This document shows positions 1 through 64,000 of a DNA stretch of 64,000 bases, in pieces; positions within the stretch are counted from its first letter, which is position 1, and the number at the start of each line of letters is the position of its first letter. This stretch comes from Thermoguttaceae bacterium (GTDB taxonomy: Bacteria; Planctomycetota; Planctomycetia; Pirellulales; Thermoguttaceae). The translations under genes and the position numbers were made by a program. Under the pieces are notes generated by a model. The model worked only from the letters and a program-made list of their open reading frames with translations, did no database searches and was not told the DNA's origin. Where the stretch lies: positions 36,369 through 100,368 of the forward strand of contig JAXGMN010000031.1 in NCBI GenBank assembly GCA_040768665.1. The letters are read 5' to 3'.

Positions 1-9
1 CCTGTCGCC

Positions 10-897
10 ATGCTCACCGACAACATCCTGGACCTGATCGGCAATACCCCCCTGATCCGGTTGAAGAACCAGAACGTTTTTGCCAAGGCCGAGTTTCTCA
101 ATCCCGGCGGAAGCATCAAGGACCGCGTCGCGCGGGCGATGCTGGAAGGAGCAGAGCGCGACGGACGGCTCAAGCCCGACTCGATTATCGTGGAGCCGAC
201 CAGCGGAAATACCGGCATCGGGGTGGCATTGGTAGGCCGGCTGAAGGGTTATCGCGTGCGGATCGTGATGCCCGAGGGAATGAGCGAGGAGCGAAAGAAG
301 CTGATCTTGGCCCTGGGAGCCGAACTTGTTCTCACGCCGGATGAGCTGAGCATCCCGGGCGCGGTCGAACGGGTCCGCGAAATTGCCGCCGACGACCCGC
401 GGGTGTTCGTGCCCCAGCAATTCGAGAATCCGGACAATCCCCGCTGTCACTACGAAGAAACGGCGCCGGAACTGTGGCGGCAGATGACCGGCGAGATCGA
501 CTGCTTCGTGGCAGGCGTCGGAAGCGGCGGCACGCTGCAGGGAGTCGGTTCGTTTTTGAAGGAGCATCATCCGCGCGTGAAGATCGTCGCGGTCGAGCCG
601 AAGAACGTTTCCGCACTGTTGGGCCATGAGCCGGGGCTGCACCAGATCCAAGGGATTGGCGACGGATTCATTCCGGCCGTGCTCGACGTCTCGCTGGTCG
701 ACGAGGTGATCGAGGTGAGCGACGAAGACGCCATCGAGACGACGCGGCAACTCGGCCGCGACAACGGCCTATTGGTGGGAATTTCGTCCGGCGCGAACGT
801 TTGGGCCGCGCGCCAACTGGCCAAGACGATCCGCGGAAACATCGCCACGATCCTGCCCGACCGCGCCGAGCGCTACTTCAGCACAGCTCTTCTGTAA
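10..897 (+). CDS. cysK: Cysteine synthase (O-acetylserine sulfhydrylase), PLP-dependent
   Basis: 295 aa. N-terminal GNTPLIRL and the PLP-lysine context SIKDR. Glycine-rich GSGGT loop. Length typical of CysK/CysM. CysK cannot be told from CysM here. Confidence 0.85.
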   Translation: MLTDNILDLIGNTPLIRLKNQNVFAKAEFLNPGGSIKDRVARAMLEGAERDGRLKPDSIIVEPTSGNTGIGVALVGRLKGYRVRIVMPEGMSEERKKLILALGAELVLTPDELSIPGAVERVREIAADDPRVFVPQQFENPDNPRCHYEETAPELWRQMTGEIDCFVAGVGSGGTLQGVGSFLKEHHPRVKIVAVEPKNVSALLGHEPGLHQIQGIGDGFIPAVLDVSLVDEVIEVSDEDAIETTRQLGRDNGLLVGISSGANVWAARQLAKTIRGNIATILPDRAERYFSTALL

Positions 898-906
898 ACC
901 ACCGTC

Positions 907-1815
907 ATGAACGAACAAGATCGACCTGTCGTTGTCGGGCTGGGCGAGTTGCTGTGGGACATTTTTCCCGACGTGCGGCGGCCCGGCGGTGCACCCGCCA
1001 ACGTCGCCTTCCAGGCCGAACAACTCGGTTGCCGCGGCACCGTCTGCTCGCGAGTCGGCCGGGATCCACTCGGCGACGAGCTTGTGAAGTTTCTCGCCGA
1101 CCAAGGGTTGTCCACCGCTTCCATTCAGCGGGATTCGGTACACCCGACCGGAACGGTCACGGTTGACACCAGTCGGCCCGACCACCCCGAGTACGTCATC
1201 CACGAGAACGTCGCCTGGGACCATCTCGTGCTGGATGAACATCTCAGACAACTCGCGCGGGAGGCTGCGGCGATCTGCTTCGGCACACTCGCGCAGCGCT
1301 CGCCAGAATCGCGTGTGACGATCCAGCAGGTGCTCGAAGAGGCTTCTTCCCAGTGCCTGCTCGTCTATGACGTCAACCTCCGGCAGCAATGGTACGATCG
1401 GGATTGGATTGAGGCCTCGCTCGAGAAAGCGCACTGCGTCAAACTGAACGCCGACGAAGTCCTCGTGCTGGCCGACTTGCTCCAGGTCGGCACGGCGGAC
1501 CATCGCGCGTTTGCCGAGGCGATCCGGCTGCGTTTCGACGTCGACGCGGTCTGCATCACCCGCGGCCCGGACGGCTGCCTGATGTCGGGGCCGGACATGG
1601 CGGTGGACTACCCCGGCATAAAGGTGAACGTGGTCGACGCCGTCGGGGCCGGCGATGCGTTTACCGCAGCGTGGATCCACGCCCGGCTGCTCGGCTGGGA
1701 CTTGGCGGCCCAGGCCTCATTCGCCAACCAGATCGGAGCCCTGGTGGCGAGCCGGCCGGGCGCCATGCCTCCGCTGGCAGACGAGTTCGCCGCGATAGCC
1801 AGGCGATTTCCATGA
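907..1815 (+). CDS. PfkB-family carbohydrate kinase (fructokinase / 2-keto-3-deoxygluconate kinase-like)
   Basis: 302 aa. N-terminal VVGLGELLWD with GGAPANVA. C-terminal DAVGAGDAFTAAW matches the PfkB signature 2. Lies 9 nt downstream of cysK. Confidence 0.8.
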   Translation: MNEQDRPVVVGLGELLWDIFPDVRRPGGAPANVAFQAEQLGCRGTVCSRVGRDPLGDELVKFLADQGLSTASIQRDSVHPTGTVTVDTSRPDHPEYVIHENVAWDHLVLDEHLRQLAREAAAICFGTLAQRSPESRVTIQQVLEEASSQCLLVYDVNLRQQWYDRDWIEASLEKAHCVKLNADEVLVLADLLQVGTADHRAFAEAIRLRFDVDAVCITRGPDGCLMSGPDMAVDYPGIKVNVVDAVGAGDAFTAAWIHARLLGWDLAAQASFANQIGALVASRPGAMPPLADEFAAIARRFP

Positions 1816-1832
1816 TGCGGAGATGAGCTCGC

Positions 1833-3296
1833 ATGCAACCAGGCACGCCGTTGTTGCTCGGGATCGACATCGGCACCGGTGGCGTGCGAGCCCTCGCTGC
1901 GACCCCGCAGGGCGACGTGATTGCCCAGGTCTCCCTGCCTTTCGACGAGTCCGGTGCTTTGCTCGACGGCAACCGTCACGAGCAGCCGCCGCAGGGCTGG
2001 TGGCGAACCGTCTGCGCGGCCACGAACAGGCTTATCGAGGAGATATCGTTCGCGGGCTGGCGCAAGGAGCAAATCGCCGCGGTCGCCATTGACGGGACCT
2101 CGGGCACCGTGGTCGCACTGGACCGCGCCGGGATCCCGCTCCGGCCCGCGCTGATGTACAACGATGGCCGCGCGACCGCCGAGGCCGCCGAACTGAACGT
2201 GCTTGCGGGTGACTTCTGCGACAAGCTTGGCTACCGCTTCACCGCCTCGTTTGCGCTGGCGAAAATCCTCTGGCTGCGGAACCACGAACCGGATCGTTTC
2301 TACCGGACAGCGACCTTCGTCCACCAGGCCGATTACATCGCCGGATTGCTCAGCGGCGTCGCCGGGGTCTCCGACTACAGCAACGCCTTGAAGACGGGAT
2401 ACGACCTGATTGAGGACTGCTGGCCATCCTGGTTTTCAAAGCTGTCCGACATCCAGCAGCGGCTCCCGCGAGTCGTTGCGCCGGGCGTCGGGGTTGGCCG
2501 AATTACCGCTTCGGCAGCCCAAAAAACCGGCCTTCCGGAGGCCGTGGCGGTTATTGCCGGTGCCAGCGACGGGACGGCCGCCTGTCTAGCATCGGGACTT
2601 CGGCGGGCGGGGGACTATAATACAACATTGGGGACCACCTTGGTTTTCAAGGGCGTCAGCCGCACCGTCTGCCGGCATCCCGAAGGGCTGGTCTATTGTC
2701 ACAAGCTGCCTGGCGGGCTGTGGCTTCCCGGGGCTGCCAGCAACACGGGGTGCGAATGGATGGGCCGGTGGTTCGAAGGTTGCGATCCGGCGGGGATGGA
2801 TGCCGAGGCTTCCGCGAAGCTCCCAAGTCGGTGCATCGCCTACCCGCTGGCTCGTCGCGGCGAGCGGTTTCCGATGCAATCCGACTCGGCCCAAGGATTC
2901 GTGGAGCCGGAGTCGGTTGTGTCGGTCGACCGCTACGCGGCTTGCCTGCAAGGGGTCGGCTTGTTCGAGCGGCTGTGCTACCAGGTATTGGACCAGGCGA
3001 CCGGTTCGGGCGGCGGTGAAGTATTCAGCACCGGGGGTGGAAGCCGTAGCGACGTGTGGATGCAGTGCCGGGCGGACGCGACCGGCCGCGTTGTGCACCG
3101 GCCCGCCTGCCCGGAATCGGCGTTTGGCGCGGCGGTGCTCGCCGGGGCAGGCACGTGCTTTCGCAGTGTCGGCGACGCCGTGGAAGCCATGGTGAAGTTG
3201 AGCGATACCTTTGTTGCCAGGCAGGAATTTTCGGGGCATTACGAAGACCTGTTCGGACGGTTCTGCGACGAGTTCAGGAAGCGGGGATATCTGTGA
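1833..3296 (+). CDS. FGGY-family carbohydrate kinase (xylulokinase/ribulokinase-like)
   Basis: 487 aa. N-terminal LLGIDIGTGGVRA (ATPase fold of the FGGY family). Central GTSGT motif. Length typical. Confidence 0.8.
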   Translation: MQPGTPLLLGIDIGTGGVRALAATPQGDVIAQVSLPFDESGALLDGNRHEQPPQGWWRTVCAATNRLIEEISFAGWRKEQIAAVAIDGTSGTVVALDRAGIPLRPALMYNDGRATAEAAELNVLAGDFCDKLGYRFTASFALAKILWLRNHEPDRFYRTATFVHQADYIAGLLSGVAGVSDYSNALKTGYDLIEDCWPSWFSKLSDIQQRLPRVVAPGVGVGRITASAAQKTGLPEAVAVIAGASDGTAACLASGLRRAGDYNTTLGTTLVFKGVSRTVCRHPEGLVYCHKLPGGLWLPGAASNTGCEWMGRWFEGCDPAGMDAEASAKLPSRCIAYPLARRGERFPMQSDSAQGFVEPESVVSVDRYAACLQGVGLFERLCYQVLDQATGSGGGEVFSTGGGSRSDVWMQCRADATGRVVHRPACPESAFGAAVLAGAGTCFRSVGDAVEAMVKLSDTFVARQEFSGHYEDLFGRFCDEFRKRGYL

Positions 3297-4672
3297 CCAT
3301 CTACAAGCCATGCGACATTCGCGGCCACGCCATGACCGAGCTCACGCCCGAACTCTATCACGGCTGGGGGCTGGCGCTCGGACAGCAGGTGCCGCCCGGG
3401 GCCAAGTTTGTCGTCGGCGGCGACGTGCGAATGTCGACGTCCAAGTTCCTCGGGGCCCTGGTGAACGGTCTCTGCCGGGCGGGAGTCGACGTCGTGGACC
3501 TCGGCACGTTGCCGACACCGATCGTTTACTACGCGAAGCACCGTCTGATGGCCGACGGTTGTGCGATCGTGACCGCCTCGCACAATCCACCCGACGACAA
3601 CGGGCTCAAATGGATGATCGGCGATCGTCCACCCTCCGAGGAGCAGGTAGGCCGACTGGAGACTGCCGGCGCCGCGGTCGCCGACGGCCGCAGTCGCCGG
3701 GAACCGCGACGGATCGACATTACGTTCGACTACGTCGCCTGGCTGCAGGAACAATGGAGTCAGCGTCAGCCCGTCCGGCTGCACGTGGTCCTCGATCCGA
3801 TGCACGGTTGCTGGGCGGGACGGGCACGCCGTTACCTGCACGCGATCTTTCCCCAACTGGTCGTTACCGCGATCCACGATACTCCGGACGCAGTCTTCGA
3901 CGGCCGCTGCCCCGATTCCTCCCGGCACGAATTGCTGGAGAAGCTCAGCGAGACGGTCGACCATCAGCGGGCCGATCTGGGAATCGCGTTCGACGGCGAC
4001 GGCGATCGGATCAGCGTGGTTGCCAATGACGGCGTGATTCTCCGCGCCGAGGAAACCACGGCAATTCTGCTGGAGAGTTTCGGCGAGGAGATCGCCGGGA
4101 AGCCGTTCGTCTACGACTTGAAGTTTTCCGAGCGTCTGCCCGAGTTCGCCAAGAGCCTCAAAGCGCAGCCGCTGGTCGAGCGAAGCGGTCACTCGTTTCT
4201 CCGCACGCGCATGCTCGAAAGCGGCGCACGGTTCGGCGCCGAGGTGAGCGGGCACTATTTCTACGGCGATCTCGAAGGCGGCGACGATGCACTCTACACG
4301 GCCTGCCGGTTGATCCACTACGCCGCCAGCACCGGTCGCTCGCTTTCCGAGCTGCGACGAACGTTTCCGGAAGTCTTTGTCACACCGGATCTTCGCGTGG
4401 CGGTCGAGCCGCAGCACCAGGCGAAGGTGCTCGAGCACGTCCGCTCGACGTGGAGCGAGTTCCCGCAAACGGCCGTCGACGGCGTCCGCGTTCAGTTTCC
4501 CGAGGGCTGGGCGCTTGTTCGGAGTTCGGTCACGCAACCGGCCATGACCTTCCGGTTCGAGGCTTCCAGTCTCCAGGCTCTTTACGGGCTCGTATGGAAA
4601 TTCTGCGATACCCTCCCGGACGTTGGCGATTCGCTTTGGACGCGTTATGAAGAGGCTATGGGCGGAGCATGA
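3293..4672 (+). CDS. Phosphomannomutase/phosphoglucomutase (alpha-D-phosphohexomutase)
   Basis: The ORF track starts this frame at 3056. The conserved N-terminus IYKPCDIRG (compare IFRAYDIRG of PMM/PGM) begins at an in-frame GTG at 3293, which overlaps the FGGY stop (GTGA). Active-site motif TASHNPPDDNGLK (phospho-Ser loop) is present. Mg loop FDGDGDR is present. Confidence 0.8.
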   Translation: MTIYKPCDIRGHAMTELTPELYHGWGLALGQQVPPGAKFVVGGDVRMSTSKFLGALVNGLCRAGVDVVDLGTLPTPIVYYAKHRLMADGCAIVTASHNPPDDNGLKWMIGDRPPSEEQVGRLETAGAAVADGRSRREPRRIDITFDYVAWLQEQWSQRQPVRLHVVLDPMHGCWAGRARRYLHAIFPQLVVTAIHDTPDAVFDGRCPDSSRHELLEKLSETVDHQRADLGIAFDGDGDRISVVANDGVILRAEETTAILLESFGEEIAGKPFVYDLKFSERLPEFAKSLKAQPLVERSGHSFLRTRMLESGARFGAEVSGHYFYGDLEGGDDALYTACRLIHYAASTGRSLSELRRTFPEVFVTPDLRVAVEPQHQAKVLEHVRSTWSEFPQTAVDGVRVQFPEGWALVRSSVTQPAMTFRFEASSLQALYGLVWKFCDTLPDVGDSLWTRYEEAMGGA

Positions 4673-6432
4673 ACGCTTCTCGATCCCATCCGAACCGTCT
4701 GAACTTTGGCTGCCCTCGCTGTATGACGCGGCTGGAGGCTCGATTGACTCAGGCGGGAATGCGCCGTCGCTGTCCGGTCTGCCACTGGGAGTTCACGATC
4801 CCGACCGCCGAACAAGTTGCAGCCCTCGCCCGGCGGAGCCAGTCGGAATACGCCCTTTCGCGCCCCGGCAATCGGCCGGTCCCGGAGTCGTCGGCCTACC
4901 AGACCTACCTTGCCGTGGTCTGCCGGGTTTGCGGAACGCGGATGTATGCCACACCGGAACAGGTCGGCGACGAGATGGAGTGCCCCGACTGCGGGACGTT
5001 CACCAAAGTTGCGCCGCCGGTTGTCGATCCTGCCGAGTCGTCGCCCCGCCCGGCCCCGGCTGAGGTTGAGGAAGACTATCCGATCTACCAAGGTGAGGCC
5101 CAGCCGCCGGCGGATCGCCGCGAGGTCCACCAGACTTATGTCCCCGTGATCTGCGGTGTTTGCCGCACGAGGATGCTTGCCACGTTGGACCAGGTCGGAC
5201 AGGAGATGATCTGCCCGGACTGTGGGACTCCTTCGATCGTCCCTCCGCCGGTTCCGAAGGAATCGAGCGGCCCGGCCGCGTCGGCGGAATCCGGCTCGCC
5301 GTACGGCATCGGCGTGTGGAACTGGTGGGAACTCGGCGTAAAGGCGCCCGCCGGTTCGAACGAGGTCGTCACCGTCTGTCCACTCTGCCACACGCGTCTG
5401 AACGTGTCAGCCGATGCTGCCGATCAATGGCTTGAGTGCCCGGACTGCGGAACGTCGTTCGATGCCGCGGGCCGGAAGGTGGAGCCCGTGAAGACTGAGC
5501 CGAATGAGAGCATGGCGGAAGAGACGGACGAGGAAGAGTATGGGATCGTCGCGCGCGAGGCCACGGCGGATCTCAGACCGGCCGTCTTTCCCGAATCCGA
5601 GTCCGCGGAGCCTCCTGCCGAGGACGAGCCCCGCACGCTGCGTTCGATTCAAGAAGAAGAGCCGGAACAAGCTCCGCGATGGCCGTTTCTCACCGGGGTG
5701 TTCAGCTTTCCGTTCTATTCCAACTCGCTTCTGTACTGGGTGGCGCTCTCGGTCGGGGCGATGGGCATTGCCGCGCTGGGGCGCGAGGCGTACCAGTTGA
5801 CGCAAGGCAGCGCGCTGGGGTGGGTCCTTAGTATCTTGTTTGGCGTGTTCGGCGGCCTTCTGGCCGTGATATGGGCCATCGGCGCATCGGCGATTGGCCT
5901 GGCGATTGTTCAAGATACGTCGGACGGCTACGACCGCATCGTCAATTGGCCCGAAGGGACGGTCTTCGAGTGGTTTCCCGAATTCCTCTTTGTCTTGAAC
6001 AGCGTGTCGCTTTCGCTGATTGCCGGACTGGCCCTCCGGGCGCTGCTGGGAGCGGACACGCAGCTTACGGGGATGGTCCTGGCGGCCACCGCTTATGTCT
6101 TGTTCCCTCTGTTGCTGATCTCGATGCTCGAGGGAGGAAGCCCCTGGAAGCCGTTTTCCTGGCCGATTTGGCGGACGCTGTTTACGGTCGTCTGGGCTTG
6201 GGGGCTGTTCTACGTGGAGACGGCGCTGATCGGTCTGGCGATCGTCCTTCCGGCGGGACTGCTGGCGGCAACGCACCCGATCGCAGCCGTACCGGGCATC
6301 GCGATAATCGTCGCCGCGATGATGATCTATTTCCGGCTGCTCGGAAGGCTCGTCTGGTACTGTGCCCAGCGGCTGCCCGACAAAGAGGAACCGGAGGACG
6401 AAGAATCGACCGCCGAGGAAGATTCGGAGTGA
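4669..6432 (+). CDS. Polytopic membrane protein with four N-terminal zinc-ribbon (CxxC...CPxC) repeats, function unknown
   Basis: 587 aa. Four consecutive ~60-aa units each carry CxxC-(15-17)-CPxCG. Example: VCRVCGTRMYATPEQVGDEMECPDCGT. They are separated by Pro-rich linkers. Then comes an acidic linker and at least 6 predicted TM helices, ending in an acidic tail. The start overlaps the PMM stop by 4 nt. Confidence 0.7.
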   Translation: MNASRSHPNRLNFGCPRCMTRLEARLTQAGMRRRCPVCHWEFTIPTAEQVAALARRSQSEYALSRPGNRPVPESSAYQTYLAVVCRVCGTRMYATPEQVGDEMECPDCGTFTKVAPPVVDPAESSPRPAPAEVEEDYPIYQGEAQPPADRREVHQTYVPVICGVCRTRMLATLDQVGQEMICPDCGTPSIVPPPVPKESSGPAASAESGSPYGIGVWNWWELGVKAPAGSNEVVTVCPLCHTRLNVSADAADQWLECPDCGTSFDAAGRKVEPVKTEPNESMAEETDEEEYGIVAREATADLRPAVFPESESAEPPAEDEPRTLRSIQEEEPEQAPRWPFLTGVFSFPFYSNSLLYWVALSVGAMGIAALGREAYQLTQGSALGWVLSILFGVFGGLLAVIWAIGASAIGLAIVQDTSDGYDRIVNWPEGTVFEWFPEFLFVLNSVSLSLIAGLALRALLGADTQLTGMVLAATAYVLFPLLLISMLEGGSPWKPFSWPIWRTLFTVVWAWGLFYVETALIGLAIVLPAGLLAATHPIAAVPGIAIIVAAMMIYFRLLGRLVWYCAQRLPDKEEPEDEESTAEEDSE

Positions 6433-6433
6433 C

Positions 6434-6856
6434 CTATTTGGCAGGCTGTTTCACCGGGGGGGCCGGCGCAGTGGGCCCCTCTTCGACGACCTTTGCCTGA
6501 GGCGACGCCGGATGGCAACAGCCCGCGGAAGTCTGCCGGCAAACCGGTGCACAGGTCCGCACGGGACCGCACGATCCGCAGCCGCACCCGAGGAAGTGCA
6601 TTTTCGGGCCGCAATCGGCGGCTCGAGCCAGCTTTTCTTCGCAGTAGCCGTCCCAGATATTCGTACAGCAGCGGCTCGGGCACGCACAGCACGCCGGTGC
6701 GAGGGCGCCATAAGCGGGCCCGCCGCATGGCTGGGCGGCGTAAGCCGCGAAAGCTGCATAGTTGGGTATCGGAGGCAGAACGGCTCCCGGGACCTCTTGG
6801 CCAACCGCCAAACCGGAAAGGGCCGTTGTTAAAATCAACGATCGAAACCAGTGCAT
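6434..6856 (-). CDS. Small cysteine-rich secreted protein (about 17 Cys), unknown function
   Basis: The ORF runs 6434..6913. The likely start is the Met of MHWFRSLILTTALSGLAVGQ (a signal-peptide-like hydrophobic stretch), which is preceded by a perfect AAGGAG Shine-Dalgarno. The mature part is rich in CC, CxC and GCGCGSCG runs. Confidence 0.55.
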   Translation of the reverse strand: MHWFRSLILTTALSGLAVGQEVPGAVLPPIPNYAAFAAYAAQPCGGPAYGALAPACCACPSRCCTNIWDGYCEEKLARAADCGPKMHFLGCGCGSCGPVRTCAPVCRQTSAGCCHPASPQAKVVEEGPTAPAPPVKQPAK

Positions 6857-7116
6857 GGAATTCTCCTTGATTGCCCACACATCGAAAAGGCTGCCCCGGA
6901 CGCACGCCGGCATCAGGGTTGGCCTTGGTGGGTGGAAACGTGGTCCACGTGACTCGCGGGTTGGTACCGCGGCGGCCGTTCTCTTAACCTATCTTCGGCC
7001 GGCGTGCGTCCAAGCAAAACATGCCCTTCAAACGCCCGCAAAGCAAACGCAGACGTTGCATTTTCGCAACTTTTCCCAGCCGGCTCATCCGACCGCGCTG
7101 TCGGAAACGATTGCGC

Positions 7117-7150
7117 GATAAGAAAATACGGCCTCTCCGTTTGAGGGCCT
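7117..7150 (-). terminator. Putative intrinsic terminator downstream of the dehydrogenase gene
   Basis: On the minus strand, GGCCCTCAAACGGAGAGGCC (imperfect GC-rich hairpin) is followed by GTATTTTCTTATC. Located ~100 nt after the stop at 7246. Confidence 0.35.
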
Positions 7151-7245
7151 TACCGTTGCACTCGTTGCGCGCAGCGAACCGGCGCGACGATTGCTGGCTG
7201 TACCGGTCGCCGCGGTTGTGTCGACATTAGGGACAAAGCCGGTGA

Positions 7246-8316
7246 CTACAGATTCTCCACCACCAGATCGCCGATCTCGCTGGTGGAGTATCCCATCTTG
7301 CCGGCCGCCTGACTTTTCATCTTGGTGCCGGTGACGGTCTGGATGGCTGTCATCACGCGCTGGGCGGCCTTCTCGTAGCCGCTGTGCTCCAGCAGCATGG
7401 CTATGGCGCTGATTGTGGCAATGGGGTTGATCACGCCCTTGCCGGTGTACTTGGGGGCGCTGCCACCCATCGGCTCAAACATGCTTGGCTTGCCGGGGTC
7501 GGGATTGATGTTGCCACCGGCGGCCACACCCATACCGCCCTGCAGAATACCAGCCAGATCGGTGATGATGTCGCCGAACATGTTCGTGGTGACGATCACG
7601 TCGTAGAACTCAGGGTTCTTGACCATCCACATGCAGCAGGCGTCAACGTGGTTGTAATCGGTCTCGATGTCCGGATACTCCCTGGCCACGTCCTGGAAGG
7701 TGCGCCACCAGAGGTCGTGTCCGAAGGTGAGCACGTTGGTCTTGGCAACCAATGTCAACCGCTTTTTCCTGTTCCGCTTGCGGGTGTAGTCGAAGGCCCA
7801 GCGGATGCAGCGCTCGCAGCCCTTGCGGGTATAAACGGCGGTCTGTGTGGCAACTTCGTCGGGAGTGCCCTTTTTCAGGAACCCGCCGATGCCGGTGTAC
7901 ATATCCTCGGTATTCTCGCGGACGACCACGAAATCGATGTCGTCGGGTCCCTTGTCTTTCAGGGGCGTCTCGACGCCAGGATACAGTTTCACCGGCCGGA
8001 GGTTGATGTACTGGTCGAACAAGAAACGAAGATTCAGAAGCAAGCCGCGCTCGAGGATTCCCGGGGCGACTTGTGGATGGCCGATGGCGCCCAGCAGTAT
8101 GGCGTCGAACCGGCTTAACTCCTCGGCCGCACCGTCCGGCAGGATCTCGCCCGTTTTCAGATAGCGGTCGCCGCCGTAGTCAAAGTCTTTGAGTTCGACC
8201 GCGATTTTCTCAAGTTTGGCCACCGCCTTGAGTACCTTGGCCCCCTCCGCGGCCACTTCGGGGCCGGTGCCATCGCCGCCGATAACGGCTACCTTCAGTG
8301 TACTGTTTGTGTTCAC
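7246..8316 (-). CDS. Isocitrate/3-isopropylmalate dehydrogenase family enzyme (most likely 3-isopropylmalate dehydrogenase)
   Basis: 356 aa. GTG start. N-terminal [15 protein letters not shown] (NAD-binding). [16 protein letters not shown] near the C-terminus is the family signature. Length fits LeuB. Tartrate or homoisocitrate dehydrogenase cannot be excluded. Confidence 0.75.
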
Positions 8317-8419
8317 GACTTGCTTCCAATCGCTGTTGGTACCGACAAACCAAACCGGCTATTCTATCAGCCCGAGTGGGGGTTCACAAGTTGCGGGGCG
8401 GATGGACGGGAGGTGGGCC

Positions 8420-8995
8420 TCAAAGCGCATGGGGAACGGCGACCGGTGAGTCCTGTGACCAGATCCCCCGGCCGGCGGACTTTGCCTCGTCCTCGGCTCG
8501 CCGGAAACGGGTCTTCATACTCGACGAGTAGCGGTAGCCGGTCTCGGCCGTAGCCAGTCCCGATCGCACGAGCTCCTCGTTGAGCATCCGATCGCCGACC
8601 CAGACGTAGGCCAGAAAACGCCCGTACCGATCGATCCGCTCCTTGTCGAACTGGAGCCGAACGGTACCGCTTCCGGCCGCAACGAAGTCCGTGGTGAACT
8701 GCGACGCTTCCGGCCCGAAGGGCTCGACGGGCGAATCGGGCTTGACGCTCTCCGGGGCGTCGACCCCGATCAATCGAACCCGCGCACCGCCGGCCAGCAG
8801 GAGTGTGTCGCCATCGACGACCCTCTCGACCGCGCAATTGCCTTCCGGAAGCGACTCGGGCGGAACGGGGTCTTGCCGGTCCTGCCAGACACGAAGCGCA
8901 ACGAGGGCGAGTATGGCGAGGGCGGCGATGAGGCCGCGCCGGCGGCGCGAGGAAATTCGCAATCGCGTCGGTGTTGGCGTGGATCGCTCCATCGT
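8420..8995 (-). CDS. Thermonuclease (staphylococcal nuclease, SNase-like) family protein with N-terminal membrane anchor or signal
   Basis: The start is chosen at the Met of MERSTPTPTRLRISSRRRRGLIAALAILALVAL (basic then hydrophobic). The SNase core VVDGDTLLL...RLIGVDAPE and the C-terminal GRGIW are present. Confidence 0.7.
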   Translation of the reverse strand, partial: TMERSTPTPTRLRISSRRRRGLIAALAILALVALRVWQDRQDPVPPESLPEGNCAVERVVDGDTLLLAGGARVRLIGVDAPESVKPDSPVEPFGPEASQFTTDFVAAGSGTVRLQFDKERIDRYGRFLAYVWVGDRMLNEELVRSGLATAETGYRYSSSMKTRFRRAEDEAKSAGRGIWSQDSPVAVPHAL

Positions 8996-9129
8996 GGCGG
9001 TCTTCACCGGGCGCCCCGGCAGTTTTGGCTGGCCAACAGTCGCGGTTCGCCGTTGGCGACCAGGAAAACCTGCTTCTTCTTGGCTTCGGGCGGTTTGGCA
9101 ATTGCCGGGATCTGGTAAGCGGCCATCGT

Positions 9130-9864
9130 TCATTTTGCTTCAGATCGCTTCACCCGGTCCCGAAGCCTGGCGATCGCGGCCATGAGTTCCTCCCGAGCGG
9201 CAGAGAGGCCCGCGAGCGTCTTCTCGCCCGGGCGATGGACGTAGTCGAGAATGATCTTCTCCGCGTCGACATACTCCCGGGCAACGTCGGCCACTTCGGA
9301 GGCGATGTCCAAGGGAATGCCGGTTACGCCGTTGGCGTCGCCGTGCAGGAGATCGCCCTGGTGCACGACCAGCCCCCCGACGCGGACCGGCAACCCTAGG
9401 TGGAGCAGGTGGCACCAGGCATGGGCACAAATGGTGGTCGCGGTGAACACGGGATAGCCCAAGGCCCTTACCTGGGGCAGGTCGCGGCCGCCGCCGGAGG
9501 TGATCAGGCCGACCGAGCCGTACGCCTGGTAAACGGAGCACATGATCTCGCCAAACGTTGCCCCGACGGGCGGGTCGTCGATATCCTGGAACACCATGAC
9601 CGCCGGCCCCGGGAGGTCTTCGAATCGCCGGACCTGGTCGTCGATCGTGCCGTACGCATCGCCGGATAGCGGCGGTCCGCCGGAGCGGAAGGCCGCCGTG
9701 CTGGCAAAGCCCACCATCGGCGGCATTTCCGGAAAGTTGGCGCGAATGCGTCCGTCCATGAAGCCGGTGTGGTGAGGCCGAACGTCGAACAGTTCGATCA
9801 CGTTGCAGATGGTCGGGGTATCGTACTGTGCCAGCTTGCTGAGCGTCTGGGCGGAAATCGGCAT
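9130..9864 (-). CDS. RraA-family protein (RraA / 4-hydroxy-4-methyl-2-oxoglutarate aldolase-like)
   Basis: 244 aa. HQGDLLHGDANGVTGIP matches the RraA-family GDxxxGDxxGVxxIP motif. Includes MVFQDIDDP. Confidence 0.65.
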   Translation of the reverse strand: MPISAQTLSKLAQYDTPTICNVIELFDVRPHHTGFMDGRIRANFPEMPPMVGFASTAAFRSGGPPLSGDAYGTIDDQVRRFEDLPGPAVMVFQDIDDPPVGATFGEIMCSVYQAYGSVGLITSGGGRDLPQVRALGYPVFTATTICAHAWCHLLHLGLPVRVGGLVVHQGDLLHGDANGVTGIPLDIASEVADVAREYVDAEKIILDYVHRPGEKTLAGLSAAREELMAAIARLRDRVKRSEAK

Positions 9865-10065
9865 GGTTGCCTCCGGGTGGCGGATCCGAAGTAGAGATGG
9901 CCGGACATTCGTTTCTTCCGGCCAACGTGGATTCTAGTCTGCGGTACGGCGATTGGACAACGGGTTCACGGAAAACGAAAGGACGCGTGTTGTACGGGCC
10001 TCGCCACACTTGTACACTCGACCTATCAGACCCGCGCCGCAATACCACGATGGAGAGAGGAAGCG

Positions 10066-11718
10066 ATGGGAACACTCGCCCTGGCAGCCTTATTGGTTTC
10101 CGCGCACACGTTCATCTACGATGCGGAAGTGCTGCCGAACGAGGCCTCGCCGCCGTGGTCGTTTCGGGAGACCGCGAACTGCTCGGTCGCTGTTGAAGAC
10201 GGGACTCTCCACGTCCGCGACGATGGCACGGCGCATGGCCAATTGCAGTTCATCAGCTATCCGTGGGAGGCGAGCGCGGGGCTGCCTCACAGCGTCGAAG
10301 CGAGGGTCCGCGTGGCGGAATGCTCCGGTCCGGCGGGAGTCGTCCTGCTGGCGGCGGACGGCGTTCGCGAGATCGGCCTGACCCTGTTTCCCGACCGGAT
10401 CGAGATCCACCGGCTCGAGGTCCGCGCCGACGTCAACCTCGCCGACGATTTCCACGCGGTTCGGCTCGAAATGGCCGGCGACGATGCCGCGGTGAAGGTC
10501 GATGGCCGGCTGGTGCTTGACCTGGCCGGCAAGTCGATTTGGGACGCTCACGATGACCGAAACCTTGTCGGCTTCGGCAGCCTGAGCTCTGCGGCCACTG
10601 GCGAAGCATGGTGGGACTCGGTAAGCTGGTCGGTCGAGCAGCCCGAGGTTTCGGTCTACCCGAACGCCGAGCACCATATCGTATTCAAGCAGGACGGTGT
10701 TTACGCCTGCTTTCCGAGCCTCTATCAATACGACGACGGCACGCTGGTAAGCAGTTTCGGTACGCGGGTGCACCGCAGCCACATCGACCCCACCGGCGGC
10801 TCCGCCCGGAGAGTCAGTCGCGACGGGGGCGTTACCTGGAGCGATGCCGGAGCTGATGTGCCGAGCTATAACCCGGCTGCGGTTCGCGCCGACGGCCATT
10901 TGGCACTGGCAAACGCCATCGGCTGGCGCTACACGGACGAACGCGAATCGGAACGGTTGAAGGCGGAGGGACGGACGGTTCGCGACGTTCGACCGGGCAC
11001 GGTGGCCTACCTGAGCGGCGCCCGCTCGATGGTCCGCAGTATTGGTGGTCAGGTGATTCGCCCGTGGACCGAAATCGAGGTGCCGCCGGGCGGAGGGATG
11101 ATGACGTTCCACCAGGCTGCCTACCTCAATCTTGGCGATGGGGTGCGCCTGGTGGGCATCTACGGCACGGGGCCGACGGGACGCCGCAGCGCGTTCGTGC
11201 TTAGGACGGAAGACGACGGGGAAACCTGGATGTGTCTGCCGATGGCCCCGGGCGACGAGCGGATGAGCTACAACGAGACCGCGTTGGGAGCCAATGCCGA
11301 CGGCCACGTGATTGCACTGATGCGGACTGCCGAATCGGTGGACAAGAAACAGGCCGGTAATCTCTACCAGGTAACGTCGACCGACCGCGGCAAGACCTGG
11401 TCCAAGCCTGTCAACACCGGCATCTGGGGCTATCCCGCTCACCTGCTCCGTTTACCCGACGGACGACTCATGGCGACTTACGGCTACCGCCGGGCGCCGA
11501 AGGGAATCCGCGCCTGCCTCAGTCGCGATGGAGGAAAAAACTGGGACCTCGATCATGAAATCATTCTCCGAGCCGACGGTTTTGGCAGCGGCAGCGATCT
11601 CGGGTATCCGATCACCACGCTCTTGTCCAACGGGGTGCTGGCGACGGTCTACTACTTCAACGGCGTCGACAACATCACGCACATTGCTCTGACCCGATGG
11701 AAGCCGCCCGCAAGGTAA
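10066..11718 (+). CDS. Secreted BNR-repeat glycosidase (sialidase-like beta-propeller) with N-terminal lectin-like domain
   Basis: 550 aa. Signal-like N-terminus. At least four BNR/Asp-box motifs (DGGVTWSD, DDGETWM, DRGKTWSKP, DGGKNWD). Confidence 0.7.
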   Translation: MGTLALAALLVSAHTFIYDAEVLPNEASPPWSFRETANCSVAVEDGTLHVRDDGTAHGQLQFISYPWEASAGLPHSVEARVRVAECSGPAGVVLLAADGVREIGLTLFPDRIEIHRLEVRADVNLADDFHAVRLEMAGDDAAVKVDGRLVLDLAGKSIWDAHDDRNLVGFGSLSSAATGEAWWDSVSWSVEQPEVSVYPNAEHHIVFKQDGVYACFPSLYQYDDGTLVSSFGTRVHRSHIDPTGGSARRVSRDGGVTWSDAGADVPSYNPAAVRADGHLALANAIGWRYTDERESERLKAEGRTVRDVRPGTVAYLSGARSMVRSIGGQVIRPWTEIEVPPGGGMMTFHQAAYLNLGDGVRLVGIYGTGPTGRRSAFVLRTEDDGETWMCLPMAPGDERMSYNETALGANADGHVIALMRTAESVDKKQAGNLYQVTSTDRGKTWSKPVNTGIWGYPAHLLRLPDGRLMATYGYRRAPKGIRACLSRDGGKNWDLDHEIILRADGFGSGSDLGYPITTLLSNGVLATVYYFNGVDNITHIALTRWKPPAR

Positions 11719-11864
11719 TGGCGGTTTTGCGAAGCGCCAGCGAGGCCGCACAGCGAGTTCCCCTTGCTTGCGCAGACCCCGTGCGTGCTCCGTCCCCTGC
11801 CGTGCCAGGGAATCATTCCCCCGCCATTGCTGCTGGGTGGCGCGTGAGGTAATTTAGAGGCCCT

Positions 11865-11962
11865 GACAAAACGGGGACAGGCACCTCGCCGGGACGTGTA
11901 TTCTGCGTGCCTTGCCGCTGTTTTGGCTCGGAGCCAGTCCCCGTTTTGTTAGGACCTTTTAT
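11865..11962 (+). promoter_or_regulatory. Long structured inverted repeat followed by a U-tract, lying between the BNR gene and the enolase-family gene. It may be a terminator or an attenuator-like leader.
   Basis: GACAAAACGGGGAC (11865-11878) pairs perfectly with GTCCCCGTTTTGT (11937-11949) across ~58 nt. The spacer contains smaller palindromes (GGCAC..GTGCC, GGCTCGGAGCC). CTTTTATAGAAATTT follows. Confidence 0.4.
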
Positions 11963-12002
11963 AGAAATTTGCCCGACGGGCTGCCTCGGGAGCATTGCTG
12001 CC

Positions 12003-13181
12003 GTGCGGATTGTTGAATTCTGCGTTCACCTGGTCAAACTGCCTTTGAAGCGAGAGATCAAGCACGCCTCGCATTCGCGACACCATAGCGCGAATCTGTT
12101 GGTCCGCTGCCGCCTGGCCGATGGGACGGAAGGTTGGGGCGAAGGAGTGCCTCGACCGTACGTCACCGGCGAGACTCCTGAAGGGGCCTTGGATCAGATG
12201 AAATCGACCCCGCTGATCGCGCAGTTCGATCGCGACTGCCGGGACTGGGACGATGTGGTTGCGGTCTGCGAACGATTTGAGCCGGCGGTCCACGAGGACG
12301 ACCCTCGCAAGTGCCGGAGCAATTCGCTTCGCTGTGCCGTCGAATTGAGCGTGCTGGACGCGTATGGCCGGCTGTTCGGCGAGCCGGTCGCGGCGGTTGC
12401 TCGGCGATACGCGCCCGCCGACTTGTTGGATCCAAAACCGATGGTCCGCTATTCGGGTGCCGTCATGGCCGAAGGCGACGTGGCGGAGCGGATCAGCGCG
12501 TTGAAGATGCGGGTCTACGGCTTTCGCGAGTGCAAAGTGAAGGTGGGGGTTGCGGGCGCCGACGATCGCAAGCGGCTCGCGAGGATACGTCGCTGGATCG
12601 GTCCGCGGATGGATCTGCGGATCGACGCGAACGAATCCTGGGATGAGGCCGAAGCGGCCGACAGGATTGAACCGCTGCTGCCGTACGGCATTTCCGCCGT
12701 GGAACAGCCACTGGCGCACGAACAGTTGGCCGCGATGCCCGAATTGCGTCGCCGGGTGCCGGTGCCTATGATGCTCGACGAGTCGCTGACGAGCATGGTC
12801 GACGCCCAGACCGCCGTTCGGCTGGGGGCATGCGACCTTTTCAATATCCGGCTCTCGAAATGCGGGGGTTTCCTGGCAAGTCTGCGCCTGGCGGCCTTTG
12901 CTCGCGGCGCGGGAATTGGATACCAGTTGGGATGCCATCCCGGAGAATCGGCCATCTTGTCGGCCGCCGGCCGTCACTGGGCATGCTCCGTTCGGGACAT
13001 CCGGTATCTGGAAGGGTCCTACGACCGGCACGTGCTTCGCGAACTGCTCACCCGGGAAGACATCACATTCGGCTACGGCGGCCGCGCCCCAGCGATTTCC
13101 GAGCCGGGATTGGGTGTGACCGTCCGCCCGGAGGTGCTCGATCCGCTGGTCGCCACGAAGCAAACCTATCGACTCGGTTGA
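12003..13181 (+). CDS. Enolase-superfamily enzyme, mandelate racemase / muconate lactonizing enzyme family (dipeptide epimerase / o-succinylbenzoate synthase-like)
   Basis: The ORF track starts at 11907, which is inside the upstream inverted repeat. The family-typical N-terminus (RIVEFCVHLVKLPLK) begins at an in-frame GTG at ~12003. Metal-ligand contexts are KVKVG, LRIDANESWD, VEQPL and MLDESL. Confidence 0.7.
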   Translation: MRIVEFCVHLVKLPLKREIKHASHSRHHSANLLVRCRLADGTEGWGEGVPRPYVTGETPEGALDQMKSTPLIAQFDRDCRDWDDVVAVCERFEPAVHEDDPRKCRSNSLRCAVELSVLDAYGRLFGEPVAAVARRYAPADLLDPKPMVRYSGAVMAEGDVAERISALKMRVYGFRECKVKVGVAGADDRKRLARIRRWIGPRMDLRIDANESWDEAEAADRIEPLLPYGISAVEQPLAHEQLAAMPELRRRVPVPMMLDESLTSMVDAQTAVRLGACDLFNIRLSKCGGFLASLRLAAFARGAGIGYQLGCHPGESAILSAAGRHWACSVRDIRYLEGSYDRHVLRELLTREDITFGYGGRAPAISEPGLGVTVRPEVLDPLVATKQTYRLG

Positions 13182-13184
13182 ACT

Positions 13185-14030
13185 ATGCTCCCGGCAGCAC
13201 GCTTGATTCATGTGACCGCCAACGACGGGTACCGGTTTGTGACGCACCTGTGGGAGCCGCCTCGCGCGGCGGCAAGGCTGGTCTTCCTGCACGGCATCAT
13301 CAGCCATGCCGGATGGTATCCCCGATGCTGCCGATACCTGGCCGAAGAGGGGTTTGAAGTGCACTTTCTCGACCGGCGAGGCTCCGGGCTGAATCTTGCC
13401 GATCGGGGCGATGTCGCGGCATGGGAGATCTGGCTCGACGACGTGGAAGACTACCTTGAGCAACTGCCCAGCGACATGCCGCGGCTGTTGTTCGGGATTA
13501 GTTGGGGAGGGGTGCTTGCTTGTGCGGTCGCCAGGCACCGGCCGGATCTGGTGGCCGGCATAGGACTTGTCTGTCCCGGGTTGTTTGCGAGGCAGGCCGC
13601 CAACGGGGTCCAGCGGACGGCGATTCGTCTGGCGGTGCGGGCGGGACTGGCGCGTCGACGGGTGGCGATTCCTTTGCAGGACCCCGCGTTGTTCACCCAA
13701 TCGCCAGCGTATCGAGAGTATATCCAGACCGACCCGCTGACGCTTCGAACCATCACCCTTCGATTTGCCGAAGCCAACCTTCGATTGGCGAAATACGCCA
13801 CCGAAGCGCCCGAAGAGATTCGCGTGCCGACGCTTCTGATGCTCGCCGGGCGGGACCCGATCGTCGACAACGCCAAAACCCGCCGTTTCGTCGAGCGAAT
13901 TGCCTGCAACGAGAAGTGGATCCTCGAGTATCCGCAAGCAGGGCACACGCTGGAGTTCGAGCCCGATCCGTCGGGGTTCTTCACAGACCTGTCCGGCTGG
14001 GCGAAACGGTTCGAGTCCGGCGCCTCGTAG
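13185..14030 (+). CDS. Alpha/beta-hydrolase (lysophospholipase / monoacylglycerol lipase-like)
   Basis: 281 aa. HG oxyanion context LVFLHGIISHAGWY. Nucleophile elbow GISWGG (GxSxG). Lies 4 nt after the previous gene. Confidence 0.7.
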   Translation: MLPAARLIHVTANDGYRFVTHLWEPPRAAARLVFLHGIISHAGWYPRCCRYLAEEGFEVHFLDRRGSGLNLADRGDVAAWEIWLDDVEDYLEQLPSDMPRLLFGISWGGVLACAVARHRPDLVAGIGLVCPGLFARQAANGVQRTAIRLAVRAGLARRRVAIPLQDPALFTQSPAYREYIQTDPLTLRTITLRFAEANLRLAKYATEAPEEIRVPTLLMLAGRDPIVDNAKTRRFVERIACNEKWILEYPQAGHTLEFEPDPSGFFTDLSGWAKRFESGAS

Positions 14031-14044
14031 CGGTACGACGCCGG

Positions 14045-15451
14045 TCAGTTGGTCTCCGCGAATGTGCCGCCCAGACTGGCGGTGGGGTCGTCGGTCAGCG
14101 GCACGAACGGCTGCTGTTCGAGGAAGCTCACGAGCTTCTGCGACGCGCCCGGCTCTTGGAGCTTCCGCAGGGCCTTCGTTTCGATTTGCCGAACGCGTTC
14201 CCGCGTCACCGAAAAGATCTTGCCGATTTGCGAAAGCGTATAGCAGTGGCCGTCGGCTAACCCGTAGCGATGGCGAATGATCTCCCGCTCGCGGTAATCG
14301 AGCAGTTTCAGGGCATCGGCGATTCGTGACCGGAGGAGTTCCCGATTCATCTCGTCGAGCGGATCGTCCTGGCGGTGGTCACGAAGCAGATCGCCGATGC
14401 TGCACTCGTCCTGCCCGACCACCGGCTGATCGAGAGACAGCGGGGGACGATTCATCCGCAGGGCCCGGTTTGCTTTGGCCACCGAGACGTCGGCCGCTTT
14501 GGCCATGTCTTCGACCGAGGGTTCCGAGCTATTCTCCTGGACGAGCGACTGATTGATCGAGCGGACCTTGCTCATCGTCTCGATCATGTGGATGGGTACT
14601 CGGATCGTCCGGCTCTGGTCGGCAATCGCCCGGGTAATCGCCTGGCGGATCCACCAGGTGGCGTAGGTGGCGAACTTGTAGCCGCGAGAACACTCGAACT
14701 TGTCGACCGCTCGCATCAGCCCGGTGTTCCCTTCCTGGATCAGGTCGAGGAAGCTGAGTCCGCGGTTCCGGTAGCGTTTGGCAATCGAAACGACCAGACG
14801 GAGATTTCCGGCGGCGAGGAAGCGTCGGGCATCCTTGAGCCGCCGGTCGACCCTCTCCACGCGAGCCACACGCTTCCGCAACGTCGAGGGGCTTTCAAGC
14901 GTCGCTACCATCAACCGGCGAAGTTGTCGGCGGAGATCGCGGGCGGACTGGTGATTCTGGTCGCGATCGGCCAGTTGCCGGCCCAGGCGGTCCATCTCGC
15001 CCGAGATCTGCTTGAGTTCATCCAGCAGCGGCTGAATCTGCTGAGACCGCAAGCCGAACTCCTCGAGCAGAACGGCAGCCTTGGCCCTGCGGCAAGTCAG
15101 GCGCCGCCAGGCTTCGCGCCGCTTTGCTGGGGAAGTCGAGCGGCTGATGGCAACCGCGAAATCGCGGCGGTTTTCCGCGAGCAGGTGCCGAATGGTGCGG
15201 AGGTTTGGCTCCATCAAGGCAACCATCCGCTGTTTTTGGGGGACATCGGTCATCGAAACGTCCAAGGCCCGCTCGATTCGCTCTTCGCCATCGGCAATAC
15301 TTTCAAGCAACCGAACGGCTGCGGCAAGCGCGTAGTCCGTGGCGAGCACGCCCTCCCGGTAGCGCTTGCGAAGAAGCTCAATCCGCGTGGCTGCGGCGAT
15401 TTCCTCGCGACGCGTCAACAAGGGCGTATCGCTCATCTGTTCCAGATACAT
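14045..15451 (-). CDS. RNA polymerase sigma-70 family factor (RpoD-like, group 1/2)
   Basis: Region 1.2 [21 protein letters not shown]. Region 2 [56 protein letters not shown]. Region 4.2 [27 protein letters not shown]. The ORF track extends to 15607. The start is placed at the Met of MYLEQ. An upstream GTG is possible. Confidence 0.8.
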
Positions 15452-15840
15452 GCGAACCGCGCCGACTTCAAGATTTTCCACGCGTGGCTCCTCAATTCCG
15501 ATATGCGTGACGTGTTTCGCTGCGCACGGCGAACCTGGGCATAAGCGCGCCTGGGAAACCGAGGCCGACCGGCGACACCGCGACCGCGCACCACCGTGCG
15601 TGACCACCTTGCGGCAAAGGCCGGCACCGGAAAATTAGATGAGTTGACTCGGACTGCCGTAGCCGGTGCCGCCCAGGACAGTGCCGCAGATGCCTCTCTC
15701 TACTGCAAATACGCAGGGCTTCCGGAAAGGGTTGCACGAAAACGACGTTATTTGCCGCTTTTCTCCGTCGTATTTTCGGGTGGGTATATGCCGGTCAAGG
15801 TGCACATTTGCGCGGAGAAGATTCTGGCTGACCTGTCAAT

Positions 15841-17577
15841 TTGGTGAATATTTTCCGGTTCTGTCAGGTTTTCCGAAAAAATGAGATGCGACAACCAAAA
15901 AAGACTTTAAGGGCGGCTAGCTTGGGGGCCGATAATGAGCCGCAGACCATGATTGGTCGTTTCAGAGCCATGCGGGGGGGCACCCGTTTCCTGGCGAGTC
16001 GAAATTCCATGGCGCTAGCAAAACAGATTTGCAACGCGGGTCGGCAACGGTCGGTCAGATTCCATGTCGCAGTAGGGGTTCTGTTCATTCTGGCCGGCGC
16101 CGGTTTGGGACCTGCGGGAGCCGATGCCCAGCAGGCGGCCTCGCGGACCCCTCCGTGGCAACGTACGCCCACCACCCAATCAGTTCGCATAGTCGGGGCG
16201 GAGACGGCCACGGTGCCCACTGCGGTACCTGCAACCTCCACGCCACGCGCCGCGGCGCCTTCGACGACGAGCAGAAGCTTCACTCGCGCGCGGCAGGCGT
16301 CACAGATCACCTACTCAGACGCAGACGCTGTCGTCGAGGCCGCTCCGGGCGAGGTCTACTACGAAGGCGACCCTTCGATCGCCAACTCCATTACGATGCC
16401 AGGGCCCGTGACGTCCGGCTGCACCGATTGCGGGACTCCCGGAATGGGCGTTCCCGGCATGGGAATCGGCGAAGCGTTCTGGGGCGCCGGCGACGTGTAC
16501 GACAGCGGCGCGGCTTTCGTCCCATGGTGGGGGTTCGCCCCCGGGCGACTCTGGGTGCGTGGCGAGTCGCTGCTTTGGTGGACGGAAGGCACTCGCTTGC
16601 CGCCGCTGGTGACGACCAGCCCTCAAGGAACGGACCAAGAAGATGCGGGAGTCCTGCCGGATGCAACGATCCTTTTCGGCGACCAGGAAGTCAACGACGG
16701 CAGCCGTTCGGGCGGGCGGATCAGTTTCGGGCTGCGGCCGAATGAGTGCAGCCCTTGGGGAATCGAGACGAGCTACATGCGGCTCGGCTCGGAGTCGACG
16801 TCCTTCTTCGCAGAAGGCCAAAACGGCAGACCGATCCTGGCCCGGCCTTATTTCGACATCGAGGCGAATGAAGCCGCCGCGGCTCTCATCTCGTTCCAGG
16901 GCGAAGAAAACAGCTTCCAAGGGGAGGTTTCAGCCCTGGCGGCCGTCACTTTCCAGGGACTCGAACTGCTCATGCGGCGCCGGGTCTCCGACTGGTGCAC
17001 GGGAAGCTTCGACTTCATAGCAGGCTGGCGTTACTGGCGGTTGGACGACGATCTGATCATTGGCCAGGATGTCGACCGTCTGACCACTCCACAGGCAAAC
17101 ATCCAAGTGACCGACCGCTTCCTCACCGAGAACCGATTCAACGGTGGTGAAATCGGCTTCGTCACCGAGACGCAGTGGTGCCGATGGTCGTTCGGCGCAC
17201 TGCTCAAAGTTGGCATCGGCACCACCGATTCCCGTGTGACCATCGCCGGAACCACGGTCGTCGACGACGTTACGGACAACTACGGGTTGCTCGCCTTGCC
17301 GTCGAACATCGGCGTGTACAGTGATGACGAGTTTGCCATGGTTCCGGAGTTCGGCCTCACGGTGGGCTACGATTTGACGTGCAGACTGCGGGCGACGTTC
17401 GGCTATACGCTCATCTACTGGGGCGGGGTTGCCCGCGCGGCGGACCAGGTCAGCCTGGATCTGAACATTCCGAACGACAACGACCGGCAGGTCGGGCTTG
17501 CCCGTCCGGAGTTCCCGTTTGCAAGAACCGACTTCTGGGCCCAGGGTCTCAATTTCGGCCTGGAGTACCGCTTCTAA
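15841..17577 (+). CDS. Outer-membrane beta-barrel protein, candidate member of the planctomycete BBP7-type family (family-level guess from general features)
   Basis: The signal peptide MALAKQICNAGRQRSVRFHVAVGVLFILAGAGLGPAGADA sits internally, so the true start is probably 15886 or 16009. Ser/Thr/Pro-rich linker. The C-terminal half has alternating aromatic/hydrophobic residues and ends in ...GLNFGLEYRF with a terminal Phe, typical of OM barrels. Confidence 0.5.
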   Translation: MVNIFRFCQVFRKNEMRQPKKTLRAASLGADNEPQTMIGRFRAMRGGTRFLASRNSMALAKQICNAGRQRSVRFHVAVGVLFILAGAGLGPAGADAQQAASRTPPWQRTPTTQSVRIVGAETATVPTAVPATSTPRAAAPSTTSRSFTRARQASQITYSDADAVVEAAPGEVYYEGDPSIANSITMPGPVTSGCTDCGTPGMGVPGMGIGEAFWGAGDVYDSGAAFVPWWGFAPGRLWVRGESLLWWTEGTRLPPLVTTSPQGTDQEDAGVLPDATILFGDQEVNDGSRSGGRISFGLRPNECSPWGIETSYMRLGSESTSFFAEGQNGRPILARPYFDIEANEAAAALISFQGEENSFQGEVSALAAVTFQGLELLMRRRVSDWCTGSFDFIAGWRYWRLDDDLIIGQDVDRLTTPQANIQVTDRFLTENRFNGGEIGFVTETQWCRWSFGALLKVGIGTTDSRVTIAGTTVVDDVTDNYGLLALPSNIGVYSDDEFAMVPEFGLTVGYDLTCRLRATFGYTLIYWGGVARAADQVSLDLNIPNDNDRQVGLARPEFPFARTDFWAQGLNFGLEYRF

Positions 17578-17604
17578 ATAACTCGCCGGGGAGGGTGGCA
17601 ATCC

Positions 17605-17639
17605 ATCGGTGCGGCAGGCCGCCGGTCTGCCGCACCGAT
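17605..17639. terminator. Perfect 13-bp stem hairpin between convergent genes
   Basis: ATCGGTGCGGCAG-gccgccggt-CTGCCGCACCGAT. Confidence 0.4.
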
Positions 17640-17663
17640 TGCGTGTTATCTCTGAACCTAAGC

Positions 17664-17706
17664 CAGCAGCCCGGCTGCTCCAAAGCAGCCGGGCTGCTGT
17701 TTGATA
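17664..17706 (+). terminator. Intrinsic terminator of the OM-barrel gene
   Basis: Perfect 15-bp stem CAGCAGCCCGGCTGC-tccaaa-GCAGCCGGGCTGCTG followed by TTTGAT. Confidence 0.5.
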
Positions 17707-17747
17707 GGGCATGGGTAGGCGGACACGGAGCGGTCCCCCTGCAGGTC

Positions 17748-20700
17748 TTATTGGTTCCAGTCGCCGATTAGTTCGAGGACGTAGTCGATCGTCTGCCGCT
17801 CCACGGTGTCGTCGCCGCCGGCTTCGGAGATCGCCTGCATACGTTCGAAAGCGATCAGCTCGGCAAGGTAGTTGACGCCCGAGACGGTCGCCTTGTTGCC
17901 CGTGGCCGTGAGGTCGTCGTCACCGGTCGAATCGTAGACGATGGCGTTGTCGTCGCCGCCTTTGCCGTCGGCCTTCATCTCCTCGGCCCCGAAGACCTCG
18001 ACCATGTAACCGGCCCCGCGGAGCACGCCGTAACCGGGCCTGATCCGCGCCTCGTCGGCGCCGGCCTTGCCGTTGAGAGTCACCTTGTCGTTGCCGCCGA
18101 GGGCGTCGAGCATGAAGACGTCGACCTCGTCGGCGGAATAGGTCGTTGTCTTGCCGTTGACGACCACCGTGTGTGAATTCGCTCCCGCAGTGAACTGGAT
18201 GTCGTCGTTGCTCGAAGTCCCGGTAATCTTGACCTTCTTGATCCCGGTGAAGCTCGAGAAAACCTCCTCGCAGCCAGGCGTCGAGTTGAGGAAAAGGCGG
18301 ATGCCGACATACTGCGGATTGATGCCGGCCTCTGCGAAATTGTTGTCGGTAATGTGCGAGCCCGATTCCAGGACGATATTGGTAATTGAATTCCCGTTGG
18401 CGGTTCCACCCCCGCTGCCGGCCTCGGCCTTGCCGTCGCGGAACTTTGCGGGCTGGGTCTCGACGACTTCGTACGTGCCGGCCGGGATATCCTTGAACAG
18501 GTAGAAACCATCGGGGCCGGTCTTGACCGTTGCCACGTCGGACCATGTGGCGGTGTCGCCGGTGCCGGTCTTCTGCCGGAGTTTCACCGTCACGCCCGCC
18601 AGGCCCATATCGCCCTGGGTGCCGTTGCCGGGTCCGGCGTAGCCGTCCTGGCCGTCGCCCTCCATGTAAACGATTCCGGAGAGGCTGCCGCTGCCGACAA
18701 GAACCGAGATCGTCTCCTGATCGGTCTTTGCGCCGCCCGAGCCGGTGTTGCCCTTATCATTGGCCGTCACCTTGAGACTGTCGCTGCCGGCGTAGTTGGC
18801 GTTGGGCTTATATTTCAGGCCATTGGTGGCGGCCAGAGTGGCGTTGATCTTGGCCACCGTTCCCTTGAGGACCACTTTGGCGGTGCCGTTGCCGCTGACA
18901 CCGCCGGCTGCCACGCCCCCGCTCACGTTCGTCAGCACGGTCAATGTGCCGTGGCTCACCTCGAGCGTGACCTCGATTTCGCCGGTTCCCGCATCGGCAT
19001 CCGAAACGGAGATCCCGGTGATCTCTCGCTCCCCGTTCTTCGGTGCGACGACCGAGGCCGGCACGGTGAGCACGGGCGCGGCATTCACACCGGTGACGGT
19101 GATGGCAACCGTCTCCTGATCGGTCTTCGCGCCGCCGGTGCCGGTATTGCCCTTGTCGTCGGCCTTCACTTTGAGGCTATCGGCTCCGGTGTACGTGGCG
19201 GCCGACTTGTACTTCAGGCCATTGGTCGCGGCCAGCGTGGCATTAACCTGGGAAAGCGTTCCTGTGAGAACGATCTTGGCGGTGCCGTTGCCGCTGACAC
19301 CGCCGGCCGCCACGCCGCCGCTGACGTTGGTCAGCACGGTCAGCGTGCCGTGGCTCACCTCGAGCGTGACCTCGATCGCACCCGTCGCGGCATCCGGATC
19401 GGCGATGCTGATGCCGGAAATCGCCAGATCGGTGTTCTGGGCGATCGTTTTCGCGCCGGGCACGGTCACGACAGGCGCCTGGTTGGCCGTGGTTACCGTG
19501 ATCGAGAGATTTTTCGTCGCCGTCTTGGCGCCGCCCGACCCGGTATTGCCCTGATCGTTCACCGTAACTGCAAGCGTGTTGGGCGTGGTCGACTCGGTCG
19601 TGCCGCGATACTTCAGCCCGCCCGAGGCGGCCAGGGTGGCGTTGATCTTGGCCACTGTGCCGGTCAACGTTACGGTCCCGGTTCCATTGCCCTGGATATC
19701 CGCCGTGGCAAGACCGCCCGAAACGTCGGTCCGGAGCGTGAGACTGCCATGGCCAATGGCAAGCGTGACGACGACGTTGGCGGTGCCGGCATCGACGTCG
19801 GCGATGCTCACGCCGGAGACTGCCAGGTCGGTGTTGGGCGCGACGGCGAGTGCCGAGGGAACCGTGACCTGCGGAGCGTCGTTGACCGCGCTGAGCGTAA
19901 TGGAGACGGTCCCGCTGCCGCTCTGCGCCCCGCCGGTACCGGTATTGCCCAGATCGTTGGCCATCACGCTTAGCGTGGCGGTCGTGGTGTTGTTGGTCAG
20001 CCCCTTGTACTTTACTCCCTGGGCGTTGGCCAGTGTGGCGTTGATCTTCGCCCGGCTGCCGGTCAGCGTTACCGATGAGGTGCCATTGCCGGAGATATTC
20101 GAACCGGTAAGACCGCCAGAAACGTCGTTCTTGACGGTCAGGGTGCCGTGTGTCACGGTCAGCGTGACACGGATATCCGAAGAACCGGCATCGGCGTCGG
20201 CGATGCTGATGCCGGTGATGTACTTGTCGGTGTCTTCCGTGGCGCTCTGGGTTCCGGGAACGGTCACCACCGGGGCCTGGTTGGCGCCGGCCACGGTAAT
20301 TGGCAGATCCTTGATGGTCGTTTTCGCGACGCCGGAGCCGGAGTTGCCTTGGTCGTTGGCCGTGATGGTGAGCGTTTCGGGGCCGGTATAGCCGGTCGTG
20401 CCGCGGTACTTGAGCCCGGCCGAGGCATCCAGCGTGTTCTTGATCTTGGCCAACGAGCTCGTCACGGTCACCGTGCCCGTGCCGTTGCCGACCACGTCAG
20501 CCGCCACCAGGCCACCCGTCACGTCGGTCTTGAAGGTCAGCGTGCCGTGGTCGACCTCGAACTTGACCTCGACCGTCGCGCTGCCGGCGTCGGCGTCGGT
20601 GATGCTGATCCCGGAGAGCACAAGTTCCGCCCCCGACGGCACCGCCTGTTCGCCGGGGATCGTGATCACCGGGGCGTCGTTGACCGCCGTGACGGTAATC

Positions 20701-22625
20701 GCGATCTGCTCGGCATCGCTCTTGGCGCCGCCGGGACCGGTGTTGCCCTGGTCGTTTGCCGTGACAGCCAGGGAGTCGGCGCCGACATAATCGGCCTGTC
20801 CCCGGTAGACCAGCCCCTGGGACGCAGCCAGCGTGTTATTGATCTGGGCCAGCGAACCGGTGAGAACGACCGACCCGGTGCCGTTGCCCTGGATCTTTGC
20901 GGCGGTCAGTCCGCCGGAGACGTTGTCCTTCACCGTCAGCGTACCGTGGGCGACCGCCAGCGTGACGCGGATTTCGGCCGAAGCGGCGTCGGGATCGTGG
21001 ATGCTGATCCCGGCGATCGCCAGGTCGGTGTCCTCCGCCACGGTTTGTGCGGTCGGAACGGTGACGACCGGAGGCTGGTTCGCGGCGACAACAGTGATCG
21101 TTACGGGTTTCTGGACGCTCTTGGCTCCGCCGGAACCGGTGTTCCCCTTGTCGTCTACAGCGATAGTGAGCGTTTCCGATCCGGTATAGTTCGTGTCGCT
21201 GACGTATTTCAGCCCTTGCGAGTCCGCCAGAGTGGCGTTGATTTGGGCGATCGTACCGGTCAGGGTGACCGTCTTCGTATGATTGCCCTGGATGTCGTCA
21301 GCGGTCAGCCCACCGGTGACGCCGGTTTTTACCGTGAGCGTCCCCTGAGCGACCTCGAGGGTTACCTCGACGTCGGCGGTGTTCGCGTCCACGTCGGCGA
21401 CGCTGATTGGGGTCACAAACAGATCCGCGCCGGTGCCGACGGAGAGGCTGGTGGGAGCCGCGATGCTCGGAGAATCGTTCACGGCCGCCACGGTGATGGC
21501 AACCTGCTTGGTTTGGCTTTTCGCGCCGCCCGCGCCGGTGTTCCCTTGGTCATTGGCCGTGACCGTCAGGCTGACATTGCCGTTGAAATCGGCGTTGGGT
21601 ACCGTGTAGGCGACGTTGGCGTCCAGGGTCGCGTTGATTTGCGACACGGTTCCGGTAAGCGTTACGATGCGCGACCCGTTGCCGCTGACCGCAGCACCGC
21701 CGCTGACCGTTTGCACGGCAAGCGTGCCGGAATTGGTGGGAATCGCCAGCGTGACCACGATCTGGCTCGTCCCCGCGTCCGGGTCCTCCACGCTGATGCC
21801 GCTGACCGTCGCCGTGGCATTGGCCGCCTCGTTCACGTTCGGACCCGTGACCGGCACGGTGACCTGCGGCGCGTCGTTGGCGTCAGTCAGCGTGATCGTC
21901 AGCGACGCGCTGTCGTCGGGCGTCTGGCCGATGGCCGGATCGTCGATGGAGACGGTCACGTCGAGTTGCGGATTCGTCTCGAAGTCGAGCGGGGCGCCCG
22001 CTTTCAGGTACAGGGCAACAGAACCATCGAGTTCGAACAGGTCGGCGTCGGCGCCGCTGAGCGACAGCGAATTGTTTCCCTCGCCGTCGTCGACGATCGC
22101 GAGGTCGGCCACTTTGCGCCGGACCGACATATCGGTATCTTCCGATAGCGTGGTTGTGGTGTTCACCAGGTCGATGGTCGGCGGAGCATTCGTCGCGGAG
22201 TCGTTGTCGGTGATCGCCACCGTGACGTCGTCGATCTCGATGCCGTCGTAGCTGGCGTCCTCGCTGGTCGCGGTGTGCGCGATGATGCCGTTGTGGTCGC
22301 CTTCCACGTCGGTGTCATCGATTGCCGAAACCGTCACCTCCTGCACCTGGTCCCAATTGTCCGGAGTGAACGTCAGCGATTCCGGAGAAACGTCCAACTG
22401 GCCATCCGGTGTGAGCGTGATCACCACGTTGGCGGCCGGCTCGGCGTCGAGCACAACCTCATACGCGGCAGTGACGCCGCTCTCGCTGACTTCGACACCC
22501 CCTGTCGGCTCAGTGATTACCACAGCCAGCAGGGTCCGCTGTTCGAGCGGTTCACATCGCAGGTGGCGGTTCAGAGAACGGCTGACGTTGCAGTTGCGGC
22601 GGAGAAGGCGGGACAACGACTTCAT
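17748..22625 (-). CDS. Giant secreted/surface repeat protein: basic N-terminal leader, about 10-11 tandem ~98-aa cadherin-like/Ig-like repeats (each ending VNDAP or ANQAP), SdrD-B-like domain and a conserved Gly/Asp-rich C-terminal module
   Basis: 1625 aa. Leader MKSLSRLLRRNCNVSRSLNRHLRCEPLEQRTLLAVV. Tandem repeats of the pattern NDAP-VT-P...GISI.D.DAG....V.V.LAV.HGTLT...GNGT..V.LTG.....INATLA...GL.Y.....G.D.L.V.ANDQGNTG.GGAK. C-terminal SGIVYMEGDGQDGY...AGTYEVVETQP (SdrD-B-like). Then GGNDKVTLNG, GKGGDDNAIVYDSTGDDDLT and AGGDDTVE, which are beta-roll-like. Ends WNQ. Confidence 0.8.
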   Translation of the reverse strand: MKSLSRLLRRNCNVSRSLNRHLRCEPLEQRTLLAVVITEPTGGVEVSESGVTAAYEVVLDAEPAANVVITLTPDGQLDVSPESLTFTPDNWDQVQEVTVSAIDDTDVEGDHNGIIAHTATSEDASYDGIEIDDVTVAITDNDSATNAPPTIDLVNTTTTLSEDTDMSVRRKVADLAIVDDGEGNNSLSLSGADADLFELDGSVALYLKAGAPLDFETNPQLDVTVSIDDPAIGQTPDDSASLTITLTDANDAPQVTVPVTGPNVNEAANATATVSGISVEDPDAGTSQIVVTLAIPTNSGTLAVQTVSGGAAVSGNGSRIVTLTGTVSQINATLDANVAYTVPNADFNGNVSLTVTANDQGNTGAGGAKSQTKQVAITVAAVNDSPSIAAPTSLSVGTGADLFVTPISVADVDANTADVEVTLEVAQGTLTVKTGVTGGLTADDIQGNHTKTVTLTGTIAQINATLADSQGLKYVSDTNYTGSETLTIAVDDKGNTGSGGAKSVQKPVTITVVAANQPPVVTVPTAQTVAEDTDLAIAGISIHDPDAASAEIRVTLAVAHGTLTVKDNVSGGLTAAKIQGNGTGSVVLTGSLAQINNTLAASQGLVYRGQADYVGADSLAVTANDQGNTGPGGAKSDAEQIAITVTAVNDAPVITIPGEQAVPSGAELVLSGISITDADAGSATVEVKFEVDHGTLTFKTDVTGGLVAADVVGNGTGTVTVTSSLAKIKNTLDASAGLKYRGTTGYTGPETLTITANDQGNSGSGVAKTTIKDLPITVAGANQAPVVTVPGTQSATEDTDKYITGISIADADAGSSDIRVTLTVTHGTLTVKNDVSGGLTGSNISGNGTSSVTLTGSRAKINATLANAQGVKYKGLTNNTTTATLSVMANDLGNTGTGGAQSGSGTVSITLSAVNDAPQVTVPSALAVAPNTDLAVSGVSIADVDAGTANVVVTLAIGHGSLTLRTDVSGGLATADIQGNGTGTVTLTGTVAKINATLAASGGLKYRGTTESTTPNTLAVTVNDQGNTGSGGAKTATKNLSITVTTANQAPVVTVPGAKTIAQNTDLAISGISIADPDAATGAIEVTLEVSHGTLTVLTNVSGGVAAGGVSGNGTAKIVLTGTLSQVNATLAATNGLKYKSAATYTGADSLKVKADDKGNTGTGGAKTDQETVAITVTGVNAAPVLTVPASVVAPKNGEREITGISVSDADAGTGEIEVTLEVSHGTLTVLTNVSGGVAAGGVSGNGTAKVVLKGTVAKINATLAATNGLKYKPNANYAGSDSLKVTANDKGNTGSGGAKTDQETISVLVGSGSLSGIVYMEGDGQDGYAGPGNGTQGDMGLAGVTVKLRQKTGTGDTATWSDVATVKTGPDGFYLFKDIPAGTYEVVETQPAKFRDGKAEAGSGGGTANGNSITNIVLESGSHITDNNFAEAGINPQYVGIRLFLNSTPGCEEVFSSFTGIKKVKITGTSSNDDIQFTAGANSHTVVVNGKTTTYSADEVDVFMLDALGGNDKVTLNGKAGADEARIRPGYGVLRGAGYMVEVFGAEEMKADGKGGDDNAIVYDSTGDDDLTATGNKATVSGVNYLAELIAFERMQAISEAGGDDTVERQTIDYVLELIGDWNQ

Positions 22626-22878
22626 GGGAGCTTATCCTCGGGTGACACTTGATGGAGCAGGCTGCACCACTTGTGAGACCACCCCTAATGGGGCAGTCTG
22701 AACGAGCGATCCAGCAGCTCGGTACTCTGTTCCAGGGAGTGGTGAGCCTGAGCGGGTCGAACGGACAATGGGAGAAGTTAGCTCGGCGGTGGTGGTGCGA
22801 GGACAACGACCTGTGTGAAGTGCCTCTTCAGTGGTCTGATCGCCTACTCGCCCGCCCGTGAGCGTGTGCTAAGACTTC

Positions 22879-22907
22879 ATGCTAATCTCGATTTAGAAGC
22901 GCAACAA
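22879..22907 (-). promoter_or_regulatory. Sigma70-like promoter of the cadherin-repeat giant gene (conserved with the paralog promoter)
   Basis: Minus-strand sense TTGTTG-N17-TAGCAT. The same architecture and ~55 nt of flanking sequence are conserved upstream of the second giant gene. Confidence 0.45.
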
Positions 22908-23004
22908 CCTGCGAAAGTTCCCGATTTTGGTGCTGTTTGCCGTCGAGAAGCCGGCTGTAGGGATTATTCGCCGCGGAGCGCGGGCGAGAGTCTGCTGGAG
23001 ACTT

Positions 23005-23023
23005 CCCGGCAAGCGGGACCTGC
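23005..23023. repeat. Half copy of the intergenic palindromic repeat family (GGCAAGCGGGACCT arm)
   Basis: CCCGGCAAGCGGGACCTGC matches an arm of the repeat at 41587-41609. Confidence 0.35.
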
Positions 23024-23068
23024 GAGCCGGCAGGGAAACGAGTCGGAAAAGCCCGCCTCGAACCTGGC

Positions 23069-26000
23069 CTACGGTTGATCCCAGCCGCCTTCGAGCATCA
23101 GCACGAAGTCGATCGCGTCTTGCTCTGCGGTGTCGTTCCCTCCCAACTCGGATACGGCCCGGACCCGCTCGAAGGCAATCAATTCGGCAAGGTAATCGCC
23201 ATAGTCGATCGTCGCCTTGTTATCGCCGGCGGCCAGATCGTCGCTGCCCGCGGAGTCGAAAATGACGGCAGTGTCGTTGGTGCCCCCTTTGCCGTCGATC
23301 TTGAGGGTCTCCGCATTGAGAGCCTCCACCATGTAGTTCGAGCCCTTGAGGCTGCCCCATGCTCGCATGGACTCCGCCTGGTCAACTCCCGCGGCACCGT
23401 TCAGTGTAACGCTGTCCTCACCGCCTCCGGCATCGATCGTGAAGACGTCTACCTCGCTGGCGGTATAGGTCGTCGCCTTGCCGTTGACGGTGACCGTGTG
23501 GGAATTCGTCCCGGCAGTGAAAACGATCGTGTCGGCCCCCGAGGTTCCCTCGATGAACACCTCCTTGACGCCGAGATGATCGCGGATGATGGTCCGCGAG
23601 GAGGGTGTGGAGTTGAGGAACAGGCGGATCGAGATCGACTCAGGCTCGATGTTGGTTTCCGCGAAGAGGTAGTCTTCGCCGTGTTCGCCGGCAGCCAATT
23701 CGATGTCGGTGATCTTGTTGTTCTCGGCCGTCCCGCCCGCTGTGCCGACAGTCTCCTTGCCGTCGGCGAAGTCGTTCGGCTGCGTTTCGAGAACCTGATA
23801 GGTTCCGGCCGGCAGGTTATCGAATAGGAAAACCCCGTCCGGCCCCGTGGTAACGGGTGCAACGCCAGCGACGTCTTCGTAAGTTCCGTCCTGCGAGTTT
23901 TTCTTCTGGAGCTTGACTGTGACGCCCGGCAATCCCATCTCGGTCGGCAAACCGTCGGCATCGAGATCGCGGACGCCATCGTTGTCGGTGTCGAGCCAGA
24001 CATAACCGGAAAGACTGCCGTTGCCATCGTCGTCGGCGATATTCACCGTGGCGCTCTGCTGAGTGCCTACGGTGTAACCCGTGCCGGATTGCAGCGTGAG
24101 CACCGCCGTCTCGGACGCCTCGATTGCAGAGTCGTTGAGCACGTCGAGCGTCACATCAACCGAGGATTGGCCGGCGGGGATGGTTACGGTGGTTCCCGTC
24201 ACGTCCGTCGTTCCGACCTTGAGCACGTAGTCACTTCCCGTGCCGCGCGTGGCGGTTCCGCTGACGGCAAACGTGACGTTTAACGCACTGGTCGTTGAAC
24301 CGGTTCGCGTAATACGGAAGGTCCCATCGTTCGACGGTTCCGCCGCGGCGGCATCGGTCGCGGTGACGGTCACGACCGCGGCTTCGTCGTCGGCGATGTT
24401 CACCGTGGCGCTCTGCTGGGTGCCTACGGTGTAGCCGGTGCCCGACTGAAGGGTCAACACGGCCGTTTCCGATGTTTCGGCCGCCGTATCATCGAGCACG
24501 TCGAGCGTCACGTCGACGAAGGATTGGCCGGCGGGGATCGTCACGGTGGTTCCGTCACGTCCGCCGTTCCGACCTTGAGCACGTAGTCGTTTCCGTGCCA
24601 GCGTGGCAGTTCCGCTGGCGGCGAACGTGACGTTTAACGCACTGGTCGTTGAACCGGTTCGCATAATACGGAAGGTCATCGTTCGACGGTTCCGCCGCGG
24701 CGGCATCGGTCGCGGCCAATCGTGACGACCGGTGTATCGTCGTCGACGATATTCACCGTGGCGGCTCTGCTGAGTGCCTACGGTGTAACCCATCGCCAGT
24801 TGCAGGGCGAGCACCGCCGTCTCGGACGCCTCGATTGCAAAGTCGTCGAGCACTTCCAGGGTCACATCGACGAAGGATTGGCCGGCGGGGATTGTCACGG
24901 TCGTTCCCGTCACGTCGGTGGTACCAACCTTGAGCACGTAGTCGTCGCCCGTGCCGAGCGTGGCGGTTCCGCCGGCGGTGAACGTGACGGTCAGCGCCGC
25001 TTCCGTCGAGCCCGTCCGCGAAATCCGGTAAGTGCCGTTGTTCGACGGCTCTGCCGCGGTTGCGTCGGTGGCCGTGATCGTGACGACCGCCGCATCATTG
25101 TCATTGTCGTCCTCGATCTGGACGGTCGCACTGTCTTCGTCGCCTACCGTGTAACCGGTGCCCGATTGCAGGGTGAGCACGGCCGTTTCGGAATCCTCGA
25201 CCGCCACGTCGTCGATCACCTCCAGGACGACGTCGACCGACGCCTGCCCCGCCGGGATCGCGACGGAGGTCCCGGTCAACACCGTGCCGCCGACGCGGAG
25301 GAAATAGTCGTCTCCCGTGCCGCGAGTGGCGGTGCCGCCGACGCCGAAATTGACCGTGAGCGATCCCTGGGTGGAACCGACGCGGGTGATGCGGTAGGTG
25401 CCGTCGTCTGCCGGTTCCGCTGCGTTGGGATCGACTGCCGCAATGGTCACCACCGGCGGGTCGTCGTCGGCGATGGTCACCGTGGCACTGCCCGCGGTGC
25501 CGACGGTGTACTGCCCCGCCTGAAGCGACAGGATAGCCGTCTCCTGGCTCTCCGCCACGTCGTCGTCAGCCACTTCGAGCGTCACGTCGATGAATGTCTC
25601 GCCGGCGGGAATTATTACAGTCGTATCGGTCAACTCCGTGTCGCCCACTTTGAGAACGTAATCGTTTTCCGTTCCCTGCTCGGCGGTTCCGCCGACGGCG
25701 AAGGTTACTGTCAGCGGCGACTCCGTGGAACCGGTTCGCGCGATGCGATATACGCCGCCGTTGGACGGTTCCGCCGCGTCCGGATCGGTCGCCGAGATGG
25801 TCACAAGGTCGTTATCGGCGATGTTCACGGTGGCTGTGTCCAGCGAGCCCACCGTGTAGCCGGTCGCCGCCTGCAGGGTCAGCACGGCGGTCTCAGGAGG
25901 TTCCTGCAACGAGTCGTCGACCACCTCCAGCGTGACATTCAGGGAGTCCTCCCCGGCGGCCAGGTTGAGCGTTGTACCGGTAACCTCCGTGCCATCGACT

Positions 26001-26614
26001 TTGAGTACGTAGTCATCTTCCTCGCCTCGCTCGGCGGTTCCGCCGATGACAAATTCCACGCTCAGCGCCGCTTCCGTGGAACCGGCCCGCCGAATCTGGT
26101 ATGTCCCATGATTGGATGGTTCCCCGGCACTGGAATCCGCTGCAATGACGGTCAGCACAGGCGGATCATTGTCGGCAATGTTGATGGTGGCGCTGTCGGA
26201 TGTGCCGATCGTATAGCCGGTGCCCTCTTCGAGCGTCATCACGGCGGTCTCGGTAAACTCTGCCGTGGCGTTATCAACGGCCTCGAGGGCAACGTCCACG
26301 GAAGCCTGGCCCGCCGGGATGGTAATGGTCGATCCACTTACCTCCGTGCCCCCCACCTTGAGCAGGTAGTCGGTGCCGCGACTGGCCGATCCGCCGATGC
26401 TGAATTCGACGTCCAACGCGGCCTCCAAGTCGTCGGTTCGCGTAATCTGGAACGTCCCGTTGTCGCTCGGTTCGGCAGCTTCGCCGTCGGTCGCTGTGAT
26501 CGAAACGACTACGGCCAAGAGCGAGCGTTCTTCCAAAGGTTCGCATAGAAGACGTCGGCAGCGAAGGGGATGGCTGACGCGGTTGCGGCGGTGCAGACGA
26601 GAACCTGTTTTCAT
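23069..26614 (-). CDS. Giant secreted/surface protein: same N-terminal leader, ~9 Calx-beta repeats, SdrD-B-like domain and the same conserved C-terminal module. One internal repeat is frame-garbled.
   Basis: The start is placed at the Met of MKTGSRLHRRNRVSHPLRCRRLLCEPLEERSLLAVV (GGAAGG Shine-Dalgarno 7 nt upstream). The ORF track extends to 26689. Calx-beta units have the pattern ATD..AAEPSN.GT.RI.RTGST..L.V.F.VGGTA..G..DY.L..G.T..T...V.IPAG...VDV.L.V.DD...E..ETAVL.LQ.G.GYTVG...ATV.I.DD. The C-terminal ~330 aa align along their length with the C-terminus of the 17748..22625 protein. Region ~24540-24790 reads as a repeat with several indels. Confidence 0.75.
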   Translation of the reverse strand: MKTGSRLHRRNRVSHPLRCRRLLCEPLEERSLLAVVVSITATDGEAAEPSDNGTFQITRTDDLEAALDVEFSIGGSASRGTDYLLKVGGTEVSGSTITIPAGQASVDVALEAVDNATAEFTETAVMTLEEGTGYTIGTSDSATINIADNDPPVLTVIAADSSAGEPSNHGTYQIRRAGSTEAALSVEFVIGGTAERGEEDDYVLKVDGTEVTGTTLNLAAGEDSLNVTLEVVDDSLQEPPETAVLTLQAATGYTVGSLDTATVNIADNDLVTISATDPDAAEPSNGGVYRIARTGSTESPLTVTFAVGGTAEQGTENDYVLKVGDTELTDTTVIIPAGETFIDVTLEVADDDVAESQETAILSLQAGQYTVGTAGSATVTIADDDPPVVTIAAVDPNAAEPADDGTYRITRVGSTQGSLTVNFGVGGTATRGTGDDYFLRVGGTVLTGTSVAIPAGQASVDVVLEVIDDVAVEDSETAVLTLQSGTGYTVGDEDSATVQIEDDNDNDAAVVTITATDATAAEPSNNGTYRISRTGSTEAALTVTFTAGGTATLGTGDDYVLKVGTTDVTGTTVTIPAGQSFVDVTLEVLDDFAIEASETAVLALQLAMGYTVGTQQSRHGEYRRRRYTGRHDWPRPMPPRRNRRTMTFRIMRTGSTTSALNVTFAASGTATLARKRLRAQGRNGGRDGTTVTIPAGQSFVDVTLDVLDDTAAETSETAVLTLQSGTGYTVGTQQSATVNIADDEAAVVTVTATDAAAAEPSNDGTFRITRTGSTTSALNVTFAVSGTATRGTGSDYVLKVGTTDVTGTTVTIPAGQSSVDVTLDVLNDSAIEASETAVLTLQSGTGYTVGTQQSATVNIADDDGNGSLSGYVWLDTDNDGVRDLDADGLPTEMGLPGVTVKLQKKNSQDGTYEDVAGVAPVTTGPDGVFLFDNLPAGTYQVLETQPNDFADGKETVGTAGGTAENNKITDIELAAGEHGEDYLFAETNIEPESISIRLFLNSTPSSRTIIRDHLGVKEVFIEGTSGADTIVFTAGTNSHTVTVNGKATTYTASEVDVFTIDAGGGEDSVTLNGAAGVDQAESMRAWGSLKGSNYMVEALNAETLKIDGKGGTNDTAVIFDSAGSDDLAAGDNKATIDYGDYLAELIAFERVRAVSELGGNDTAEQDAIDFVLMLEGGWDQP

Positions 26615-26706
26615 GGCAGTTTGCCTTCCTGCGCGCGATTTCCGAGGAACTGGTTCAGAAGTGGGCACAAATGACCAATCGCCGGCCAACGCCGGGTCAA
26701 GATTTC

Positions 26707-26735
26707 ATGCTAGTCTCGGTCAATCGGCGCAGCAA
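26707..26735 (-). promoter_or_regulatory. Sigma70-like promoter of the Calx-beta giant gene
   Basis: Minus-strand sense TTGCTG-N17-TAGCAT, inside a ~55-nt block conserved with 22870-22925. Confidence 0.45.
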
Positions 26736-26807
26736 GCTGCGCAAAGTCCACTTATGGAGCAAAAGAAGGCCGCCGCCATGCCTATAGCGATTGTGGCGGC
26801 TGTGCCA

Positions 26808-26830
26808 GAGTAGGTCCCGCTTGCCCGCAG
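26808..26830. repeat. Partial copy of the intergenic repeat family (GTAGGTCCCGCTTGCC core)
   Basis: GAGTAGGTCCCGCTTGCCCGCAG. Confidence 0.4.
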
Positions 26831-26979
26831 TGCCAAGGGCTGGCTAGATCGGTTTTCCCGTATCCAACGGTCATTCGGCATGGTACGCTGGTCGGGTATG
26901 GGCGGGACGCCGTTGTCCCGTCGGCAATCGATTCTCTCATCCCGACCGCTGATCATGACTGCCAGGGGATGCCTTTGAA

Positions 26980-28242
26980 ATGAAACACAACACATTCGCA
27001 ACCCGCCGCCAATTTCTTGCCACGGCAGCGACTGCTGCCGGCACGGTTCTGCTGCCCCGTTTCAACGGACTCGCCGAGACGGATGGAGTCGGCAAAACGG
27101 ATCACTTTTGGTATCGGCTTGCGCCGCCCGACGGCCCGTACATCGATTCGCAGCGCGACAACAAGGCCTTTGCATTCGGTAACGGAAAGGTCTGGCTCTC
27201 CGAAGACAACGCCAAGACATGGGCCCACAGCGCCCCGTTTGCCGATGCCGAAGACATTATGTTCAGCAGCATCCTGAGCAACGGAAACATCGTCTTCGCC
27301 ACGCGAACGAAGATCTACGTGAGCACCGATCATCTCCGAAGTTACCGAGAGCTGACGGTCAAGGATCGCGACGGCCGCCCGTACCTGCCGCACACCCCGA
27401 TCGATCCCAAGCGACCGGGATCGTATTTCTATTCGATCGATGGGATCCACACCTTCGAAACCGATGGCGGGGAAATGCTGATCTGGGGCAACTACTGCAA
27501 TGTTGCGCACGGCGCGGTGCCGGTGAACATCTACTACTCGACCGACCAGGGCGAGACGGTGAAGATCGCGTACGCGTTCGGGCGGAATCCCGATTTCCAG
27601 CAGAAGGGCGCCGACCCCGCAAGCTTGCTCGGCGATCCGGCGAACCCGGTGATTTGCCGCCATGTCCATTCGGTGTCGTACAACCCGGCGGAGAAGGCCT
27701 TCTATGCCTGCACGGGTGACCTCGACCGCGGCAAAGGGAAGGAATGCCACTGGCTGCGCGGCACGTACGACGCGGCGGCGGACTCGTGGGACTGGCGGGT
27801 GCTGGTGTCGTCGGACGCCAACTCGCGCTACAAATCCGGCGGCATCAACTTCGTCGACGGCCAGGTCTATTGGGTCGCCGATGCCAACGGTCCCAAGGCT
27901 CCCGACGAGGCTTACGACCGCGGGATTTTCCGCTGCGATCCGGCGAACCTGGCGGACAAGGCGAAGCACACGCGGATTTTCGACGCCCAGTACGAATTGG
28001 CTACGATGACCATCGACGACCGAATCATCGTGGTCCCGGAATACGGCAACGCCAACCCGTGCGAGACCGGTTTCCTCTTCTCACCCGACCTCGGCAAGAC
28101 CTGGGCAAAGTACGACTTGAAGCAGTTCGGCGACCGTTCGGGTGTGCGCGTGAACCGGCGGAACAGCGACGGCTGGTTCCGCATCTGCCTGCGGGAGAGA
28201 TGGATGAACCGGGCCGAAGTGCTCTTCCTCAAACCGGTATGA
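26980..28242 (+). CDS. Tat-exported BNR-repeat glycosidase (sialidase-like beta-propeller)
   Basis: 420 aa. Twin-arginine signal TRRQFLATAATAAG. Asp-box motifs SEDNAKTWA, STDQGETVK and SPDLGKTWAKYD. Confidence 0.7.
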   Translation: MKHNTFATRRQFLATAATAAGTVLLPRFNGLAETDGVGKTDHFWYRLAPPDGPYIDSQRDNKAFAFGNGKVWLSEDNAKTWAHSAPFADAEDIMFSSILSNGNIVFATRTKIYVSTDHLRSYRELTVKDRDGRPYLPHTPIDPKRPGSYFYSIDGIHTFETDGGEMLIWGNYCNVAHGAVPVNIYYSTDQGETVKIAYAFGRNPDFQQKGADPASLLGDPANPVICRHVHSVSYNPAEKAFYACTGDLDRGKGKECHWLRGTYDAAADSWDWRVLVSSDANSRYKSGGINFVDGQVYWVADANGPKAPDEAYDRGIFRCDPANLADKAKHTRIFDAQYELATMTIDDRIIVVPEYGNANPCETGFLFSPDLGKTWAKYDLKQFGDRSGVRVNRRNSDGWFRICLRERWMNRAEVLFLKPV

Positions 28243-28717
28243 TCATGCGCCCTTTACTCCCGACAATGTGACCAAGAGACTCGACCAGTTTCACTTTTCT
28301 AACGATCCGCCAGCGAATAACGATGCTGAGGAGAAGGGGGCATCGTTGGCGGATAAACCGCGTGAGCTGATCAAAGGAGGGCTTGGGGACCGTTGAACAA
28401 CATCTGACGGCAAACGACGTAGCAGCGTGGACGCACTTGCCCCGACTGTCTAGAGTCGGAAGGGAGCGTCCATTCATTGGGGAGGCGCTGTAGCGGAGGA
28501 ACCTTGGGGTCCTGCCGCACGAGGCGGCAGGGGTCCGGAACGGTTGTCGGTGATGAATGCCAGCTTCCGAACCTCATTCACCCGTGGAACGAGCCCACGG
28601 AGGTTTTTATGAAACAGCGCGCGACGACAGGCATGCGGCCGAACACCCGATGGTTTCTCCTCTCCATTTGCAGGCCTATGACGATCAGCGTACTTTTCAG
28701 CGAGGGGTGATGGTGCC

Positions 28718-30982
28718 ATGAGAGTTTCATCGGTCGTATGCCTCTTTCGAGGCGCGGCGGCAATGGCGATGGTCTGGCTTCTGCCGGAGGCGTTCGCCGT
28801 GGGGGAAGTCCCCGCAGAATTGCGGCCTTGGCTCGTCGAGCAGACGTGGCAGCGCGATACGGATGGACCGGTCCTGTCGCTGGGCGAGCCGGACGAATTC
28901 GACGACAGGCATGTCTTCGCGCCGGCCGTTGCTTTGGAAGATGGCGTGTACCGGCTGTGGTACTGCGGGTCGCGCGGCGAGGTCCACGAGCGGGTATTTC
29001 AACTGGGGCTGGCCAGCAGCCGAGACGGGCGAGCGTTCACCCGGGATCCGGAAAATCCCGTGTTCTCGTTTGGCGACGGAAAGAACTCGGTGCTTACGCC
29101 GACACTGCTTCGTGGGCCGGACGGTTCGACGCTCTGCGAGGACGGAAAACTGCGGATGTGGTTCAGTTCGACGTGCTTCCAAGAGCCAAGCACGCTGCAT
29201 ACGCTGCACGAGACGGCGAGCGAAGACGGCGTTCGGTGGTCGAGGCCGTCGGACCCGCTATTGAAAGACGTTTACGCGCCGACGGTGATCAAGACGGGCC
29301 GAACGTACCAGATGTGGTATACCGACGTTTCGTCCGAGCCGTGGATCATTCGCCATGCGACGAGCGCCGACGGGCGGAAGTGGCGAGTGACGCACGAGCC
29401 GTCGCTGGTGGCAGATCAGCAGTGGGAAAAGGGAAATCTGTTCTATCCGACGGTGCTGAAGATCGGCGGGGCGTATCTGATGTGGTATGGCAGCTACTGG
29501 ACGGCCAGAAGCGATACGACGGCGCTGGGATTCGCCGTGAGCCTGGATGGGATGAAGTGGTACAAGTACGTCGGCAATCCGGTATTTCGGCCCGATCCGA
29601 ACCGCCCGTGGGAGTCGCACTATGTGACCAGCCAATCGATCCTTCGGCGGGCGGACGGCAGCCTCCGCATGTGGTATGCCAGCCGCAAGGCGCCGCCGTT
29701 TGTCAACAAGTACTTCGCGATCAATACCGCACGATGGGCGAATCCACCGGAAAAGAATGCTGCAGACGATCGCGTGGCAGAACATTTCACCGGCCGAGAG
29801 GCGTTTCTGAGCTGGCAGCGAAGCACGCGTCAGCGGATTGCCGAGATGCTGGGGATTCCGCGGCGGCGCGTGCCCTTGGAAGCGGAGAAGCGGGGAGAGT
29901 TCGAACAGGACGGCATCGTGATCGAGAAGTGGGTGTTCACGGCGGAACCGGGCTCGCGCGTGCCGGCGGTGCTCTATCGGCCCGCGTCTTTTGCCGAGCC
30001 GATACCGGCAATCGTGCTGACGTTCGGCCACGGCGGGAGCAAGAGCCAGTGGCAGTACAACTTCACGGGGCAGTTGTACGCGCGGATGGGCCTGGCCTGC
30101 CTTGCACTGGACCCGATCGGCGAGGAAGAGCGGCATATCGAGGCCCGCCTGGGAACGCGTGCCCACGATCCTCGAAGTGTCCACGAGCATGCGGACGGCG
30201 CCGGCCGGCTGATCATGGGCAAGCTGGTGTTTGATACGATGCGGGGCGTCGATCTGTTGTGCACGCGCGAGGACGTCGACCATGAGCGAATCGGGGTGGC
30301 GGGGAATTCGCTTGGCGGAGCGAAGGCGAGTTGGATGGCGGCGCTGGAGCCGCGGCTGAAGATGGCGATCGTTTCCGGCTGGGCGTATTCCGACGTCGGG
30401 CTGAGGTCGAAGTACTGTACGAAGGCCCCGAACCAGCGGATGCGGGAGCTTTTGGGCTGGGCCGAGTACGCGGCCTTGGCGGCTCCGGGGTGCGCGATGT
30501 TGGTGATGAACGGCGATGCCGACGTGATCATCGATACCGACGGCGACGGCACGGCTTGGGCCGATACCACGGCTGCGGTCGAAGCGGCCGCCAAGGTGTA
30601 TGCGATGTTCGGGGCCGCCGGCAAGATCGGCGTGTGGTACGAGTCGGGAGGCGGTCACCGGCCGTATATGGTTCAGAAGGAGGCACTCGTGTGGATTCAC
30701 CGGCATCTTGGCACACCCGGCTGGACCTTGGAGGAAATCCGGAAGCTGCCGACCGTGAATTCCGGGCAGTGGTGCGACGCGCACGGCATCCGGCTGGAAT
30801 CGCTCTATGGGATTCCGCTGCACCAGCGGGGCACCAGACTTCCGGACCTGCAGTTGCGTCCGATCGGGCGCGAGAGGCTCGCATGCCTGAAAGAGTCGGA
30901 ACGGGGTTCGGAGGCGTATACGCTGGAAGGCTGGCTGGAAAGGATCAACCGCGCAAGCGGTGCCTCTGCGGCCCGGCCGTAA
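28718..30982 (+). CDS. Secreted bifunctional protein: N-terminal five-bladed beta-propeller glycoside-hydrolase-like domain (GH43/GH32/GH130-like fold) fused to a C-terminal alpha/beta-hydrolase esterase (acetyl-xylan-esterase / dienelactone-hydrolase-like)
   Basis: 754 aa. Signal peptide. Five recurrences of ...DG..W.R...P..(L/M)W(Y/F).. (LWYCGS, MWFSST, MWYTDV, MWYGSYW, MWYASRK). The C-terminal half has HGGSKSQW and the nucleophile elbow GNSLGG. Confidence 0.65.
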   Translation: MRVSSVVCLFRGAAAMAMVWLLPEAFAVGEVPAELRPWLVEQTWQRDTDGPVLSLGEPDEFDDRHVFAPAVALEDGVYRLWYCGSRGEVHERVFQLGLASSRDGRAFTRDPENPVFSFGDGKNSVLTPTLLRGPDGSTLCEDGKLRMWFSSTCFQEPSTLHTLHETASEDGVRWSRPSDPLLKDVYAPTVIKTGRTYQMWYTDVSSEPWIIRHATSADGRKWRVTHEPSLVADQQWEKGNLFYPTVLKIGGAYLMWYGSYWTARSDTTALGFAVSLDGMKWYKYVGNPVFRPDPNRPWESHYVTSQSILRRADGSLRMWYASRKAPPFVNKYFAINTARWANPPEKNAADDRVAEHFTGREAFLSWQRSTRQRIAEMLGIPRRRVPLEAEKRGEFEQDGIVIEKWVFTAEPGSRVPAVLYRPASFAEPIPAIVLTFGHGGSKSQWQYNFTGQLYARMGLACLALDPIGEEERHIEARLGTRAHDPRSVHEHADGAGRLIMGKLVFDTMRGVDLLCTREDVDHERIGVAGNSLGGAKASWMAALEPRLKMAIVSGWAYSDVGLRSKYCTKAPNQRMRELLGWAEYAALAAPGCAMLVMNGDADVIIDTDGDGTAWADTTAAVEAAAKVYAMFGAAGKIGVWYESGGGHRPYMVQKEALVWIHRHLGTPGWTLEEIRKLPTVNSGQWCDAHGIRLESLYGIPLHQRGTRLPDLQLRPIGRERLACLKESERGSEAYTLEGWLERINRASGASAARP

Positions 30983-31184
30983 TGTCGGGTAGTGCGGGGG
31001 TTTGGGTAGGCTGCGTTTTGACCGGAAGCCCGCCGTGACGCTCTGGGCGACTTGACCGTGGCCAAAACCTTCCTTGGTTGCTTCATGGGAAGTTAAGCGC
31101 GGCTGACCGGGTGGGGGGCCCGAGAGAAAGGCCGGCCTCGTGGTTCATTTTCCAGGCGACAGACAATAGAATCGGCCAGTGAGG

Positions 31185-31290
31185 GTGAGTGGGTTCCGCT
31201 TGCCCGAGCATGACCCGGGAGCAAGGTCCCGGTCGCCAAGTCTGGTAGGTCCCGCTTGCCGGAGACCTACCGGTGGCGGAACCTATTGGT
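31185..31290. repeat. Composite copy of the intergenic palindromic repeat family
   Basis: GTGGGTTCCGCTTGCCCGAGC (31189-31209), then GGTAGGTCCCGCTTGCCGGAGACCTACCGGTGG (31244-31276), in which GGTAGGTC and GACCTACC form a hairpin. Shares the core and the ACCTACCGGTGG tail with 41528-41615. Confidence 0.5.
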
Positions 31291-31319
31291 CGTAACCGCT
31301 TATTGCAAGGAGCAATTCC

Positions 31320-32681
31320 ATGGGTATCCGTTTGGAGGTCATTCAGTATTTCGATGAGGCGAACCGATCGCTGGTGCAGAGGATCCCGGCGGACGGGTCG
31401 GCCGACATCAAACTCGGGGCTCAATTGATCGTGCAGGAGAACCAAGAGGCGATCTTTTTTCGCGATGGGAAAGCGCTCGACCGGTTCAGCCCGGGGCGCT
31501 ACACGCTCACGACGGCGAACCTGCCGCTCATCACGCGACTGTTGACGATTCCGTGGGAGAAGTCGCCGTTCCAGTGTCTGGTCTACTTCATCGGCAAGCA
31601 GACCTTTCTCGATCAGAAATGGGGCACGCGCCAGCCGATCACGTTCCGCGACGCCGACTTCGGCATGGTGCGGCTACGGAGCTTCGGCAAGTTCTCGTTC
31701 CGCGTCGCCGACGCGGCGGTGTTGGTCAATACCCTGGTCGGCACGCAGGGAAAGTACTCGACGGACCAGGCCACCGCGTTCCTCAAGGACCTGATCGTCG
31801 CGCGGATGACCGATCTGCTGGGCACGCTGGGTCTGAGCCTGCTCGATCTGCCTTCGCGTTACGACGAGATCGCCTCCGGCACGCGGGCCAAGGTGAGCGA
31901 GGAGTTCGGCAAGTACGGGCTGGAGCTGGTCGATTTTTTCATCAACGCCATCACGCCGCCGGAAGAGGTGCAGAAGGCGATCGACGCACGGAGCTCGATG
32001 GGAGCCGTCGGCGATCTGAACGCGTTCATGAAGTTCCAGGCGGCCAACAGCATGTCGAAGCTGGCCGAGCAGGGATCAGGTGGCGGAGGAGCGATGGGGA
32101 TGGGAATGGGTGCCGGGTTCGGGATGATGATGCCGGGCATGATTCAGCAGGCGATGGCCGGCGGCGCGGGCCCACAGCCGGCGTCGCCCTCAGCGCCGCG
32201 GCCACAGCCCGCGCCGACTCCTGCCGCCGCAAGCGGAGCCGCCGGCCTCAACTTCGATGACTTGGCTCCGGTCACTTCGGACCCCAAGGCGATGGTCCGC
32301 TCCGTGGCCCGGGCTGCCGGCTACTCGGTGTCCGAGTCGGGCGAAAGCTGGGAGATAACGGTTCCCGTCGGCGCGACCCGCAAGCAGAAGGTCCACGTCG
32401 ACTACGGCCAATCGGATCGCGAGGGACACGCGATGGTCAGCTTCTGGTCGGTCTGCGGTCCGGCGGCCGAGAACAACGCGATGGCGCTGTTGCGTTACAA
32501 CGCCTCGATGCTGCACGGCGCGTTTGCCGTCAAGATGCTGGACGGGGGCCCGGCCGCAGTGCTTCAGGCCAATCACCTGGCCGAAGCACTCGATCCGCTG
32601 GAAATCAGCCGGACGCTCTCCGCGATCGCCTGGCAGGCCGACACGGTCGAGGAAAAGCTCGTTGGCAGCGACGAGTATTGA
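31320..32681 (+). CDS. SPFH/Band-7-like domain protein (COG4260-like, no TM) with a Gly/Met-rich linker and a C-terminal YbjN-like domain
   Basis: 453 aa. N-terminal beta-rich region then a coiled helical region typical of SPFH proteins lacking a membrane anchor. Low-complexity [21 protein letters not shown] followed by [20 protein letters not shown]. The last ~130 aa (PKAMVRS...WEITVPVG...HVDYGQ...[13 protein letters not shown]...[17 protein letters not shown]) resemble the YbjN putative-sensory-transduction-regulator fold. These are motif-level assignments. Confidence 0.5.
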
Positions 32682-32691
32682 GGAGGCGCGG

Positions 32692-34170
32692 ATGCGATTC
32701 ACCTTGGCAACCCGGATCTCGACAGCCGTGGTCGGCGTGGTCGCACTCGCCTTGATGACGAGCGGAGTCGCGCTCTATTCGTCTCGGAATATCAACGATC
32801 TTCTGACGACAACAATCCATAAGAACCTTCCCAGTGTGAGAGCCGCGGAAGAGCTCGAAATTGCACTTTTGGAGCAGCGGGGCATGGTCGGCTCCTACAT
32901 CCTGGACGGTGGGAATCGCGAGTGGCTCGAGGGGCTTCCCGAACGGGAACTCAGCTTCCGCCACTGGCTGGATCAGGCGCGTGCTACGGCCCATACGCCG
33001 AGCGAGCACGCGATCCTCGACGATCTGATGGAGGTCTATCTCCGGTACGACGCCAAGCGCGACCGGGTGATTGAATTGTATGAAGCCGGAGAGACTTCGC
33101 AGGCGAGGGAGATCCTCCTGGGCGACGTCTATGCATTGTACCACCGTGCATATGAGCTCTGCGAGGCGTTCATCAGGGCGAACATTGACTCCGTCGACCA
33201 GTCGGTCGCCTCGGCCACCCGTCAAACGCGCGACGCCGCGCTGCTCACCGTGTTGGCGGTGGTCGTTACGACGGCATTGGGGCTGTTTCTCCTGTGGCTT
33301 TTTTTCGTCGGTGTGCTGCTTCCCCTGCGGCGGATGATCGCCGAGGCAAAGGAGTATGCCGGTGACCGCGCCGGATCCAACGGCGACGAGTTGCGTGCGA
33401 TGGGCGATTATCTGAAGCTGCTCATGTCGGACATGGCCGTGACCAGGAGCAGCCTGGAAGCGAGCGAGGCCAGGCTCTCCAGCGCGGAGAAGTTGGCTTC
33501 GGTCGGCAAGCTCGCCGCCGGCGTCGCCCACGAGATTCGGAATCCGCTCACCGCGATCAAGATGTGGCTCTATTCGATCCGCGGAAGCGTGGCGTCCGAC
33601 GCGGAACTGGACCGAAAGCTTGCCATCGTGTCCGAAGAAATCACCCGACTGGAAAACATCGTCCACGATTTCCTCGAGTTCTCGCGCCCGGCCCCGCTGA
33701 AGCTGGTCCGACACGATCTCCGCTCGATCGTCGGCACCACGTTGGATCTGCTCCGCTGCCGGTTTGAAGAGGCCGGCATTCAGCTCATCTGGGCGTTACC
33801 TCCCGAACCGGTCTGGGTATCGGCCGACTCGGAACAGCTTCGCCAGGTGCTGATCAACCTGGCAAACAACGCGATCGACGCCACGCCGGCGGGCGGCGAA
33901 GTCCGCGTGGAAGTCGGAATGGAATCGGCCGGCCAGATAGGTCCCATGGGGATAGTTCGCATGCGGGACACGGGCGGCGGAATGCCCGACGACGTCCGGG
34001 AGCAGATCTTCGACCCATTTTTCACCACTAAGGAAGGCGGGACCGGTCTCGGGCTCAGCATTGCTGCGCAGATCGTCGCTCGCCACCAGGGACGGCTCCT
34101 CTTAGAGTCCACATCGGACCGCGGCACGACGCTGTCGATCTCAATCCCTCTGGCGGAGCAAGACGGATGA
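32692..34170 (+). CDS. Sensor histidine kinase (two TM helices flanking a ~170-aa periplasmic helical sensor; HisKA + HATPase_c)
   Basis: The start is at the Met of MRFTLATRISTAVVGVVALALM, 11 nt after the SPFH stop. The ORF track begins at 32524. H-box HEIRNPLTAI. N-box NLANNAIDA. G-boxes DTGGGMP and GGTGLGLSIA. Confidence 0.85.
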   Translation: MRFTLATRISTAVVGVVALALMTSGVALYSSRNINDLLTTTIHKNLPSVRAAEELEIALLEQRGMVGSYILDGGNREWLEGLPERELSFRHWLDQARATAHTPSEHAILDDLMEVYLRYDAKRDRVIELYEAGETSQAREILLGDVYALYHRAYELCEAFIRANIDSVDQSVASATRQTRDAALLTVLAVVVTTALGLFLLWLFFVGVLLPLRRMIAEAKEYAGDRAGSNGDELRAMGDYLKLLMSDMAVTRSSLEASEARLSSAEKLASVGKLAAGVAHEIRNPLTAIKMWLYSIRGSVASDAELDRKLAIVSEEITRLENIVHDFLEFSRPAPLKLVRHDLRSIVGTTLDLLRCRFEEAGIQLIWALPPEPVWVSADSEQLRQVLINLANNAIDATPAGGEVRVEVGMESAGQIGPMGIVRMRDTGGGMPDDVREQIFDPFFTTKEGGTGLGLSIAAQIVARHQGRLLLESTSDRGTTLSISIPLAEQDG

Positions 34171-35588
34171 GCAAAATCCTCGTTGTCGACGATGAGCGGA
34201 GTGTGCTGGCGGCGTTCCACGAAATCCTCAAGGACCGGGGGCACGAGGTGGTCACGGCGACTCGTGGCGAAGAGGCTCTCGACGCCATTCAGGCCCGGGA
34301 CTTCGAGCTTGTGGTGATGGACGTTCACCTACCGGGCATCAGCGGGCTGGAGGCGCTGCGGCGGATCAAGTCGCTGCGTCCGAAGCTACCGATCATCATG
34401 ATGACGGGGCGGGGCACGATGAATACGGCCATCGAGGCGACAAAGACCGGTGCCTTTGACTACCATCTCAAGCCGCTCGATCCCGCGGAGATCCTGCGTA
34501 CGATCGATAAGGCCCTGGAAAGTTCTCGGCTCGCCAGGCAGCCGGTCGTTTTCGATACGGACGCGTCCACCGCCGGCGGTGACGCCATGATCGGCCAGAG
34601 CCCCGCCATGCAGGAGGTCTACAAGACGATCGGCCACGTCGCAGCTACGGACGCCACGGTCCTCGTCCGGGGCGAATCGGGCACCGGCAAGGAATTGGTC
34701 GCGCGGGCGGTCTATCAGCACAGCGGCCGCAGCCGGGCTCCGCTGCTGGTGGTCAATTGTGCAGCGATTCCGGAAACACTCTTGGAAAGCGAGTTGTTCG
34801 GCCACGAGCAGGGCGCATTTACCGGCGCTCAGTTCCGCCGCATCGGCAAGTTCGAGCAGGCGGACGGCGGAACGATTTTTCTCGACGAAATCGGGGATAT
34901 TCCGCTTGCGGTCCAGGCCAAGATCCTGCGGGTTCTGCAGGAGAAGACCTTTGATCGCCTGGGGAGCAACGACACTCAACGCACCGACGTGCGCGTGATC
35001 GCGGCGACAAATCGCGATCTGGACGGCGCGATTGCCCGTGGAGAGTTCCGCGAAGATCTCTATCACCGGCTCAACGTGGTCACCATCCGCCTGCCGCCGC
35101 TTCGCGAACGGCGCGAAGACATTCCCCGGCTGGTGGACTATTTCTTGGCCCGGCTGGCCGACGAACTCAAGACGCCCAAGCCCATCGTGTCGAAAGAGGC
35201 GCTGGAACTCCTGGAGGCCTATCCATGGCCGGGAAATGTCCGAGAACTCAGCCACGCGATTCAGCGTGCGATGATCTTTACCCACGGACATCCGATTCAG
35301 GCGGCGGACCTTTCGTCCGTTTTGGAGCATCGCCCCGGCGACCTCGCGCAGTCCGAACTGCTGGCCGACGACGAGCTGGCGAAGGCGCTGGTAGTGCGGT
35401 ATCTCGCCTCGCACGGCGGGGAAGGGGCTCATGAGCGGCTTCTCGGCATGGTGGAGAAACACCTGCTTGCTGAAGCACTCCGCAGGACGCAAGGCAACCA
35501 GACGCACGCCGCCCGTCTGCTCGGCCTGGCAAGGCCCACCCTCCACGCCAAGATGCAGAAACACGGCCTGCGCGAGGAGGGGATTTAG
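34167..35588 (+). CDS. Sigma-54-dependent response regulator (NtrC family: REC + AAA+ + HTH)
   Basis: 473 aa. Overlaps the kinase stop (ATGA). REC ILVVDDE. Walker A GESGTGKE. GAFTGA sigma54-contact motif. Arginine finger region. C-terminal Fis-type HTH QTHAARLLGLARPTLHAKM. Confidence 0.85.
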   Translation: MSKILVVDDERSVLAAFHEILKDRGHEVVTATRGEEALDAIQARDFELVVMDVHLPGISGLEALRRIKSLRPKLPIIMMTGRGTMNTAIEATKTGAFDYHLKPLDPAEILRTIDKALESSRLARQPVVFDTDASTAGGDAMIGQSPAMQEVYKTIGHVAATDATVLVRGESGTGKELVARAVYQHSGRSRAPLLVVNCAAIPETLLESELFGHEQGAFTGAQFRRIGKFEQADGGTIFLDEIGDIPLAVQAKILRVLQEKTFDRLGSNDTQRTDVRVIAATNRDLDGAIARGEFREDLYHRLNVVTIRLPPLRERREDIPRLVDYFLARLADELKTPKPIVSKEALELLEAYPWPGNVRELSHAIQRAMIFTHGHPIQAADLSSVLEHRPGDLAQSELLADDELAKALVVRYLASHGGEGAHERLLGMVEKHLLAEALRRTQGNQTHAARLLGLARPTLHAKMQKHGLREEGI

Positions 35589-35846
35589 ACCGCCGATGTC
35601 CGTTTCCTGACGATGCGTCAGACGCCAGACACCGACGTGACCAGAATTGTCGCATTCTGTTCACGCATTGCGGTGCGAATGTGGCACCGCTGTTCAGCTT
35701 GGTGCGATCCTGTCGGATTTCCCAACAGCGGCACGCCGCTTGCTGCCTCACTGGACCCGCTCGGTTTGACGGTCTACACGAACTGACGCGACATTCTGAC
35801 CGACTGGTCGGGGGCATCACATCAACGGAGTGAGAGGAGTAGCAGA

Positions 35847-36191
35847 ATGCGGATCCGAATCAAGATCCTGAACGATGACCTCAAGTGCGTCGACTTCCAT
35901 TCGGAAGATCTCCCGATTCTCGTGGGAAGCATTGCCGACGCAAATATCTGTGTGGCCGATCCACTGGTCGATCCGCTGCACTGCATGATCGACGGCAACC
36001 GGGGCAGTCTGACCGTCCTCGCGTTGAGCAGCAAATCGGCGACCCTGTTGAACGGAGAACGGATCAGCGAGGCCGAGCTGTCGTCGGGCGACTGCCTGAC
36101 CCTCGGAGCCACCTGTCTGTTGGTCGACTTCGCCCCGCCTCAGCAGCGAGGTGGAGAATACAGAGCCCGCGCGGCAGTTGGTTCCCGCTGA
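35847..36191 (+). CDS. FHA-domain protein
   Basis: 114 aa. GAGAGGAG Shine-Dalgarno. ILVGSIADANICVADPLVDPLHCMI...SKSATLLNGERI...GDCLTLG fits the FHA pattern (G-R...vS..Ha.i....S.NGT.vNg..i...l..gD.i.lG). Confidence 0.55.
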   Translation: MRIRIKILNDDLKCVDFHSEDLPILVGSIADANICVADPLVDPLHCMIDGNRGSLTVLALSSKSATLLNGERISEAELSSGDCLTLGATCLLVDFAPPQQRGGEYRARAAVGSR

Positions 36192-36225
36192 ACGCGTGCC
36201 ATGCGCATGCCTGGAGAATGCTTCG

Positions 36226-36375
36226 ATGAGGAGAAGAGTGCTGGTCGCCGACGACAGCAGCAACATTCGCGAGTACTGCCGGGAAGTGCTCGAGCAGGCA
36301 GGCTACCACGTGGTCACCGTCAAGGACGGCGTGGAAGCACTCGAAACGATTAAGGAAGACCCTCCCGACGTTGTC
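36226..36375 (+). pseudogene. Truncated receiver (CheY-like REC) domain gene, paralog of the complete REC gene at 49868..50323
   Basis: MRRRVLVADDSSNIREYCREVLEQAGYHVVTVKDGVEALETIKEDPPDVV parallels MNTLLFADDRKNIREFCKHELEEEGYRVIVARDGREAVRLVQEEHPDLAILD. REC-like sequence stops after ~50 codons, exactly where the converging antiporter gene ends (36378). The remaining frame reads antisense of that gene. Confidence 0.55.
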
Positions 36376-36377
36376 CA

Positions 36378-38144
36378 TCACATCAGCAGCACCAACAGCC
36401 CCAGCCAGATCGACAGCAGCGCTGCCGCGAACGTCGTTCCTCGCAGCAGCCATGCCTCCACGCCCGCCGTGGCCCTCGCCATGCGGGAGACGTTGCCGCG
36501 GATCTCGCCGGCGCTTTTCCTCAACGCCTCCACGCTCGTCAGGATCTCTCGGACACCGTGCCAGGGCACCCGCAACCCTGGCCCCAAGGATTCCAGCAGC
36601 ACGACCACGTCGCCCGCGGGCACCGACACGGTCCGCCACGAGCGTCTTCGTGAAGACAGCAGCCAGAGCCCCGCGATCGCCACTCCGACCGACACGGGCC
36701 AGACCGCCGTCCAGAGCTTGGCGGGCGAGACGAGCAGGTCGGCGACCGAGACCGCGGCGCCCCAGGGCCAAAGCGGAACCGCCAGCAAGACCGCGGCCAA
36801 GAGGGCTGCCCACGGGACGAACAGACCCTTTGCCTCGTGGGCTGCGTGCGTCTCGGATCGCGGCCAGACGATCACCAGGAAACGGACCATCAAGAGGGTC
36901 GTGGCGACCGTGCCCAAGGTGAGCAGCAAGACCAACACATCCAGCCAGAAGCCGGGAGCGCCGGCGACGGCCAATTTGAGCAGGCTCTTGGCAATCGCCC
37001 CGCTGGTCAGGGGCGCTCCGGCAAGAGACAGGGCGCCGAGCAGGAGCCCCGCTGCCGTCAACCGCCGCATCCAGATCCCGTCTGCCGCGTCCGACACCGC
37101 CACCCCAAGAAACAACGCCCCCTTGGCAAGGCCATGGTGCAGCGCGAACAGAGAAACGGTCGTGACCACCACGGGCGCCGCCAGTTCGCCCGCGAGCCCC
37201 AGGCCGATGGCCGCGATCATCCAGCCCATCTGGCTCACGCTGGAATAAGCCAGCACCGTCTTGGGGTTGGTCTGCGTCAGACCGATGGCAACGCCGTAAA
37301 AAGCCCCGGCAATTCCGGCGGCAATGCACAGATGCGCCCAAGGCTCCAGGCCCGGCACTCCCAGGGGCAACAGCCGGAGCCATCCGATCAGTCCGGCTTT
37401 GATCATCGCCCCGCTGAGGACCGCACTGGCCGGCGCCGGTGCGGCGGGATGGGCCAACGGAAGCCAGAAGTGCAGCGGCAGCAAACCGGCCTTGATCCCC
37501 AGTCCCACCAGCGCCAAGGCCAGAATCAGGTCGCGTAGGGGAGACCGGGCGACGGCGGCAGGCAATCCGTCAAAGTAGGTGTTGCCCGCTGCCGCCGCGG
37601 CCAAGACGAATGCGGCGAACAGGGCCATCTCGCCCACCACCACCAGCACCAGGTAGATCCGTCCCGCGCGGATCGCTTCCTCGTCGCGGTTGTAGACTAC
37701 CAGTCCATAGGACGCGAAGCTCATCAGGGCGAAGAACGAATAGAAGCTGACCATGTCCTGGGCCACCACCAGGCCCAGATTGCCGCTCATCGCCAGGAGA
37801 TAGAAGAAGAGGAAACGGTGGCGTCGCGGATCGTGGGCCAAGTAGCTGCCCGCCGATAGCCCCGCCGTCAGCCAGAGGACCGACGTGAGGAACAGAAACG
37901 CCCGCGCGGTCTCGTCGATCCCCAACCGGCTGCCCAGCAGCAGCCAGGGGACGTCGGCTGAGATCGGACCGAGCGGCAGAACGGCGAGGATCAGCATGGG
38001 CAGGGCCGACCAGGGCGCCAACGACATCGCCCTCGCACGCCAACGGCGAATCAGCAGGCCCCAGGCGACCGCCAGCGGCAAGCCCGTGCCGAAAAGCCAG
38101 GTCAGTCCGCTCGATGCGGCCGTTTCCATCCAGCTTGGCGTCAT
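36378..38144 (-). CDS. Mrp/Mnh antiporter large subunit, MrpA/MrpD (NuoL/ND5)-like (third of three)
   Basis: The start is at the Met of MTPSWMETAASSGL, overlapping the upstream gene by 4 nt. The ORF track extends to 38591. Polytopic. Conserved GLLPLHFWLPLAHPAAPAPASAVLSGAMIKAG motif (compare [22 protein letters not shown] of NuoL/MrpA/D). Confidence 0.75.
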   Translation of the reverse strand: MTPSWMETAASSGLTWLFGTGLPLAVAWGLLIRRWRARAMSLAPWSALPMLILAVLPLGPISADVPWLLLGSRLGIDETARAFLFLTSVLWLTAGLSAGSYLAHDPRRHRFLFFYLLAMSGNLGLVVAQDMVSFYSFFALMSFASYGLVVYNRDEEAIRAGRIYLVLVVVGEMALFAAFVLAAAAAGNTYFDGLPAAVARSPLRDLILALALVGLGIKAGLLPLHFWLPLAHPAAPAPASAVLSGAMIKAGLIGWLRLLPLGVPGLEPWAHLCIAAGIAGAFYGVAIGLTQTNPKTVLAYSSVSQMGWMIAAIGLGLAGELAAPVVVTTVSLFALHHGLAKGALFLGVAVSDAADGIWMRRLTAAGLLLGALSLAGAPLTSGAIAKSLLKLAVAGAPGFWLDVLVLLLTLGTVATTLLMVRFLVIVWPRSETHAAHEAKGLFVPWAALLAAVLLAVPLWPWGAAVSVADLLVSPAKLWTAVWPVSVGVAIAGLWLLSSRRRSWRTVSVPAGDVVVLLESLGPGLRVPWHGVREILTSVEALRKSAGEIRGNVSRMARATAGVEAWLLRGTTFAAALLSIWLGLLVLLM

Positions 38145-39637
38145 AGGTTGAGTTCTCTCGTCGCGATGACTTTCGCCCAGGCCAGCGGACTGATCTCCAT
38201 GCCCGCCAGTAGTCCGACGGCCAAGGCAACCACCGCCGTGGTGACCGGCGGGACCAGAAGCCACAGTCCGACCTCCGGCCGCTCCCGTTCGCCCGTCTCC
38301 ATCGACGGCCACGGGCCGGGCCGGAACCATGCGGCGTAGAGGATCGGCAGAAAGTAGGCGGAATTGAGCAGGCTGCTGGCCACGAGGACGCCGATCACCC
38401 AGGACTGCGACGCCTCCCACGCGCCCAACGCGAGATACCACTTGGTGACGAATCCCGCCATCGGCGGCGCGCCGATCATGCCCAGCGCCCCCAGCGTAAA
38501 CGCGGCCATCGTCCAGGGCATCTGCCGCGCAACGCCGTCCATCTCGCTGACGCGGTGGATTCCCAGGCGTTCGGCCAGGTTGCCGGCGCAAAGGAAGAGC
38601 GTGATCTTCATCAAGCCCTGGTGGACCAGGTGGACTACGCCGCCGATCACGGCCAGCGGAGTTCCCATGGCCACGCCCAGGACGATGTACGAGACCTGGC
38701 TGATGGTTGAATATGCCAGCCGCTTCTTGAGATCGTCCTGCACCAGCGCCCGCAGCGATCCGTAAAGAACCGTTGCCGAGGCGATCACCGCCAGCGGCGT
38801 AAGCAGATCCAATTCGCGGGCGAACTCCAATCCGTAGACGTCGCTGACGACCCGCACGATCCCGAAGGCCCCGGCCTTGACCACGGCCACGGCGTGCAAC
38901 AGCGCGCTGACCGGCGCCGGAGCCACCATCGCTTGGGGCAGCCAGCCGTGCAGCGGCACCAGCGCCGCCTTGACGCCGAAGCCGCCAATCAGCAGTGCGA
39001 AAATGATCTTCAGCGAGGGCAGATGGCGTGCGTCCACCGTGGCCAGGACTCCCCGCTCAATGAAGGCCAGCTCGCCGGTGAGCGAATAGAGCCACGCCAC
39101 CGCAACCAGAAGCACAACGCTGGCGCTGAGCGTGTACATCAGGTAAACCCGGCCGGCGTCGAGGGCCTTCTTGGTGCCGCGATGGACGACCAGCGGATAC
39201 GTAGTTAGTGTGAGGATCTCATAGAAGACCAGGAAGGTCAGCAGGTCGCCGGCGAGGGCGATTCCCACGGTCGAACTGACGCACACGCTGAAATATCCGA
39301 AAAACCGGCTGCGGTTCGGCGAGCCTTCCAGGTAGCCGATGGCATAGACGGTCGTCACCAGCCAGAGAAAGGCCGAGAGGGTGACAAACAGCATCGGCAG
39401 AGGATCGGCGCGGAGCGTGAGGTCAAGTCCCGGCAGAAACGGCATGCTCGCCGCATAGACGTGTTCGTTAGCCACGCCCCAAAGCATGACGCACACCAGC
39501 AGGAGCTTCACGATTGCGCCGCACAGGTTGAGCACCGTTCGCAGCGCGTGAAACTCCTCACGAAGGGTGAAAATGATCAGCCCGGGTATGAGTGAGCTGA
39601 GCAACAGCAGGATAGGAAGCAAAAAGCCCCAGTTCAT
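38141..39637 (-). CDS. Mrp/Mnh antiporter subunit D (NuoL/M/N)-like (second)
   Basis: The start is at the Met of MNWGFLLPILLLL. Motif LVPLHGWLPQAMVAPAPVSALLHAVAVVKAG. 4-nt overlaps on both sides. Confidence 0.75.
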   Translation of the reverse strand: MNWGFLLPILLLLSSLIPGLIIFTLREEFHALRTVLNLCGAIVKLLLVCVMLWGVANEHVYAASMPFLPGLDLTLRADPLPMLFVTLSAFLWLVTTVYAIGYLEGSPNRSRFFGYFSVCVSSTVGIALAGDLLTFLVFYEILTLTTYPLVVHRGTKKALDAGRVYLMYTLSASVVLLVAVAWLYSLTGELAFIERGVLATVDARHLPSLKIIFALLIGGFGVKAALVPLHGWLPQAMVAPAPVSALLHAVAVVKAGAFGIVRVVSDVYGLEFARELDLLTPLAVIASATVLYGSLRALVQDDLKKRLAYSTISQVSYIVLGVAMGTPLAVIGGVVHLVHQGLMKITLFLCAGNLAERLGIHRVSEMDGVARQMPWTMAAFTLGALGMIGAPPMAGFVTKWYLALGAWEASQSWVIGVLVASSLLNSAYFLPILYAAWFRPGPWPSMETGERERPEVGLWLLVPPVTTAVVALAVGLLAGMEISPLAWAKVIATRELNL

Positions 39638-41121
39638 CGCAGGGTCTCGGCAATCGTGTCCAAAGGAAGCGGGGCTGCGATTTCGAGGAGGTCGGCCAGA
39701 GGCGCCGCGGCCATTCCCAGTAGGGCGGCGGTGACTCCCAAGGCGACGGCAGCCGCGTCCATCCGCCAGGGACGCGGCGGGCCTTCCGCCTCCTGGTCTT
39801 CGGCAGCCATCATCGCCCGGCTCCAGAATCGGAACAAGTAGCCGGCCGTCAGAAGTCCTCCGGCGACAATGGCGACTGCCCATCCCCACTGCCCGCTCTG
39901 AATGGCCGCGGTGAGCATCATCCACTTCCCGGCAAACCCGCCGCTGGGCGGCAGGCCCATCAGGCTGACGCTGGCCAGGGCGAAGGCGGTCACCGGCCCC
40001 GGGAGTCGCTGTCCGATTCCTATCAGTCCATCAAGACGGTCGTGCCCCGCCGCGTTCTGAATCGAGCCGGTCGCCAGGAAGATGGCCGCCTTGGCCAGGG
40101 CGTGGGAGAGGGCGATGCAAACGGCTCCGGCCAGCGCGAGTTGCCGCATGCCGGGCAACGACACCAGCGGGAACATGAGAAACAGGTAGCCCAACTGCGC
40201 CACGGTCGAGTAGGCAACCAGCAGTTTCAACCGCTCGGCCCGAAACGCTTGAATCGATCCCCAGACGATCGCCCCGGCGCCGAGCAGGCCCAGCAGTTGC
40301 CCGCCCTCGGAGAGCGTCGCTGCCGGAAACACCTCCAGCCACAGCCGCACGATCATATAAAAAGCCCCCTTCACGACTAGCGCCGACAGCAGGGCGCTGA
40401 CCGGGGCGGGCGCGTTGGCGTGGGCTGGCGGCAGCCAGAAGTGCAGCGGGAATAGGGCGGCTTTGATCAGCAAGCCCGCAACCATCATCGCCGCCGCCAT
40501 CTGGCCGCGAGGCTCGGCGGCGAGCCTCGCGCCGAGCGCCGCCAGGTCGAGGACGCCAAATGCTCCGTACAACAGCGCAACGCCCATCAGGTACAAAAGC
40601 GAGCCGAGCAGTCCCACGATCAGGTACCGCAGGGCAGCGACGATCGCTTCGGTGGTGCCGGCCAGAGCGATCAGCCCGATCGACGCCAGCGTGAGCAGTT
40701 CCAGCGTCACGTAGAGGTTGAAGACGTCGGCCGAGAGGAACAGCGCATTGAGCGACGCCCAGAGCAGAAAGAACAGCGGCCAGAACGTGCCCGCCGTCTC
40801 GTCCGCCCCCTGGTGCGCCCCGCCGCGGAAATAACCCGGGGCATAGAAGGCCACGGCCGATCCGACCACGGTGGTGGCCATCAGCATGACCAGCGACAGG
40901 CCGTCGGCGTAGAGTTCGATGCCCAGCGGGCTCCCCCAGCCACCCAGCGCATAACGAATGGGGCCATGCAGGATCACTTGCCGGCCCAGGCCAAGTAACA
41001 GTGCGGCCATCCCCAGCGGCGCGGCGACGGCAAGCAGGTTCACCAACCGCCGCCCGCCGAGATACGCAATCAGGCCGAGCGCCAAAGGCAGTGTGATCAG
41101 GCCCACGCCCCAATGGTCCAT
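39634..41121 (-). CDS. Mrp/Mnh antiporter subunit D (NuoN/ND2)-like (first)
   Basis: 495 aa. MDHWGVGLITLPLALGLIAYLGG. Motif LFPLHFWLPPAHANAPAPVSALLSALVVKGAF. Confidence 0.75.
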   Translation of the reverse strand: MDHWGVGLITLPLALGLIAYLGGRRLVNLLAVAAPLGMAALLLGLGRQVILHGPIRYALGGWGSPLGIELYADGLSLVMLMATTVVGSAVAFYAPGYFRGGAHQGADETAGTFWPLFFLLWASLNALFLSADVFNLYVTLELLTLASIGLIALAGTTEAIVAALRYLIVGLLGSLLYLMGVALLYGAFGVLDLAALGARLAAEPRGQMAAAMMVAGLLIKAALFPLHFWLPPAHANAPAPVSALLSALVVKGAFYMIVRLWLEVFPAATLSEGGQLLGLLGAGAIVWGSIQAFRAERLKLLVAYSTVAQLGYLFLMFPLVSLPGMRQLALAGAVCIALSHALAKAAIFLATGSIQNAAGHDRLDGLIGIGQRLPGPVTAFALASVSLMGLPPSGGFAGKWMMLTAAIQSGQWGWAVAIVAGGLLTAGYLFRFWSRAMMAAEDQEAEGPPRPWRMDAAAVALGVTAALLGMAAAPLADLLEIAAPLPLDTIAETLR

Positions 41122-41192
41122 GTCAGCCGCTCCTCTCGTTGTGCGGTTTCGCCGCGCGGCTTTCCCTTCCGGCCGAAGGCTCGCCGCGATCT

Positions 41193-41522
41193 TCAGGAAA
41201 AGTGGTCTCTCCCGTCACCGCGTGCAGGCGGCAGATCAGGGCCAGGGCCAAGGCGGTTGCGGCGGACGGCCACCACAATCCCGGTTAACACCAGCGCGTG
41301 CGGCACCGGATCCGGCAGAATTTTCTCCGCGGCAAGTTGCAGCCGGCTGGGATAGGCCAGCGCCACCAGCAGCATGAACACGCCGGTGCCCATCACGTTC
41401 AACGCGAGCACTTTGCGGACCAACTGCGAGAGCACCAAGGCCCCGAACAGCCCGATCCCAAAAAGCGCCACCGCCACCAGGCTGTAGAGCACGGCCGGAT
41501 TCATGTTCGGTTCTCCTGTCAA
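41193..41522 (-). CDS. Mrp/Mnh antiporter subunit C (NuoK-like)
   Basis: MNPAVLYSLVAVALFGIGLFGALVLSQLVRKVLALNVMGTGVFMLLV. Small 3-TM NuoK/MnhC pattern. The start may be the internal Met at 41504. Confidence 0.7.
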   Translation of the reverse strand: MTGEPNMNPAVLYSLVAVALFGIGLFGALVLSQLVRKVLALNVMGTGVFMLLVALAYPSRLQLAAEKILPDPVPHALVLTGIVVAVRRNRLGPGPDLPPARGDGRDHFS

Positions 41523-41527
41523 GAAAT

Positions 41528-41615
41528 GGTACCAATGGGCGACAGAAGTAGGTTCCGCTTGCCGAGCGGGCCCATTGGGGCGAGGTCCCGCTCGGCAAGC
41601 GGGACCTACCGGTGG
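41528..41615. repeat. Full copy of the intergenic palindromic repeat family, lodged between mnhB-like and mnhC. It supplies the mnhB-like stop codon.
   Basis: Nested inverted repeats. ACCAATGGGC pairs with GCCCATTGG. GTAGGTTCCGCTTGCCGAGCGGG (41548-41570) pairs with CCCGCTCGGCAAGCGGGACCTAC (41587-41609; 22 of 23). Tail CGGTGG as in the 31185 copy. Confidence 0.55.
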
Positions 41616-42364
41616 TCATCCTTCTCCTCATTCTCTCGGAAATCTTGGTGCCGCTGGCGGCCCGATTGGCCCGATAGCACGCCGGCTAGCAGGACGATGA
41701 AAATGGCGCCCACCGAGAGCATCGCCGCGGCCTCGATCACGAGGATCCACGCCTTGGCTGATTCCGCAGGGTATTCCAGAAAACGCCTGCCCGCGGCGAG
41801 CATTCCCAGACCGATGCCCCCGAACGTCGCCAGGCCCAGAATCACGGCGACGTGCAGTTTGCGGCCGCGGAACCAGCGGGCGACCGGGGCTCCGGCCAGC
41901 AACAGCAGCACGCCGCCGCCGCCCAGCGCCGCACCCGCCTGAAAAGCCCCGCCGGGCCGGTCGGCACCGATCCACAGCAGGTATCCGGCCACCAGCACGA
42001 CGATCGGCACCACGGCCGCCGCCAGGGCCGCCAGCAACGGTGGCGGGGCGGCCGGCGCGGCGGCGAACCAGTCCTGCCGCCACACCGCCTGAACGCCCAT
42101 CGCCGCCAGCACGAGGACCGCGACTTCCAGCAGCGTGTCGTAGGCGCGGAAGTTAAGCAGCACCCCCGTCACCGGATTCGAAACGCCGCCGGCGGCCACG
42201 AGTCCTTGTCTCGCGTCGCTATCCTGAAAGCGGGCCGTCAGACCGGCCGGTTGCTCCGGCAGCGTCAGCACGCTCCAGGCCACCATTCCGCTGAGCGTCG
42301 CCGTCAAGGCGGCCGCAGCCAACGTGCCCGGCGTTGCCCGCAGCGGCAGATCGTTTGTCCTCAT
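41606..42364 (-). CDS. MnhB-domain protein (MbhE-like) fused to an MrpB-like region
   Basis: NPVTGVLLNFRAYDTLLEVAVLVL (MnhB domain signature). Downstream GADRPGGAFQAG (compare MrpB AGHxxPGGGFxGG) plus TM helices. The true start is probably internal (Met of MVAWS, ~42286). The last ~25 codons and the stop lie in the repeat element. Confidence 0.6.
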   Translation of the reverse strand: MRTNDLPLRATPGTLAAAALTATLSGMVAWSVLTLPEQPAGLTARFQDSDARQGLVAAGGVSNPVTGVLLNFRAYDTLLEVAVLVLAAMGVQAVWRQDWFAAAPAAPPPLLAALAAAVVPIVVLVAGYLLWIGADRPGGAFQAGAALGGGGVLLLLAGAPVARWFRGRKLHVAVILGLATFGGIGLGMLAAGRRFLEYPAESAKAWILVIEAAAMLSVGAIFIVLLAGVLSGQSGRQRHQDFRENEEKDDHR

Positions 42365-42638
42365 GGTCTTCCTCCTTACGAGTCTCCGGTCCCAACGAGC
42401 TCTCCAGCCGGCGGGCGGCCCCCAGCAGCAGAGCCCCTGTCAGGCCGGCGCCGATGGCCACTTCGGCCAGAGCGATGTCGGGCGCACTCAGCCGGGCCCA
42501 AGCCAGTGCGACCAGCAGGCTGAACGAGATGAACAGCGAGACCGCCGTGAACAGCCGCCGCGTCGCCAGGCACTTCCAGGCGAGCCAGACGAGCATCAGG
42601 CTCAAGGTCGCGTCGAACGCCCACAGCAGGACCGTCAT
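42219..42638 (-). CDS. DUF4040-type (MbhD-like) membrane subunit
   Basis: LSAPDIALAEVAIGAGLTGALLLGAA matches the DUF4040 core normally found inside MrpA. Here it is a separate ORF, as in Mbh/Mbx-type clusters. Its 3' end overlaps the next ORF in another frame, so the exact end is uncertain. Confidence 0.55.
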   Translation of the reverse strand: MTVLLWAFDATLSLMLVWLAWKCLATRRLFTAVSLFISFSLLVALAWARLSAPDIALAEVAIGAGLTGALLLGAARRLESSLGPETRKEEDHEDKRSAAAGNAGHVGCGRLDGDAQRNGGLERADAAGATGRSDGPLSG

Positions 42639-42991
42639 CGCTTCTCCCAGGCGGGGATCCCCAGGTCCCGCGCCGACTTGGCCACCAGGTTACACACCGT
42701 GGCGCTGGCAGCCAGGGCCAGGATCCACACCGAGAGTACCTTCAACGCCACCAGCCACGACGCCGATTGCATCGCCAGTCCGATGGCAACCAGCCCCAGT
42801 CCCAGGTTGTCGGCCTTCGTCAGGGCGTGCAATCGGGTGTAAACGTCGGGAAAGCGGAGCAGGCCAACGGTGCCGGCCGCGAAGAAACCGATCCCCGCCA
42901 GACACAAAACGATCGCGATCCCGTCGGCAATTACGGTCCACATCGGCTCACTCCTCCCGGCGGCCTGCGGGGTCGCCGGCCATCCGGACAA
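42635..42991 (-). CDS. Mrp/Mnh antiporter subunit G
   Basis: MWTVIADGIAIVLCLAGIGFFAAGTVGLLRFPDVYTRLHALTKADNLGLGLV is the MnhG/PhaG signature. The start is either the first Met (42991) or the Met of MWTV (42943). Confidence 0.7.
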   Translation of the reverse strand: MSGWPATPQAAGRSEPMWTVIADGIAIVLCLAGIGFFAAGTVGLLRFPDVYTRLHALTKADNLGLGLVAIGLAMQSASWLVALKVLSVWILALAASATVCNLVAKSARDLGIPAWEKR

Positions 42992-43220
42992 AGGCGGTTC
43001 CGGTGACGGCCGCCAGCCCGGCGAAAACCAGTGCCACGTCTCTCAGGGCCGCCGCGTCAAAGACCTCGGCCAGCAGCAACAGGATGGCAACGCCCGTGGT
43101 TCCGAACATCAGCACCGCCAACATGCGGTCTGCGGGCGTGGGCCCGCGAATCACGCGGACCATGCCGGCAGCCACCATCGCCAGGAGCACCACGGCCATT
43201 CCCAGAAGGATCGCGTTCAT
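42948..43220 (-). CDS. Mrp/Mnh antiporter subunit F
   Basis: The 90-aa MNAILLGMAVVLLAMVAAGMVRVIRGPTPADRMLAVLMFGTTGVAILLLLA is found in the C-terminal part of the 316-aa track ORF. The ATGA overlap with mnhE is at 43217-43220. Confidence 0.65.
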   Translation of the reverse strand: MNAILLGMAVVLLAMVAAGMVRVIRGPTPADRMLAVLMFGTTGVAILLLLAEVFDAAALRDVALVFAGLAAVTGTAFVRMAGDPAGRREE

Positions 43221-43813
43221 GGGGAAATATCCAGTCCGTATAAGGCGGCCACTGCCAATTCCAGTTTCCGAAGTTGCTCTTCGAACGGTCCGCCGACGTT
43301 TAGGGCGTGTACGAGGATCCGGTCGGACTGGAAGTCGGCGGTGAGTGTTCCGGGCAACAGGCTCGTCGTGCTGGCGAAAAGCCATCGCGGGGTGCCCGGC
43401 GGCAACCGCATCGAATAGACGCAGAAGCCGGGCTTCAGCGGCAGGTCTCCCGGAGTCATCGCGCGGCGGGCCACGTCGGCGCCGGCGACCAATGAGCTTT
43501 TCAGGAAAAAGGCGACGAACCGGATCATTCCGATCAACCGCCAGCGGAATTTCGGCAACGGCCTCAGCCAAAAGCTCATCACGACCGCAGCGAGAACCGC
43601 CGGGCCGCCAACGATCCAGGAGGCGGCCTCGCCCGAGGTCAGGCCGAGCCAGATGAGAGCGAACATCGCAATGCGGAGGGCCGCGTGGAGGATCTGCTCC
43701 AGGACTTCTTTCGGCGCTCGTTGTGCTGCCACGGCTTCCTCCGCTCCCGCCCATGCAGGCAACGCCCTCCGTGGCGTTCCGCGGAGGACGGGTGGTCGTC
43801 TTGCTTCCCTCAT
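43217..43813 (-). CDS. Mrp/Mnh antiporter subunit E
   Basis: C-terminal PGTLTADFQSDRILVHALNV...EEQLRKLE fits the MnhE signature (PGTLSvD...L.vH.ld). Start uncertain. The ORF track extends to 43891 and a non-ATG start is possible. Confidence 0.6.
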   Translation of the reverse strand: MREARRPPVLRGTPRRALPAWAGAEEAVAAQRAPKEVLEQILHAALRIAMFALIWLGLTSGEAASWIVGGPAVLAAVVMSFWLRPLPKFRWRLIGMIRFVAFFLKSSLVAGADVARRAMTPGDLPLKPGFCVYSMRLPPGTPRWLFASTTSLLPGTLTADFQSDRILVHALNVGGPFEEQLRKLELAVAALYGLDISP

Positions 43814-43927
43814 GCGGAACACCACGGAGGACGTTCCGTACAGCCTGTGTACCCTGGACGCCGAACGCATGCAGCGTCGATCCCCGGGCACTCATCACTC
43901 CCCCGACGCCTGGTCTCTAGGTCCAGG

Positions 43928-45092
43928 TCACGTTTCCCCGCCAGAGAGGATGACGCCCGCGGATGTCGGCCTCCACCTGCCTCCACCAGAGCGCTTCCAC
44001 GATCTGTTTTGCCGTGTCGCTGCACTCTCGGGCGCGCTCGGAGTCGCCCAGCCGCTGGTAAGCCTCGGCGAGCCCCTCCCAGGCCGGCGCGTACACGCGA
44101 TCGGTTTCAATGCAGTGCTGAAATTCCCGGCGGGCCTCTTCGGGCAGCCCCTTTTCCAGGAGTTCTTCGCCGAGTTTGAAGTGGGATCGGACATCGGCGA
44201 TCTCCTCGTCGATCCGCAGCCGAATGGCGTTTTCCGCCTTGAAGCTAAGCAGAGAGCAAGGCATCGCACTGGCGACCCGGCCGGTCACGTGACCCAGCAG
44301 GATACGCGTGAACCCGGTCTTCGCCCCCGAACCCATGACCAGCAGTTTCGCCGCGATTCTCTCGGCTGCGGCAAGGATTTCCGCCGGAGGATCTCCCAGC
44401 CGCACTTCCTTCTCCCAACGGACATTGTGGAAATCGAATTGTCCCAAGAACGCCTCGAAACGACGCCGCTGGTCTTCCTCGTAGGCATTCTGCGCCTCCT
44501 GGCTGACTAGGCCGGAAAACGACCAGAACGTGGTTACCGGCTGAATCACCGTGAGCACCGTAAGCCTGGCGTCGAGATTCCTTGCCAAGTGGATGGCATT
44601 GCTCAACGCGCGGCGCGAAGGAGCGGAGAAGTCAACCGCGCAGACGATCGAATCCAGCGAGACCGGCTGCCCCGGCTTCACGACCCACACCGGTTTGGCC
44701 GAGTGGCGGAGGACTCGCTCCGCCGTGAGGCCCAGGGCCGATGGATCGTCACCGCCCGCGCTGCGGGCGATCACGATCACGTTGGCATCGCGCTCGTTGG
44801 CCTGGCGGAGAATGCCCTCGAAATCGCTGCCCTCCTCGACAATCGGCTCGGCCATCCTCACCCCTTCCCCCCGCAACTTCGAGGCAAGCTCGTTCAGTCG
44901 TTCGAGACTCCTCTCACGGGCCAGTCGCATGACCAGCGCGGCATCCGAAAGCCCCTCCGGCGCCGGTGGAAGCACGTTCAACAGCAGCACCTCGGACTGA
45001 AACGTCCGGCCGAGCGCCGATGCGGTGGCCAGCACGTCGTCGACGCCGGTTTGGAAGTCGGTGGCGACAAGTATTGTTTGCATAAGTCTCAT
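43928..45092 (-). CDS. Tandem universal stress protein (UspA x2) with C-terminal TPR-like helical region
   Basis: Two Usp units. ILVATDFQTG...VIVIARSAGGDDPSALGLTAERVLRHSAKPVWVV and IVCAVDFSAPS...LLVMGSGAKTGFTRILLGHVTGRVASAMPCSLL. The tail WEGLAEAYQRLGDSERARE is TPR-like. Confidence 0.75.
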
Positions 45093-45660
45093 GATGTTGC
45101 CTCCGCATCGCCCGGCCCTGCTGGCCCTGAAAGAGACAATGGATATTGGAGAAGAACCATGCGATTTTCTGCGTTTACCGACGCGGCTCCCTCAAATGGA
45201 TTATAGACGATTTGATTCCGCGGGCAATTGACCACCTTGTGCCGGACGTTGGCCGGTGGCGGCTGGGTGGTCTGATCAAGGAAAGGGACGGGCACCGCAA
45301 GAGTGGGTTGCCGGAGCGAATCGAGACGGTCTTGCGGATCCAGCCCCCCGCTTTTCATCACCCCAGGGGTCAGGGGCAATCCGCGCTTACGGCCGGCGGC
45401 CCAACACGTGGCGCGATAGCGGCGCGTCAGGCCGCCGCGCGAGTAGCTGGTAATGTCTTGACTGCGTACAATCGTCAATGACGGCAGCCACGTTCCACAT
45501 CGGGGAGGCCGGCATCGAGATGCGCTGTGCCACTTCGCGTGCCCTCGACGCAAGAAAGGGGGCAGTCCCGCCAGGGTGGGCATAAGCGGGCCCGATGTCG
45601 CGGCCTTCGTGGCAGCTTGCGCCGCGGCTTTTGAGTTAAGTCCCGAAAGGAGTTGGATAG

Positions 45661-47507
<1,847 letters not shown>

Positions 47508-47534
47508 TCTGTTATCACTTCACTCACGACCGCC

Positions 47535-48410
47535 ATGATCACATCCGACGAACGGCCTGCCACGGCGCCGCCGGCTCCGACCATTACGCTCGACGCCTAC
47601 TCGCCGGAGCAGATCGCGGAGCGCGTGGAACGCCAGGGCGTATACAAGAGCAGATTGCCGCCGTTCACCATGACGATGCTGGCGATCGTGGGAGGGGGAT
47701 TCATTGGCCTCGGCGCGATGTTCCAAATCGCCGTCCTCGCCGATCCCGACCTGAACGCCGGATGGAGCCGCATGATCGGCGGTGTGGCATTTGCCACGGG
47801 CTACCTGATCGCCATGACCGCCGGCGCCGAAGTGTTCACCTCGAACAACCTCACTGTGATGAGTTGGGCAGCCCGCAAACTCAGCACCATGCGGCTCCTG
47901 CAGAGTTGGCTCGTCGTGCTGCTGGGCAACGCCGTGGGAGCCGGCGGACTGGCCCTGGTCATCGTTCTTTCCGGGCACATGGCCATGCACGAGGGAGCCG
48001 TGGGGCGGGTCGCAGTTCAGATCGCGGCGGCGAAGGGCTCGGAATCCTTCCTCTACGCCTTTTTCGGCGGGATTATCGGTAACCTGCTCATCTGCGTCGC
48101 CGTTTGGATCGCCATGGCGGGGCGATCGGTCACGGACAAGTTTTTCGCGCCGCTTCTGCCGATTGCCGCCCTGTCGATCGGAGGCTTCGAGCACTGCGTG
48201 GGCAACATTTACTACATGTGCAGCGGCCTGCTCACCGTGGCTGTGCAGCCGGGGCTGTATCCAGACGGCAGCGCACTCGACACCTGGCGCGCCATGCACA
48301 ACCTGTTTGCAGTCACCTGCGGAAACATCTTCGGCGGGGGAGTGATGGTCGCGTTGGTCTACCACGTGATCTATCGCCGCTTGGTCGAGCAATGGAGCGA
48401 CCCGTCGTAG
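47535..48410 (+). CDS. Formate/nitrite transporter family (FNT: FocA/NirC-like) channel
   Basis: 291 aa, 6 TM. The characteristic FNT loops FATGYLIAMTAGAEVFTSNN and GGFEHCVGNIYYM are present (compare AGAELFTGN and FEHSIANMY). Confidence 0.8.
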   Translation: MITSDERPATAPPAPTITLDAYSPEQIAERVERQGVYKSRLPPFTMTMLAIVGGGFIGLGAMFQIAVLADPDLNAGWSRMIGGVAFATGYLIAMTAGAEVFTSNNLTVMSWAARKLSTMRLLQSWLVVLLGNAVGAGGLALVIVLSGHMAMHEGAVGRVAVQIAAAKGSESFLYAFFGGIIGNLLICVAVWIAMAGRSVTDKFFAPLLPIAALSIGGFEHCVGNIYYMCSGLLTVAVQPGLYPDGSALDTWRAMHNLFAVTCGNIFGGGVMVALVYHVIYRRLVEQWSDPS

Positions 48411-48566
48411 AGAGGCCGCGGGATGAATCGCCGTTCACGCCTCCTTAGCCTCCAGTAGTTGCTGAGGTGGCCGGCCTTGGCGTCGCCCAGCAGGAAGATC
48501 GTCTTCGACTTTTTGGAGAGCGGGTTTTCCACGACGGAATACCCCGGCCGGTCGCCTTACGATCTG

Positions 48567-49406
48567 TCACATCCCAACAAAGAGAGGGCAATCTGCATTC
48601 CGGATAATATGCAGCATTGTAGTTTCACGAAGAATCTTCGCAAGCCAACTGTCCGCACTGGAGCCTAACACCACCATGTCCGCGTCCCATTCGGCAGCCT
48701 CAGCCAGGATTTCCTCTTTCGGATCTCCCGGCCGATACCGGGTCTCCGGCTCGTAACCGTGAGCCCGGCAGTAAACGACCGCATCGGTCAACATCGGTTT
48801 CGCCTGATCCTCCGGATGGCCGCAAACGAGAATCCGCAGCATCGCGCTTGGCCAAAGTCGAAAACGCATAAACTGCTGCATCGATTCGGCAGATTGCACG
48901 GAACCGCTGTAGGCCACCAGCACGCGGCGAACTGGGCGGACCCGATTGGAGACCGCGATCAGGGGTCGCACGCCTCCCTCAATCAACTCCCGAAGGAACC
49001 TTGCCGGTTCCACGTCGGAGTCACCGAGGATCTTGTACTCAAACATGCTTCTCAGTCCGAATACGGCCAAGTCGTGGTAGCGAGCATATTCGATCATCAG
49101 GTGGAACGGGCTCCCTTGCTCGCGATAGATCGTGATGGGCACGCCCTGATCACTGCAGTGCTGCTTCAGCACGTCAAGCGAGTCTTCAATTTGTTCCCGA
49201 GTGACCTCGAGACGATCTTCGCACAAATCCGCCATCGCGACGGCGCTCTCCAACGGAACGCGCCCAACGCGACAGATGCGGCTCTCATCAAGCACGGTCA
49301 CGGCCGTCAGGCTCGCACCGCTCCGTCGTGCGATCTCGACGGCGAACTGAATGGCGACACCGGAGAACGGCGTGCCGCCAATTCCCAGCAGAATTCGACG
49401 GATCAT
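48567..49406 (-). CDS. Tandem universal stress protein (UspA x2)
   Basis: 279 aa. ILLGIGGTPFS...LAVFGLRS and RVLVAYSGSVQS...MVVLGSSADSWLAKILRETTMLHIIRNADCPLFV. Confidence 0.75.
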   Translation of the reverse strand: MIRRILLGIGGTPFSGVAIQFAVEIARRSGASLTAVTVLDESRICRVGRVPLESAVAMADLCEDRLEVTREQIEDSLDVLKQHCSDQGVPITIYREQGSPFHLMIEYARYHDLAVFGLRSMFEYKILGDSDVEPARFLRELIEGGVRPLIAVSNRVRPVRRVLVAYSGSVQSAESMQQFMRFRLWPSAMLRILVCGHPEDQAKPMLTDAVVYCRAHGYEPETRYRPGDPKEEILAEAAEWDADMVVLGSSADSWLAKILRETTMLHIIRNADCPLFVGM

Positions 49407-49834
49407 GACTCACACCTCCTTCTGACCTCAATATCGACCTTCAGTTGTTCGGGGCGGTCCGAGCGTGATGCGTTGAGCACCTCCATGGCAGCGGAATATG
49501 CCAACTGGCGGTCATAGTGCGACCTGGAATAGCCCTGCACGATCACCTGTCCCTCCAAGGTCTCGATGCGCAAGGAGCTAATTCGATCGCGGGTTCGCAG
49601 GCGAATCCGACGCTCCAGGCGTTGCGCGAAATCAGTGCGACTGCCATTCGCGTGCGACGCCGAAGGACCAGGTTCGGCTGTCTGCTCCAGTATCTCCCGG
49701 CGATGCACGGGGACATCGAACGGCGCCGATATCCCCAGGCGGACTCTCTTCCCGCCTACGGCCACGACGCCGATCGTCACGCCATGCTTGGGCAGTACGA
49801 TTTCTTCCCCTGTCTTGCGGCTAAAAACGAGCAT
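49403..49834 (-). CDS. CsrA/RsmA-like RNA-binding protein with ~90-aa C-terminal extension
   Basis: The N-terminal 55 aa MLVFSRKTGEEIVLPKHGVTIGVVAVGGKRVRLGISAPFDVPVHRREI align with CsrA (MLILTRRVGE..I.IGD.V.VTVL.V.GNQVRIG..AP..V.VHREEI). It is then 143 aa long instead of ~65. ATGA overlap with the downstream usp gene. Confidence 0.65.
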   Translation of the reverse strand: MLVFSRKTGEEIVLPKHGVTIGVVAVGGKRVRLGISAPFDVPVHRREILEQTAEPGPSASHANGSRTDFAQRLERRIRLRTRDRISSLRIETLEGQVIVQGYSRSHYDRQLAYSAAMEVLNASRSDRPEQLKVDIEVRRRCES

Positions 49835-49867
49835 CGTTGCTACTCCTTCTCCATGTGACTTGGTCTC

Positions 49868-50323
49868 TTAACGGCTCTGGGCCTGTGCGCCTTCCTCCGT
49901 TGTGGGCCAATCTCCCACGTGCGGCATCCGAGGCGGCAATCCCGAGCGAAAAACGTCGTTGGCTTCGCGGTTAGACAGAAGCCTGACGACCGTCCGTTTT
50001 AACTCACCCAGATCCTCGCTTTTCTCGACGCAGGCGTTCGCAAACCGACTCCGTGAGTCAGTAACACAATCCTCGTCGTTGGCCGTGAAGAAGATGATCG
50101 GGATGGCCGGGTCGATGGCCTTGATCCGCTCCACGGCTTCGAGGCCGCCCGCTCTGGGCATACAGATGTCCAGAATCGCCAGGTCGGGATGTTCCTCCTG
50201 TACCAAGCGAACGGCTTCTCGTCCGTCTCGTGCAACGATCACCCGGTAGCCTTCTTCCTCCAATTCGTGCTTGCAGAACTCGCGTATGTTCTTCCTGTCA
50301 TCAGCGAACAGAAGCGTATTCAT
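49868..50323 (-). CDS. Stand-alone response-regulator receiver (CheY-like) protein
   Basis: 151 aa. LFADDRKNIRE (phospho-acceptor acidic pair context). LAILDICMP (Asp). IIFFTAND (Thr). Lys region. No output domain. Confidence 0.8.
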   Translation of the reverse strand: MNTLLFADDRKNIREFCKHELEEEGYRVIVARDGREAVRLVQEEHPDLAILDICMPRAGGLEAVERIKAIDPAIPIIFFTANDEDCVTDSRSRFANACVEKSEDLGELKRTVVRLLSNREANDVFRSGLPPRMPHVGDWPTTEEGAQAQSR

Positions 50324-50738
50324 CGTTTGCCAGCCTTATTGTCGTAGTGCCCTCTGCCTTGCTTCTCTTGCGACGCACGAGGCTTTGGAGTACCAGGTAA
50401 GCGCCGTCGTCTGCCGCCAGAACCGACACGAGCAATTCGACCTGCGCCTAGCTCGGCGTGTAATCGCCCATCCACTCCGTCCGTTGCTCGTGAAAACCTT
50501 CGTGTCGCATGGCACGGTGCCGCCGTCTTGGGCAAGTCAGTTAAGAATTCTCCTCGATGGTTTGTTCTGAGGCCGGACACGATTGAGGGCAATTTGCGTG
50601 CCGCAACCGGGAGTGAGTCGGGTCGCGGCACCGCAAGTCGTTCACGGCCAACAAGATAATCTCGCCGGCTCCGGAGACTACCGGGGCACGGAACTGCGAT
50701 AAACGTCCGCTACTCGACCGCGCGTCAGGAACCTGGCA

Positions 50739-51290
50739 CTAACCCTGCGCGCTCCCGCCCTCGCCGTGAAGGCGGTGCTTCTGCATCTTCGCGTGAAGCG
50801 TCGGACGAGGTATGCCCAGCAGTCGGGCGGCGTGGGTTTGGTTCCCCTTGGCCCGGCGTAGGGCCTCGGTCAGAAGCAGCTTTTCGACCTTTCCAAGGAA
50901 TTGGTCGTAAGCTCGCGGACCGTCGTGCGAGCTGAGATAGCGCCATACCACCTCGGCCAGCGTCTCGTCGTCTTTGGCAAACGGCTCGCTCGCCCTCCCC
51001 TCATCCACAGGCTCAAAGAGCGAACGCAAATCCGCCGCTTGGATGGCATGACCGCGCGTAAAAATCATCGTGCGGTGGATGCAGTGCTGAAGTTCCCTCA
51101 CGTTCCCGGGCCAGGGATGACTCTTAAGTAATTCCAAGGCGTCCTCGGAGAGCACAGGTCTGTCGGCGCCCAGTTCTTCCGCAAAGCGATTCAAGAAGAG
51201 ATCGACCAACTTCGGAATGTCTTCCTTGCGCTCCCGAATCGGAGGAATGTGGATGGTCGCCACGTTCAGCCGGTCCGATCGTCTTCTGGA
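50739..51290 (-). pseudogene. Remnant C-terminal third of an NtrC-family sigma54 regulator (paralog of 34167..35588), lacking REC and Walker motifs
   Basis: ...RLNVATIHIPPIRERKEDIPKLVDLFLNRFAEEL...WPGNVRELQHCIHRTMIF...GNQTHAARLLGIPRPTLHAKMQKH aligns with residues ~300-473 of the intact regulator at ~60% identity. No upstream REC or AAA+ sequence is present. Confidence 0.65.
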
Positions 51291-52188
51291 TCGAGAACAA
51301 CCACATCTTGATCGCCGTGAGCGGATTGCGCAGCTCGTGGGCCACGCTGGCCGCCAGCTTTCCTACCGAGGCCAGTTTCTCCGCACTCATCAAGCGTCTC
51401 CTGGTCTGTTCCAGCACGGCACGCCCGCTGCTCACCTCCGACATCAGGGTTCGCAGGTATTCACCCACAGCCTGCAACTCATCCTCTTGCGTTCCAACGC
51501 CCTTCGAAGTCGTACAACCTGCCGCCGCGCGCGCCTCGGCGGCAATGCTCCGCAGGGGAAGGACCACACCGCGGAGAAACAGCCAAAGCAGCCCCATTCC
51601 GATCGCGATGGTCGCGCTGACGAAGGCTGCCGCCAGCCACGTCGCCGACCTGATTCGGCGAGCCCCAGTTTCAATTGCCGCATCGACAAAACGCTCGTTG
51701 GCGGCAATGACATCTCTGCAGAGGGAGAACGCTCGCTCGTAGAGGTCCGCCAGGTCATGCACCAAAATCATTGTGGCTTCCGTTGCCTCACCCCTATCAT
51801 AGAGCGACAACATTTCATCCCGCTTGGCATCGTAGTCGTGATAGACGTGATCCAAATCCCGCATTAAGGCCGCTTCTTCCGGCGTGTGTGCGGTCGATTG
51901 CGCCAGACCCAGCCACTTGTCGAACTCGGCTTTCCAGCGATGCAATTCCCGCAAATGATCGGGCCTACCGCGATCCAGGATATACGCGGACACGATCGCC
52001 CCCTGTCGCAGGAACGCGATTTCCAGTTCGTTGGCGGCGCGCACGCTGGACGCGTTGTTGGTGAGCACCTCTTGCATCAGGTTTCCGACCGCCCACATCG
52101 ACAGTAGCGTCAGAAGGCTGCTGGCTGCCGCCAGGGCAACGACCCCTATGATGGCTATTGAAAACCTGGTCCCCAGTGTAAGTCGCAT
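51124..52188 (-). pseudogene. Remnant N-terminal part of a sensor histidine kinase (paralog of 32692..34170): TM-sensor-TM-HAMP-like-H-box, no ATPase domain
   Basis: MRLTLGTRFSIAIIGVVALAA...SVRAANELEIAFLRQGAIVSAYILD...HELRNPLTAIKMWLFSIQKT, then non-kinase sequence. About 55% identical to the intact kinase through the H-box. A +1 frame change at ~51280-51290 joins it to the regulator remnant. Confidence 0.65.
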
Positions 52189-52528
52189 GAGACACCTCCA
52201 GCCCACGGATAGCTAAACCTTGGCGGCTGTGGTGCGTCCCAAGCGTGCCGCGAGGGAACCGCCAATCTGTGTAATCTAAACCAGGCAGCCCAGCCAAGCG
52301 AAGCCCTTCCTGGTGGCACTTGGTCCTGTGCCACCACGAAGGTGAGCACTACCGCGACGGGTTGAACATACACAAAAATCGTTTCATTCAAGAATGTCTT
52401 CGGACCTGCAGGTTCCGAGAACAGCCTGCCTTGATCGTGCGTACCGGTTATGGAGAGATCTTGCCACGCTGGCCGGCTATGCGCTGAATATTCCTGGAAC
52501 CAGTTCTCACAGTTCGTATCGTGGGCCC

Positions 52529-53947
52529 ATGAGTGCAAGCACAAGATCCATCGGCAGAGTGTACGCAGTCATCGCCGGTGTGACCGCGACGGCCGTTGTC
52601 AGTAGCGTCGTGGGCTTGTTCGCCTCTTGGCAGATTGCGGATCTCTTCCACACTGCAGTGACCGACAACATCCCGAGTATGCTCGCGGCGGAAGAACTGG
52701 AAATCGCGCTGTTGGAGCAACGCGGGTTGGTGTCCTCGTACTTGATGGACGGGGCGAACAAGCAGTGGCTCGAAGAGTTGGACAACGTCACCCGCGAGTT
52801 CGATCATTGGTTAAACCGGGTTCGTGACACCGTTCGCACCCACGAGCAAGAACGAATCCTCAATGAGCTGCGGATGGTGTTTCGCGATTACCAGGGCAAG
52901 CGGAAAGAGGTGGTGCAACTACATGACCGGGGAGAACCGGAACAGGCCAGGGGCGTGCTCTTGCAGGACGTCGAACCATTGTATCGGCGGGCCCACCAGT
53001 TGTGCGAGGATTTCACCACGGCGACCCAACATTATGTCGACCGCGAAATCGAGGCCGGTCACAGGCACATCCGGCGAGTCACTTGGGCGGTTGGCGCGTA
53101 CATGATCGTGACCGTGGGCCTCGGGGTCGCTTTGGTTCGCGCGTTTGCCCGGCGGTTTCGCGCAGAGCAGGCAAGAAGCAGATACGAAGCACACCTGGCG
53201 GCGGCACAACAGATCCAGGAGCACTTGTTGCCCGGCGCGACTCCTGAGATTCGCGGCTTCGATATCCATTCCGTCTGGCATCCTGCCGAGTTCGCCGCCG
53301 GAGACTACTATGACTATCTTCGATTTCCCGACGGGACAGTGGGAGTTGTTATTGGCGATGTAAGCGGGCACGGCGTCGGCCCCGCCCTGTTGATGGCTTC
53401 GGTGCGCGCCTATCTCCGCGTGTTCGCGGAACGGACCACCGACATCGCCCACATCCTCGATTCCGCGAATGCGGTGTTTTCACGAGACGTGCATAACGGC
53501 CGCTTCGTCACGATCCTGCTGGGACGTCTCGACCCTGATCGCAGAACGTTCACCTACGCCAGCGCCGGCCATCCCATGGGTTACGTGCTCGGCGCCTCCG
53601 GAGACGTAAAATCGCGATTGGAGAGCACGGGGATGCCGTTGGGGATCGACTCAGACGTCAGTTATCCCACTGCAACGGCGGTCGCTCTCTCGCCGAACGA
53701 TGTCGTCCTCCTTGTCAGCGACGGTGTGTTGGAGGCGAGTTCACCAGACGGCGAACTCTTCGGCGTCCGCCGTTTGCTGGAGGTGGTGCGGGCTCATCGC
53801 CACAGTCGCGCCAGGGAGATCGCAGAGAGCATTTACCACGCGATTTGCGCATTTTCCCGCTCAGGTGAATTGGCCGACGATGTCACAGCGACAGTGCTCA
53901 AGGTTGATCCACTAAGCGATCCATACTGTCGGGGGCCGGATGCGTAG
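52529..53947 (+). CDS. Membrane sensor protein-serine phosphatase (paralogous TM-sensor-TM module fused to PP2C/SpoIIE-type phosphatase)
   Basis: The start is at the Met of MSASTRSIGRVYAVIAGV. The ORF track begins at 52394. The sensor MLAAEELEIALLEQRGLVSSYLMDGANKQWLEEL...DYQGKRKEVVQLHDRGEPEQARGVLL parallels the kinase sensor. The PP2C half has FAAGDYYDY, GDVSGHGVGPALLMA and LLVSDGV. Confidence 0.75.
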   Translation: MSASTRSIGRVYAVIAGVTATAVVSSVVGLFASWQIADLFHTAVTDNIPSMLAAEELEIALLEQRGLVSSYLMDGANKQWLEELDNVTREFDHWLNRVRDTVRTHEQERILNELRMVFRDYQGKRKEVVQLHDRGEPEQARGVLLQDVEPLYRRAHQLCEDFTTATQHYVDREIEAGHRHIRRVTWAVGAYMIVTVGLGVALVRAFARRFRAEQARSRYEAHLAAAQQIQEHLLPGATPEIRGFDIHSVWHPAEFAAGDYYDYLRFPDGTVGVVIGDVSGHGVGPALLMASVRAYLRVFAERTTDIAHILDSANAVFSRDVHNGRFVTILLGRLDPDRRTFTYASAGHPMGYVLGASGDVKSRLESTGMPLGIDSDVSYPTATAVALSPNDVVLLVSDGVLEASSPDGELFGVRRLLEVVRAHRHSRAREIAESIYHAICAFSRSGELADDVTATVLKVDPLSDPYCRGPDA

Positions 53948-54479
53948 TCTGACCGCCAACCAAGACCAGGTTCCCTCCCGAGGAATGACTCCGTGAAAGA
54001 CCTAATCAAACCACGGATCGTTCTGCCTTGATGAGCGGTGATGACTTGTGAACACTGATCCCACGGTCCGCGTTCCCAGCGACAGAAGTTTGCCCCGCCT
54101 GACTCCACATCGAGCCCCCGTAAGCATGAATCGGTGCAGCCCTGGCGGTGCAGGCAGCGCGCGTCGATTAGACGGCTGCTGTCGAACATGCCGATGGGTT
54201 GGGCGACCCCGGCAGACGTCCGCGCGGATTGGGGGCGACTATCGCATCAGAATCGCCATCGCCCTGGTATTGTCTGCGGCGGGAGGGATAATGGTGGCTG
54301 CGGTTGGTCGTGCCATAATAGCGCGAATCTCGGTATTTCACTGCACGATCAACAACCAGGAACCGGTGCTCGTGGGAACGGGAAAGACGTCAACCCGTAT
54401 CGAGGAGATCATGCCGGCAGCTCGATTTGTCTCACTGGCGGCGCCGTGGATTCAGGCCTGAGAAAGGAGGAGAAAGTAC

Positions 54480-55574
54480 ATGAAATGGTCGTGGAAGCTC
54501 GGTGAGTTTCGTGCAATCGGCGTGTACATGCATGCCACGTTCTTGATCCTAATCGCCTTCGTGGTCTTCAGCCACTGGTCCGCCGGCCACAGCGTCGGCA
54601 AAACGCTGGAGGGTGTCGGTTTCATCCTCGCACTGTTCTCCTGCGTGTTGCTGCACGAGTTCGGCCATGCGCTGATGGCTGCCAAGTTCGGCATCAAGAC
54701 TCGCGACATTACATTGCTGCCGATCGGCGGTGTGGCACGCCTGGAGCGGATGCCGGAGGAGCCGCTTCAGGAATTCTGGGTCGCGTTGGCGGGACCAGCC
54801 GTGAACGTGGTGATTGCGGCTGGTTTGTACCTCTGGTTGGTATTCAGTGCAACATTTGCCCCTCTGGAACAACTGACCGTAACCGCGGGGCCGTTTCTGG
54901 AGCGGCTGTTGGTGGTGAACGTGATCCTGGTCGTATTCAACATGTTGCCCGCCTTTCCGATGGACGGGGGGCGCGTGATGCGGGCGCTGCTCGCCACGCG
55001 GATGGAGTACACACGCGCCACACAACTCGCCGCTGCCACCGGCCAGGCGATGGCCCTTGTGTTCGGCTTGCTCGGGTTTTTTTTCAATCCCTTCTTGTTG
55101 TTCATCGCCCTGTTCGTCTGGATCGGCGCCGCCCAGGAGGCGAGCATGGCCCAGATGAAATCATCGTTGGGCGGCATTCCGGTGCTGCACGCGATGATCA
55201 CCGATTTTCGGGCGATTTCGCCGGACGACCCGCTTTCCGTCGCCGTGGAGCAGCTTCTGGCCGGTTCGCAGCAGGACTTCCCCGTCTTGGAAGACGACCG
55301 CGTGGTGGGAATCCTCACCCGGCAGAACCTGCTTGCCGGCTTGGCACGCGGCGGCCCGCAGACGCCCGTGGGGGAATCGATGCAGCGAGAATTCGAAACG
55401 TCCGAGGCGGCGGAGATGCTCGAAACCGTCTTCCGCCGGCTGCAGAGTTGCCAATGCCATACCGTGCCCGTGCTTCGCCGAGGTGAATTGGTCGGTCTAG
55501 TGACGATGGACAACGTTGGCGAGTTCATCGCCATTCAGGCGGCAATGGACAATCGAAAGTCATCCTTCGGATAG
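54480..55574 (+). CDS. Site-2 protease family (M50) zinc metalloprotease with C-terminal tandem CBS domains
   Basis: 364 aa. HEFGHAL (HExxH) in the first TM region. NMLPAFPMDGGRV (LDG motif). The C-terminal half has two CBS-like units (VLHAMITDFRAISPDDPLSV... and VPVLRRGELVGLVTMDNV). Confidence 0.8.
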   Translation: MKWSWKLGEFRAIGVYMHATFLILIAFVVFSHWSAGHSVGKTLEGVGFILALFSCVLLHEFGHALMAAKFGIKTRDITLLPIGGVARLERMPEEPLQEFWVALAGPAVNVVIAAGLYLWLVFSATFAPLEQLTVTAGPFLERLLVVNVILVVFNMLPAFPMDGGRVMRALLATRMEYTRATQLAAATGQAMALVFGLLGFFFNPFLLFIALFVWIGAAQEASMAQMKSSLGGIPVLHAMITDFRAISPDDPLSVAVEQLLAGSQQDFPVLEDDRVVGILTRQNLLAGLARGGPQTPVGESMQREFETSEAAEMLETVFRRLQSCQCHTVPVLRRGELVGLVTMDNVGEFIAIQAAMDNRKSSFG

Positions 55575-55580
55575 AGGCTT

Positions 55581-56261
55581 ATGTCTGCGGACCCAACCCC
55601 TTCGTCCCCTTCCGCCCTGCCTCGGCGCGTCACGCTGACGCTGCAGGCCATCATCGGTCTCGGGGGTATCCTGGAACTGTATAACCAACAATGGCTGGCT
55701 GCGGCGATCGTCGCCGGAATCCTGCTGCTGACGACCCTGCCGGTGTTTCTCGCGCGCGGAGCAAAGATCGTCATTCCGCCGCAGTTCGAACTGCTCGCCA
55801 TCGCCTTCCTATTCGCGTCACTGTACCTCGGCGAGCGGCGCGATTTCTACGTCCGCTTCTGGTGGTGGGACCTGGCGCTGCACTCGACATCAGGCGTACT
55901 GCTTGGGATCCTCGGATTCCTGTTGGTCTACGTTCTGAATCAGAATCCTCGGATCGATCTGCACATGCAGCCGGCGTTCGTTGCAATCTTCGCTTTTTGC
56001 TTCTCGATGACCGTTGGCGCGCTGTGGGAAATCTTTGAATTTGCAATGGACCAGTTCTTCGGAACGAACATGCAGAAGCCGATGTTCGGCGACCCGTCCG
56101 GCCTGACCGACACGATGTGTGACTTGATCGTGGATGCACTCGGCACGTTGGCGGTCGTGAGCTACGGATATCAGTACCTGCGGCGCGGGAGGCCGTCCCT
56201 AATTCAACGCTGGATCCGCCGGTTCATCGATGCCAACCCGCGATTGTTTTCCCGGCGATAG
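55581..56261 (+). CDS. Integral membrane protein of unknown function (~5 TM)
   Basis: 226 aa. Hydrophobic segments. Conserved-looking YVRFWWWDLALHSTSG. No recognisable catalytic motif. Confidence 0.45.
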   Translation: MSADPTPSSPSALPRRVTLTLQAIIGLGGILELYNQQWLAAAIVAGILLLTTLPVFLARGAKIVIPPQFELLAIAFLFASLYLGERRDFYVRFWWWDLALHSTSGVLLGILGFLLVYVLNQNPRIDLHMQPAFVAIFAFCFSMTVGALWEIFEFAMDQFFGTNMQKPMFGDPSGLTDTMCDLIVDALGTLAVVSYGYQYLRRGRPSLIQRWIRRFIDANPRLFSRR

Positions 56262-56344
56262 GCGCCTCTCAAAAGACTGCTTGGAAACCCGGCCGATATA
56301 GACTGGCGTCCGCCAATCGGCTAAGCTGGCAGCGCGTTCCGAAT

Positions 56345-57976
56345 TTGAAATCGGCAACCGCAATGCAGCCAAGGGAGTCGACCATGAGAAGTCTCGCCGT
56401 TTGTTTCCTCGGTCTGGTTTGTTCTAACGCTGAGATTGCCGCCTTCGGCGCCTACGACGTCCAACAGTACGGAGCGGCGGCCGATGGAGAGACGCTGTGC
56501 ACGGAAGCCCTCCAGAAAGCGATCGACGATGCCGCGGCGCACGGCGGCGGCACCGTCTTCTTTCCGGCCGGCCGGTACCTTTCCGGCACCCTTTGGATGA
56601 AAAGCCACGTCACCCTGGAGCTCGACGCCGGCGCAGTGCTCCTGGGCAGCCGGAATCCAAAGGACTATCCCCAAAGACTCCCCAAAATCCGCTCCTACAC
56701 CGATCGGTACGTGCGACAGGCTCTCATCGCGGGCGAGGACCTCGAGCGCGTGGCCATCCGCGGACGAGGCACAATCGACGGCCAGGGAGCAGCCTTCCGC
56801 TGGAAGGAATATGAGAACCGCCCCTACCTCGTCCGCTTCGTCGGCTGCCGCGACGTGCTCGTCGAAGGGATCACGCTTGAGAGTTCGGCCATGTGGATGC
56901 AGCACTACCTGGCCTGCGACCGTGTGAGAATCCGCGGCGTGCGAGTCTTCAACCACGTCGGCTACAACAACGACGGCCTGGATATCGACGGCTGCCACGA
57001 TGTCTGCGTGTCGGACTGCATTTTCGATTCCGACGACGACGCGCTCTGCCTGAAAAGCACTCTCGACCGGGCCTGCGAAAACGTGACCATCAGCAACTGC
57101 GTGCTCAGCAGCCACTGCAATGCACTGAAGATGGGCACCGAGTCGAACGGCGGGTTCAAGAACATCACCATCACGAATTGCACGATCTGTACGCCTCGCT
57201 ACTCGAAGTCGACCTACGGCCGCCAGACCGGAATCAGCGGCGTTGCCCTGGAAATCGTCGACGGGGGCACACTCGACGGCGTCAACGTGTCGAACCTGTC
57301 GATCGACGGCGTGGCCGTGCCGATCTTTCTCCGCCTGGGCAACCGCGCCCGGCCTTTCACGCCCGACGGGCCCAAACCGGCCGTGGGCCGTTTCCGCAAC
57401 GTCAACATCAGCAACGTCGTGGCCAGCGGCGCCTCGCCGATCGGCTGCTCGATCACCGGCTTGCCCGAGCAGAGTATCGAAGGGGTCTCGCTGTGCAACG
57501 TTCGGCTTACGTTCGCCGGGGGCGGCAGTTCGGATCTCGCCGCTGCCTCGGTCGCCGAACGGGCCGAACAGTATCCCGAAGCCACCATGTTCGGCACGCT
57601 CCCGGCCTACGGCTTCTATTGCCGCCATGTCCGGGGACTGCGGCTGCAGAACGTCCGCCTGCAGACGGCCGAAGAGGACGGGCGGCACGCGATCGCCTGC
57701 GATGACGTTTCCGGCCTGACCATCTCCGGACTGGAAGCCTCCGGTCCCGCGGCCGGTCCCGCATTGATCCGCCTGACCGATACCACGGCCGGCCTCGTCA
57801 CCGAGTCACGGCCGATCGGCCCCGTCGGCACGATGCTCCGCCTGGAAGGCCCGGCCACGCGCCAAATCACGCTGGTGGGCAACGACCTGGCGGGCGTCAC
57901 GCGCGTGGCGGATGCCGACGACGACGTTCCCGAGGACGCCCTGTTTCAAACGGCCAACCGGCTGCAGGGGCAGTAG
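56345..57976 (+). CDS. Glycoside hydrolase family 28 (polygalacturonase / exo-polygalacturonosidase-like, right-handed beta-helix)
   Basis: Signal peptide. The probable start is the Met of MRSLAVCFLGLV at 56384. YDVQQYGAAADGETLCTEALQKAIDDAA. GH28 catalytic contexts NNDGLDIDGC and CIFDSDDDALCLKS. Repeated beta-helix N-I-T-I/V rungs. Confidence 0.75.
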   Translation: MKSATAMQPRESTMRSLAVCFLGLVCSNAEIAAFGAYDVQQYGAAADGETLCTEALQKAIDDAAAHGGGTVFFPAGRYLSGTLWMKSHVTLELDAGAVLLGSRNPKDYPQRLPKIRSYTDRYVRQALIAGEDLERVAIRGRGTIDGQGAAFRWKEYENRPYLVRFVGCRDVLVEGITLESSAMWMQHYLACDRVRIRGVRVFNHVGYNNDGLDIDGCHDVCVSDCIFDSDDDALCLKSTLDRACENVTISNCVLSSHCNALKMGTESNGGFKNITITNCTICTPRYSKSTYGRQTGISGVALEIVDGGTLDGVNVSNLSIDGVAVPIFLRLGNRARPFTPDGPKPAVGRFRNVNISNVVASGASPIGCSITGLPEQSIEGVSLCNVRLTFAGGGSSDLAAASVAERAEQYPEATMFGTLPAYGFYCRHVRGLRLQNVRLQTAEEDGRHAIACDDVSGLTISGLEASGPAAGPALIRLTDTTAGLVTESRPIGPVGTMLRLEGPATRQITLVGNDLAGVTRVADADDDVPEDALFQTANRLQGQ

Positions 57977-58025
57977 ACGCCGCCATCCGTGTGCCGGTCG
58001 GCAAAAACGTTGGAGCGAATCCAAA

Positions 58026-59093
58026 ATGACTCCTCGCGAACGTGTCCTTGCCGCATTGGCCCGCACCCAGCCCGATCACACCCCGTGCGACTATTTCGCG
58101 ACACCGGAAATCCATCGGGCCCTGTGCGAGCATTTCGGGGTGAGCACCGACGCCGAAGTGCGGCAGCGGCTGGGCACGGACATCCGCTACATCGAGCCGC
58201 CATACACCGGCCCGCCGCTGCCGACCTTTGACGACGGGTCGACGATGAACCTGTGGGGCATTCGTCGCCGACCGATGGCCAATGAATACGGCGAATACGC
58301 CGAGCCGGTCGGGCTTCCGTATGCCGGTTGGACGTCCGTCGAAGAGGCGGAGCGGTTCGCCTGGCCCGATCCCGACTGGTTCGACTACGAGGCAATCCCC
58401 GCGCTGTGCGCCCGTCAGCCGGACCTGGCGACTGCCGCCGGCAGTTTCCACGTGCAGGACTTCATCAACAGCGTGGCGATGGGGCGAGGCGTGGAGCAGG
58501 TGCTGCTGGATATCGCTGCGGAAGACCCGGTCTACCTGTTCATAGTCGAAAAGCGCCATCAGTTTTACCTTCGCCATATTGAACGGATTCTCGACGCTGC
58601 CGGCGGACGGATCGATCTCGTGCTGGCCGGCGACGATTTCGGCGGCCAGCGGGGGCCGCTTATTTCGCCGACTGCCTTCGAGCGTCTGTTTGCGCCGAAG
58701 AAGAAGGATCTCTTCGATTTGGTGCATTCTTTCGGCGCCAGGGTCACCCATCACTGTTGCGGCTCCAGCCGCCGCTTGATACCGCACTTCATCGCCTGCG
58801 GCATGGACGCCCTACAGACGATCCAGCCGCAGGCCGCCGGAATGAACCCCTACGAGCTGAAAAAGGAATTCGGCGACCGGATTACTTTGCACGGAGCGGT
58901 CGACGTGCAGGGCTGGCTGCAGCGGGCCACTCCCACAGAGATCGCGGCCGAGGTCAGCCGCCTCATCGACGAGGTGGGCGACGGCGGCGGATTCATTCTT
59001 GCCCCCTGCCATCATATTCAACCCGATACTCCGCTGGAAAACGTGCTGGCGGTGTACGGCACGGTCGCCCGCCGCCGTGGACGGGAGATCTGA
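58026..59093 (+). CDS. Uroporphyrinogen-decarboxylase (URO-D) family protein (methyltransferase/decarboxylase-like TIM barrel)
   Basis: The start is at the Met of MTPRERVLAALARTQPDHTPCDY, the canonical URO-D-family N-terminus (ERvlaAl.g...D..P). The ORF track begins at 57912. Confidence 0.6.
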   Translation: MTPRERVLAALARTQPDHTPCDYFATPEIHRALCEHFGVSTDAEVRQRLGTDIRYIEPPYTGPPLPTFDDGSTMNLWGIRRRPMANEYGEYAEPVGLPYAGWTSVEEAERFAWPDPDWFDYEAIPALCARQPDLATAAGSFHVQDFINSVAMGRGVEQVLLDIAAEDPVYLFIVEKRHQFYLRHIERILDAAGGRIDLVLAGDDFGGQRGPLISPTAFERLFAPKKKDLFDLVHSFGARVTHHCCGSSRRLIPHFIACGMDALQTIQPQAAGMNPYELKKEFGDRITLHGAVDVQGWLQRATPTEIAAEVSRLIDEVGDGGGFILAPCHHIQPDTPLENVLAVYGTVARRRGREI

Positions 59094-59157
59094 ACCTATT
59101 CGGCGTACTCTTCGGCCATCATCAGGCTGCTCCTGCCGAGGTCGGTTGACACCCGAT

Positions 59158-60096
59158 TCAATAGCCCAATGTCGTTCGGACGAACTCGCGGCTGATCTTG
59201 AGGCTTTCGCGGAGCGGCCGCGTGGGCTTGAAGTTGCGCTCGTGGGCCAATTCGATCACCGCATCGCCCCGGAAGTTGATCTCGCGCAGGGCTGCGCCGA
59301 TTGCCGCGTAATCCATGTCACCTTCGCCCATCGCCTCGGACCAACGGCCGTCGGCCTTCTGATCGCGAAGATGGAGGAAGACAATTTGCCGGCCGTACCG
59401 CCGAATAAAGGCGACCGGGTCGACGCCGCCTCGCACGAGCCAGTTGAGGTCCGGGCCGAGCTTCACGTCGGGGATCCGCTGCAACGTGCCCTTCAGGTCG
59501 TGCAGGTCGTCGACGACTTCATAGGTGTGGTTATGCAGGTTGAGCACGACGCTGTGCGTGCTGCACAAGGCAATCATCTTCCGGAGCACGTCGGCTTGGG
59601 CATCCAACTGTTCGGGCGTCTTGCGCCCGGGAGCGTGGCCCACGGACGTGCCGAGCGTCCGCCCGCCCAGCCTGGCCAGCCGCGTGACGACCCGTTCTGC
59701 ATCCTCGAGGACTTCATGGTGCTTTGTGCGATCCCACATAGCTCCGCCGAACGACGTGCCGATCACCGGCAGCCCATGTTTCTCAACGAGCTCGCCGATC
59801 CGCTGGACGCTGTCGTCCGGCCGGAGAGCGGTATGCATGAGTTCAATTCCTGCCATACCGGCGTATTTCATATCGGCAAAGATCGCGGGCAGCACCGGGG
59901 TAATATCGTACTCGGGTTGTGTGGCCGCATAGACCCACGGGTGCGCCCCGACGACAACCTTGGCCGCGGCGAGGAACTCCTGCGCCGCGTTCAGAGCACT
60001 CCCGGCCCCCGCGGCGCACATCGCGGCCGCCGACGCAAGAAACCGGCGCCGAGAAAAGCCGCGGAGTCCTGAAAGCGAAGGATCATGATATGACAT
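59158..60096 (-). CDS. Tat-exported sugar-phosphate isomerase/epimerase (xylose-isomerase-like TIM barrel) family protein
   Basis: The start is at the Met of MSYHDPSLSGLRGFSRRRFLASAAAMCAAGAG (twin-arginine). AP-endonuclease-2/xylose-isomerase-like barrel pattern (GMAGIEL, VVLNLHNH, FLHLRD, AVIELAHE). Confidence 0.6.
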   Translation of the reverse strand: MSYHDPSLSGLRGFSRRRFLASAAAMCAAGAGSALNAAQEFLAAAKVVVGAHPWVYAATQPEYDITPVLPAIFADMKYAGMAGIELMHTALRPDDSVQRIGELVEKHGLPVIGTSFGGAMWDRTKHHEVLEDAERVVTRLARLGGRTLGTSVGHAPGRKTPEQLDAQADVLRKMIALCSTHSVVLNLHNHTYEVVDDLHDLKGTLQRIPDVKLGPDLNWLVRGGVDPVAFIRRYGRQIVFLHLRDQKADGRWSEAMGEGDMDYAAIGAALREINFRGDAVIELAHERNFKPTRPLRESLKISREFVRTTLGY

Positions 60097-60236
60097 GGCG
60101 ACAACTCCGTGAAAGGATCTCTCTTCGTCCTTCGCCAGCATAGCCGTTCGACCCGCATGCGCATAGTAGCCACCGCTGTTGGACGTGCCAAAACTCGCCG
60201 TTCGCCCGGCGACTCCCAAAGAGGCCACCACGGCAA

Positions 60237-60686
60237 TCATTCGGACTTGATGCTGTGTAGTGGTCTTTTCTCCGAAAGAGAGAAATTGCCTCCGGCGAGA
60301 AACTTTCCGGTGGCTGTGGCTTTAACTTGCTGATCCTGGATGAGTTCCGATTTGAGTACGTAAAGGGGGGCCATGGATTGGTGTACCCATGCCCGGACCG
60401 TCGCCCGCCGCCCTGTAGCCACGGGATGGCGGAATCTCACCGCCAATTCGGCGGTCACACCCTCGCATCCGAGAGCAAATAGGCAGTTGGTCATGGCGCC
60501 GTCGAGGAGGCTCGAAATCATTCCGCCGTGAAGGACATCCGGATAGCCCTGGAGGTAATCGGGACAATCGAATTCCGCTTGCAGGCTCCCATCGGCGCGA
60601 GGGACGAACTTCAGTCGCAGCCCTGAGACGTTGCGCGAGGAACAGACGACGCACTCGGGATGCGCGCGGCTACGCAATTCTTCCAT
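60237..60686 (-). CDS. Hotdog-fold thioesterase (PaaI/YbgC-like)
   Basis: 149 aa. LHGGMISSLLDGAMTNCLFA is the PaaI-type thioesterase core. 4-nt overlap with the upstream gene. Confidence 0.65.
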   Translation of the reverse strand: MEELRSRAHPECVVCSSRNVSGLRLKFVPRADGSLQAEFDCPDYLQGYPDVLHGGMISSLLDGAMTNCLFALGCEGVTAELAVRFRHPVATGRRATVRAWVHQSMAPLYVLKSELIQDQQVKATATGKFLAGGNFSLSEKRPLHSIKSE

Positions 60687-60691
60687 GAGAT

Positions 60692-61261
60692 TCAGCCCGC
60701 TCCTGCGTCATGAAGAGTGTTTGTCGCGGCTTGTTCCCGCGGGCCGAGGGACACCTGCCGTCGGCGGGATGCTTTTCGATGCGGGCGGCTGTCTCTGCGT
60801 AGCGCCGACAATCCCATTAGGAGCGTCCCGCATGCGGCGACCGCTAACCAGAGAAGCTTCCAGCGCCGGTTGTCACGGACAGCCTCCGCGAACAGCTTGT
60901 CCCACGCAGAGAGATTGCGATCCGGGCCCTTGCGGAGTTCTTGCCAGGCAGCCCAGGTCTGAACCGGAGAGAGGGCGTGGGGGTCGGCAAGGCGGGGCCG
61001 TACCCAGTGGAGATAGAGGGCCAGGCCGAGAGCGGTCGCTGTAAGCAGGGCGCCGAGCAGTATCGTTGCCTGTCGAAATCCCCAGCGAGCTTCACTCCCT
61101 TGATCCGAACGTGTGCGGGCCATCTCCAACTGCCGGATCGCCTGCATCGACGGCACTTCGAGCTGACTTCCGCAAGGGCAGGTGATTGTTTCGCCAGCCT
61201 GGCTCGGCTCCACGACGAGCTTGCGGCCACATGCACATGGGAGAAGGTACTTCGCGCTCAC
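60692..61261 (-). CDS. Zinc-ribbon plus two-TM membrane protein, unknown function
   Basis: N-terminal CACGRKLVVEPSQAGETITCPCGSQLEV (CxC..CPCG ribbon). Two hydrophobic helices. Confidence 0.45.
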   Translation of the reverse strand: MSAKYLLPCACGRKLVVEPSQAGETITCPCGSQLEVPSMQAIRQLEMARTRSDQGSEARWGFRQATILLGALLTATALGLALYLHWVRPRLADPHALSPVQTWAAWQELRKGPDRNLSAWDKLFAEAVRDNRRWKLLWLAVAACGTLLMGLSALRRDSRPHRKASRRRQVSLGPREQAATNTLHDAGAG

Positions 61262-62472
61262 GCCGCCGCCTTCCTTTCCGGGATCGGATAGACTTTGGGC
61301 TTGTAGGGATGGTTACGTTTGCGGAGGACCTTGGCATGGCGGATCGTGTCGGCCGGAGGGACGTAGACGTTTGGAAACGGATTGATCCTGAGCGACTCCG
61401 GTGTCGGAGGATCGCGACGCTGGAGCTTCGCCAACACATCCAGTCCACGGACAATACGGCCGAAGACCGTATGGTTGCCGTCGAACTGCTTCATCGGCAG
61501 AAACGCGAGATAGAACTGCGATCCGCCGGTATGGGGACCGCGATGAAGCATGCCGAGACTGCCGCGGAAGTGGACACGGTGGTCGGATCGATAGCACTCG
61601 CACTCGATGACGTGGCCGGGCCCGCCGCTTCCATCTCCTTTGGGGCAACCGGCCTGGGCCATCGATCGCGGAAGAACGCGAAAGAAGGGGAGACCGTCGT
61701 AGAAGCCCTGGCCGACGAGCGCGATAAAGTTGGCCACCGTGTTGGGTGCTTCTTTTTCGAACAGTTCCAGTTCGATGTTACCCTGCGTCGTTTCCAACAG
61801 CACGCGAGGCAGATCGCCGGCCATCCGTTCGCTCGTACGGAGCTTCTCCTCACGGCGCCATGCCTCCTGGTAATAGGGGATTTCCCCAAGGTACTGCTTT
61901 CCCAGATCGCTGAGGGCGTGGCTTTCTTCCGCCCTCTTGAGATGCTGTTCGGCGAGATCGAACTGCCCGACGACAAAAGCGGCTTGCCCGGCGAGGTCGT
62001 GAAGCACGCGGGGCTGGAACCGGCCACAGCGGAGTTCGTGGTCGAGCAGGAGCTGAGCCATACGGAGGGATTGCTCGTACTGCTCGGTTTCGGCGAGCAT
62101 CACCGCCACACCGGCGAGAAAATCGGCCAGGTCAGTGTTTTCTTCCGGCTCTTCGACGCAGGCGAGCGTTGCCGCATCGATCAGTTGCTCCTCGAGGGCC
62201 TTGCCGTCTTCAACCAACGCGGCGTACTGCTCTTTTAAACGCGATCGCCTCTCTTCGCTGCCAATCCGGAAGTCTCTATCGAGCCTCTGAAGCTCTCCGA
62301 CGAGCGTCTGCCACTGGTGGAAGAGGCGGTCGAACTGCGCCCGCTCGGTGCTGCACGCGATGGCTTCCGGGACGGCGACTGCAGGGCCGCCCGGCGTTGC
62401 GGGACGGCAACCGGCGTCGAGCATTAGCGCGAGCCCGAGAGCGCAACCGAGTGTCGTTGGCACGAATCTCAT
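61258..62472 (-). CDS. Lipoprotein peptidyl-prolyl cis-trans isomerase (cyclophilin type) with N-terminal helical extension
   Basis: Lipobox-like MRFVPTTLGCALGLALMLDAGC. C-terminal cyclophilin core GNIELELFEKEAPNTVANFIALV...GFYDGLPFFRV...GSQFYLAF...HTVFGRIVRGLDVL. Confidence 0.8.
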   Translation of the reverse strand: MRFVPTTLGCALGLALMLDAGCRPATPGGPAVAVPEAIACSTERAQFDRLFHQWQTLVGELQRLDRDFRIGSEERRSRLKEQYAALVEDGKALEEQLIDAATLACVEEPEENTDLADFLAGVAVMLAETEQYEQSLRMAQLLLDHELRCGRFQPRVLHDLAGQAAFVVGQFDLAEQHLKRAEESHALSDLGKQYLGEIPYYQEAWRREEKLRTSERMAGDLPRVLLETTQGNIELELFEKEAPNTVANFIALVGQGFYDGLPFFRVLPRSMAQAGCPKGDGSGGPGHVIECECYRSDHRVHFRGSLGMLHRGPHTGGSQFYLAFLPMKQFDGNHTVFGRIVRGLDVLAKLQRRDPPTPESLRINPFPNVYVPPADTIRHAKVLRKRNHPYKPKVYPIPERKAAA

Positions 62473-64000
62473 GGTTCCGATGCGATGGGAGCCGATTCCA
62501 CTGCATCGTGCGACGCAGTTATGCTACCGGGCTGCAGCTTGAGCTGCTCGAAACCCAGAAGCCTCGCACTGTTGAAGATTACCAGGGCGGCTCCCACGTT
62601 GTGCAGCAGCGCGCCCAACAGGGGACTGATCAGCCCGATCGAGGCAAGCCAGACGAAGATCAGCGAACTGCCGGCGCCTAGCAGAATATTCTCGTGAATC
62701 GTTGTGCGGGTCCGGCGGGAAAGCCGAACGGCCAGAGGCAAGCGGTTGAGATCGTGCGCCAGCAGGGCGACGTCTGCGCTCTTCAGCGCGATGTCCGACG
62801 CGCCGGCGCCCAGGGCAACGCCGACGTCGCCGCGGGCAAGCGCGAGGGCGTCGTTCACACCGTCGCCGACAACCATCACCACCCGGCCGGAATCGCTCTG
62901 GTTGGCGACTACCTCGAGCTTCTGCTCCGGCAGCACTTCGGCAACGACGTCGCCGATCGCCAGATCGCGGCCGATCCGTTCGGCGACTTCTTGCCGGTCG
63001 CCGGTCAAAAGGATCGACCGCTGAAGCCCGAGCGAGCGGAGCATAGCGACCGCCTCTTTGGCATCCGGCCGCGGGCGGTCCGACAGAAGGAGGCAACCGA
63101 CTGTCTCGGCTTCTCCGCCGGCGATGCGGCCGAGCCACACGATCGGGCCGGCATGCTCGGGGTTCTCGGGGAGCGGAATTCCCTCCTCGACCAGCCACTC
63201 GCGGCGGCCGAGGAGCCGAATCTCACCGTCGGCCGTGAAGCGAATACCTTTTCCTGCGATTTCTTCGATCTTCCTGCCGGCGTGATTCGGCTCCATTGCC
63301 AACCCGGCCGACTCGGCCGCCATTACGACAGCGCGCGAGGCGGGATGCCGAGAGCCTGCCGCACAATCGAGGGCTTGCGTCAACAGTTCCGCGGTGCTGT
63401 ATCCGTTCATGGCAGCGGCCCGCGAAAGCTCCAGGCGGCCGAATGTAAGTGTGCCGGTCTTGTCAAAAATCACCGTATCGACATCCGCCATCGATTCGAG
63501 GAATCGGGCATTCTTGATGAGGATCCCCAGGCGGGAGGCGGCCGCCAGCGCGGCGACCATCGCGCTTGGGCCGGCGAGGACCAGGGCACCGGGACAGCCG
63601 ACCACCAGCACTGCAATCGCCCGCGACAGATCGCGGCTGATGAAGAGCACCACGGCAGCGACCGTCAGGATGATCGGCACGTAGTAGCCGGCGTATTGCT
63701 CGATGAGTCGCATGACGGGTGTCTTGGATTGCTCGGCTTCGTGGAGCAATTCGACCACGCGGCCCAAGGCGGTCTGCGAACCGGTGCGCGTCACGCGGAC
63801 GCGGAGCAGGCCGGTCAGATTGACGGAACCGGCGAAGACGGTGCCGCCGGGGGCGATTTCTTCGGGGGCCGACTCGCCGGTGATCGACGACTGGTCGACG
63901 GCGGAACTGCCGTCGAGCACCTCGCCGTCAGCCGCAATCACATCGCCGGGATGCAGCAGCATGACGTCGCCGGGGTTGAGAAGCTGCGGGTCGACGTCGC
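62469..64000 (-). CDS. P1B-type heavy-metal-translocating P-type ATPase (5' part lies beyond the window end)
   Basis: Actuator TGES (SITGESAPEE). TM6 motif reads CPG (VVGCPGALVLAGPSA) where CPC/CPx is usual. Phosphorylation site FDKTGTLT. HP motif SRHPASRAV. Hinge VGDGVNDALALARGDVGVALG. The ORF is open to coordinate 64000. Confidence 0.85.
   Translation of the reverse strand, partial: DVDPQLLNPGDVMLLHPGDVIAADGEVLDGSSAVDQSSITGESAPEEIAPGGTVFAGSVNLTGLLRVRVTRTGSQTALGRVVELLHEAEQSKTPVMRLIEQYAGYYVPIILTVAAVVLFISRDLSRAIAVLVVGCPGALVLAGPSAMVAALAAASRLGILIKNARFLESMADVDTVIFDKTGTLTFGRLELSRAAAMNGYSTAELLTQALDCAAGSRHPASRAVVMAAESAGLAMEPNHAGRKIEEIAGKGIRFTADGEIRLLGRREWLVEEGIPLPENPEHAGPIVWLGRIAGGEAETVGCLLLSDRPRPDAKEAVAMLRSLGLQRSILLTGDRQEVAERIGRDLAIGDVVAEVLPEQKLEVVANQSDSGRVVMVVGDGVNDALALARGDVGVALGAGASDIALKSADVALLAHDLNRLPLAVRLSRRTRTTIHENILLGAGSSLIFVWLASIGLISPLLGALLHNVGAALVIFNSARLLGFEQLKLQPGSITASHDAVESAPIASEP

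Follow-up and report, generated by a model that had tools for sequence, protein, structure and literature searches.

A PF07595 leader and an unannotated C-terminal module at the ends of two planctomycete proteins encoded beside a BBP7 beta-barrel gene

Two adjacent genes in the window (the whole 64,000 nt stretch of DNA analysed here) encode proteins, P1 and P2, that combine different bodies with shared ends: an N-terminal leader of the PF07595 type, and a C-terminal module that recurs on many other proteins. A gene for a BBP7-family outer-membrane beta-barrel protein lies beside P1. Direct observations cover the architecture of the module, how widely it occurs, its confinement to the C-terminus, the frequent presence of the leader on the same proteins and the repeated adjacency of BBP7 genes. 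The best overall explanation, to which we give an even chance of being correct, is that the leader and the module form a two-part address on exported planctomycete proteins, with BBP7 as a partner. As part of that explanation, and with the same even chance, P1 and P2 would be adhesin-like cell-surface proteins of a Pirellulales-type planctomycete and old paralogues of one another. The PF07595 leader is already known; the C-terminal module and its BBP7 link appear to be new.

Two neighbouring proteins with different bodies and shared ends

P1 (17748..22625, minus strand) is an acidic surface protein of 1625 aa (pI 4.3) that starts with ATG, preceded 9-13 nt upstream by GAGGA, and is organised as a leader, two N-terminal domains, eight cadherin-like repeats, an SdrD_B domain and the C-terminal module. 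The repeats, which are also 'tandem-95'-like, occupy 18687..21881 (minus strand) and are each 133 aa long (399 nt at the DNA level), in place of the ~98 aa originally proposed. P2 (23069..26614, minus strand), an acidic surface protein of 1181 aa (pI 4.1), carries ~7-8 Calx-beta repeats, each ~118-120 aa long, between its leader and an SdrD_B domain, with the C-terminal module last. The open frame of P2 reaches upstream to a TTG at 26689; the true start is almost certainly the ATG at 26614, because this codon aligns with the start of P1 (MKTGSRL vs MKSLSRL) and has AGGAAGG upstream. P2 also shows apparent compensated frameshifts within 24425-24778. Pfam analysis identified Cadherin_4/Cadherin_3 (Cadherin_4, PF17803, 42 bits vs a cut-off of 25.1) and SdrD_B in P1, and Calx-beta (PF03160, 66.6 bits vs a cut-off of 27) and SdrD_B (PF17210) in P2. 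The SdrD_B-like domains lie at aa 1334-1415 of P1 (18381..18626, minus strand; 31.3 bits, gathering cut-off 29.7) and at aa 867-961 of P2 (23732..24016, minus strand; 39.9 bits, cut-off 29.7). The two proteins had been called giant; their genes, at 4.9 and 3.5 kb, are below the 5 kb threshold that is usual for a 'giant gene' (PMC5177795). A third giant gene, suspected at 36-44 kb from a strong AT skew, was rejected, this region being an Mrp/Mnh-type antiporter operon.

BLASTP comparison of P1 with P2 showed 62% identity over the N-terminal 39 aa (E 1e-9) and 54% identity over the C-terminal 319 aa (E 5e-95), and no significant similarity between the two bodies, as the original prediction of shared ends on different bodies had stated. 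Both proteins are Cys-poor (2-3 Cys). P1 and P2 are encoded side by side on one strand, and other loci (L099, L107 and L049) also have module genes in tandem; both observations would fit a local accident in which recent tandem duplication or gene conversion gave the neighbouring genes the same 5′ and 3′ ends and the barrel gene is coincidental. In a Rhodopirellula MAG, however, the orthologues of P1 and P2 are on separate contigs with different neighbours around each, and are 74-76% identical to their window counterparts compared with 51-53% identity across paralogues; moreover, the same ends are found on thousands of unrelated proteins. A recent local origin is thus very improbable, and the C-terminal likeness of P1 and P2 is not a product of recent local duplication. 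Synteny between the window and the Rhodopirellula MAG was checked around the orthologues and none was found. The nearest relatives are named Rhodopirellula sp. and Planctomycetota.

The P1 leader, MKSLSRLLRRNCNVSRSLNRHLRCEPLEQRTLLAVVI (22515..22625, minus strand), matches PF07595 over RHLRCEPLEQRTLLAVV (aa 20-36; 22518-22568, minus strand; E 8.4e-4, 19.4 bits, profile positions 3-19 of 20), and the P2 leader, MKTGSRLHRRNRVSHPLRCRRLLCEPLEERSLLAVVVS (26501..26614, minus strand), matches it over RRLLCEPLEERSLLAVVV (aa 20-37; 26504-26557, minus strand; E 6e-4, 19.8 bits, profile positions 3-20 of 20). Both scores are below the PF07595 gathering threshold of 25.5 bits; the model is short (20 positions), and its first basic positions diverge in the P1 and P2 leaders. 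The motif is located in the first ~40-60 residues, after a basic stretch, on multidomain planctomycete extracellular proteins, as it is in PF07595. Judged from its sequence, the leader that was initially described as unusual is the catalogued Planctomycete motif PF07595 Planc_extracel (RRLxxExLExRxLLA), and is not new. This motif has been termed a 'putative novel export signal' since 2004 and, to our knowledge, still lacks an assigned mechanism or machinery. Proteins with the PF07595 leader (Studholme, Fuerst & Bateman 2004; PMC8567305) have the same N-terminal motif as P1 and P2 and the same types of cargo (cadherin-like, Calx-beta, proteases and very long proteins), with a reported cell-envelope location. 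Among R. baltica proteins, the motif has been reported on those of the cadherin, Calx-beta and thrombospondin types (PMC3343278, citing Studholme 2004). T. immobilis has 52 genes with the motif, including those of 8 of the 10 longest proteins, and 8 expressed products were confined to the SDS-soluble envelope fraction (PMC8567305). These descriptions of PF07595 concern the N-terminal motif only, and do not mention a C-terminal array plus cap or a link to BBP7.

In the class as a whole, the leader takes the form of a basic stretch followed by ΦExLExRxLL(A/S), without a Sec-type hydrophobic core. The hydrophobic run had been considered too short for Sec, and this is borne out across the family by the lack of an h-region in the leaders of module proteins (median maximal Kyte-Doolittle score of 1.47 in a 10-aa window). 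The leader is present in 95 of the 135 Met-starting proteins (~70%) among the top 150 module matches, and several further variants in this set were missed by the regex. A reading of these proteins as lipoproteins, based on the conserved Cys ahead of EPLE, was rejected, as there is no upstream hydrophobic stretch or lipobox; it is also weakened by the replacement of this Cys with F, L, V or M in most family members.

The C-terminal module: architecture, distribution and predicted fold

The P1 module (192 aa; 17751..18326, minus strand) runs from an RLFLNSTP linker through a start unit (VKITGTSSNDDIQF...VVVNG...) and two ~47-aa RTX-like repeats to the cap GGDDTVERQTIDYVLELIGDWNQ (17751-17819, minus strand). 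The P2 module (194 aa; 23072..23653, minus strand) ends in the cap GGNDTAEQDAIDFVLMLEGGWDQP (23072-23143, minus strand). In general, the start unit is followed by a variable number of RTX-like repeats of 47 aa, and the module closes with a cap, ΦDxΦΦx(3-6)W, which lies within ~6 residues of the C-terminus; the ends of both P1 and P2 match the cap regex, and both proteins carry a minimal module of two repeats with the SdrD_B domain in front. The repeat is acidic, with the consensus GG.D.A.LYDSaGDDtF..., its 47-aa period was counted 320 times, and each unit contains one RTX-like nonapeptide (DSxGxDxFx) plus one degenerate one.

Neither Pfam (even at E<=10) nor NCBIfam gave a match to the last ~192 aa of P1 and P2. 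An exhaustive HMMER search of 50%-identity cluster representatives returned 2258 module matches at E<=1e-3, 1294 at E<=1e-10 and 140 at E<=1e-30, so that the ends are not private to P1 and P2, but are shared by proteins with diverse bodies and mostly the same type of leader. These bodies include S8 subtilases, Big_9, GEVED, cadherin, SdrD_B, Calx-beta and Ig-like domains, and module proteins are in general acidic and Cys-poor. Among the top 150 matches, the array plus cap ends <=12 aa from the C-terminus in 102, a Trp is present in the last 10 aa in 134 (~16 expected), and the array always follows the body, with a median array start at 51% of protein length. A separate metagenome sample was collected with a hand-made degenerate DNA pattern, a 35-sequence alignment being too diverse as a query; in this sample a terminal Trp was found in 63 of 84 ORFs with a complete C-terminus and the leader in 21 of 36 ORFs with a complete N-terminus, and one subgroup had neither cap nor leader. 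Word-indexed protein searches gave no match with the 192-aa module and only 5 short fragments with a 10-sequence alignment, one of these being the tail of a frameshift-broken gene and a second adjoining a module-bearing ORF (in L015) that stops inside a repeat. As far as named records show, the module-bearing class is restricted to Planctomycetota; this taxonomic breadth rests on few named records, and one narrow peptide pattern gave 3 genome loci. No description of the module or of its BBP7 link was found in the literature. By the sequence criteria used here, the module is a widespread element unannotated in Pfam and NCBIfam, and we propose it as a family defined by a start unit, at least one repeat and a cap.

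An initial AlphaFold model from a 2-sequence alignment was poor (pLDDT 58.8) and was superseded by a confident model, in which the cap forms part of the folded solenoid (pLDDT 85-95). This model is all beta, with strands of 5-6 residues that are therefore too short to span a membrane. A PDB sequence search with the module profile returned noise only (E >= 0.18) and a Foldseek search of the PDB with the module model gave no significant match; the best, though weak, structural matches were to the T1SS substrates CyaA RTX, LipA, AprA, AlgE6 and RsaA. This beta-solenoid is a probable Ca2+ binder that would fold once outside the cytoplasm.

Since the cap is part of the folded solenoid in the model, its conservation might be purely structural. 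It is accordingly possible, though on balance unlikely, that the module carries no sorting information and is a generic Ca2+-binding stalk or adhesive repeat of extracellular proteins, spread by shuffling among the secreted proteins of planctomycetes. In that case the cap would be a beta-solenoid end-cap, PF07595 would co-occur because both mark extracellular proteins, and the BBP7 neighbours would be ordinary porins whose genes lie by chance near those of surface proteins. The well-ordered cap residues of the predicted fold agree with a stalk, as does a repeat number ranging between 1-2 and about 17, a spread also seen in stalk or avidity modules. In contrast, strict confinement to the C-terminus, as seen in the top 150 matches, is unusual for a shuffled stalk, and in L133 and L137 the proteins encoded next to BBP7 have the cap but no array. 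The gene neighbourhoods bear on both the stalk and the two-part address.

BBP7 genes beside cap-bearing genes

The original prediction of an adjacent outer-membrane barrel gene was confirmed: the BBP7-family outer-membrane beta-barrel gene (PF07585) is located at 16009..17577 (plus strand) and encodes 522 aa from the ATG at 16009. Its ORF extends upstream to 15841, and the region 15841-17577 matched PF07585 with 329.6 bits (E 3e-98, cut-off 26). The translation has a classical Sec signal peptide and an aromatic, OMP-type end (...GLEYRF). P0160 is 100% identical to it (522 aa), and its homologues bear the name 'BBP7 family outer membrane beta-barrel protein'. A PDB sequence search with the barrel returned noise only, and nothing relevant on BBP7 function was found in the literature. 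BBP7 and P1 are convergent and so are not in one operon; two strong hairpins (17605..17699) lie between their stops, with arms of 17 nt at 17605-17639 and 16 nt at 17664-17699, and are likely bidirectional terminators.

BBP7 is the immediate 3′ neighbour of a cap-bearing gene in 8 metagenomic loci. All 7 BBP7 genes found in the 87 module loci sit immediately 3′ of the module gene, giving 7/68 immediate 3′ neighbours vs 0/211 other neighbours (Fisher P = 4e-5, a value that overstates independence because the six same-strand BBP7 cases are orthologous loci). In the eighth case (L095), the cap ends the ORF fragment upstream of BBP7. The barrels of these loci share 35-54% pairwise identity, and one locus (L104) has the convergent layout of the window, with a BBP7 that is 32% identical to that of the window (E 6e-60). 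The reverse test, starting from homologues of the window BBP7, found a cap-bearing neighbour at 4 of 8 contexts (P0167, P0169, P0171 and P0204), in each case a convergent, cap-ending gene 12-250 nt away; the leader is present in three of these four neighbours and the surrounding genes differ among the four loci. No cap-bearing neighbour was present at the other 4 of the 8 contexts. The cap regex matched 12 of 13 BBP7-adjacent proteins vs 1 of 261 background ORFs. Taken together, these sequence comparisons suggest that the BBP7 gene beside P1 is probably not a chance placement.

For a generic stalk beside ordinary porins, it is awkward that BBP7 occupies the immediate 3′ position only and never another neighbouring position, and that the module-BBP7 pair is kept across this range of barrel identity and in different genomic surroundings. 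The stalk is favoured by the ~88% of module genes with visible downstream DNA that have no adjacent BBP7; by the persistence of BBP7 orthologues without a neighbouring adhesin gene, as in L127 and L128, where the order sigma70 - BBP7 - HDOD is kept without the adhesin gene that L129 has there; and by the lack of any conserved processing enzyme or transporter gene in the 614 kb of module-locus flanking DNA. At the 3′ end of the closest P1 orthologue (L001), the neighbouring gene encodes a T2SS/T4P-type ATPase (Pfam T2SSE) and not BBP7. The common sorting or anchoring route that was first proposed therefore stands in part: the shared ends are widespread and BBP7 recurs, whereas most module genes have no BBP7 beside them.

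Comparison with known systems and implications

RTX proteins exported by type 1 secretion (CyaA, LipA, AprA, LapA and MpIBP) resemble P1 and P2 in being acidic, Cys-poor and without a classical signal peptide, and in having Gly/Asp-rich repeats near the C-terminus with a position-locked end. P1 and P2 might accordingly be type-1-secretion-like substrates, exported C-terminus first by an ABC/MFP/TolC-type system encoded elsewhere that reads the C-terminal cap, with the RTX-like repeats folding with Ca2+ outside as a ratchet and the PF07595 motif serving for retention or cleavage, as is the case in RTX adhesins of the LapA type. This reading is consistent with the missing hydrophobic core after the leader motif across the family, the acidic character (pI 4.1-4.3) and few Cys (2-3) of P1 and P2, the nonapeptide in every repeat, the identity of the best structural matches and the conserved, position-locked terminal motif. 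However, the repeat here is 47 aa long with a single RTX-like nonapeptide, and PF00353 (HemolysinCabind) was unmatched (Pfam, E<=10); the recurrent neighbour is a Sec-exported beta-barrel of another family; and the N-terminus is a conserved short motif, not the folded retention module of RTX adhesins. No ABC, MFP or TolC components were found among the 32 window ORFs scanned with Pfam, and no ORFs with ABC-ATPase motifs in 614 kb of module loci. We consider type-1-like export improbable.

T9SS cargo and PorV share with the proposed address the logic of diverse bodies, a conserved C-terminal domain and an outer-membrane beta-barrel that could bind it, whereas T9SS cargo has ordinary Sec signals and an Ig-like CTD of ~80-100 aa (Por_Secre_tail) that P1 and P2 do not match: no Por_Secre_tail/TIGR04183-type domain was detected on their C-termini with Pfam or NCBIfam, and their leader has no h-region. 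BBP7 is not PorV/FadL-like by sequence, and no T9SS genes were seen. The module, once likened to a T9SS CTD or a T1SS beta-roll, is neither a T9SS CTD nor a canonical T1SS RTX block. In type 5 autotransporters and two-partner secretion the comparison also fails, as the barrel here is a separate gene, often convergent and not fused (no Pfam match in P1 or P2 to the C-terminal 12-strand beta-barrel PF03797), there is no TPS domain or POTRA-containing Omp85 partner, and the cargo has no Sec-type signal. BBP7 (PF07585) also differs from the DUF560 barrel of Slam/type 11 systems. A further likeness is to cellulosome-type dockerin-cohesin pairs, where a small C-terminal Ca2+-binding module docks varied enzymes or adhesins to a cell-bound receptor; in contrast to dockerin, the predicted module fold is all beta and not an EF-hand-like helix pair, PF00404 was unmatched, and a cohesin-like partner was not found.

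The sequence comparisons point to a possible anchoring or translocation role for the cap and BBP7. In the two-part address that we favour, the first part would be the N-terminal PF07595 motif and the second the C-terminal module, while the cargo or functional part would be the variable body, made of cadherin-like or Calx-beta repeats in P1 and P2 and of subtilases and others elsewhere. The C-terminal beta-solenoid would probably bind Ca2+ and fold outside the cytoplasm, the cap would be the handle that holds the protein at, or passes it through, the outer membrane, and a BBP7 beta-barrel, such as the convergent one beside P1, would be the outer-membrane partner. A broader and rather doubtful reading, put forward tentatively, is an undescribed Planctomycetota display or secretion pathway with PF07595 as a non-Sec mark and a ΦDxΦΦx(3-6)W cap usually after a Ca2+-type beta-solenoid, in which, jointly, BBP7 barrels would be dedicated cap receptors or translocators and P1, P2 and BBP7 would form one cargo-barrel cassette.

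The module would give PF07595-type proteins a further conserved address element, at their opposite end and in more than 2000 sequence clusters, and its short terminal cap motif is directly searchable. It also points to a concrete candidate partner, the uncharacterised BBP7 barrel family, whose hundreds of homologues are annotated by family name only, so that a 'novel signal peptide' becomes a gene pair fit for genetics or complex modelling. If the coupling is real, annotation and localisation prediction would improve for the secreted proteins of planctomycetes, among them proteases and adhesins that matter for polysaccharide degradation and attachment to surfaces, and the pairing would bear on how planctomycetes export and retain their many very large surface proteins.

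Shared ends on unlike bodies

The two large surface proteins are encoded on the minus strand, P1 by an ORF at 17748-22625 (1625 aa) and P2 by an ORF at 23069-26614 (1181 aa, frame open to 26689). The ATG at 26614 appears to be the best placement of the P2 start, based on alignment with the P1 N-terminus and a ribosome-binding-like AGGAAGG upstream. In a BLASTP comparison, P1 and P2 were 62% identical in their N-terminal 39 aa and 54% identical in their C-terminal 319 aa (E 5e-95), and the stretches separating these ends showed no significant similarity. Pfam identified Cadherin_4/Cadherin_3 domains in P1 and Calx-beta domains in P2, plus SdrD_B domains at aa 1334-1415 and aa 867-961, respectively. 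These analyses confirmed the original prediction of tandem surface proteins with common ends on unlike bodies, with small corrections: the P1 body consists of eight copies of a 133-aa repeat (399 nt in DNA) rather than repeats of ~98 aa, and the Calx-beta units correctly proposed for P2 are approximately 118-120 aa long. Both proteins are acidic (pI 4.3 for P1, 4.1 for P2), with 3 and 2 cysteines, respectively. Six indels of 1-2 nt, mostly at G/C homopolymers (+1, +1, -2, -1, -1, -1; net -3), distinguish a Calx-beta repeat of P2 (24425-24778, minus strand) from its sister repeat and place two patches (~38 and ~16 aa) out of frame, e.g. SRHGEYRRRRYTGRHDWPRPMPPRRNRRTMT and ARKRLRAQGRNGGRDG. The ORF remains open across these patches, and the indels reflect sequencing errors or, alternatively, genuine frameshifts that compensate one another.

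Shared ends could also result from a recent local duplication. However, both genes are also present in a Rhodopirellula MAG, each on its own contig. The P1 orthologue there (L001) shares 74% identity with P1 over 1253 aa and likewise carries the RCEPLEE leader, and the P2 orthologue (L002) shares 76% identity with P2 over 492 aa, whereas cross-paralogue identity is just 51-53%. The paralogues are therefore older than the split of these species, and a recent duplication is so improbable as to be excluded in practice. Genes around the MAG orthologues have no homologues in the window; on L001 (contig JAAYEH010000444.1, 700-16020) the P1 orthologue lies amid four T2SSE-family ATPase genes (PilB/PilT/GspE-type) and Tad/TadE-like pilin genes, none of which has a homologue in the window.

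The N-termini of P1 and P2, scanned alone, matched PF07595 'Planctomycete extracellular' over nearly the whole 20-position profile (E 6-8e-4, 19-20 bits), just below the 25.5-bit gathering score; judged by the motif, both are members of this class, narrowly missing the Pfam threshold. The leader, at first taken as unusual, is thus an already known motif. According to the summary in PMC3343278, the motif RRLxxExLExRxLLA was described by Studholme, Fuerst and Bateman (2004), and its carriers in R. baltica include Calx-beta, cadherin and thrombospondin proteins. In Tuwongella immobilis an equivalent motif occurs on 52 genes, which include 8 of the 10 longest proteins, and eight expressed products were detected solely in the SDS-soluble envelope fraction (PMC8567305). 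The predicted lack of an ordinary hydrophobic core after the motif was borne out, as the most hydrophobic 10-residue leader window among related proteins had a median Kyte-Doolittle value of only 1.47. A Cys immediately before EPLE (R/LCEPLE; codons at 22553-22555 in P1 and 26543-26545 in P2) is shared with the L001 and L133 leaders, and no lipobox surrounds it; in most of the family this position is occupied by F, L, V or M. No other ORF in the window was found to carry a PF07595-type motif.

Several other window genes were noted. Two plus-strand genes encode BNR/sortilin-Vps10-type beta-propellers (10066-11718 and 26980-28242), the second lying directly 5′ of P2 on the other strand. The minus-strand region 36000-44000 has a strong positive AT skew (+0.15 to +0.26) and was considered as a further repeat-protein gene; this was rejected, as it is a multi-subunit Mrp/Mnh-type cation/proton antiporter operon whose products are strongly hydrophobic. 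A bacterial archaeo-eukaryotic release-factor-like gene (45661-46809, plus; baeRF family 3/7/6, E 6e-48) is flanked by universal stress protein genes.

The C-terminal module

The last ~192 aa of P1 and P2, following SdrD_B, had no Pfam match even at E<=10, no NCBIfam match and no PDB sequence match. An exhaustive HMMER search of 1.84 billion cluster representatives, using a profile built from the P1 and P2 modules, identified 2258 relatives at E<=1e-3, 1294 at E<=1e-10 and 140 at E<=1e-30. When the profile was mapped to the 150 best matches, a single common anatomy emerged: a start unit (V.V.GT.G.D.I.F ... V.VNG ...), between 1-2 and ~17 repeats, and a terminal cap (e.g. GGNDTA....IDYVL.L.G.W). 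The commonest repeat period is 47 aa (320 instances; consensus GG.D.A.LYDSaGDDtFva.Pt.a.LsG.GF.nrA.GFd.V.AyAta), each unit opening with a pair of RTX-like nonapeptides, one degenerate and the other good (DSxGxDxFx). In these matches the array is always C-terminal to the functional body (median start at 51% of protein length), array and cap end within 12 residues of the C-terminus in 102/150, and 134/150 have a Trp among the last 10 residues, compared with ~16 expected from composition. Bodies are varied (S8 subtilases, Big_9, GEVED, cadherin-like, SdrD_B). An ExLExRxLL-type leader was matched by regex in 95 of the 135 Met-starting proteins, compared with just 52 motif genes in the whole T. immobilis genome (PMC8567305); several further proteins have variants outside the regex, and most of the remainder look N-terminally truncated. 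The ends are thus not confined to P1 and P2.

P1 and P2 carry the minimal form of the module (start unit, two repeats, cap), preceded by SdrD_B and a conserved R(L/M)F(L)xS(T)P linker. Database proteins P0004, P0084, P0111, P0137 and P0143 are built in the same way, and named records of these proteins say only 'hypothetical protein', with Rhodopirellula sp. or Planctomycetota as source. An independent sample, obtained with a degenerate DNA pattern for GGxDxAxLxDSxGxD, yielded 120 metagenome loci, 87 of them with a module ORF, and confirmed the pattern: the Trp cap ends 63/84 module ORFs with a complete C-terminus, and the leader regex matches 21/36 with a complete N-terminus. Tandem module genes, as in the window, also occur at three loci (L099, L107, L049). 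At seven loci (L012, L014, L029, L046, L050, L068, L073) a conserved divergent gene lies upstream of the module gene; its 180-240-aa product has no Pfam match, and a LEIGIGNG-like stretch hints at a possible methyltransferase. Six of these seven module genes form a variant subgroup without Trp cap or leader match (ending e.g. ...ILDQIFGRL); the seventh, in L012, has the leader and runs off the contig at its C-terminus.

AlphaFold2 modelling of the module with a 10-sequence alignment gave a confident all-beta model (pLDDT 88.2, pTM 0.81) with 17 short strands, cap included, which we read as a predicted beta-solenoid distantly like RTX rolls. The module may bind Ca2+, as its Gly/Asp turn motifs and acidity suggest. 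The main rival reading, though a rather unlikely one, is that the module is purely structural, acting as a stalk or in adhesion and playing no part in sorting.

Pairing of cap-bearing genes with BBP7 barrels

As originally noted, an outer-membrane barrel gene adjoins the pair: a BBP7-family gene at 15841-17577 (plus, likely ATG 16009; PF07585, 329.6 bits), whose 522-aa product is identical to database protein P0160 and combines a classical signal peptide with an OMP-type end (...GLEYRF). It is convergent with P1, with 170 nt containing two strong hairpins between the stop codons. Clustering of neighbours in the 87 module loci identified no universal neighbour and one recurrent family (6 loci), which is BBP7 (6/6 members above the Pfam threshold). 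In L006, L064, L071, L085, L114 and L120 the barrel gene lies on the same strand directly downstream of the module gene, as it does in L095, there downstream of an ORF fragment that terminates in a cap; these barrels are 35-54% identical to one another, except L006 and L114 (87%). L104 has the layout of the window, its BBP7 (32% identical to the window BBP7, E 6e-60) being convergent with the module gene, 38 nt apart. BBP7 accounts for 7/68 immediate 3′ neighbours versus 0/211 other neighbours (Fisher P = 4e-5, which treats orthologous loci as though they were independent).

The reverse search, starting from the window BBP7, found 657 homologues at E<=1e-10, named 'BBP7 family outer membrane beta-barrel protein' in Pirellulales, Pirellulaceae and Thermoguttaceae. 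A convergent neighbour ending in a cap, 12-250 nt away, was present in 4/8 contexts examined: a 1422-aa cadherin/SdrD_B protein with leader LERLEGRELL and full minimal module (L129), an 853-aa Calx-beta/SdrD_B protein with leader YESLENRALM and a short array plus cap (L131/L132), a 2351-aa protein with leader LRCEPLEDRRLLS, no array and the end ALVDAVLEAEEDWLSY (L133/L134), and a protein ending EIDAVFALGIWGDQV (L137). Flanking genes are unlike among these four, indicating that the gene pair travels as a unit. The cap regex (ΦDxΦΦx3-6W) matches 12/13 BBP7-adjacent proteins, 37/83 module ORFs and 1/261 background ORFs; the cap, which can be present without a repeat array, is therefore the feature that tracks with BBP7. 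The sole background match (L008, 3982-6147, minus; end ...EQAVDEVLNGYWP) lies inside a module locus and probably represents a further protein that has a cap but no array that can be recognised. In L137 the cap-bearing ORF (9251-17233, minus) seems to continue an upstream ORF of >5200 aa with PA14, malectin, RHS/YD-shell and fn3 domains, so that a giant RHS-type protein may also end in a cap beside BBP7. A full-length sigma-70 gene (regions 1.2, 2, 3 and 4) is divergent from BBP7 in the window (14045-15607, minus) and in four BBP7-homologue contexts (loci L126, L127/L128 and L129/L130), and this block is kept with or without an adhesin gene.

Some observations speak against strict coupling: module genes mostly lack an adjacent BBP7, four BBP7 contexts (L126, L127/L128, L135, L136) are without a cap-bearing neighbour, and the genes downstream of the P1 orthologue in the MAG encode T2SS/T4P-type ATPases (Pfam T2SSE) instead of BBP7. 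L127/L128 and L129 share the synteny sigma70 - BBP7 - [adhesin] - HDOD - 4HBT and differ only in the adhesin gene: the cap-bearing L129 adhesin is absent from L127/L128, a presence/absence polymorphism exactly at the BBP7 3′ end.

A proposed route to the surface

In this large family of planctomycete proteins, an N-terminal motif unlike a Sec signal and a variable body are followed by a position-locked C-terminal solenoid with cap, and BBP7 barrel genes recur next to cap-bearing genes. We propose that the body would be cargo, that the solenoid would fold outside the cytoplasm, perhaps with Ca2+, and that the cap would be a handle with which the BBP7 barrel holds the protein at the outer membrane or translocates it there; cargo genes without an adjacent barrel could be served by BBP7 paralogues encoded elsewhere in the genome. 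We give this mechanism as a whole about an even chance.

RTX adhesins and T9SS, T5SS and Slam cargo are somewhat alike in coupling a conserved C-terminal element to an outer-membrane barrel, but P1 and P2 fail the defining tests of these families: they have no HemolysinCabind match or linked ABC/MFP/TolC genes (RTX/type 1), no Por_Secre_tail domain (T9SS), and no fused barrel, TPS domain or POTRA partner (T5SS), and BBP7 is a different barrel family from those of known systems. A type-1-like route with its machinery encoded elsewhere is improbable. No ABC-ATPase motif ORF was found in 614 kb of module loci, and the 32 window ORFs scanned with Pfam, mostly housekeeping genes, include no secretion component. 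In the literature searched, no BBP7 member is characterised, the sole mention found being a porin survey (PMC4827864), and neither the C-terminal module nor BBP7-cargo pairing is described. The P1/P2 finding is real and its leader half already known, while the module and barrel link, for which the support is comparative, appear to be undescribed. Together they would represent surface display via a C-terminal domain coupled to a barrel, with parts non-homologous to those of known systems.

What the first reader, a model, noticed from the sequence alone, without database searches (positions are those of the whole stretch)
22860..22930. Conserved promoter block (TTGYTG-N17-TAGCAT) upstream of both giant genes (second copy at 26698-26750)
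On the sense (minus) strand, ~55 nt are conserved between the two upstream regions. The first reads GGAACTTTCGCAGGTTGTTGCGC...GAGATTAGCATGAAGTCT. The second reads GGACTTTGCGCAGCTTGCTGCGC...GAGACTAGCATGAAATCT. The blocks share identical -10 (TAGCAT), near-identical -35 (TTGTTG vs TTGCTG) and 17-nt spacing. They lie at different distances from the start codons (~250 nt vs ~85 nt). Their coding bodies are unrelated, so shared cis-regulation implies co-regulation of the pair. An additional conserved upstream half (ACTTTGCGCAG) could be an activator site.
Basis: seen in the sequence. Interest (0 to 1): 0.55.

Follow-up and report, generated by a model that had tools for sequence, protein, structure and literature searches.

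The report
Conserved promoter-like block before paralogous adhesin genes
A roughly 70-base stretch is kept upstream of two neighbouring, related surface-protein genes of a planctomycete and of their counterparts in two other organisms; it most likely holds the promoter of each gene, which is ordinary biology and not a new kind of element.

Summary
Two copies of a ~70-nt block lie on the minus strand at 22862-22933 and 26690-26760. They are 42/57 identical in the core, and no shuffle reaches that alignment score. There are no other copies in the window.

The two downstream genes are not unrelated. They are tandem paralogues that share an N-terminal export signal (62% identity) and a 319-aa C-terminal region (54%). 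Only the central repeat bodies differ.

The block is also present upstream of a gene-2 orthologue in a Rhodopirellula sp. MAG (L002) and of a gene-1 orthologue in a biogas-fermenter contig (L129, protein only 51-54% identical). In each pair of upstream regions it is the best-conserved stretch, and in W2 versus L002 it is more conserved than the coding DNA. So it is under selection.

The bases that do not vary fit a sigma-70-type promoter: TT(G/C)yyG, 16-17 nt, TAGyAT. There is a conserved GGA(A)yTTT element upstream. No transcription start site is mapped.

Two rival readings survive. One is an ECF-type GGAACTT-N17-TCTrA promoter, seen only in the gene-1-type copies. The other is a 3-codon mini-ORF, ATG-AAR/GAG-TCN-stop, kept in all four copies.

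Verdict: a new member of a known kind, of modest interest.

The parts
22862..22933 (-). Block copy 1 (W1), upstream of gene 1
   Evidence: nhmmer with the 4-sequence HMM gives 67.8 bits, E 5e-19. The sequence is shown. It is the best local alignment to W2, L002 and L129, with 0 shuffles reaching the score.
22914..22922 (-). GGGAACTTT upstream element. It could be an activator or UP-like site, or an ECF-type -35.
   Evidence: It is 9/9 identical in L129. The gene-2-type copies carry TGGACTTT and TGGAATTT. GGAACTT is the RpoE -35 box (PMC8103513).
22902..22907 (-). -35-like hexamer TTGTTG
   Evidence: It aligns with TTGCTG, TTGCCG and TTCCTG in the other copies.
22879..22884 (-). -10-like hexamer TAGCAT, 17 nt after the -35-like hexamer
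   Evidence: TAG.AT is invariant in all four copies.
22869..22880 (-). 3-codon mini-ORF ATG AAG TCT TAG, overlapping the -10-like hexamer
   Evidence: Read directly. The same frame is kept in W2, L002 and L129.
22626..22878 (-). Inferred 5' untranslated leader of gene 1 (about 245-250 nt if the start site follows TAGCAT)
   Evidence: Distance. The fold is not better than shuffles (z = -1.5). There is no Rfam match.
17748..22625 (-). Gene 1: 1625-aa secreted adhesin-like protein. It has a planctomycete N-terminal signal, 133-aa cadherin-like repeats, an SdrD_B domain and a shared C-terminal module.
   Evidence: The orthologue P0152 is 51-54% identical.
26690..26760 (-). Block copy 2 (W2), upstream of gene 2
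   Evidence: nhmmer gives 59.9 bits, E 1.4e-16. The sequence is shown. It is 84% identical to L002, against 75% for the coding DNA and 57% for the leader.
26743..26750 (-). TGGACTTT upstream element (degenerate form of GGAACTTT)
26730..26735 (-). -35-like hexamer TTGCTG. It sits inside the 7+2+7 palindrome GCGCAGCTTGCTGCGC, which the other copies do not keep.
26707..26712 (-). -10-like hexamer TAGCAT, 17 nt after the -35-like hexamer
26697..26708 (-). 3-codon mini-ORF ATG AAA TCT TGA
   Evidence: Read directly.
26615..26706 (-). Inferred 5' leader of gene 2. It starts with the small hairpin CCGGC-GTTG-GCCGG, which L002 keeps as CCGGC-CTCT-GCCGG.
   Evidence: The fold is not better than shuffles (z = 0.22).
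23069..26614 (-). Gene 2: 1181-aa paralogue with Calx-beta repeats and the same N-terminal signal, SdrD_B domain and C-terminal module as gene 1
   Evidence: The L002 orthologue is 73% identical over the first 160 aa.

Best explanation
Each block is the transcription-initiation region of the gene downstream of it.

Proposed anatomy:
- A sigma-70-family (housekeeping-type, high-G+C style) core promoter: -35 TT(G/C)yyG, a 16-17-nt spacer, and -10 TAGyAT.
- On the upstream side, a conserved GCwCCAAnAAT...GGA(A)yTTT-sGyAG segment. This is a likely contact for a regulator or for the RNA polymerase alpha subunit.
- On the downstream side, a conserved discriminator and start region, GrArTCkT.

Proposed history and function:
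- The block was duplicated together with the 5' end of an ancestral surface-adhesin gene.
- Purifying selection has kept it in both paralogue lineages while the rest of the intergenic DNA diverged beyond alignment.
- Gene 1 and gene 2 are each transcribed from their own copy, with 5' leaders of about 90-250 nt, and probably respond to the same factor.

Shown: the existence, position, orientation and conservation of the block.
Inferred: promoter activity, the start site, the sigma factor, and co-regulation.
For: 1. The block is statistically real and occurs only upstream of the two paralogues in 64 kb. These are the only two proteins in the window with the E-x-L-E-x-R-x-L-L signal.

2. It is kept upstream of a gene-2 orthologue (L002 = L040 = L124, Rhodopirellula sp. 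MAG) and of a gene-1 orthologue (L129). The L129 protein is only 51-54% identical, and nothing else in that spacer aligns.

3. All six pairwise comparisons of upstream regions peak at the block. Five have 0/500 shuffles reaching the score; W2-L129 has 4/500.

4. In W2 versus L002, identity is 84% in the block and 90% in the 21-nt core. It is 75% in coding DNA, 57% in the leader, and 64% then 45% further upstream.

5. What lies upstream differs between loci: a divergent BNR/sortilin-like gene, a co-directional paralogue, or a BBP7 porin gene. What lies downstream and the orientation are constant.

6. The columns that vary least include the TT of the -35 and the T, A, G, A and T of TAGyAT. The spacer is 17, 17, 17 and 16 nt. 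The 3' half of the -35 and the spacer vary most.

7. The core is among the most A+T-rich 16-mers of the upstream region in W1, W2 and L002.

8. TTGnnn-N16-18-TAnnnT is 5.5-fold denser in intergenic than in coding DNA of the window. Correctly oriented TTGTGA-17-TAGAAT and TTGTCC-18-TAGAAT lie 45-67 nt upstream of two other genes.

9. In L129, two terminator-like hairpins with T-runs lie between the upstream paralogue's stop codon and the block. That fits termination followed by re-initiation.

10. There is no Rfam family. The leaders do not fold better than shuffles.
Against: - No transcription start site or expression data exist.
- The match to the E. coli consensus is weak: 3/6 plus 4/6. The consensus scan calls no promoter in any of the loci.
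- In L129 the -35 G is lost (TTCCTG).
- Conservation is strongest not only in the -10 but also in the 8-10 nt after it, and in CGAGAy before it. That is more than a core promoter needs.
- The same bases encode a 3-codon ORF that is preserved in all four copies.
- W1 and L129 also match an RpoE-like GGAACTT-N17-TCTrA.
- Only four independent copies from three organisms were found. No planctomycete promoter map was found in the literature library for comparison.
Confidence: 0.55

Rival explanations
1. ECF-sigma promoter followed by a conserved leader. GGAACTT would be the -35 and TCTAA/TCTGA, 17 nt later, the -10 of an RpoE-like extracytoplasmic-function sigma factor. Transcription would then start near CGAGA, and the conserved TAGyATGrAGTCkT core would be the first bases of the mRNA. 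That core would be a leader element or the 3-codon ORF M-K/E-S-stop.
For: - W1 and L129 both read GGGAACTTT (9/9 identical), followed 17 nt later by TCTAA and TCTGA.
- GGAACTT is the RpoE -35 box, and AAC is the ECF hallmark (PMC8103513).
- Planctomycetes carry many ECF sigma factors (same paper).
- The ATG, two sense codons and an in-frame stop are kept in all four copies. The changes are AAG/AAA and TCT/TCG (synonymous), AAG/GAG, and TAG/TGA.
- Terminator-like hairpins with T-runs lie 30-40 nt after the block in L002 and L129.
Against: - The gene-2-type copies have GGACTT and GGAATT, with no AAC. Their spacing to any TCnnA-like element is 19 nt.
- The putative ECF -10 is the least conserved stretch of the block: W2 and L002 differ at 4 of 7 positions there, although they are 84% identical overall.
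- The ECF -10 hallmark CGT is absent.
- No ECF sigma gene appears among the roughly 36 window proteins scanned.
- The motif was noticed after several promoter types had been tried, so its chance probability is understated.
- The stop-to-stop change can be explained by a single 1-nt insertion (TAG to TGAG).
- There is no clear Shine-Dalgarno sequence.
- The leader hairpin is not conserved in W1 or W2, and the terminator-like counts are near shuffle expectation in L002.
Confidence: 0.17
2. Operator only. The block would be the binding site of a dedicated transcription factor, either a repressor or an activator, while the actual core promoter lies elsewhere in the spacer.
For: - Conservation runs continuously for about 70 nt. 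That is longer than two hexamers and includes the segments CGAGAy and GrArTCkT.
- W2 contains a perfect palindrome, GCGCAGC-TT-GCTGCGC.
- The core has an AGAy-N9-rTCT symmetry.
Against: - The palindrome is not kept: TCGCAGG..GTTGCGC in W1, GCGCAGC..GCCGTGC in L002, and TAGTAGC..CCTGTGC in L129.
- No alternative conserved promoter-like segment exists in the spacers. Every pairwise alignment finds only the block.
- No regulator gene is consistently adjacent in the three genomic contexts.
Confidence: 0.12
3. No function. The block would be a leftover of the tandem duplication, or of gene conversion between the paralogues, that merely looks like a promoter.
For: - The genes are tandem paralogues with homologous 5' and 3' ends. 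Some shared upstream sequence is therefore expected just after a duplication.
- A TTGnnn-N16-18-TAnnnT match occurs about 1.5 times per kb of intergenic DNA.
Against: - The paralogues are only 54-62% identical as proteins, so neutral DNA should be unalignable. The flanks indeed are.
- The block persists in orthologues from other organisms at 51-73% protein identity, where conversion within one genome cannot act.
- It is better conserved than the coding DNA.
Confidence: 0.04
4. Structured cis-regulatory RNA in the 5' leader, such as a riboswitch-like element or a protein-binding RNA motif.
For: RNAalifold draws a hairpin GAGAy-N9-rUCUU with the AUG in its loop, followed by a short G+C hairpin.
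Against: - The covariation term is unfavourable (+0.44), and W2 breaks the y-r pair.
- No Rfam match appears even at E up to 5.
- The leaders fold no better than shuffles.
- The second hairpin is absent in the gene-1-type copies.
Confidence: 0.04

Closest known systems
Sigma-70-family housekeeping promoters of high-G+C bacteria (-35 TTGnnn, 17 +/- 1 nt, -10 TAnnnT, often TAGnnT as in actinobacteria; from my own knowledge)
   Same: Two hexamers at 16-17 nt spacing. The T, A and final T of the -10 do not vary, and TT(G) of the -35 is kept. The site is locally A+T-rich, is oriented towards the gene, and lies upstream of a leader.
   Different: - Only 7/12 matches to the E. coli consensus.
- There is no TG extension.
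- The 8-10 nt on either side of the -10 are conserved unusually strongly.
- No start site is mapped, and no planctomycete consensus is available for comparison.
RpoE/ECF-type promoters (-35 GGAACTT with an AAC core, -10 CGT or TCTGA; PMC8103513 for GGAACTT, AAC and CGT; TCTGA from my own knowledge)
   Same: W1 and L129 carry GGAACTT followed 17 nt later by TCTAA and TCTGA.
   Different: AAC and the spacing are lost in the gene-2-type copies. There is no CGT, no neighbouring ECF or anti-sigma gene, and the -10 stretch is the least conserved part of the block.
Paralogous promoter retention after tandem gene duplication (a general phenomenon)
   Same: The block, the 5' end and the 3' end of the gene were duplicated together and are retained in both copies.
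   Different: Here the central repeat bodies were exchanged between paralogues: cadherin-like, Calx-beta, and PKD-like in L129. The promoter block, the signal peptide and the C-terminal module stayed.
Leader peptides and minimal upstream ORFs that regulate downstream genes (attenuation leaders, start-stop and mini-ORFs; from my own knowledge)
   Same: A short ORF (3 codons) is conserved in all four copies at a fixed position upstream of the gene. The changes are mostly synonymous or stop-to-stop.
   Different: There is no demonstrated transcription of the ATG, no clear ribosome-binding site, and no conserved terminator/antiterminator pair. The ORF overlaps the candidate -10.

Membership tests
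Sigma-70-type core promoter | -10 hexamer with T1, A2 and T6 | tested here: met
   TAGCAT in three copies and TAGTAT in L129, invariant at T1, A2, G3, A5 and T6.
Sigma-70-type core promoter | -35 hexamer resembling TTGACA, with a 17 +/- 1 nt spacer | tested here: inconclusive
   The hexamers are TTGTTG, TTGCTG, TTGCCG and TTCCTG, with spacers of 17, 17, 17 and 16 nt. That is only 2-3 of 6 matches. The scan threshold (at least 4/6 in each hexamer, 9/12 overall) is not reached in any locus.
Sigma-70-type core promoter | Primary transcript 5' end 6-9 nt downstream of the -10 | not testable with these tools
   No RNA data are available. This needs 5' RACE or dRNA-seq.
Sigma-70-type core promoter | Located upstream of a gene and oriented towards it | tested here: met
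   All four copies meet this, at 92-253 nt from the start codon.
ECF (RpoE-like) promoter | -35 box containing AAC (GGAAC) | tested here: inconclusive
   Present in W1 and L129 (GGGAACTTT). Absent in W2 (TGGACTTT) and L002 (TGGAATTT). Feature definition from PMC8103513.
ECF (RpoE-like) promoter | -10 box CGT (or TCTGA-like) at a fixed 16-17 nt spacing | tested here: not met
   No copy has CGT. TCTAA or TCTGA at 17 nt occurs only in W1 and L129. In W2 and L002 the aligned stretch is GATTGAC and GGTCAAT at 19 nt, and it is the least conserved part of the block.
ECF (RpoE-like) promoter | Cognate ECF sigma / anti-sigma gene pair nearby or autoregulated | tested here: not met
   The only sigma factor found in the window is a full-length RpoD-like protein at 14045-15607. 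No two-domain ECF appears among about 36 proteins scanned. The genome outside the window was not available.
Sigma-54 promoter | GG-N10-GC (TGGCAC-N5-TTGCW) | tested here: not met
   Read by eye. GG-N10-GC can be read in W2, L002 and L129 but not in W1 (GG-N10-GG). The flanking bases match the consensus poorly (TGGACT, CAGC).
Known cis-regulatory RNA (Rfam) | Match to a curated covariance model | tested here: not met
   No hit at gathering score in the window. Only noise appears at E up to 5 in either upstream region.
Dispersed intergenic repeat (REP/MITE-like) | Many copies, irrespective of the neighbouring gene | tested here: not met
   There are two copies in 64 kb, both upstream of the paralogues. 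There are no terminal inverted repeats. The whole genome was not available.
Leader-peptide / upstream-ORF regulator | Conserved short ORF with start and stop codons in every homologue | tested here: met
   The four copies read ATG AAG TCT TAG, ATG AAA TCT TGA, ATG AAG TCT TGA and ATG GAG TCG TAG. The sample is small, and the stop change is explainable by one indel.
Leader-peptide / upstream-ORF regulator | The ORF is transcribed and translated, with a conserved downstream terminator/antiterminator or an occluded ribosome-binding site | tested here: inconclusive
   Terminator-like hairpins follow the block in L002 and L129 but not in W1 or W2. The leaders are not unusually structured. Transcription and translation are not testable here.

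The most novel reading that the evidence does not exclude
The conserved core would not be a -10 box. It would be the 5' end of the mRNA, carrying a selected 3-codon upstream ORF (Met-Lys/Glu-Ser-stop) and transcribed from an ECF-type GGAACTT promoter. Translation of this minimal ORF, or ribosome stalling on it, would control expression of large secreted adhesin genes in Planctomycetota. This would be a minimal leader-ORF control system in a phylum with no characterised cis-regulation.
Probability: 0.07. Interest if true: 0.6.

Novelty: new member of a known kind. Interest (0 to 1): 0.3.

Why it matters
Promoter architecture in Planctomycetota is essentially unmapped. I found no primary-transcriptome or promoter-consensus paper for the phylum in the library.

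A promoter-like block kept across paralogues and across organisms whose proteins are only about 52-73% identical gives a concrete, mutable candidate: TTGyyG-N17-TAGyAT plus an upstream GGAAyTTT element. It could be used for reporter work and for genetic tools in this group.

The block also marks a small family of tandem surface-protein genes. These keep the promoter, the export signal and the C-terminal module while swapping repeat bodies.

Beyond that, it is an ordinary regulatory region.

Tried and rejected
1. My first mismatch search used a wrong spacer length and found nothing.

Only L040 (identical to L002) was relevant.

3. The word-indexed protein searches were unproductive:
   - The C-terminal module returned one partial hit.
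   - The gene-2 N-terminus returned only short Calx-beta fragments.

4. Exact look-ups of three window proteins failed. The source genome is not in that collection.

5. The synteny route through the BBP7 porin next to the L002 block gave loci without the block or the adhesin gene (L123, L125, L126, L127). P0030, the closest BBP7 at 73% identity, could not be looked up.

6. L128 and L130, from sample ERZ747220, carry relatives of gene 1 and of the gene-2 C-terminus but no block. L128 has a different signal, of the lipoprotein type.

7. Sigma-54 reading: rejected, because W1 lacks the -12 GC.

8. Palindromic operator GCGCAGC-TT-GCTGCGC: rejected, because it is not conserved.

9. RNA structure and Rfam: nothing found.

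10. Literature searches found no planctomycete promoter or start-site map. A search for the RpoE consensus in PMC6941012 returned only primer tables.

Full report
**Observation**

On the minus strand the window reads as follows:

- Copy 1 (W1): ...CCAAAATCGGGAACTTTCGCAGGTTGTTGCGCTTCTAAATCGAGATTAGCATGAAGTCTTAGCAC...
- Copy 2 (W2): ...CCATAAGTGGACTTTGCGCAGCTTGCTGCGCCGATTGACCGAGACTAGCATGAAATCTTGACCC...

Each pair has a 17-nt spacer. The second hexamer ends 253 nt (copy 1) and 92 nt (copy 2) before the ATG of the downstream gene.

When the complete upstream regions (443 and 365 nt) are aligned locally, the best alignment is exactly this block. It scores 26, against 10.75 +/- 1.27 in 1000 dinucleotide-preserving shuffles, and none reaches it. 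The core is 42/57 identical. An HMM of the block finds no further copy in the 64-kb window.

**The genes**

- Gene 1 (17748-22625, minus strand) encodes 1625 aa with eight or so 133-aa cadherin-like repeats.
- Gene 2 (23069-26614, minus strand) encodes 1181 aa with Calx-beta repeats.

The first 39 residues are 62% identical; these carry an arginine-rich stretch followed by CEPLEE/QRxLLA, which I recognise from my own knowledge as the N-terminal export motif of planctomycetes. The last 319 residues, an SdrD_B domain plus a roughly 200-aa module, are 54% identical. Only the central repeat bodies differ. They are the only two proteins in the window with that N-terminal motif.

A BBP7 porin gene (15841-17577) places the window in Planctomycetota.

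The C-terminal module is widespread. It matches 2240 cluster representatives at E <= 0.001, often several times per protein.

**Related loci**

A scan of one genome per species with the 19-mer core found one relevant hit, L002. This is Rhodopirellula sp. MAG JAAYEH010000600.1. The other hit, in a Chloroflexota MAG, shares only the 19-mer.

In L002 the block lies 100 nt upstream of a gene-2 orthologue that is 73% identical over 160 aa. It sits directly after a BBP7 porin gene. L040 and L124 are the same sequence from other samples.

The HMMER search of cluster representatives with the C-terminal module gave P0152. Its contig, L129 (biogas fermenter, ENA ERZ925065), shows a tandem pair like the window's: a PKD-repeat paralogue with the same C-terminal module, a 387-nt spacer, then a gene-1 orthologue that is 51-54% identical to gene 1. 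The spacer contains the block in a diverged form: GGGAACTTTAGTAGCTTCCTGTGCATCTGAGTTGGTGTAGTATGGAGTCGTAG.

All six pairwise comparisons among the four upstream regions have their best local alignment at the block. Five have 0/500 shuffles reaching the score; the W2-L129 pair has 4/500.

In W2 versus L002, identity by segment is:

| Segment | Identity |
|---|---|
| Block | 84% |
| 21-nt core | 90% |
| First 480 coding nt | 75% |
| Leader | 57% |
| Next 50 nt upstream | 64% |
| 50-100 nt upstream | 45% |

Between paralogues or orthologues whose proteins are 51-62% identical, unconstrained DNA should not align, and the flanks indeed do not. The block is therefore under purifying selection. It belongs to the downstream gene, because the upstream neighbours differ in each locus.

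Two relatives from another sample (L128, L130) have no block. L128 has a different signal, of the lipoprotein type.

**Anatomy of the conservation**

Invariant or nearly invariant bases, in order along the block:

- CA in GCwCCAA
- GGA, then TTT
- AG of CGCAG/AGTAG
- TT(G) of the first hexamer
- G.GC just after it
- TAG.ATG.A.TC.T

The most variable stretch is the middle of the spacer: TTCTAAAT, ATCTGAGT, CGATTGAC and CGGTCAAT.

**Most likely mechanism**

The pattern fits a sigma-70-family promoter:

- T, A and the last T of the -10 never vary.
- TT of the -35 never varies, and its G is kept in three of four copies.
- The spacer is 17, 17, 17 and 16 nt and varies in sequence.
- The core is among the most A+T-rich 16-mers of three of the four upstream regions.

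Within the window, TTGnnn-N16-18-TAnnnT is 5.5 times denser in intergenic than in coding DNA. Properly oriented TTGTGA-17-TAGAAT and TTGTCC-18-TAGAAT lie 45-67 nt upstream of two unrelated genes. A TAGnnT-type -10 therefore looks normal for this genome, and from my own knowledge it is usual in high-G+C bacteria.

In L129, two terminator-like hairpins with T-runs lie between the upstream gene and the block. This is what one expects if the downstream gene has its own promoter.

The conserved segment upstream of the -35 (GCwCCAAnAAT-GGAAyTTT-sGyAG, roughly -60 to -36) is in the position of an activator or alpha-subunit contact.

I put this reading at about 0.55.

Its weaknesses:
- It matches the E. 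coli consensus at only 7/12, and the consensus scan calls no promoter in any locus.
- The bases immediately around the -10 are conserved more than a core promoter requires.
- No start site is known.

**Rivals**

(a) ECF-type promoter. W1 and L129 read GGAACTT-N17-TCTAA/TCTGA, close to the RpoE -35 box GGAACTT (PMC8103513). However:
- The gene-2-type copies have lost the AAC and have 19-nt spacing.
- The supposed -10 is the least conserved stretch.
- The CGT hallmark is missing.
- No ECF gene was seen nearby.

(b) A 3-codon ORF. If transcription did start upstream, the core would be leader RNA. It is striking that all four copies keep ATG, two sense codons and a stop:
- ATG AAG TCT TAG
- ATG AAA TCT TGA
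- ATG AAG TCT TGA
- ATG GAG TCG TAG

The changes are mostly synonymous or stop-to-stop. With four related sequences, and with a stop change that a single inserted G can explain, this is only suggestive. It is also incompatible with TAGyAT being the -10.

(c) An operator without promoter function is unlikely. No other conserved segment exists in the spacers, and the W2 palindrome is not kept.

(d) A structured RNA is not supported.

(e) A functionless duplication remnant is contradicted by the cross-organism conservation.

**What could not be done**

The source genome is absent from the look-up collection. The regulon question, whether other copies exist elsewhere in the genome, therefore remains open. 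The one metagenome scan was largely wasted on an unrelated conserved element.

**Verdict**

This is a real, selected, promoter-like regulatory block. Two tandem paralogous adhesin-like genes inherited it, and it is retained in their orthologues. It is a new member of a known kind. Interest is modest (0.3). The main value is as a concrete promoter candidate in a phylum whose promoters are not mapped. There is a small chance (about 0.07) that the conserved 3-codon ORF is a genuine leader control element.

Noticed in passing
window 24660-24900 (minus strand, inside gene 2): Gene 2 stays open, but its reading frame slips locally. Residues about 573-650 read as arginine-rich nonsense. The expected Calx-beta sequence (AATVNIVDDDTPVVTI, ATDAAAAEPSNDD) appears in the other two frames. 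Several small indels therefore compensate one another inside near-identical repeats. This is either an assembly or sequencing error, or a decaying repeat.
   Followed up: partly
L008, L009, L016, L032 (two copies) and about 70 other loci: These loci share an unrelated, highly conserved element of about 110 nt: ACCYGCGGGAYTTRATTTRTCAGGGTAGCACACGAGTTCCAARCAGAGATTAGCATGAATTCTTYATTYGAACAAGGGGAAAATGTC. It recurs in 43-51% G+C sediment and estuary metagenome contigs, sometimes twice per contig. It shares only the 19-mer with the block. It may be the start of a mobile-element gene (ATG AAT TCT TCA TTC GAA...).
   Followed up: no
window 17748-26614; L129 3-6317: The tandem paralogues keep the same promoter block, N-terminal signal, SdrD_B domain and roughly 200-aa C-terminal module. 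They carry different repeat bodies: cadherin-like, Calx-beta, and PKD-like in L129. This points to cassette-like exchange of the central repeats.
   Followed up: partly
window about 17665-17700: There is a perfect 11-bp inverted repeat, AGCCCGGCTGC-TTTGGA-GCAGCCGGGCT, in the 170-nt gap between the convergent BBP7 porin gene and gene 1. It is a likely bidirectional terminator (seen output).
   Followed up: no
window 14045-15607 (minus strand): A full-length RpoD-like sigma factor (regions 1.2, 2, 3 and 4; 520 aa) lies about 2 kb from the end of gene 1. I could not tell whether it is the housekeeping sigma or a group-2 paralogue.
   Followed up: no
window 49403-49834 (minus strand): A 143-aa protein has an N-terminal CsrA domain and a weak BON-domain match at its C-terminus. 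This is an unusual extension for CsrA. It sits next to a response-regulator gene and several universal stress protein genes.
   Followed up: no
window 45661-46809 (plus strand): A bacterial archaeo-eukaryotic release-factor-like protein (baeRF family 3/7) lies among universal stress protein genes and a formate/nitrite transporter gene.
   Followed up: no
window 32524-35588 (plus strand): A histidine kinase with a 4HB_MCP sensor domain sits next to an NtrC-type sigma-54 activator. The block is not a convincing sigma-54 promoter, so I infer no link.
   Followed up: partly
L002 2721-2746; L129 2444-2477: Terminator-like hairpins followed by T-rich runs lie 30-40 nt downstream of the block, inside the presumed 5' leaders of the orthologues. 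They are absent from the two window copies. They may be leader attenuators or chance.
   Followed up: partly
L127 11480-17506: Another planctomycete contig has a 2008-aa SdrD_B-containing protein convergent with a BBP7 porin gene. This is the same gene-pair geometry as gene 1 and BBP7 in the window, but without the block.
   Followed up: partly

Follow-up and report, generated by a model that had tools for sequence, protein, structure and literature searches.

Two signalling loci, copy 1 on the plus strand (32692-36375) and copy 2 on the minus strand (52188-49868), face each other across an island of stress genes in the 64,000-nucleotide stretch of a Thermoguttaceae genome analysed here (the window), and both are incomplete. 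The question is how such a pair arose: by an inverted segmental duplication that later decayed, as a preliminary description proposed, or through separate histories of the two copies. Domain profiles and protein alignments (E values from 2e-86 to 2e-15) agree with that description in that the loci are cassettes of common descent, inverted with respect to each other, and Pfam found the domains of both copies where they had been placed (Table 1). The losses are also complementary, as had been noticed: copy 1 alone keeps kinase and regulator, copy 2 alone receiver and CsrA. We consider it quite probable that the loci are paralogues (or xenologues) which separated long ago, both versions of a single signalling cassette and each with one recent structural lesion; this degree of confidence covers the structural and evolutionary account, and regulation of one copy by the other is graded apart, as a much more tentative idea.

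Table 1. Positions in the window of the two cassettes, their lesions and the surrounding features
Feature	Coordinates	Strand	Evidence or remark
SPFH/Band-7 gene	31320..32681	+	Pfam Band_7_1, E 1.7e-61
HK1, intact 4HB_MCP-sensor histidine kinase, 492 aa	32692..34170	+	Pfam 4HB_MCP_1 + HisKA + HATPase_c
RR1, intact NtrC-family sigma-54 activator, 473 aa	34167..35588	+	Pfam Response_reg + Sigma54_activat + AAA_lid_14 + HTH_8
Two tandem GTCAG-N4-CTGAC palindromes, candidate UAS	35598..35630	+	Just past RR1 stop
Candidate sigma-54 -24/-12 promoter CGGCACGCCGCTTGCT	35729..35744	+	10/11 consensus positions
FHA-domain protein, 114 aa	35847..36191	+	Pfam FHA, E 5.5e-10
REC1 remnant, first 50 codons of a single-domain receiver	36226..36375	+	Pfam Response_reg positions 1-46 of 111
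Rearrangement junction CATCA	36376..36380		Three-way DNA comparison with L001, L016 and L017
Terminal Mrp (Proton_antipo_M) gene, intact, 588 aa	36378..38144	-	Pfam
Rest of Mrp-like cluster: MrpE/F, G, MbhD, MbhE/MnhB, NuoK-like, two more Proton_antipo_M	38141..45092	-	Pfam
8.8 kb lower-G+C block carrying copy 2	46810..55580		Absent from syntenic L016
Usp279, two Usp domains	48567..49406	-	Pfam
CsrA-BON fusion protein, 143 aa	49403..49834	-	Pfam CsrA E 2.6e-16; BON match weak
REC2, intact single-domain receiver, 151 aa	49868..50323	-	Pfam Response_reg positions 2-109 of 111
Candidate sigma-54 -24/-12 promoter CGGCACGCAAATTGCC	50588..50603	-	Upstream of REC2-CsrA-BON-Usp279
GTCAGG-N2-CCTGAC palindrome, one mismatch, candidate UAS	50724..50737	-	Directly past RR2' stop
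RR2' ORF, AAA_lid_14 + HTH_8 only	51263-50739	-	Pfam
RR2' remnant, last ~176 regulator codons (AAA lid, HTH_8)	50739..51272	-	89-92% nucleotide identity to L002/L003
Deletion junction, 5-bp microhomology ACCGG	51271..51275	-	Comparison with L002
HK2' ORF, 4HB_MCP_1 + first 28 positions of HisKA	52188-51124	-	Pfam
HK2' remnant (homologous part), ~304 codons	51276..52188	-	4HB sensor, transmembrane region, H-box half of HisKA

The cassette type is widespread in Planctomycetota. As we reconstruct it, it combines a histidine kinase in the membrane, whose periplasmic sensor is a 4HB_MCP four-helix bundle, with an NtrC-family sigma-54 activator, whose gene is directly followed by two candidate activator-binding palindromes and a candidate sigma-54 promoter; the putative output operon encodes a receiver of one domain and an RNA-binding protein of the CsrA type, with an FHA protein added in the copy-1 lineage and a Usp protein in the copy-2 lineage. 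The ancestral order was read from relatives: HK-RR-FHA-REC-x-CsrA in L019 and L020, HK-RR-(FHA remnant)-REC-CsrA-BON in L001, SPFH-HK-RR-FHA, without receiver or CsrA, in L018, HK-RR-REC-CsrA in L002 and HK-RR-CsrA-REC-Usp...Mrp in L003. Copy 1 has its conserved upstream partner, the SPFH gene, which ends 10 nt before the HK1 start codon; in L018 the SPFH protein is 84% identical and its gene likewise lies 10 nt from the kinase. HK1 itself (exact protein P0001) has orthologues of 492-496 aa (P0002, 79%; P0003, 72%; P0004/5, 65%), and RR1, with GAFTGA in its AAA+ domain, is 87% identical over 472 aa to the L001 orthologue.

Compared with each other, the two copies are far more distant. Their proteins had been described as 55-60% identical; the pairs are indeed homologous, but the range is slightly too high, since we measured 49% over 304 aa for HK1 and HK2' (E 2e-86), 60% over 169 aa for RR1 and RR2' (E 1e-68) and 47% over 45 aa for REC1 and REC2 (E 2e-15). 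At the DNA level identity is 66-82% in patches, the longest exact shared word being 15 nt, and HK2' ranks only 113th of 160 among the neighbours of HK1. Elsewhere, in different neighbourhoods, each copy is matched by orthologues of its own, with nucleotide identities of 79-92%. A local inverted duplication of one cassette followed by reciprocal degeneration (duplication-degeneration-complementation), down to one working copy per component, would fit the common gene order, the inverted orientation and the complementary losses, but it is very unlikely and is already contradicted by these closer relatives in other genomes. Moreover, the lesions are younger than the split from relatives whose DNA matches at 88-92%, whereas protein identity between the copies is about 50%, and the FHA gene is confined to the copy-1 lineage: it is present in L018, L019 and L020 and as a remnant in L001. 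A loss of the FHA gene from copy 2, as had been supposed, is not supported: copy-2-type loci never show it, and tblastn found neither an FHA remnant in copy 2 nor further cassette copies in the window.

The surroundings of copy 2 also speak against a local origin. In the syntenic L016, collinear over the Mrp-like cluster and the Usp-Usp-TPR gene that precedes it (84-87% nucleotide identity), DUF2238, baeRF, Usp and Mrp are contiguous and the whole 8.8 kb block with copy 2 is absent, which gives no support to copy 2 as part of the local ancestral arrangement. The block (Usp153, FNT, Usp279, CsrA-BON, REC2, RR2', HK2', 4HB-SpoIIE and an M50 peptidase) has a G+C fraction of 0.602, against 0.633 in the flanks and 0.60-0.61 in L002/L003, and copy 2 probably arrived within it, the direction (insertion here and not deletion in L016) being read solely from G+C. 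The 4HB-SpoIIE gene (52394-53947), unmentioned in the preliminary description, carries a third copy of the 4HB sensor on a SpoIIE phosphatase, 43% identical to the HK1 sensor. As for the island between the copies, the nine-gene Mrp-like cluster, the baeRF family 3 (eRF1-like) protein, the FNT transporter and CsrA-BON are as described, but the five Usp genes are three genes with five Usp domains (Pfam). In our account neither copy would have been born by duplication at its present locus, close orthologues of each being found elsewhere.

The lesion of copy 2 was read against the two intact orthologous loci L002 and L003. Two stretches of L002 (9864-10922 and 12388-13110) and the corresponding parts of L003 align to the window at 88-92% nucleotide identity; the 1,465 bp that separate them in L002 (10923-12387) are absent, the frame is shifted and the kinase sensor and H-box are fused to the regulator lid and HTH_8. 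Beyond the remnant, HK2' runs on for 50 out-of-frame codons to a stop at 51124, and NCBI annotates it as a 354-aa protein (P0121); its orthologues P0122 and P0123 are intact at 498 aa, and BLASTP gives them 80-82% identity to it, or 85-88% where only the aligned part of the sensor is counted. RR2' has its REC and ATPase domains deleted. We suggest that a deletion between ACCGG microhomologies took DHp helix 2 and the ATPase domain of the kinase and the receiver and AAA+ domains of the regulator, leaving stubs out of frame. With 5-bp direct repeats at its ends, a frameshift and the intact state in relatives, it resembles the microhomology-mediated deletions of ordinary bacterial pseudogenisation, from which the locus differs only in the complementarity of two lesions in paralogous cassettes. 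Downstream, REC2 has the length of its L002 and L003 orthologues, CsrA-BON is 85% identical in amino acids to that of L002, and Usp279, the last gene of the output operon, overlaps the CsrA-BON stop by 4 nt and is 79% identical in amino acids to that of L003.

In copy 1 the break lies within the receiver. REC1 stops short of the phospho-acceptor Asp: aligned with REC2 or with the receivers of L001 and L019, it can be followed as far as ...PDVV. Its end lies within about 5 nt of the final codon of the convergent mrp gene. Homology ends at about 36375 on the receiver side and begins at 36381 on the mrp side, and the CATCA at the junction is directly repeated at 36381-36385. The two nearest relatives, L017 (92% nucleotide identity) and L016 (84%), match the window on its mrp side up to 36381; past this point they run into a Na_H_Exchanger/TrkA_C gene that the window does not have. 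The terminal Mrp protein (exact protein P0169; P0170 and P0171, both full length, 94% and 82% identical) ends in ...LLVLLM*, against ...LLVLLMRS* in L017. A single breakpoint joining receiver codon 50 to the last mrp codon would have cost the locus the remainder of the receiver, anything beyond it (in relatives, CsrA) and the Na+/H+ exchanger gene found after mrp in relatives. A deletion, an inversion or a translocation is each possible, and the missing receiver half, CsrA and exchanger gene could be elsewhere in the genome.

Since the source is a single metagenome-assembled contig, we considered whether chimeric joins or collapsed variants at one or both junctions might hide intact genes. The junction-bearing proteins P0121 and P0169 each occur once, on one contig, a search of the JGI metagenome collection found neither junction sequence, and in related long-read contigs frameshift errors are likely, the kinase sensor of L003 being one example. 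An assembly or binning artefact is nevertheless improbable: neither junction has a repeat that could mislead an assembler (the copies share no word longer than those 15 nt), the copy-2 junction bears the 5-bp signature of a genuine deletion, the mrp reading frame is kept to within two codons, which suggests selection on a real event, and relatives have comparable real-looking deletions. The truncations are real differences from intact orthologues, as comparison with the relatives' loci indicates. They do not reflect gradual decay, as had been thought, but two clean structural events without secondary stops or frameshifts. Both lesions appear recent, because the branch-specific ratios of nonsynonymous to synonymous counts for the window (18:19 and 3:3) are much like those for L002 and L003, and the remnants have no internal stops. 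The cassette evidently decays often, given the further independent losses in relatives, among them a deletion of about 2.9 kb in L021 from the kinase C-terminus to past CsrA. The locus is an example of ordinary gene-cassette turnover, not of the decay of a local duplication.

Among known systems, the cassette is closest to the NtrB/NtrC class (AtoS/AtoC, ZraS/ZraR), with a HisKA + HATPase_c kinase core (best NCBIfam matches AtoS and ZraS), a REC + AAA+ (GAFTGA) + HTH_8 regulator (best matches NtrC, AtoC and ZraR) and, as candidate target, upstream palindromes with a -24/-12 promoter. However, scores stay below the equivalog cut-offs (495.8 bits against 558.6 for ntrC, 224 against 646 for AtoS), the sensor is a periplasmic 4HB_MCP bundle, and the apparent target is the next operon downstream, with a stand-alone receiver and a CsrA homologue. 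We know of no characterised system in which a regulator drives an adjacent operon of this kind. By architecture only, the cassette can be placed among branched two-component pathways (phosphate-sink or CheY-like connector), having one kinase gene followed by two proteins with receiver domains, of which one is a DNA-binding regulator and the other stands alone; the alpha-1 regions of the receivers are similar across cassettes. It also recalls the BarA/UvrY (GacS/GacA)-Csr/Rsm circuits in tying a two-component system to the post-transcriptional regulator CsrA. In the known circuits (PMC4682653) the regulator drives CsrA-sequestering sRNAs, whereas here the sigma-54 activator appears to drive the csrA-like gene itself, which in the cassettes has a BON domain fused or following; Rfam found no Csr/Rsm sRNA in 31000-56500.

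This regulatory reading comes from the layout after the regulator gene. In seven of eight loci the regulator stop is followed by two GTCAG-N4-CTGAC palindromes, within the first 45 nt, and by a -24/-12 match at +135 to +146 nt; in the eighth the match is weak. The copy-1 palindromes are 19 nt apart, the same pair at the same offset occurring in L018, L019 and L020, and the copy-1 promoter, the best match in the window, lies 102 nt upstream of the FHA gene. At copy 2 the palindrome next to RR2' is perfect in L002 and L001, and the promoter has an orthologous L002 site (TGGCACGCAAATTGCC) at the same offset of +135. Sigma-54-like matches across the window are at chance level (12 observed, about 14 in shuffles), so that the support for the two sites is their positional conservation. 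This conserved layout suggests that the regulator drives the downstream FHA/receiver/CsrA operon from a sigma-54 promoter. Control of the whole island, as had been envisaged, did not hold in the promoter test: good sites lie only downstream of each regulator gene, and none was found in front of mrp, baeRF or the remaining usp genes.

It is quite possible, if short of an even chance, that the two losses are unrelated and neutral, with the copy-2 operon silent or orphaned, copy 1 controlling only FHA and the complementarity a coincidence in a family that often decays. Independent losses have struck different components: FHA in L001, receiver and CsrA (both missing) in L018, the regulator as well as receiver and CsrA in L021, and the kinase, by a frameshift, in L003. 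On the other hand, REC2, CsrA-BON and Usp279 are intact, of coding-like composition and 79-89% identical to their orthologues, and the copy-2 candidate promoter is kept, its palindrome having one mismatch. The DNA-binding helices of both regulators are also almost identical, RR1 and RR2' having in common ...GNQTHAARLLG(L/I)(A/P)RPTLHAKMQKH.... Since the two cassette types differ little in these HTH_8 recognition helices and in their UAS palindromes, we tentatively propose that HK1-RR1 may now drive the orphaned REC2-CsrA-BON-Usp279 operon besides FHA. If it does, the complementary losses of the two cassettes would be tolerable.

The window contains two old paralogous signalling cassettes from an often remodelled gene family, and each of them has recently suffered one structural lesion. 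The preliminary description had proposed an inverted segmental duplication with reciprocal decay: the homology of the cassettes and the presence of a lesion in both of them stand, while a local duplication and the loss of the FHA gene from copy 2 do not. The anatomy described for the two copies was borne out by ORF listing and Pfam scans (see table). HK1 has the HisKA and HATPase_c domains of a kinase, and RR1 has the receiver, AAA+ and HTH_8 domains of an NtrC-family regulator, with a GAFTGA motif readable in its translation. By BLASTP, the kinases of the two copies are 49% identical over 304 aa, the regulators 60% over 169 aa and the receivers 47% over 45 aa, in all cases far above chance. 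Compared with the loci L002 and L003 from other contigs, HK2' and RR2' are truncated and the essential catalytic parts are gone; REC1 is truncated in comparison with the receivers of L001 and L019 and is without the acceptor Asp, and all three are gene remnants. A tblastn search of the window found no trace of FHA in copy 2 and no additional cassette copies.

Features of the two cassettes, of their surroundings and of related loci on other contigs (L numbers; positions are those of the locus named, otherwise of the window)
Feature	Position	Strand	Content
HK1, kinase	32692-34170	+	4HB_MCP_1, HisKA (E 4.6e-13), HATPase_c (E 5.6e-26)
RR1, NtrC-type regulator	34167-35588	+	Response_reg (E 9e-30), Sigma54_activat (E 6e-73), AAA_lid_14, HTH_8 (E 5e-14)
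FHA protein	35847-36191	+	114 aa, copy 1
REC1, receiver gene	36226-36375	+	homology limited to codons 1-50
Mrp-like cluster	36378-43898	-	nine genes
Terminal mrp gene	36378-38144		full length
baeRF family 3 gene	45661-46809	+	eRF1-like
113-aa ORF	46775-47116	+	at edge of low-G+C block
Low-G+C block	46810-55580		8.8 kb, includes copy 2
CsrA-BON	49403-49834	-	CsrA fused to BON-like C-terminal domain
REC2, receiver	50323-49868	-	complete receiver
RR2', regulator remnant	51263-50739	-	only lid and HTH_8
HK2', kinase remnant	52188-51124	-	sensor and first half of HisKA (positions 3-30); HATPase_c absent
SpoIIE/PP2C phosphatase	52394-53947	+	third 4HB_MCP periplasmic sensor
L001	7306-7425		kinase-regulator-(FHA remnant)-receiver-CsrA-BON; FHA reduced to stub at this position
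L002			kinase-regulator-receiver-CsrA (141 aa)
L003	about 9805-9950		kinase-regulator-CsrA-receiver-Usp genes-PLD-Mrp; frameshift in kinase sensor at this position
L018	5622-5700		SPFH-kinase-regulator-FHA; after FHA, without receiver or CsrA
L019/L020 (Thermoguttaceae)			kinase-regulator-FHA-receiver-169 aa-CsrA
L021	8837-11017		deletion of ~2.9 kb, from kinase C-terminus to beyond CsrA, plus frameshift

At the canonical phosphothreonine-binding GR and SxxH positions the FHA protein has, by eye, GS and DPLH; it may be unable to bind phosphothreonine, and the Yop-YscD cytoplasmic-domain model fits it as well as FHA does.

Concerning known systems, the kinase-regulator pair is of the generic NtrB/NtrC class, with best NCBIfam matches to AtoS/ZraS and NtrC/AtoC/ZraR that all lie under the equivalog cut-offs. 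RR1 was therefore rejected as an orthologue of NtrC (NR-I), AtoC or ZraR, its scores being 495.8 against a cut-off of 558.6 for ntrC, 449.5 against 714 for AtoC and 423 against 760 for ZraR. A literature search found nothing specific on this cassette in Planctomycetes.

The relation between the copies was evaluated from the kinases, using identity ranks on a common MAFFT alignment, in which HK2' ranks 113th of 160 among the neighbours of HK1. HK1 is 79%, 72% and 65% identical to proteins of other assemblies, HK2' shares 80-82% identity with intact kinases of 498 aa elsewhere, and each copy has orthologues in other genomes at 79-88% identity. Since the two copies are far closer to these proteins than to each other, each kinase belongs to an orthologue group of its own. 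The family is large, with more than 7,000 matches at E<=1e-20; the few sources named belong to Pirellulales, Thermoguttaceae or other Planctomycetota. Informative synteny was obtained by searching with proteins and then looking up the contigs of the matches: L016, a locus from the same sample as L001, has DUF2238, baeRF, Usp/TPR and Mrp contiguous, while in the window the 8.8 kb block is placed between baeRF and DUF2238. A local segmental duplication is thus not sustained, because the copies are not mutual closest relatives, the otherwise collinear L016 is without the copy-2 block, and the DNA of the copies is identical (66-82%) only in patches, with a longest exact shared word of 15 nt. The block has a G+C of 0.602, against 0.633 in the rest of the window and 0.60-0.61 in L002 and L003, and its third-position G+C is also lower. 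Its absence from L016 and its L002/L003-like composition suggest that copy 2 may have arrived by insertion or transfer, a polarity read from composition alone. The block shows no sign of an integration site (no tRNA in the window, no integrase or terminal repeats seen), and an Rfam search of 31000-56500 found no RNA families, Csr/Rsm sRNAs included. The 113-aa ORF at the block edge, perhaps a gene fragment, matches a HAD/Hydrolase_3 fold only weakly, at the C-terminal end of the fold.

The missing FHA gene of copy 2 had been read as a loss. In the contig look-ups, FHA is confined to copy-1-type loci, and this distribution across the relatives identifies it as a component of the copy-1 lineage. 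L018 has an SPFH gene whose product is 84% identical to that of the window, with the same 10 nt to the kinase. The relatives also show lesions of their own, in L001, L003, L018 and L021, although the L003 kinase frameshift may be a sequencing error, and these lesions are independent decay of the same cassette. For a metagenome-assembled planctomycete, the rearrangement in the window is a routine case of genome turnover.

At the nucleotide level, copy 2 is 88-92% identical to L002 and L003, in both of which the kinase and regulator genes are complete. The alignment of the window with L002 covers 9864-10922 and picks up again at 12388; copy 2 is short of 1,465 bp, which shifts the frame, and side-by-side sequences show the junction on ACCGG, found at both ends. 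The deletion takes away residues ~309-498 of the kinase and 1-~299 of the regulator. On the window branch the nonsynonymous to synonymous counts are 18:19 for the kinase stub and 3:3 for the regulator stub, small counts that are like those of the intact L002 and L003 branches, and no secondary stops were found in the stubs; together these observations suggest that the deletion is recent, and the counts would be consistent with a very recent event. Four other short kinases of the family (P0127, P0128, P0130 and P0154) were considered as recurrences of the same deletion and rejected, for they have differing end points and frameshifted tails.

In copy 1, REC1 is homologous to L001, L019 and REC2 only as far as ...PDVV (about 36375), upstream of the phospho-acceptor Asp. 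On the other side, the terminal mrp gene has relatives in P0170 (94%, 589 aa) and P0171 (82%, 590 aa), and the loci L017 (92% nt) and L016 (84% nt) match the window only to position 36381, beyond which both run from mrp into a Na_H_Exchanger/TrkA_C gene that the window does not have. The five bases between the receiver and mrp homologies, CATCA, recur as a direct repeat at 36381-36385, and the mrp C-terminus reads ...LLVLLM* in the window against ...LLVLLMRS* in L017. There is a single precise breakpoint, of either a deletion or an inversion/translocation, and the mrp frame was spared. The 453-aa gene downstream of mrp in L016 was considered as an SPFH gene in a 'replacement' model and rejected, being unrelated to SPFH. 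From the receiver stub to 37200, the plus strand showed no terminator-like site, and it is possible that transcription from the candidate promoter at 35729 now enters the convergent mrp operon at its 3' end.

Both junctions come from one MAG contig, the proteins that bear them are singletons, and the exact junction strings have no matches in JGI metagenomes, as might be seen if the truncations were assembly artefacts. Three features make such an origin unlikely: no repeat common to the copies could have led an assembler astray, the junction in copy 2 bears the microhomology expected of a genuine deletion, and the one in copy 1 leaves the mrp reading frame intact.

Concerning the genes between the copies, the Mrp-like cluster, the eRF1-like protein, the FNT transporter and CsrA (here CsrA-BON) were found as described, but the five Usp genes reported are three genes with five Usp domains. 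The sensor of the SpoIIE phosphatase, whose gene is divergent from HK2', is 43% identical to that of HK1 and 39% to that of HK2'; with the same sensor on kinases and phosphatase, a single signal may reach a kinase pathway and a phosphatase pathway alike. CsrA-BON belongs to the CsrA family (PF02599, 59.8 bits against a gathering score of 27), while remaining under the NCBIfam equivalog cut-off (52 against 73). The fusion is also present in L002, whereas L001 (8116-8765) has a separate 88-aa csrA gene followed by a 95-aa gene judged by eye to be BON-like, and in L003 and L019 CsrA is short (75 aa), so that the fusion state is variable.

The baeRF gene lies divergent beside the Usp/TPR-Mrp operon, an adjacency kept in L016 (912-2063); the baeRF-Usp/TPR intergenic regions, of 537 nt in the window and 223 nt in L016, do not align. 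Six copies of a REP-like intergenic repeat, GTAGGTCCCGCTTGCC, are present where 0.3 would be expected (23007, 26810, 31189, 31245, 41548 and 41593), with one 26-nt inverted pair within the mrp cluster (41548-41609). The terminal Mrp protein was searched in GTDB representative genomes by a method that finds only loci with exact peptides common to the query; all matches (L004-L015) were from Proteobacteria or Syntrophaceae, at 43-52% identity, and no planctomycete synteny was found, so that these matches are no more than a lead on the origin of the cluster.

Putative sigma-54 promoters were searched for with the consensus TGGCAC-N5-TTGCW. Over the whole window the matches are at chance level (12 observed, about 14 in shuffles). 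The best one, at 35729 (10/11 positions), and a 9/11 match at 50603 lie in equivalent places downstream of each regulator gene, and in seven of eight loci compared the best -24/-12 match (8-11 of 11) begins 135-146 nt past the regulator stop. The site of L018 is perfect (TGGCACGCGGCTTGCT); the exception is L001, with a weak match (7/11) further downstream. In the first 45 nt past the regulator stop, the eight loci have either a single GTCAG-N4-CTGAC palindrome or a pair of them spaced by 19 nt. Both 35729 and 50603 combine a -24/-12 element with paired upstream palindromes, and are candidates by sequence only. It had been suggested that the intact kinase and regulator might control the island genes through sigma-54; no comparable site was found upstream of mrp, baeRF, Usp153 or FNT, nor upstream of the kinases.

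The phosphorylated regulator would bind the candidate palindromes and activate the operon downstream, that is FHA and the receiver in copy 1 and REC2-CsrA-BON-Usp279 in copy 2; in this last operon, neighbouring genes are separated by 33 nt or share an overlap of 4 nt. RR1 and RR2' are nearly identical in the HTH_8 recognition region, and the kinase H-box/alpha-1 and receiver alpha-1 segments are alike in both lineages, which makes cross-talk of HK1-RR1 to the copy-2 promoter and receiver plausible. A hybrid circuit, in which HK1 and RR1 serve the copy-2 sigma-54 promoter and the receiver/CsrA-BON/Usp operon, and in which the RR2' stub (AAA lid and HTH_8, perhaps beginning with a GTG at 51263) may survive as a small Fis-like DNA-binding protein and competitor at the palindromes, is a speculative reading that we consider rather improbable. 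Fis probably derives from the C-terminal domain of NtrC.

The comparison defines a conserved, uncharacterised cassette, present in thousands of Planctomycetota and related sequences, with the order 4HB-sensor kinase, NtrC-type activator, paired GTCAG-N4-CTGAC with sigma-54 promoter, and stand-alone receiver with CsrA homologue. Through these sites, predicted from the nucleotide sequence, the cassette would connect a two-component system directly, at the level of transcription, with a regulator of the CsrA type; such a direct link to a csrA-like gene is unlike the BarA/UvrY-CsrB design. If true, the hybrid circuit would capture in nature how a two-component pathway is rewired when old paralogues undergo reciprocal loss and, if the surviving halves cooperate, would be a natural cross-wiring of paralogous two-component pathways, which are normally insulated.
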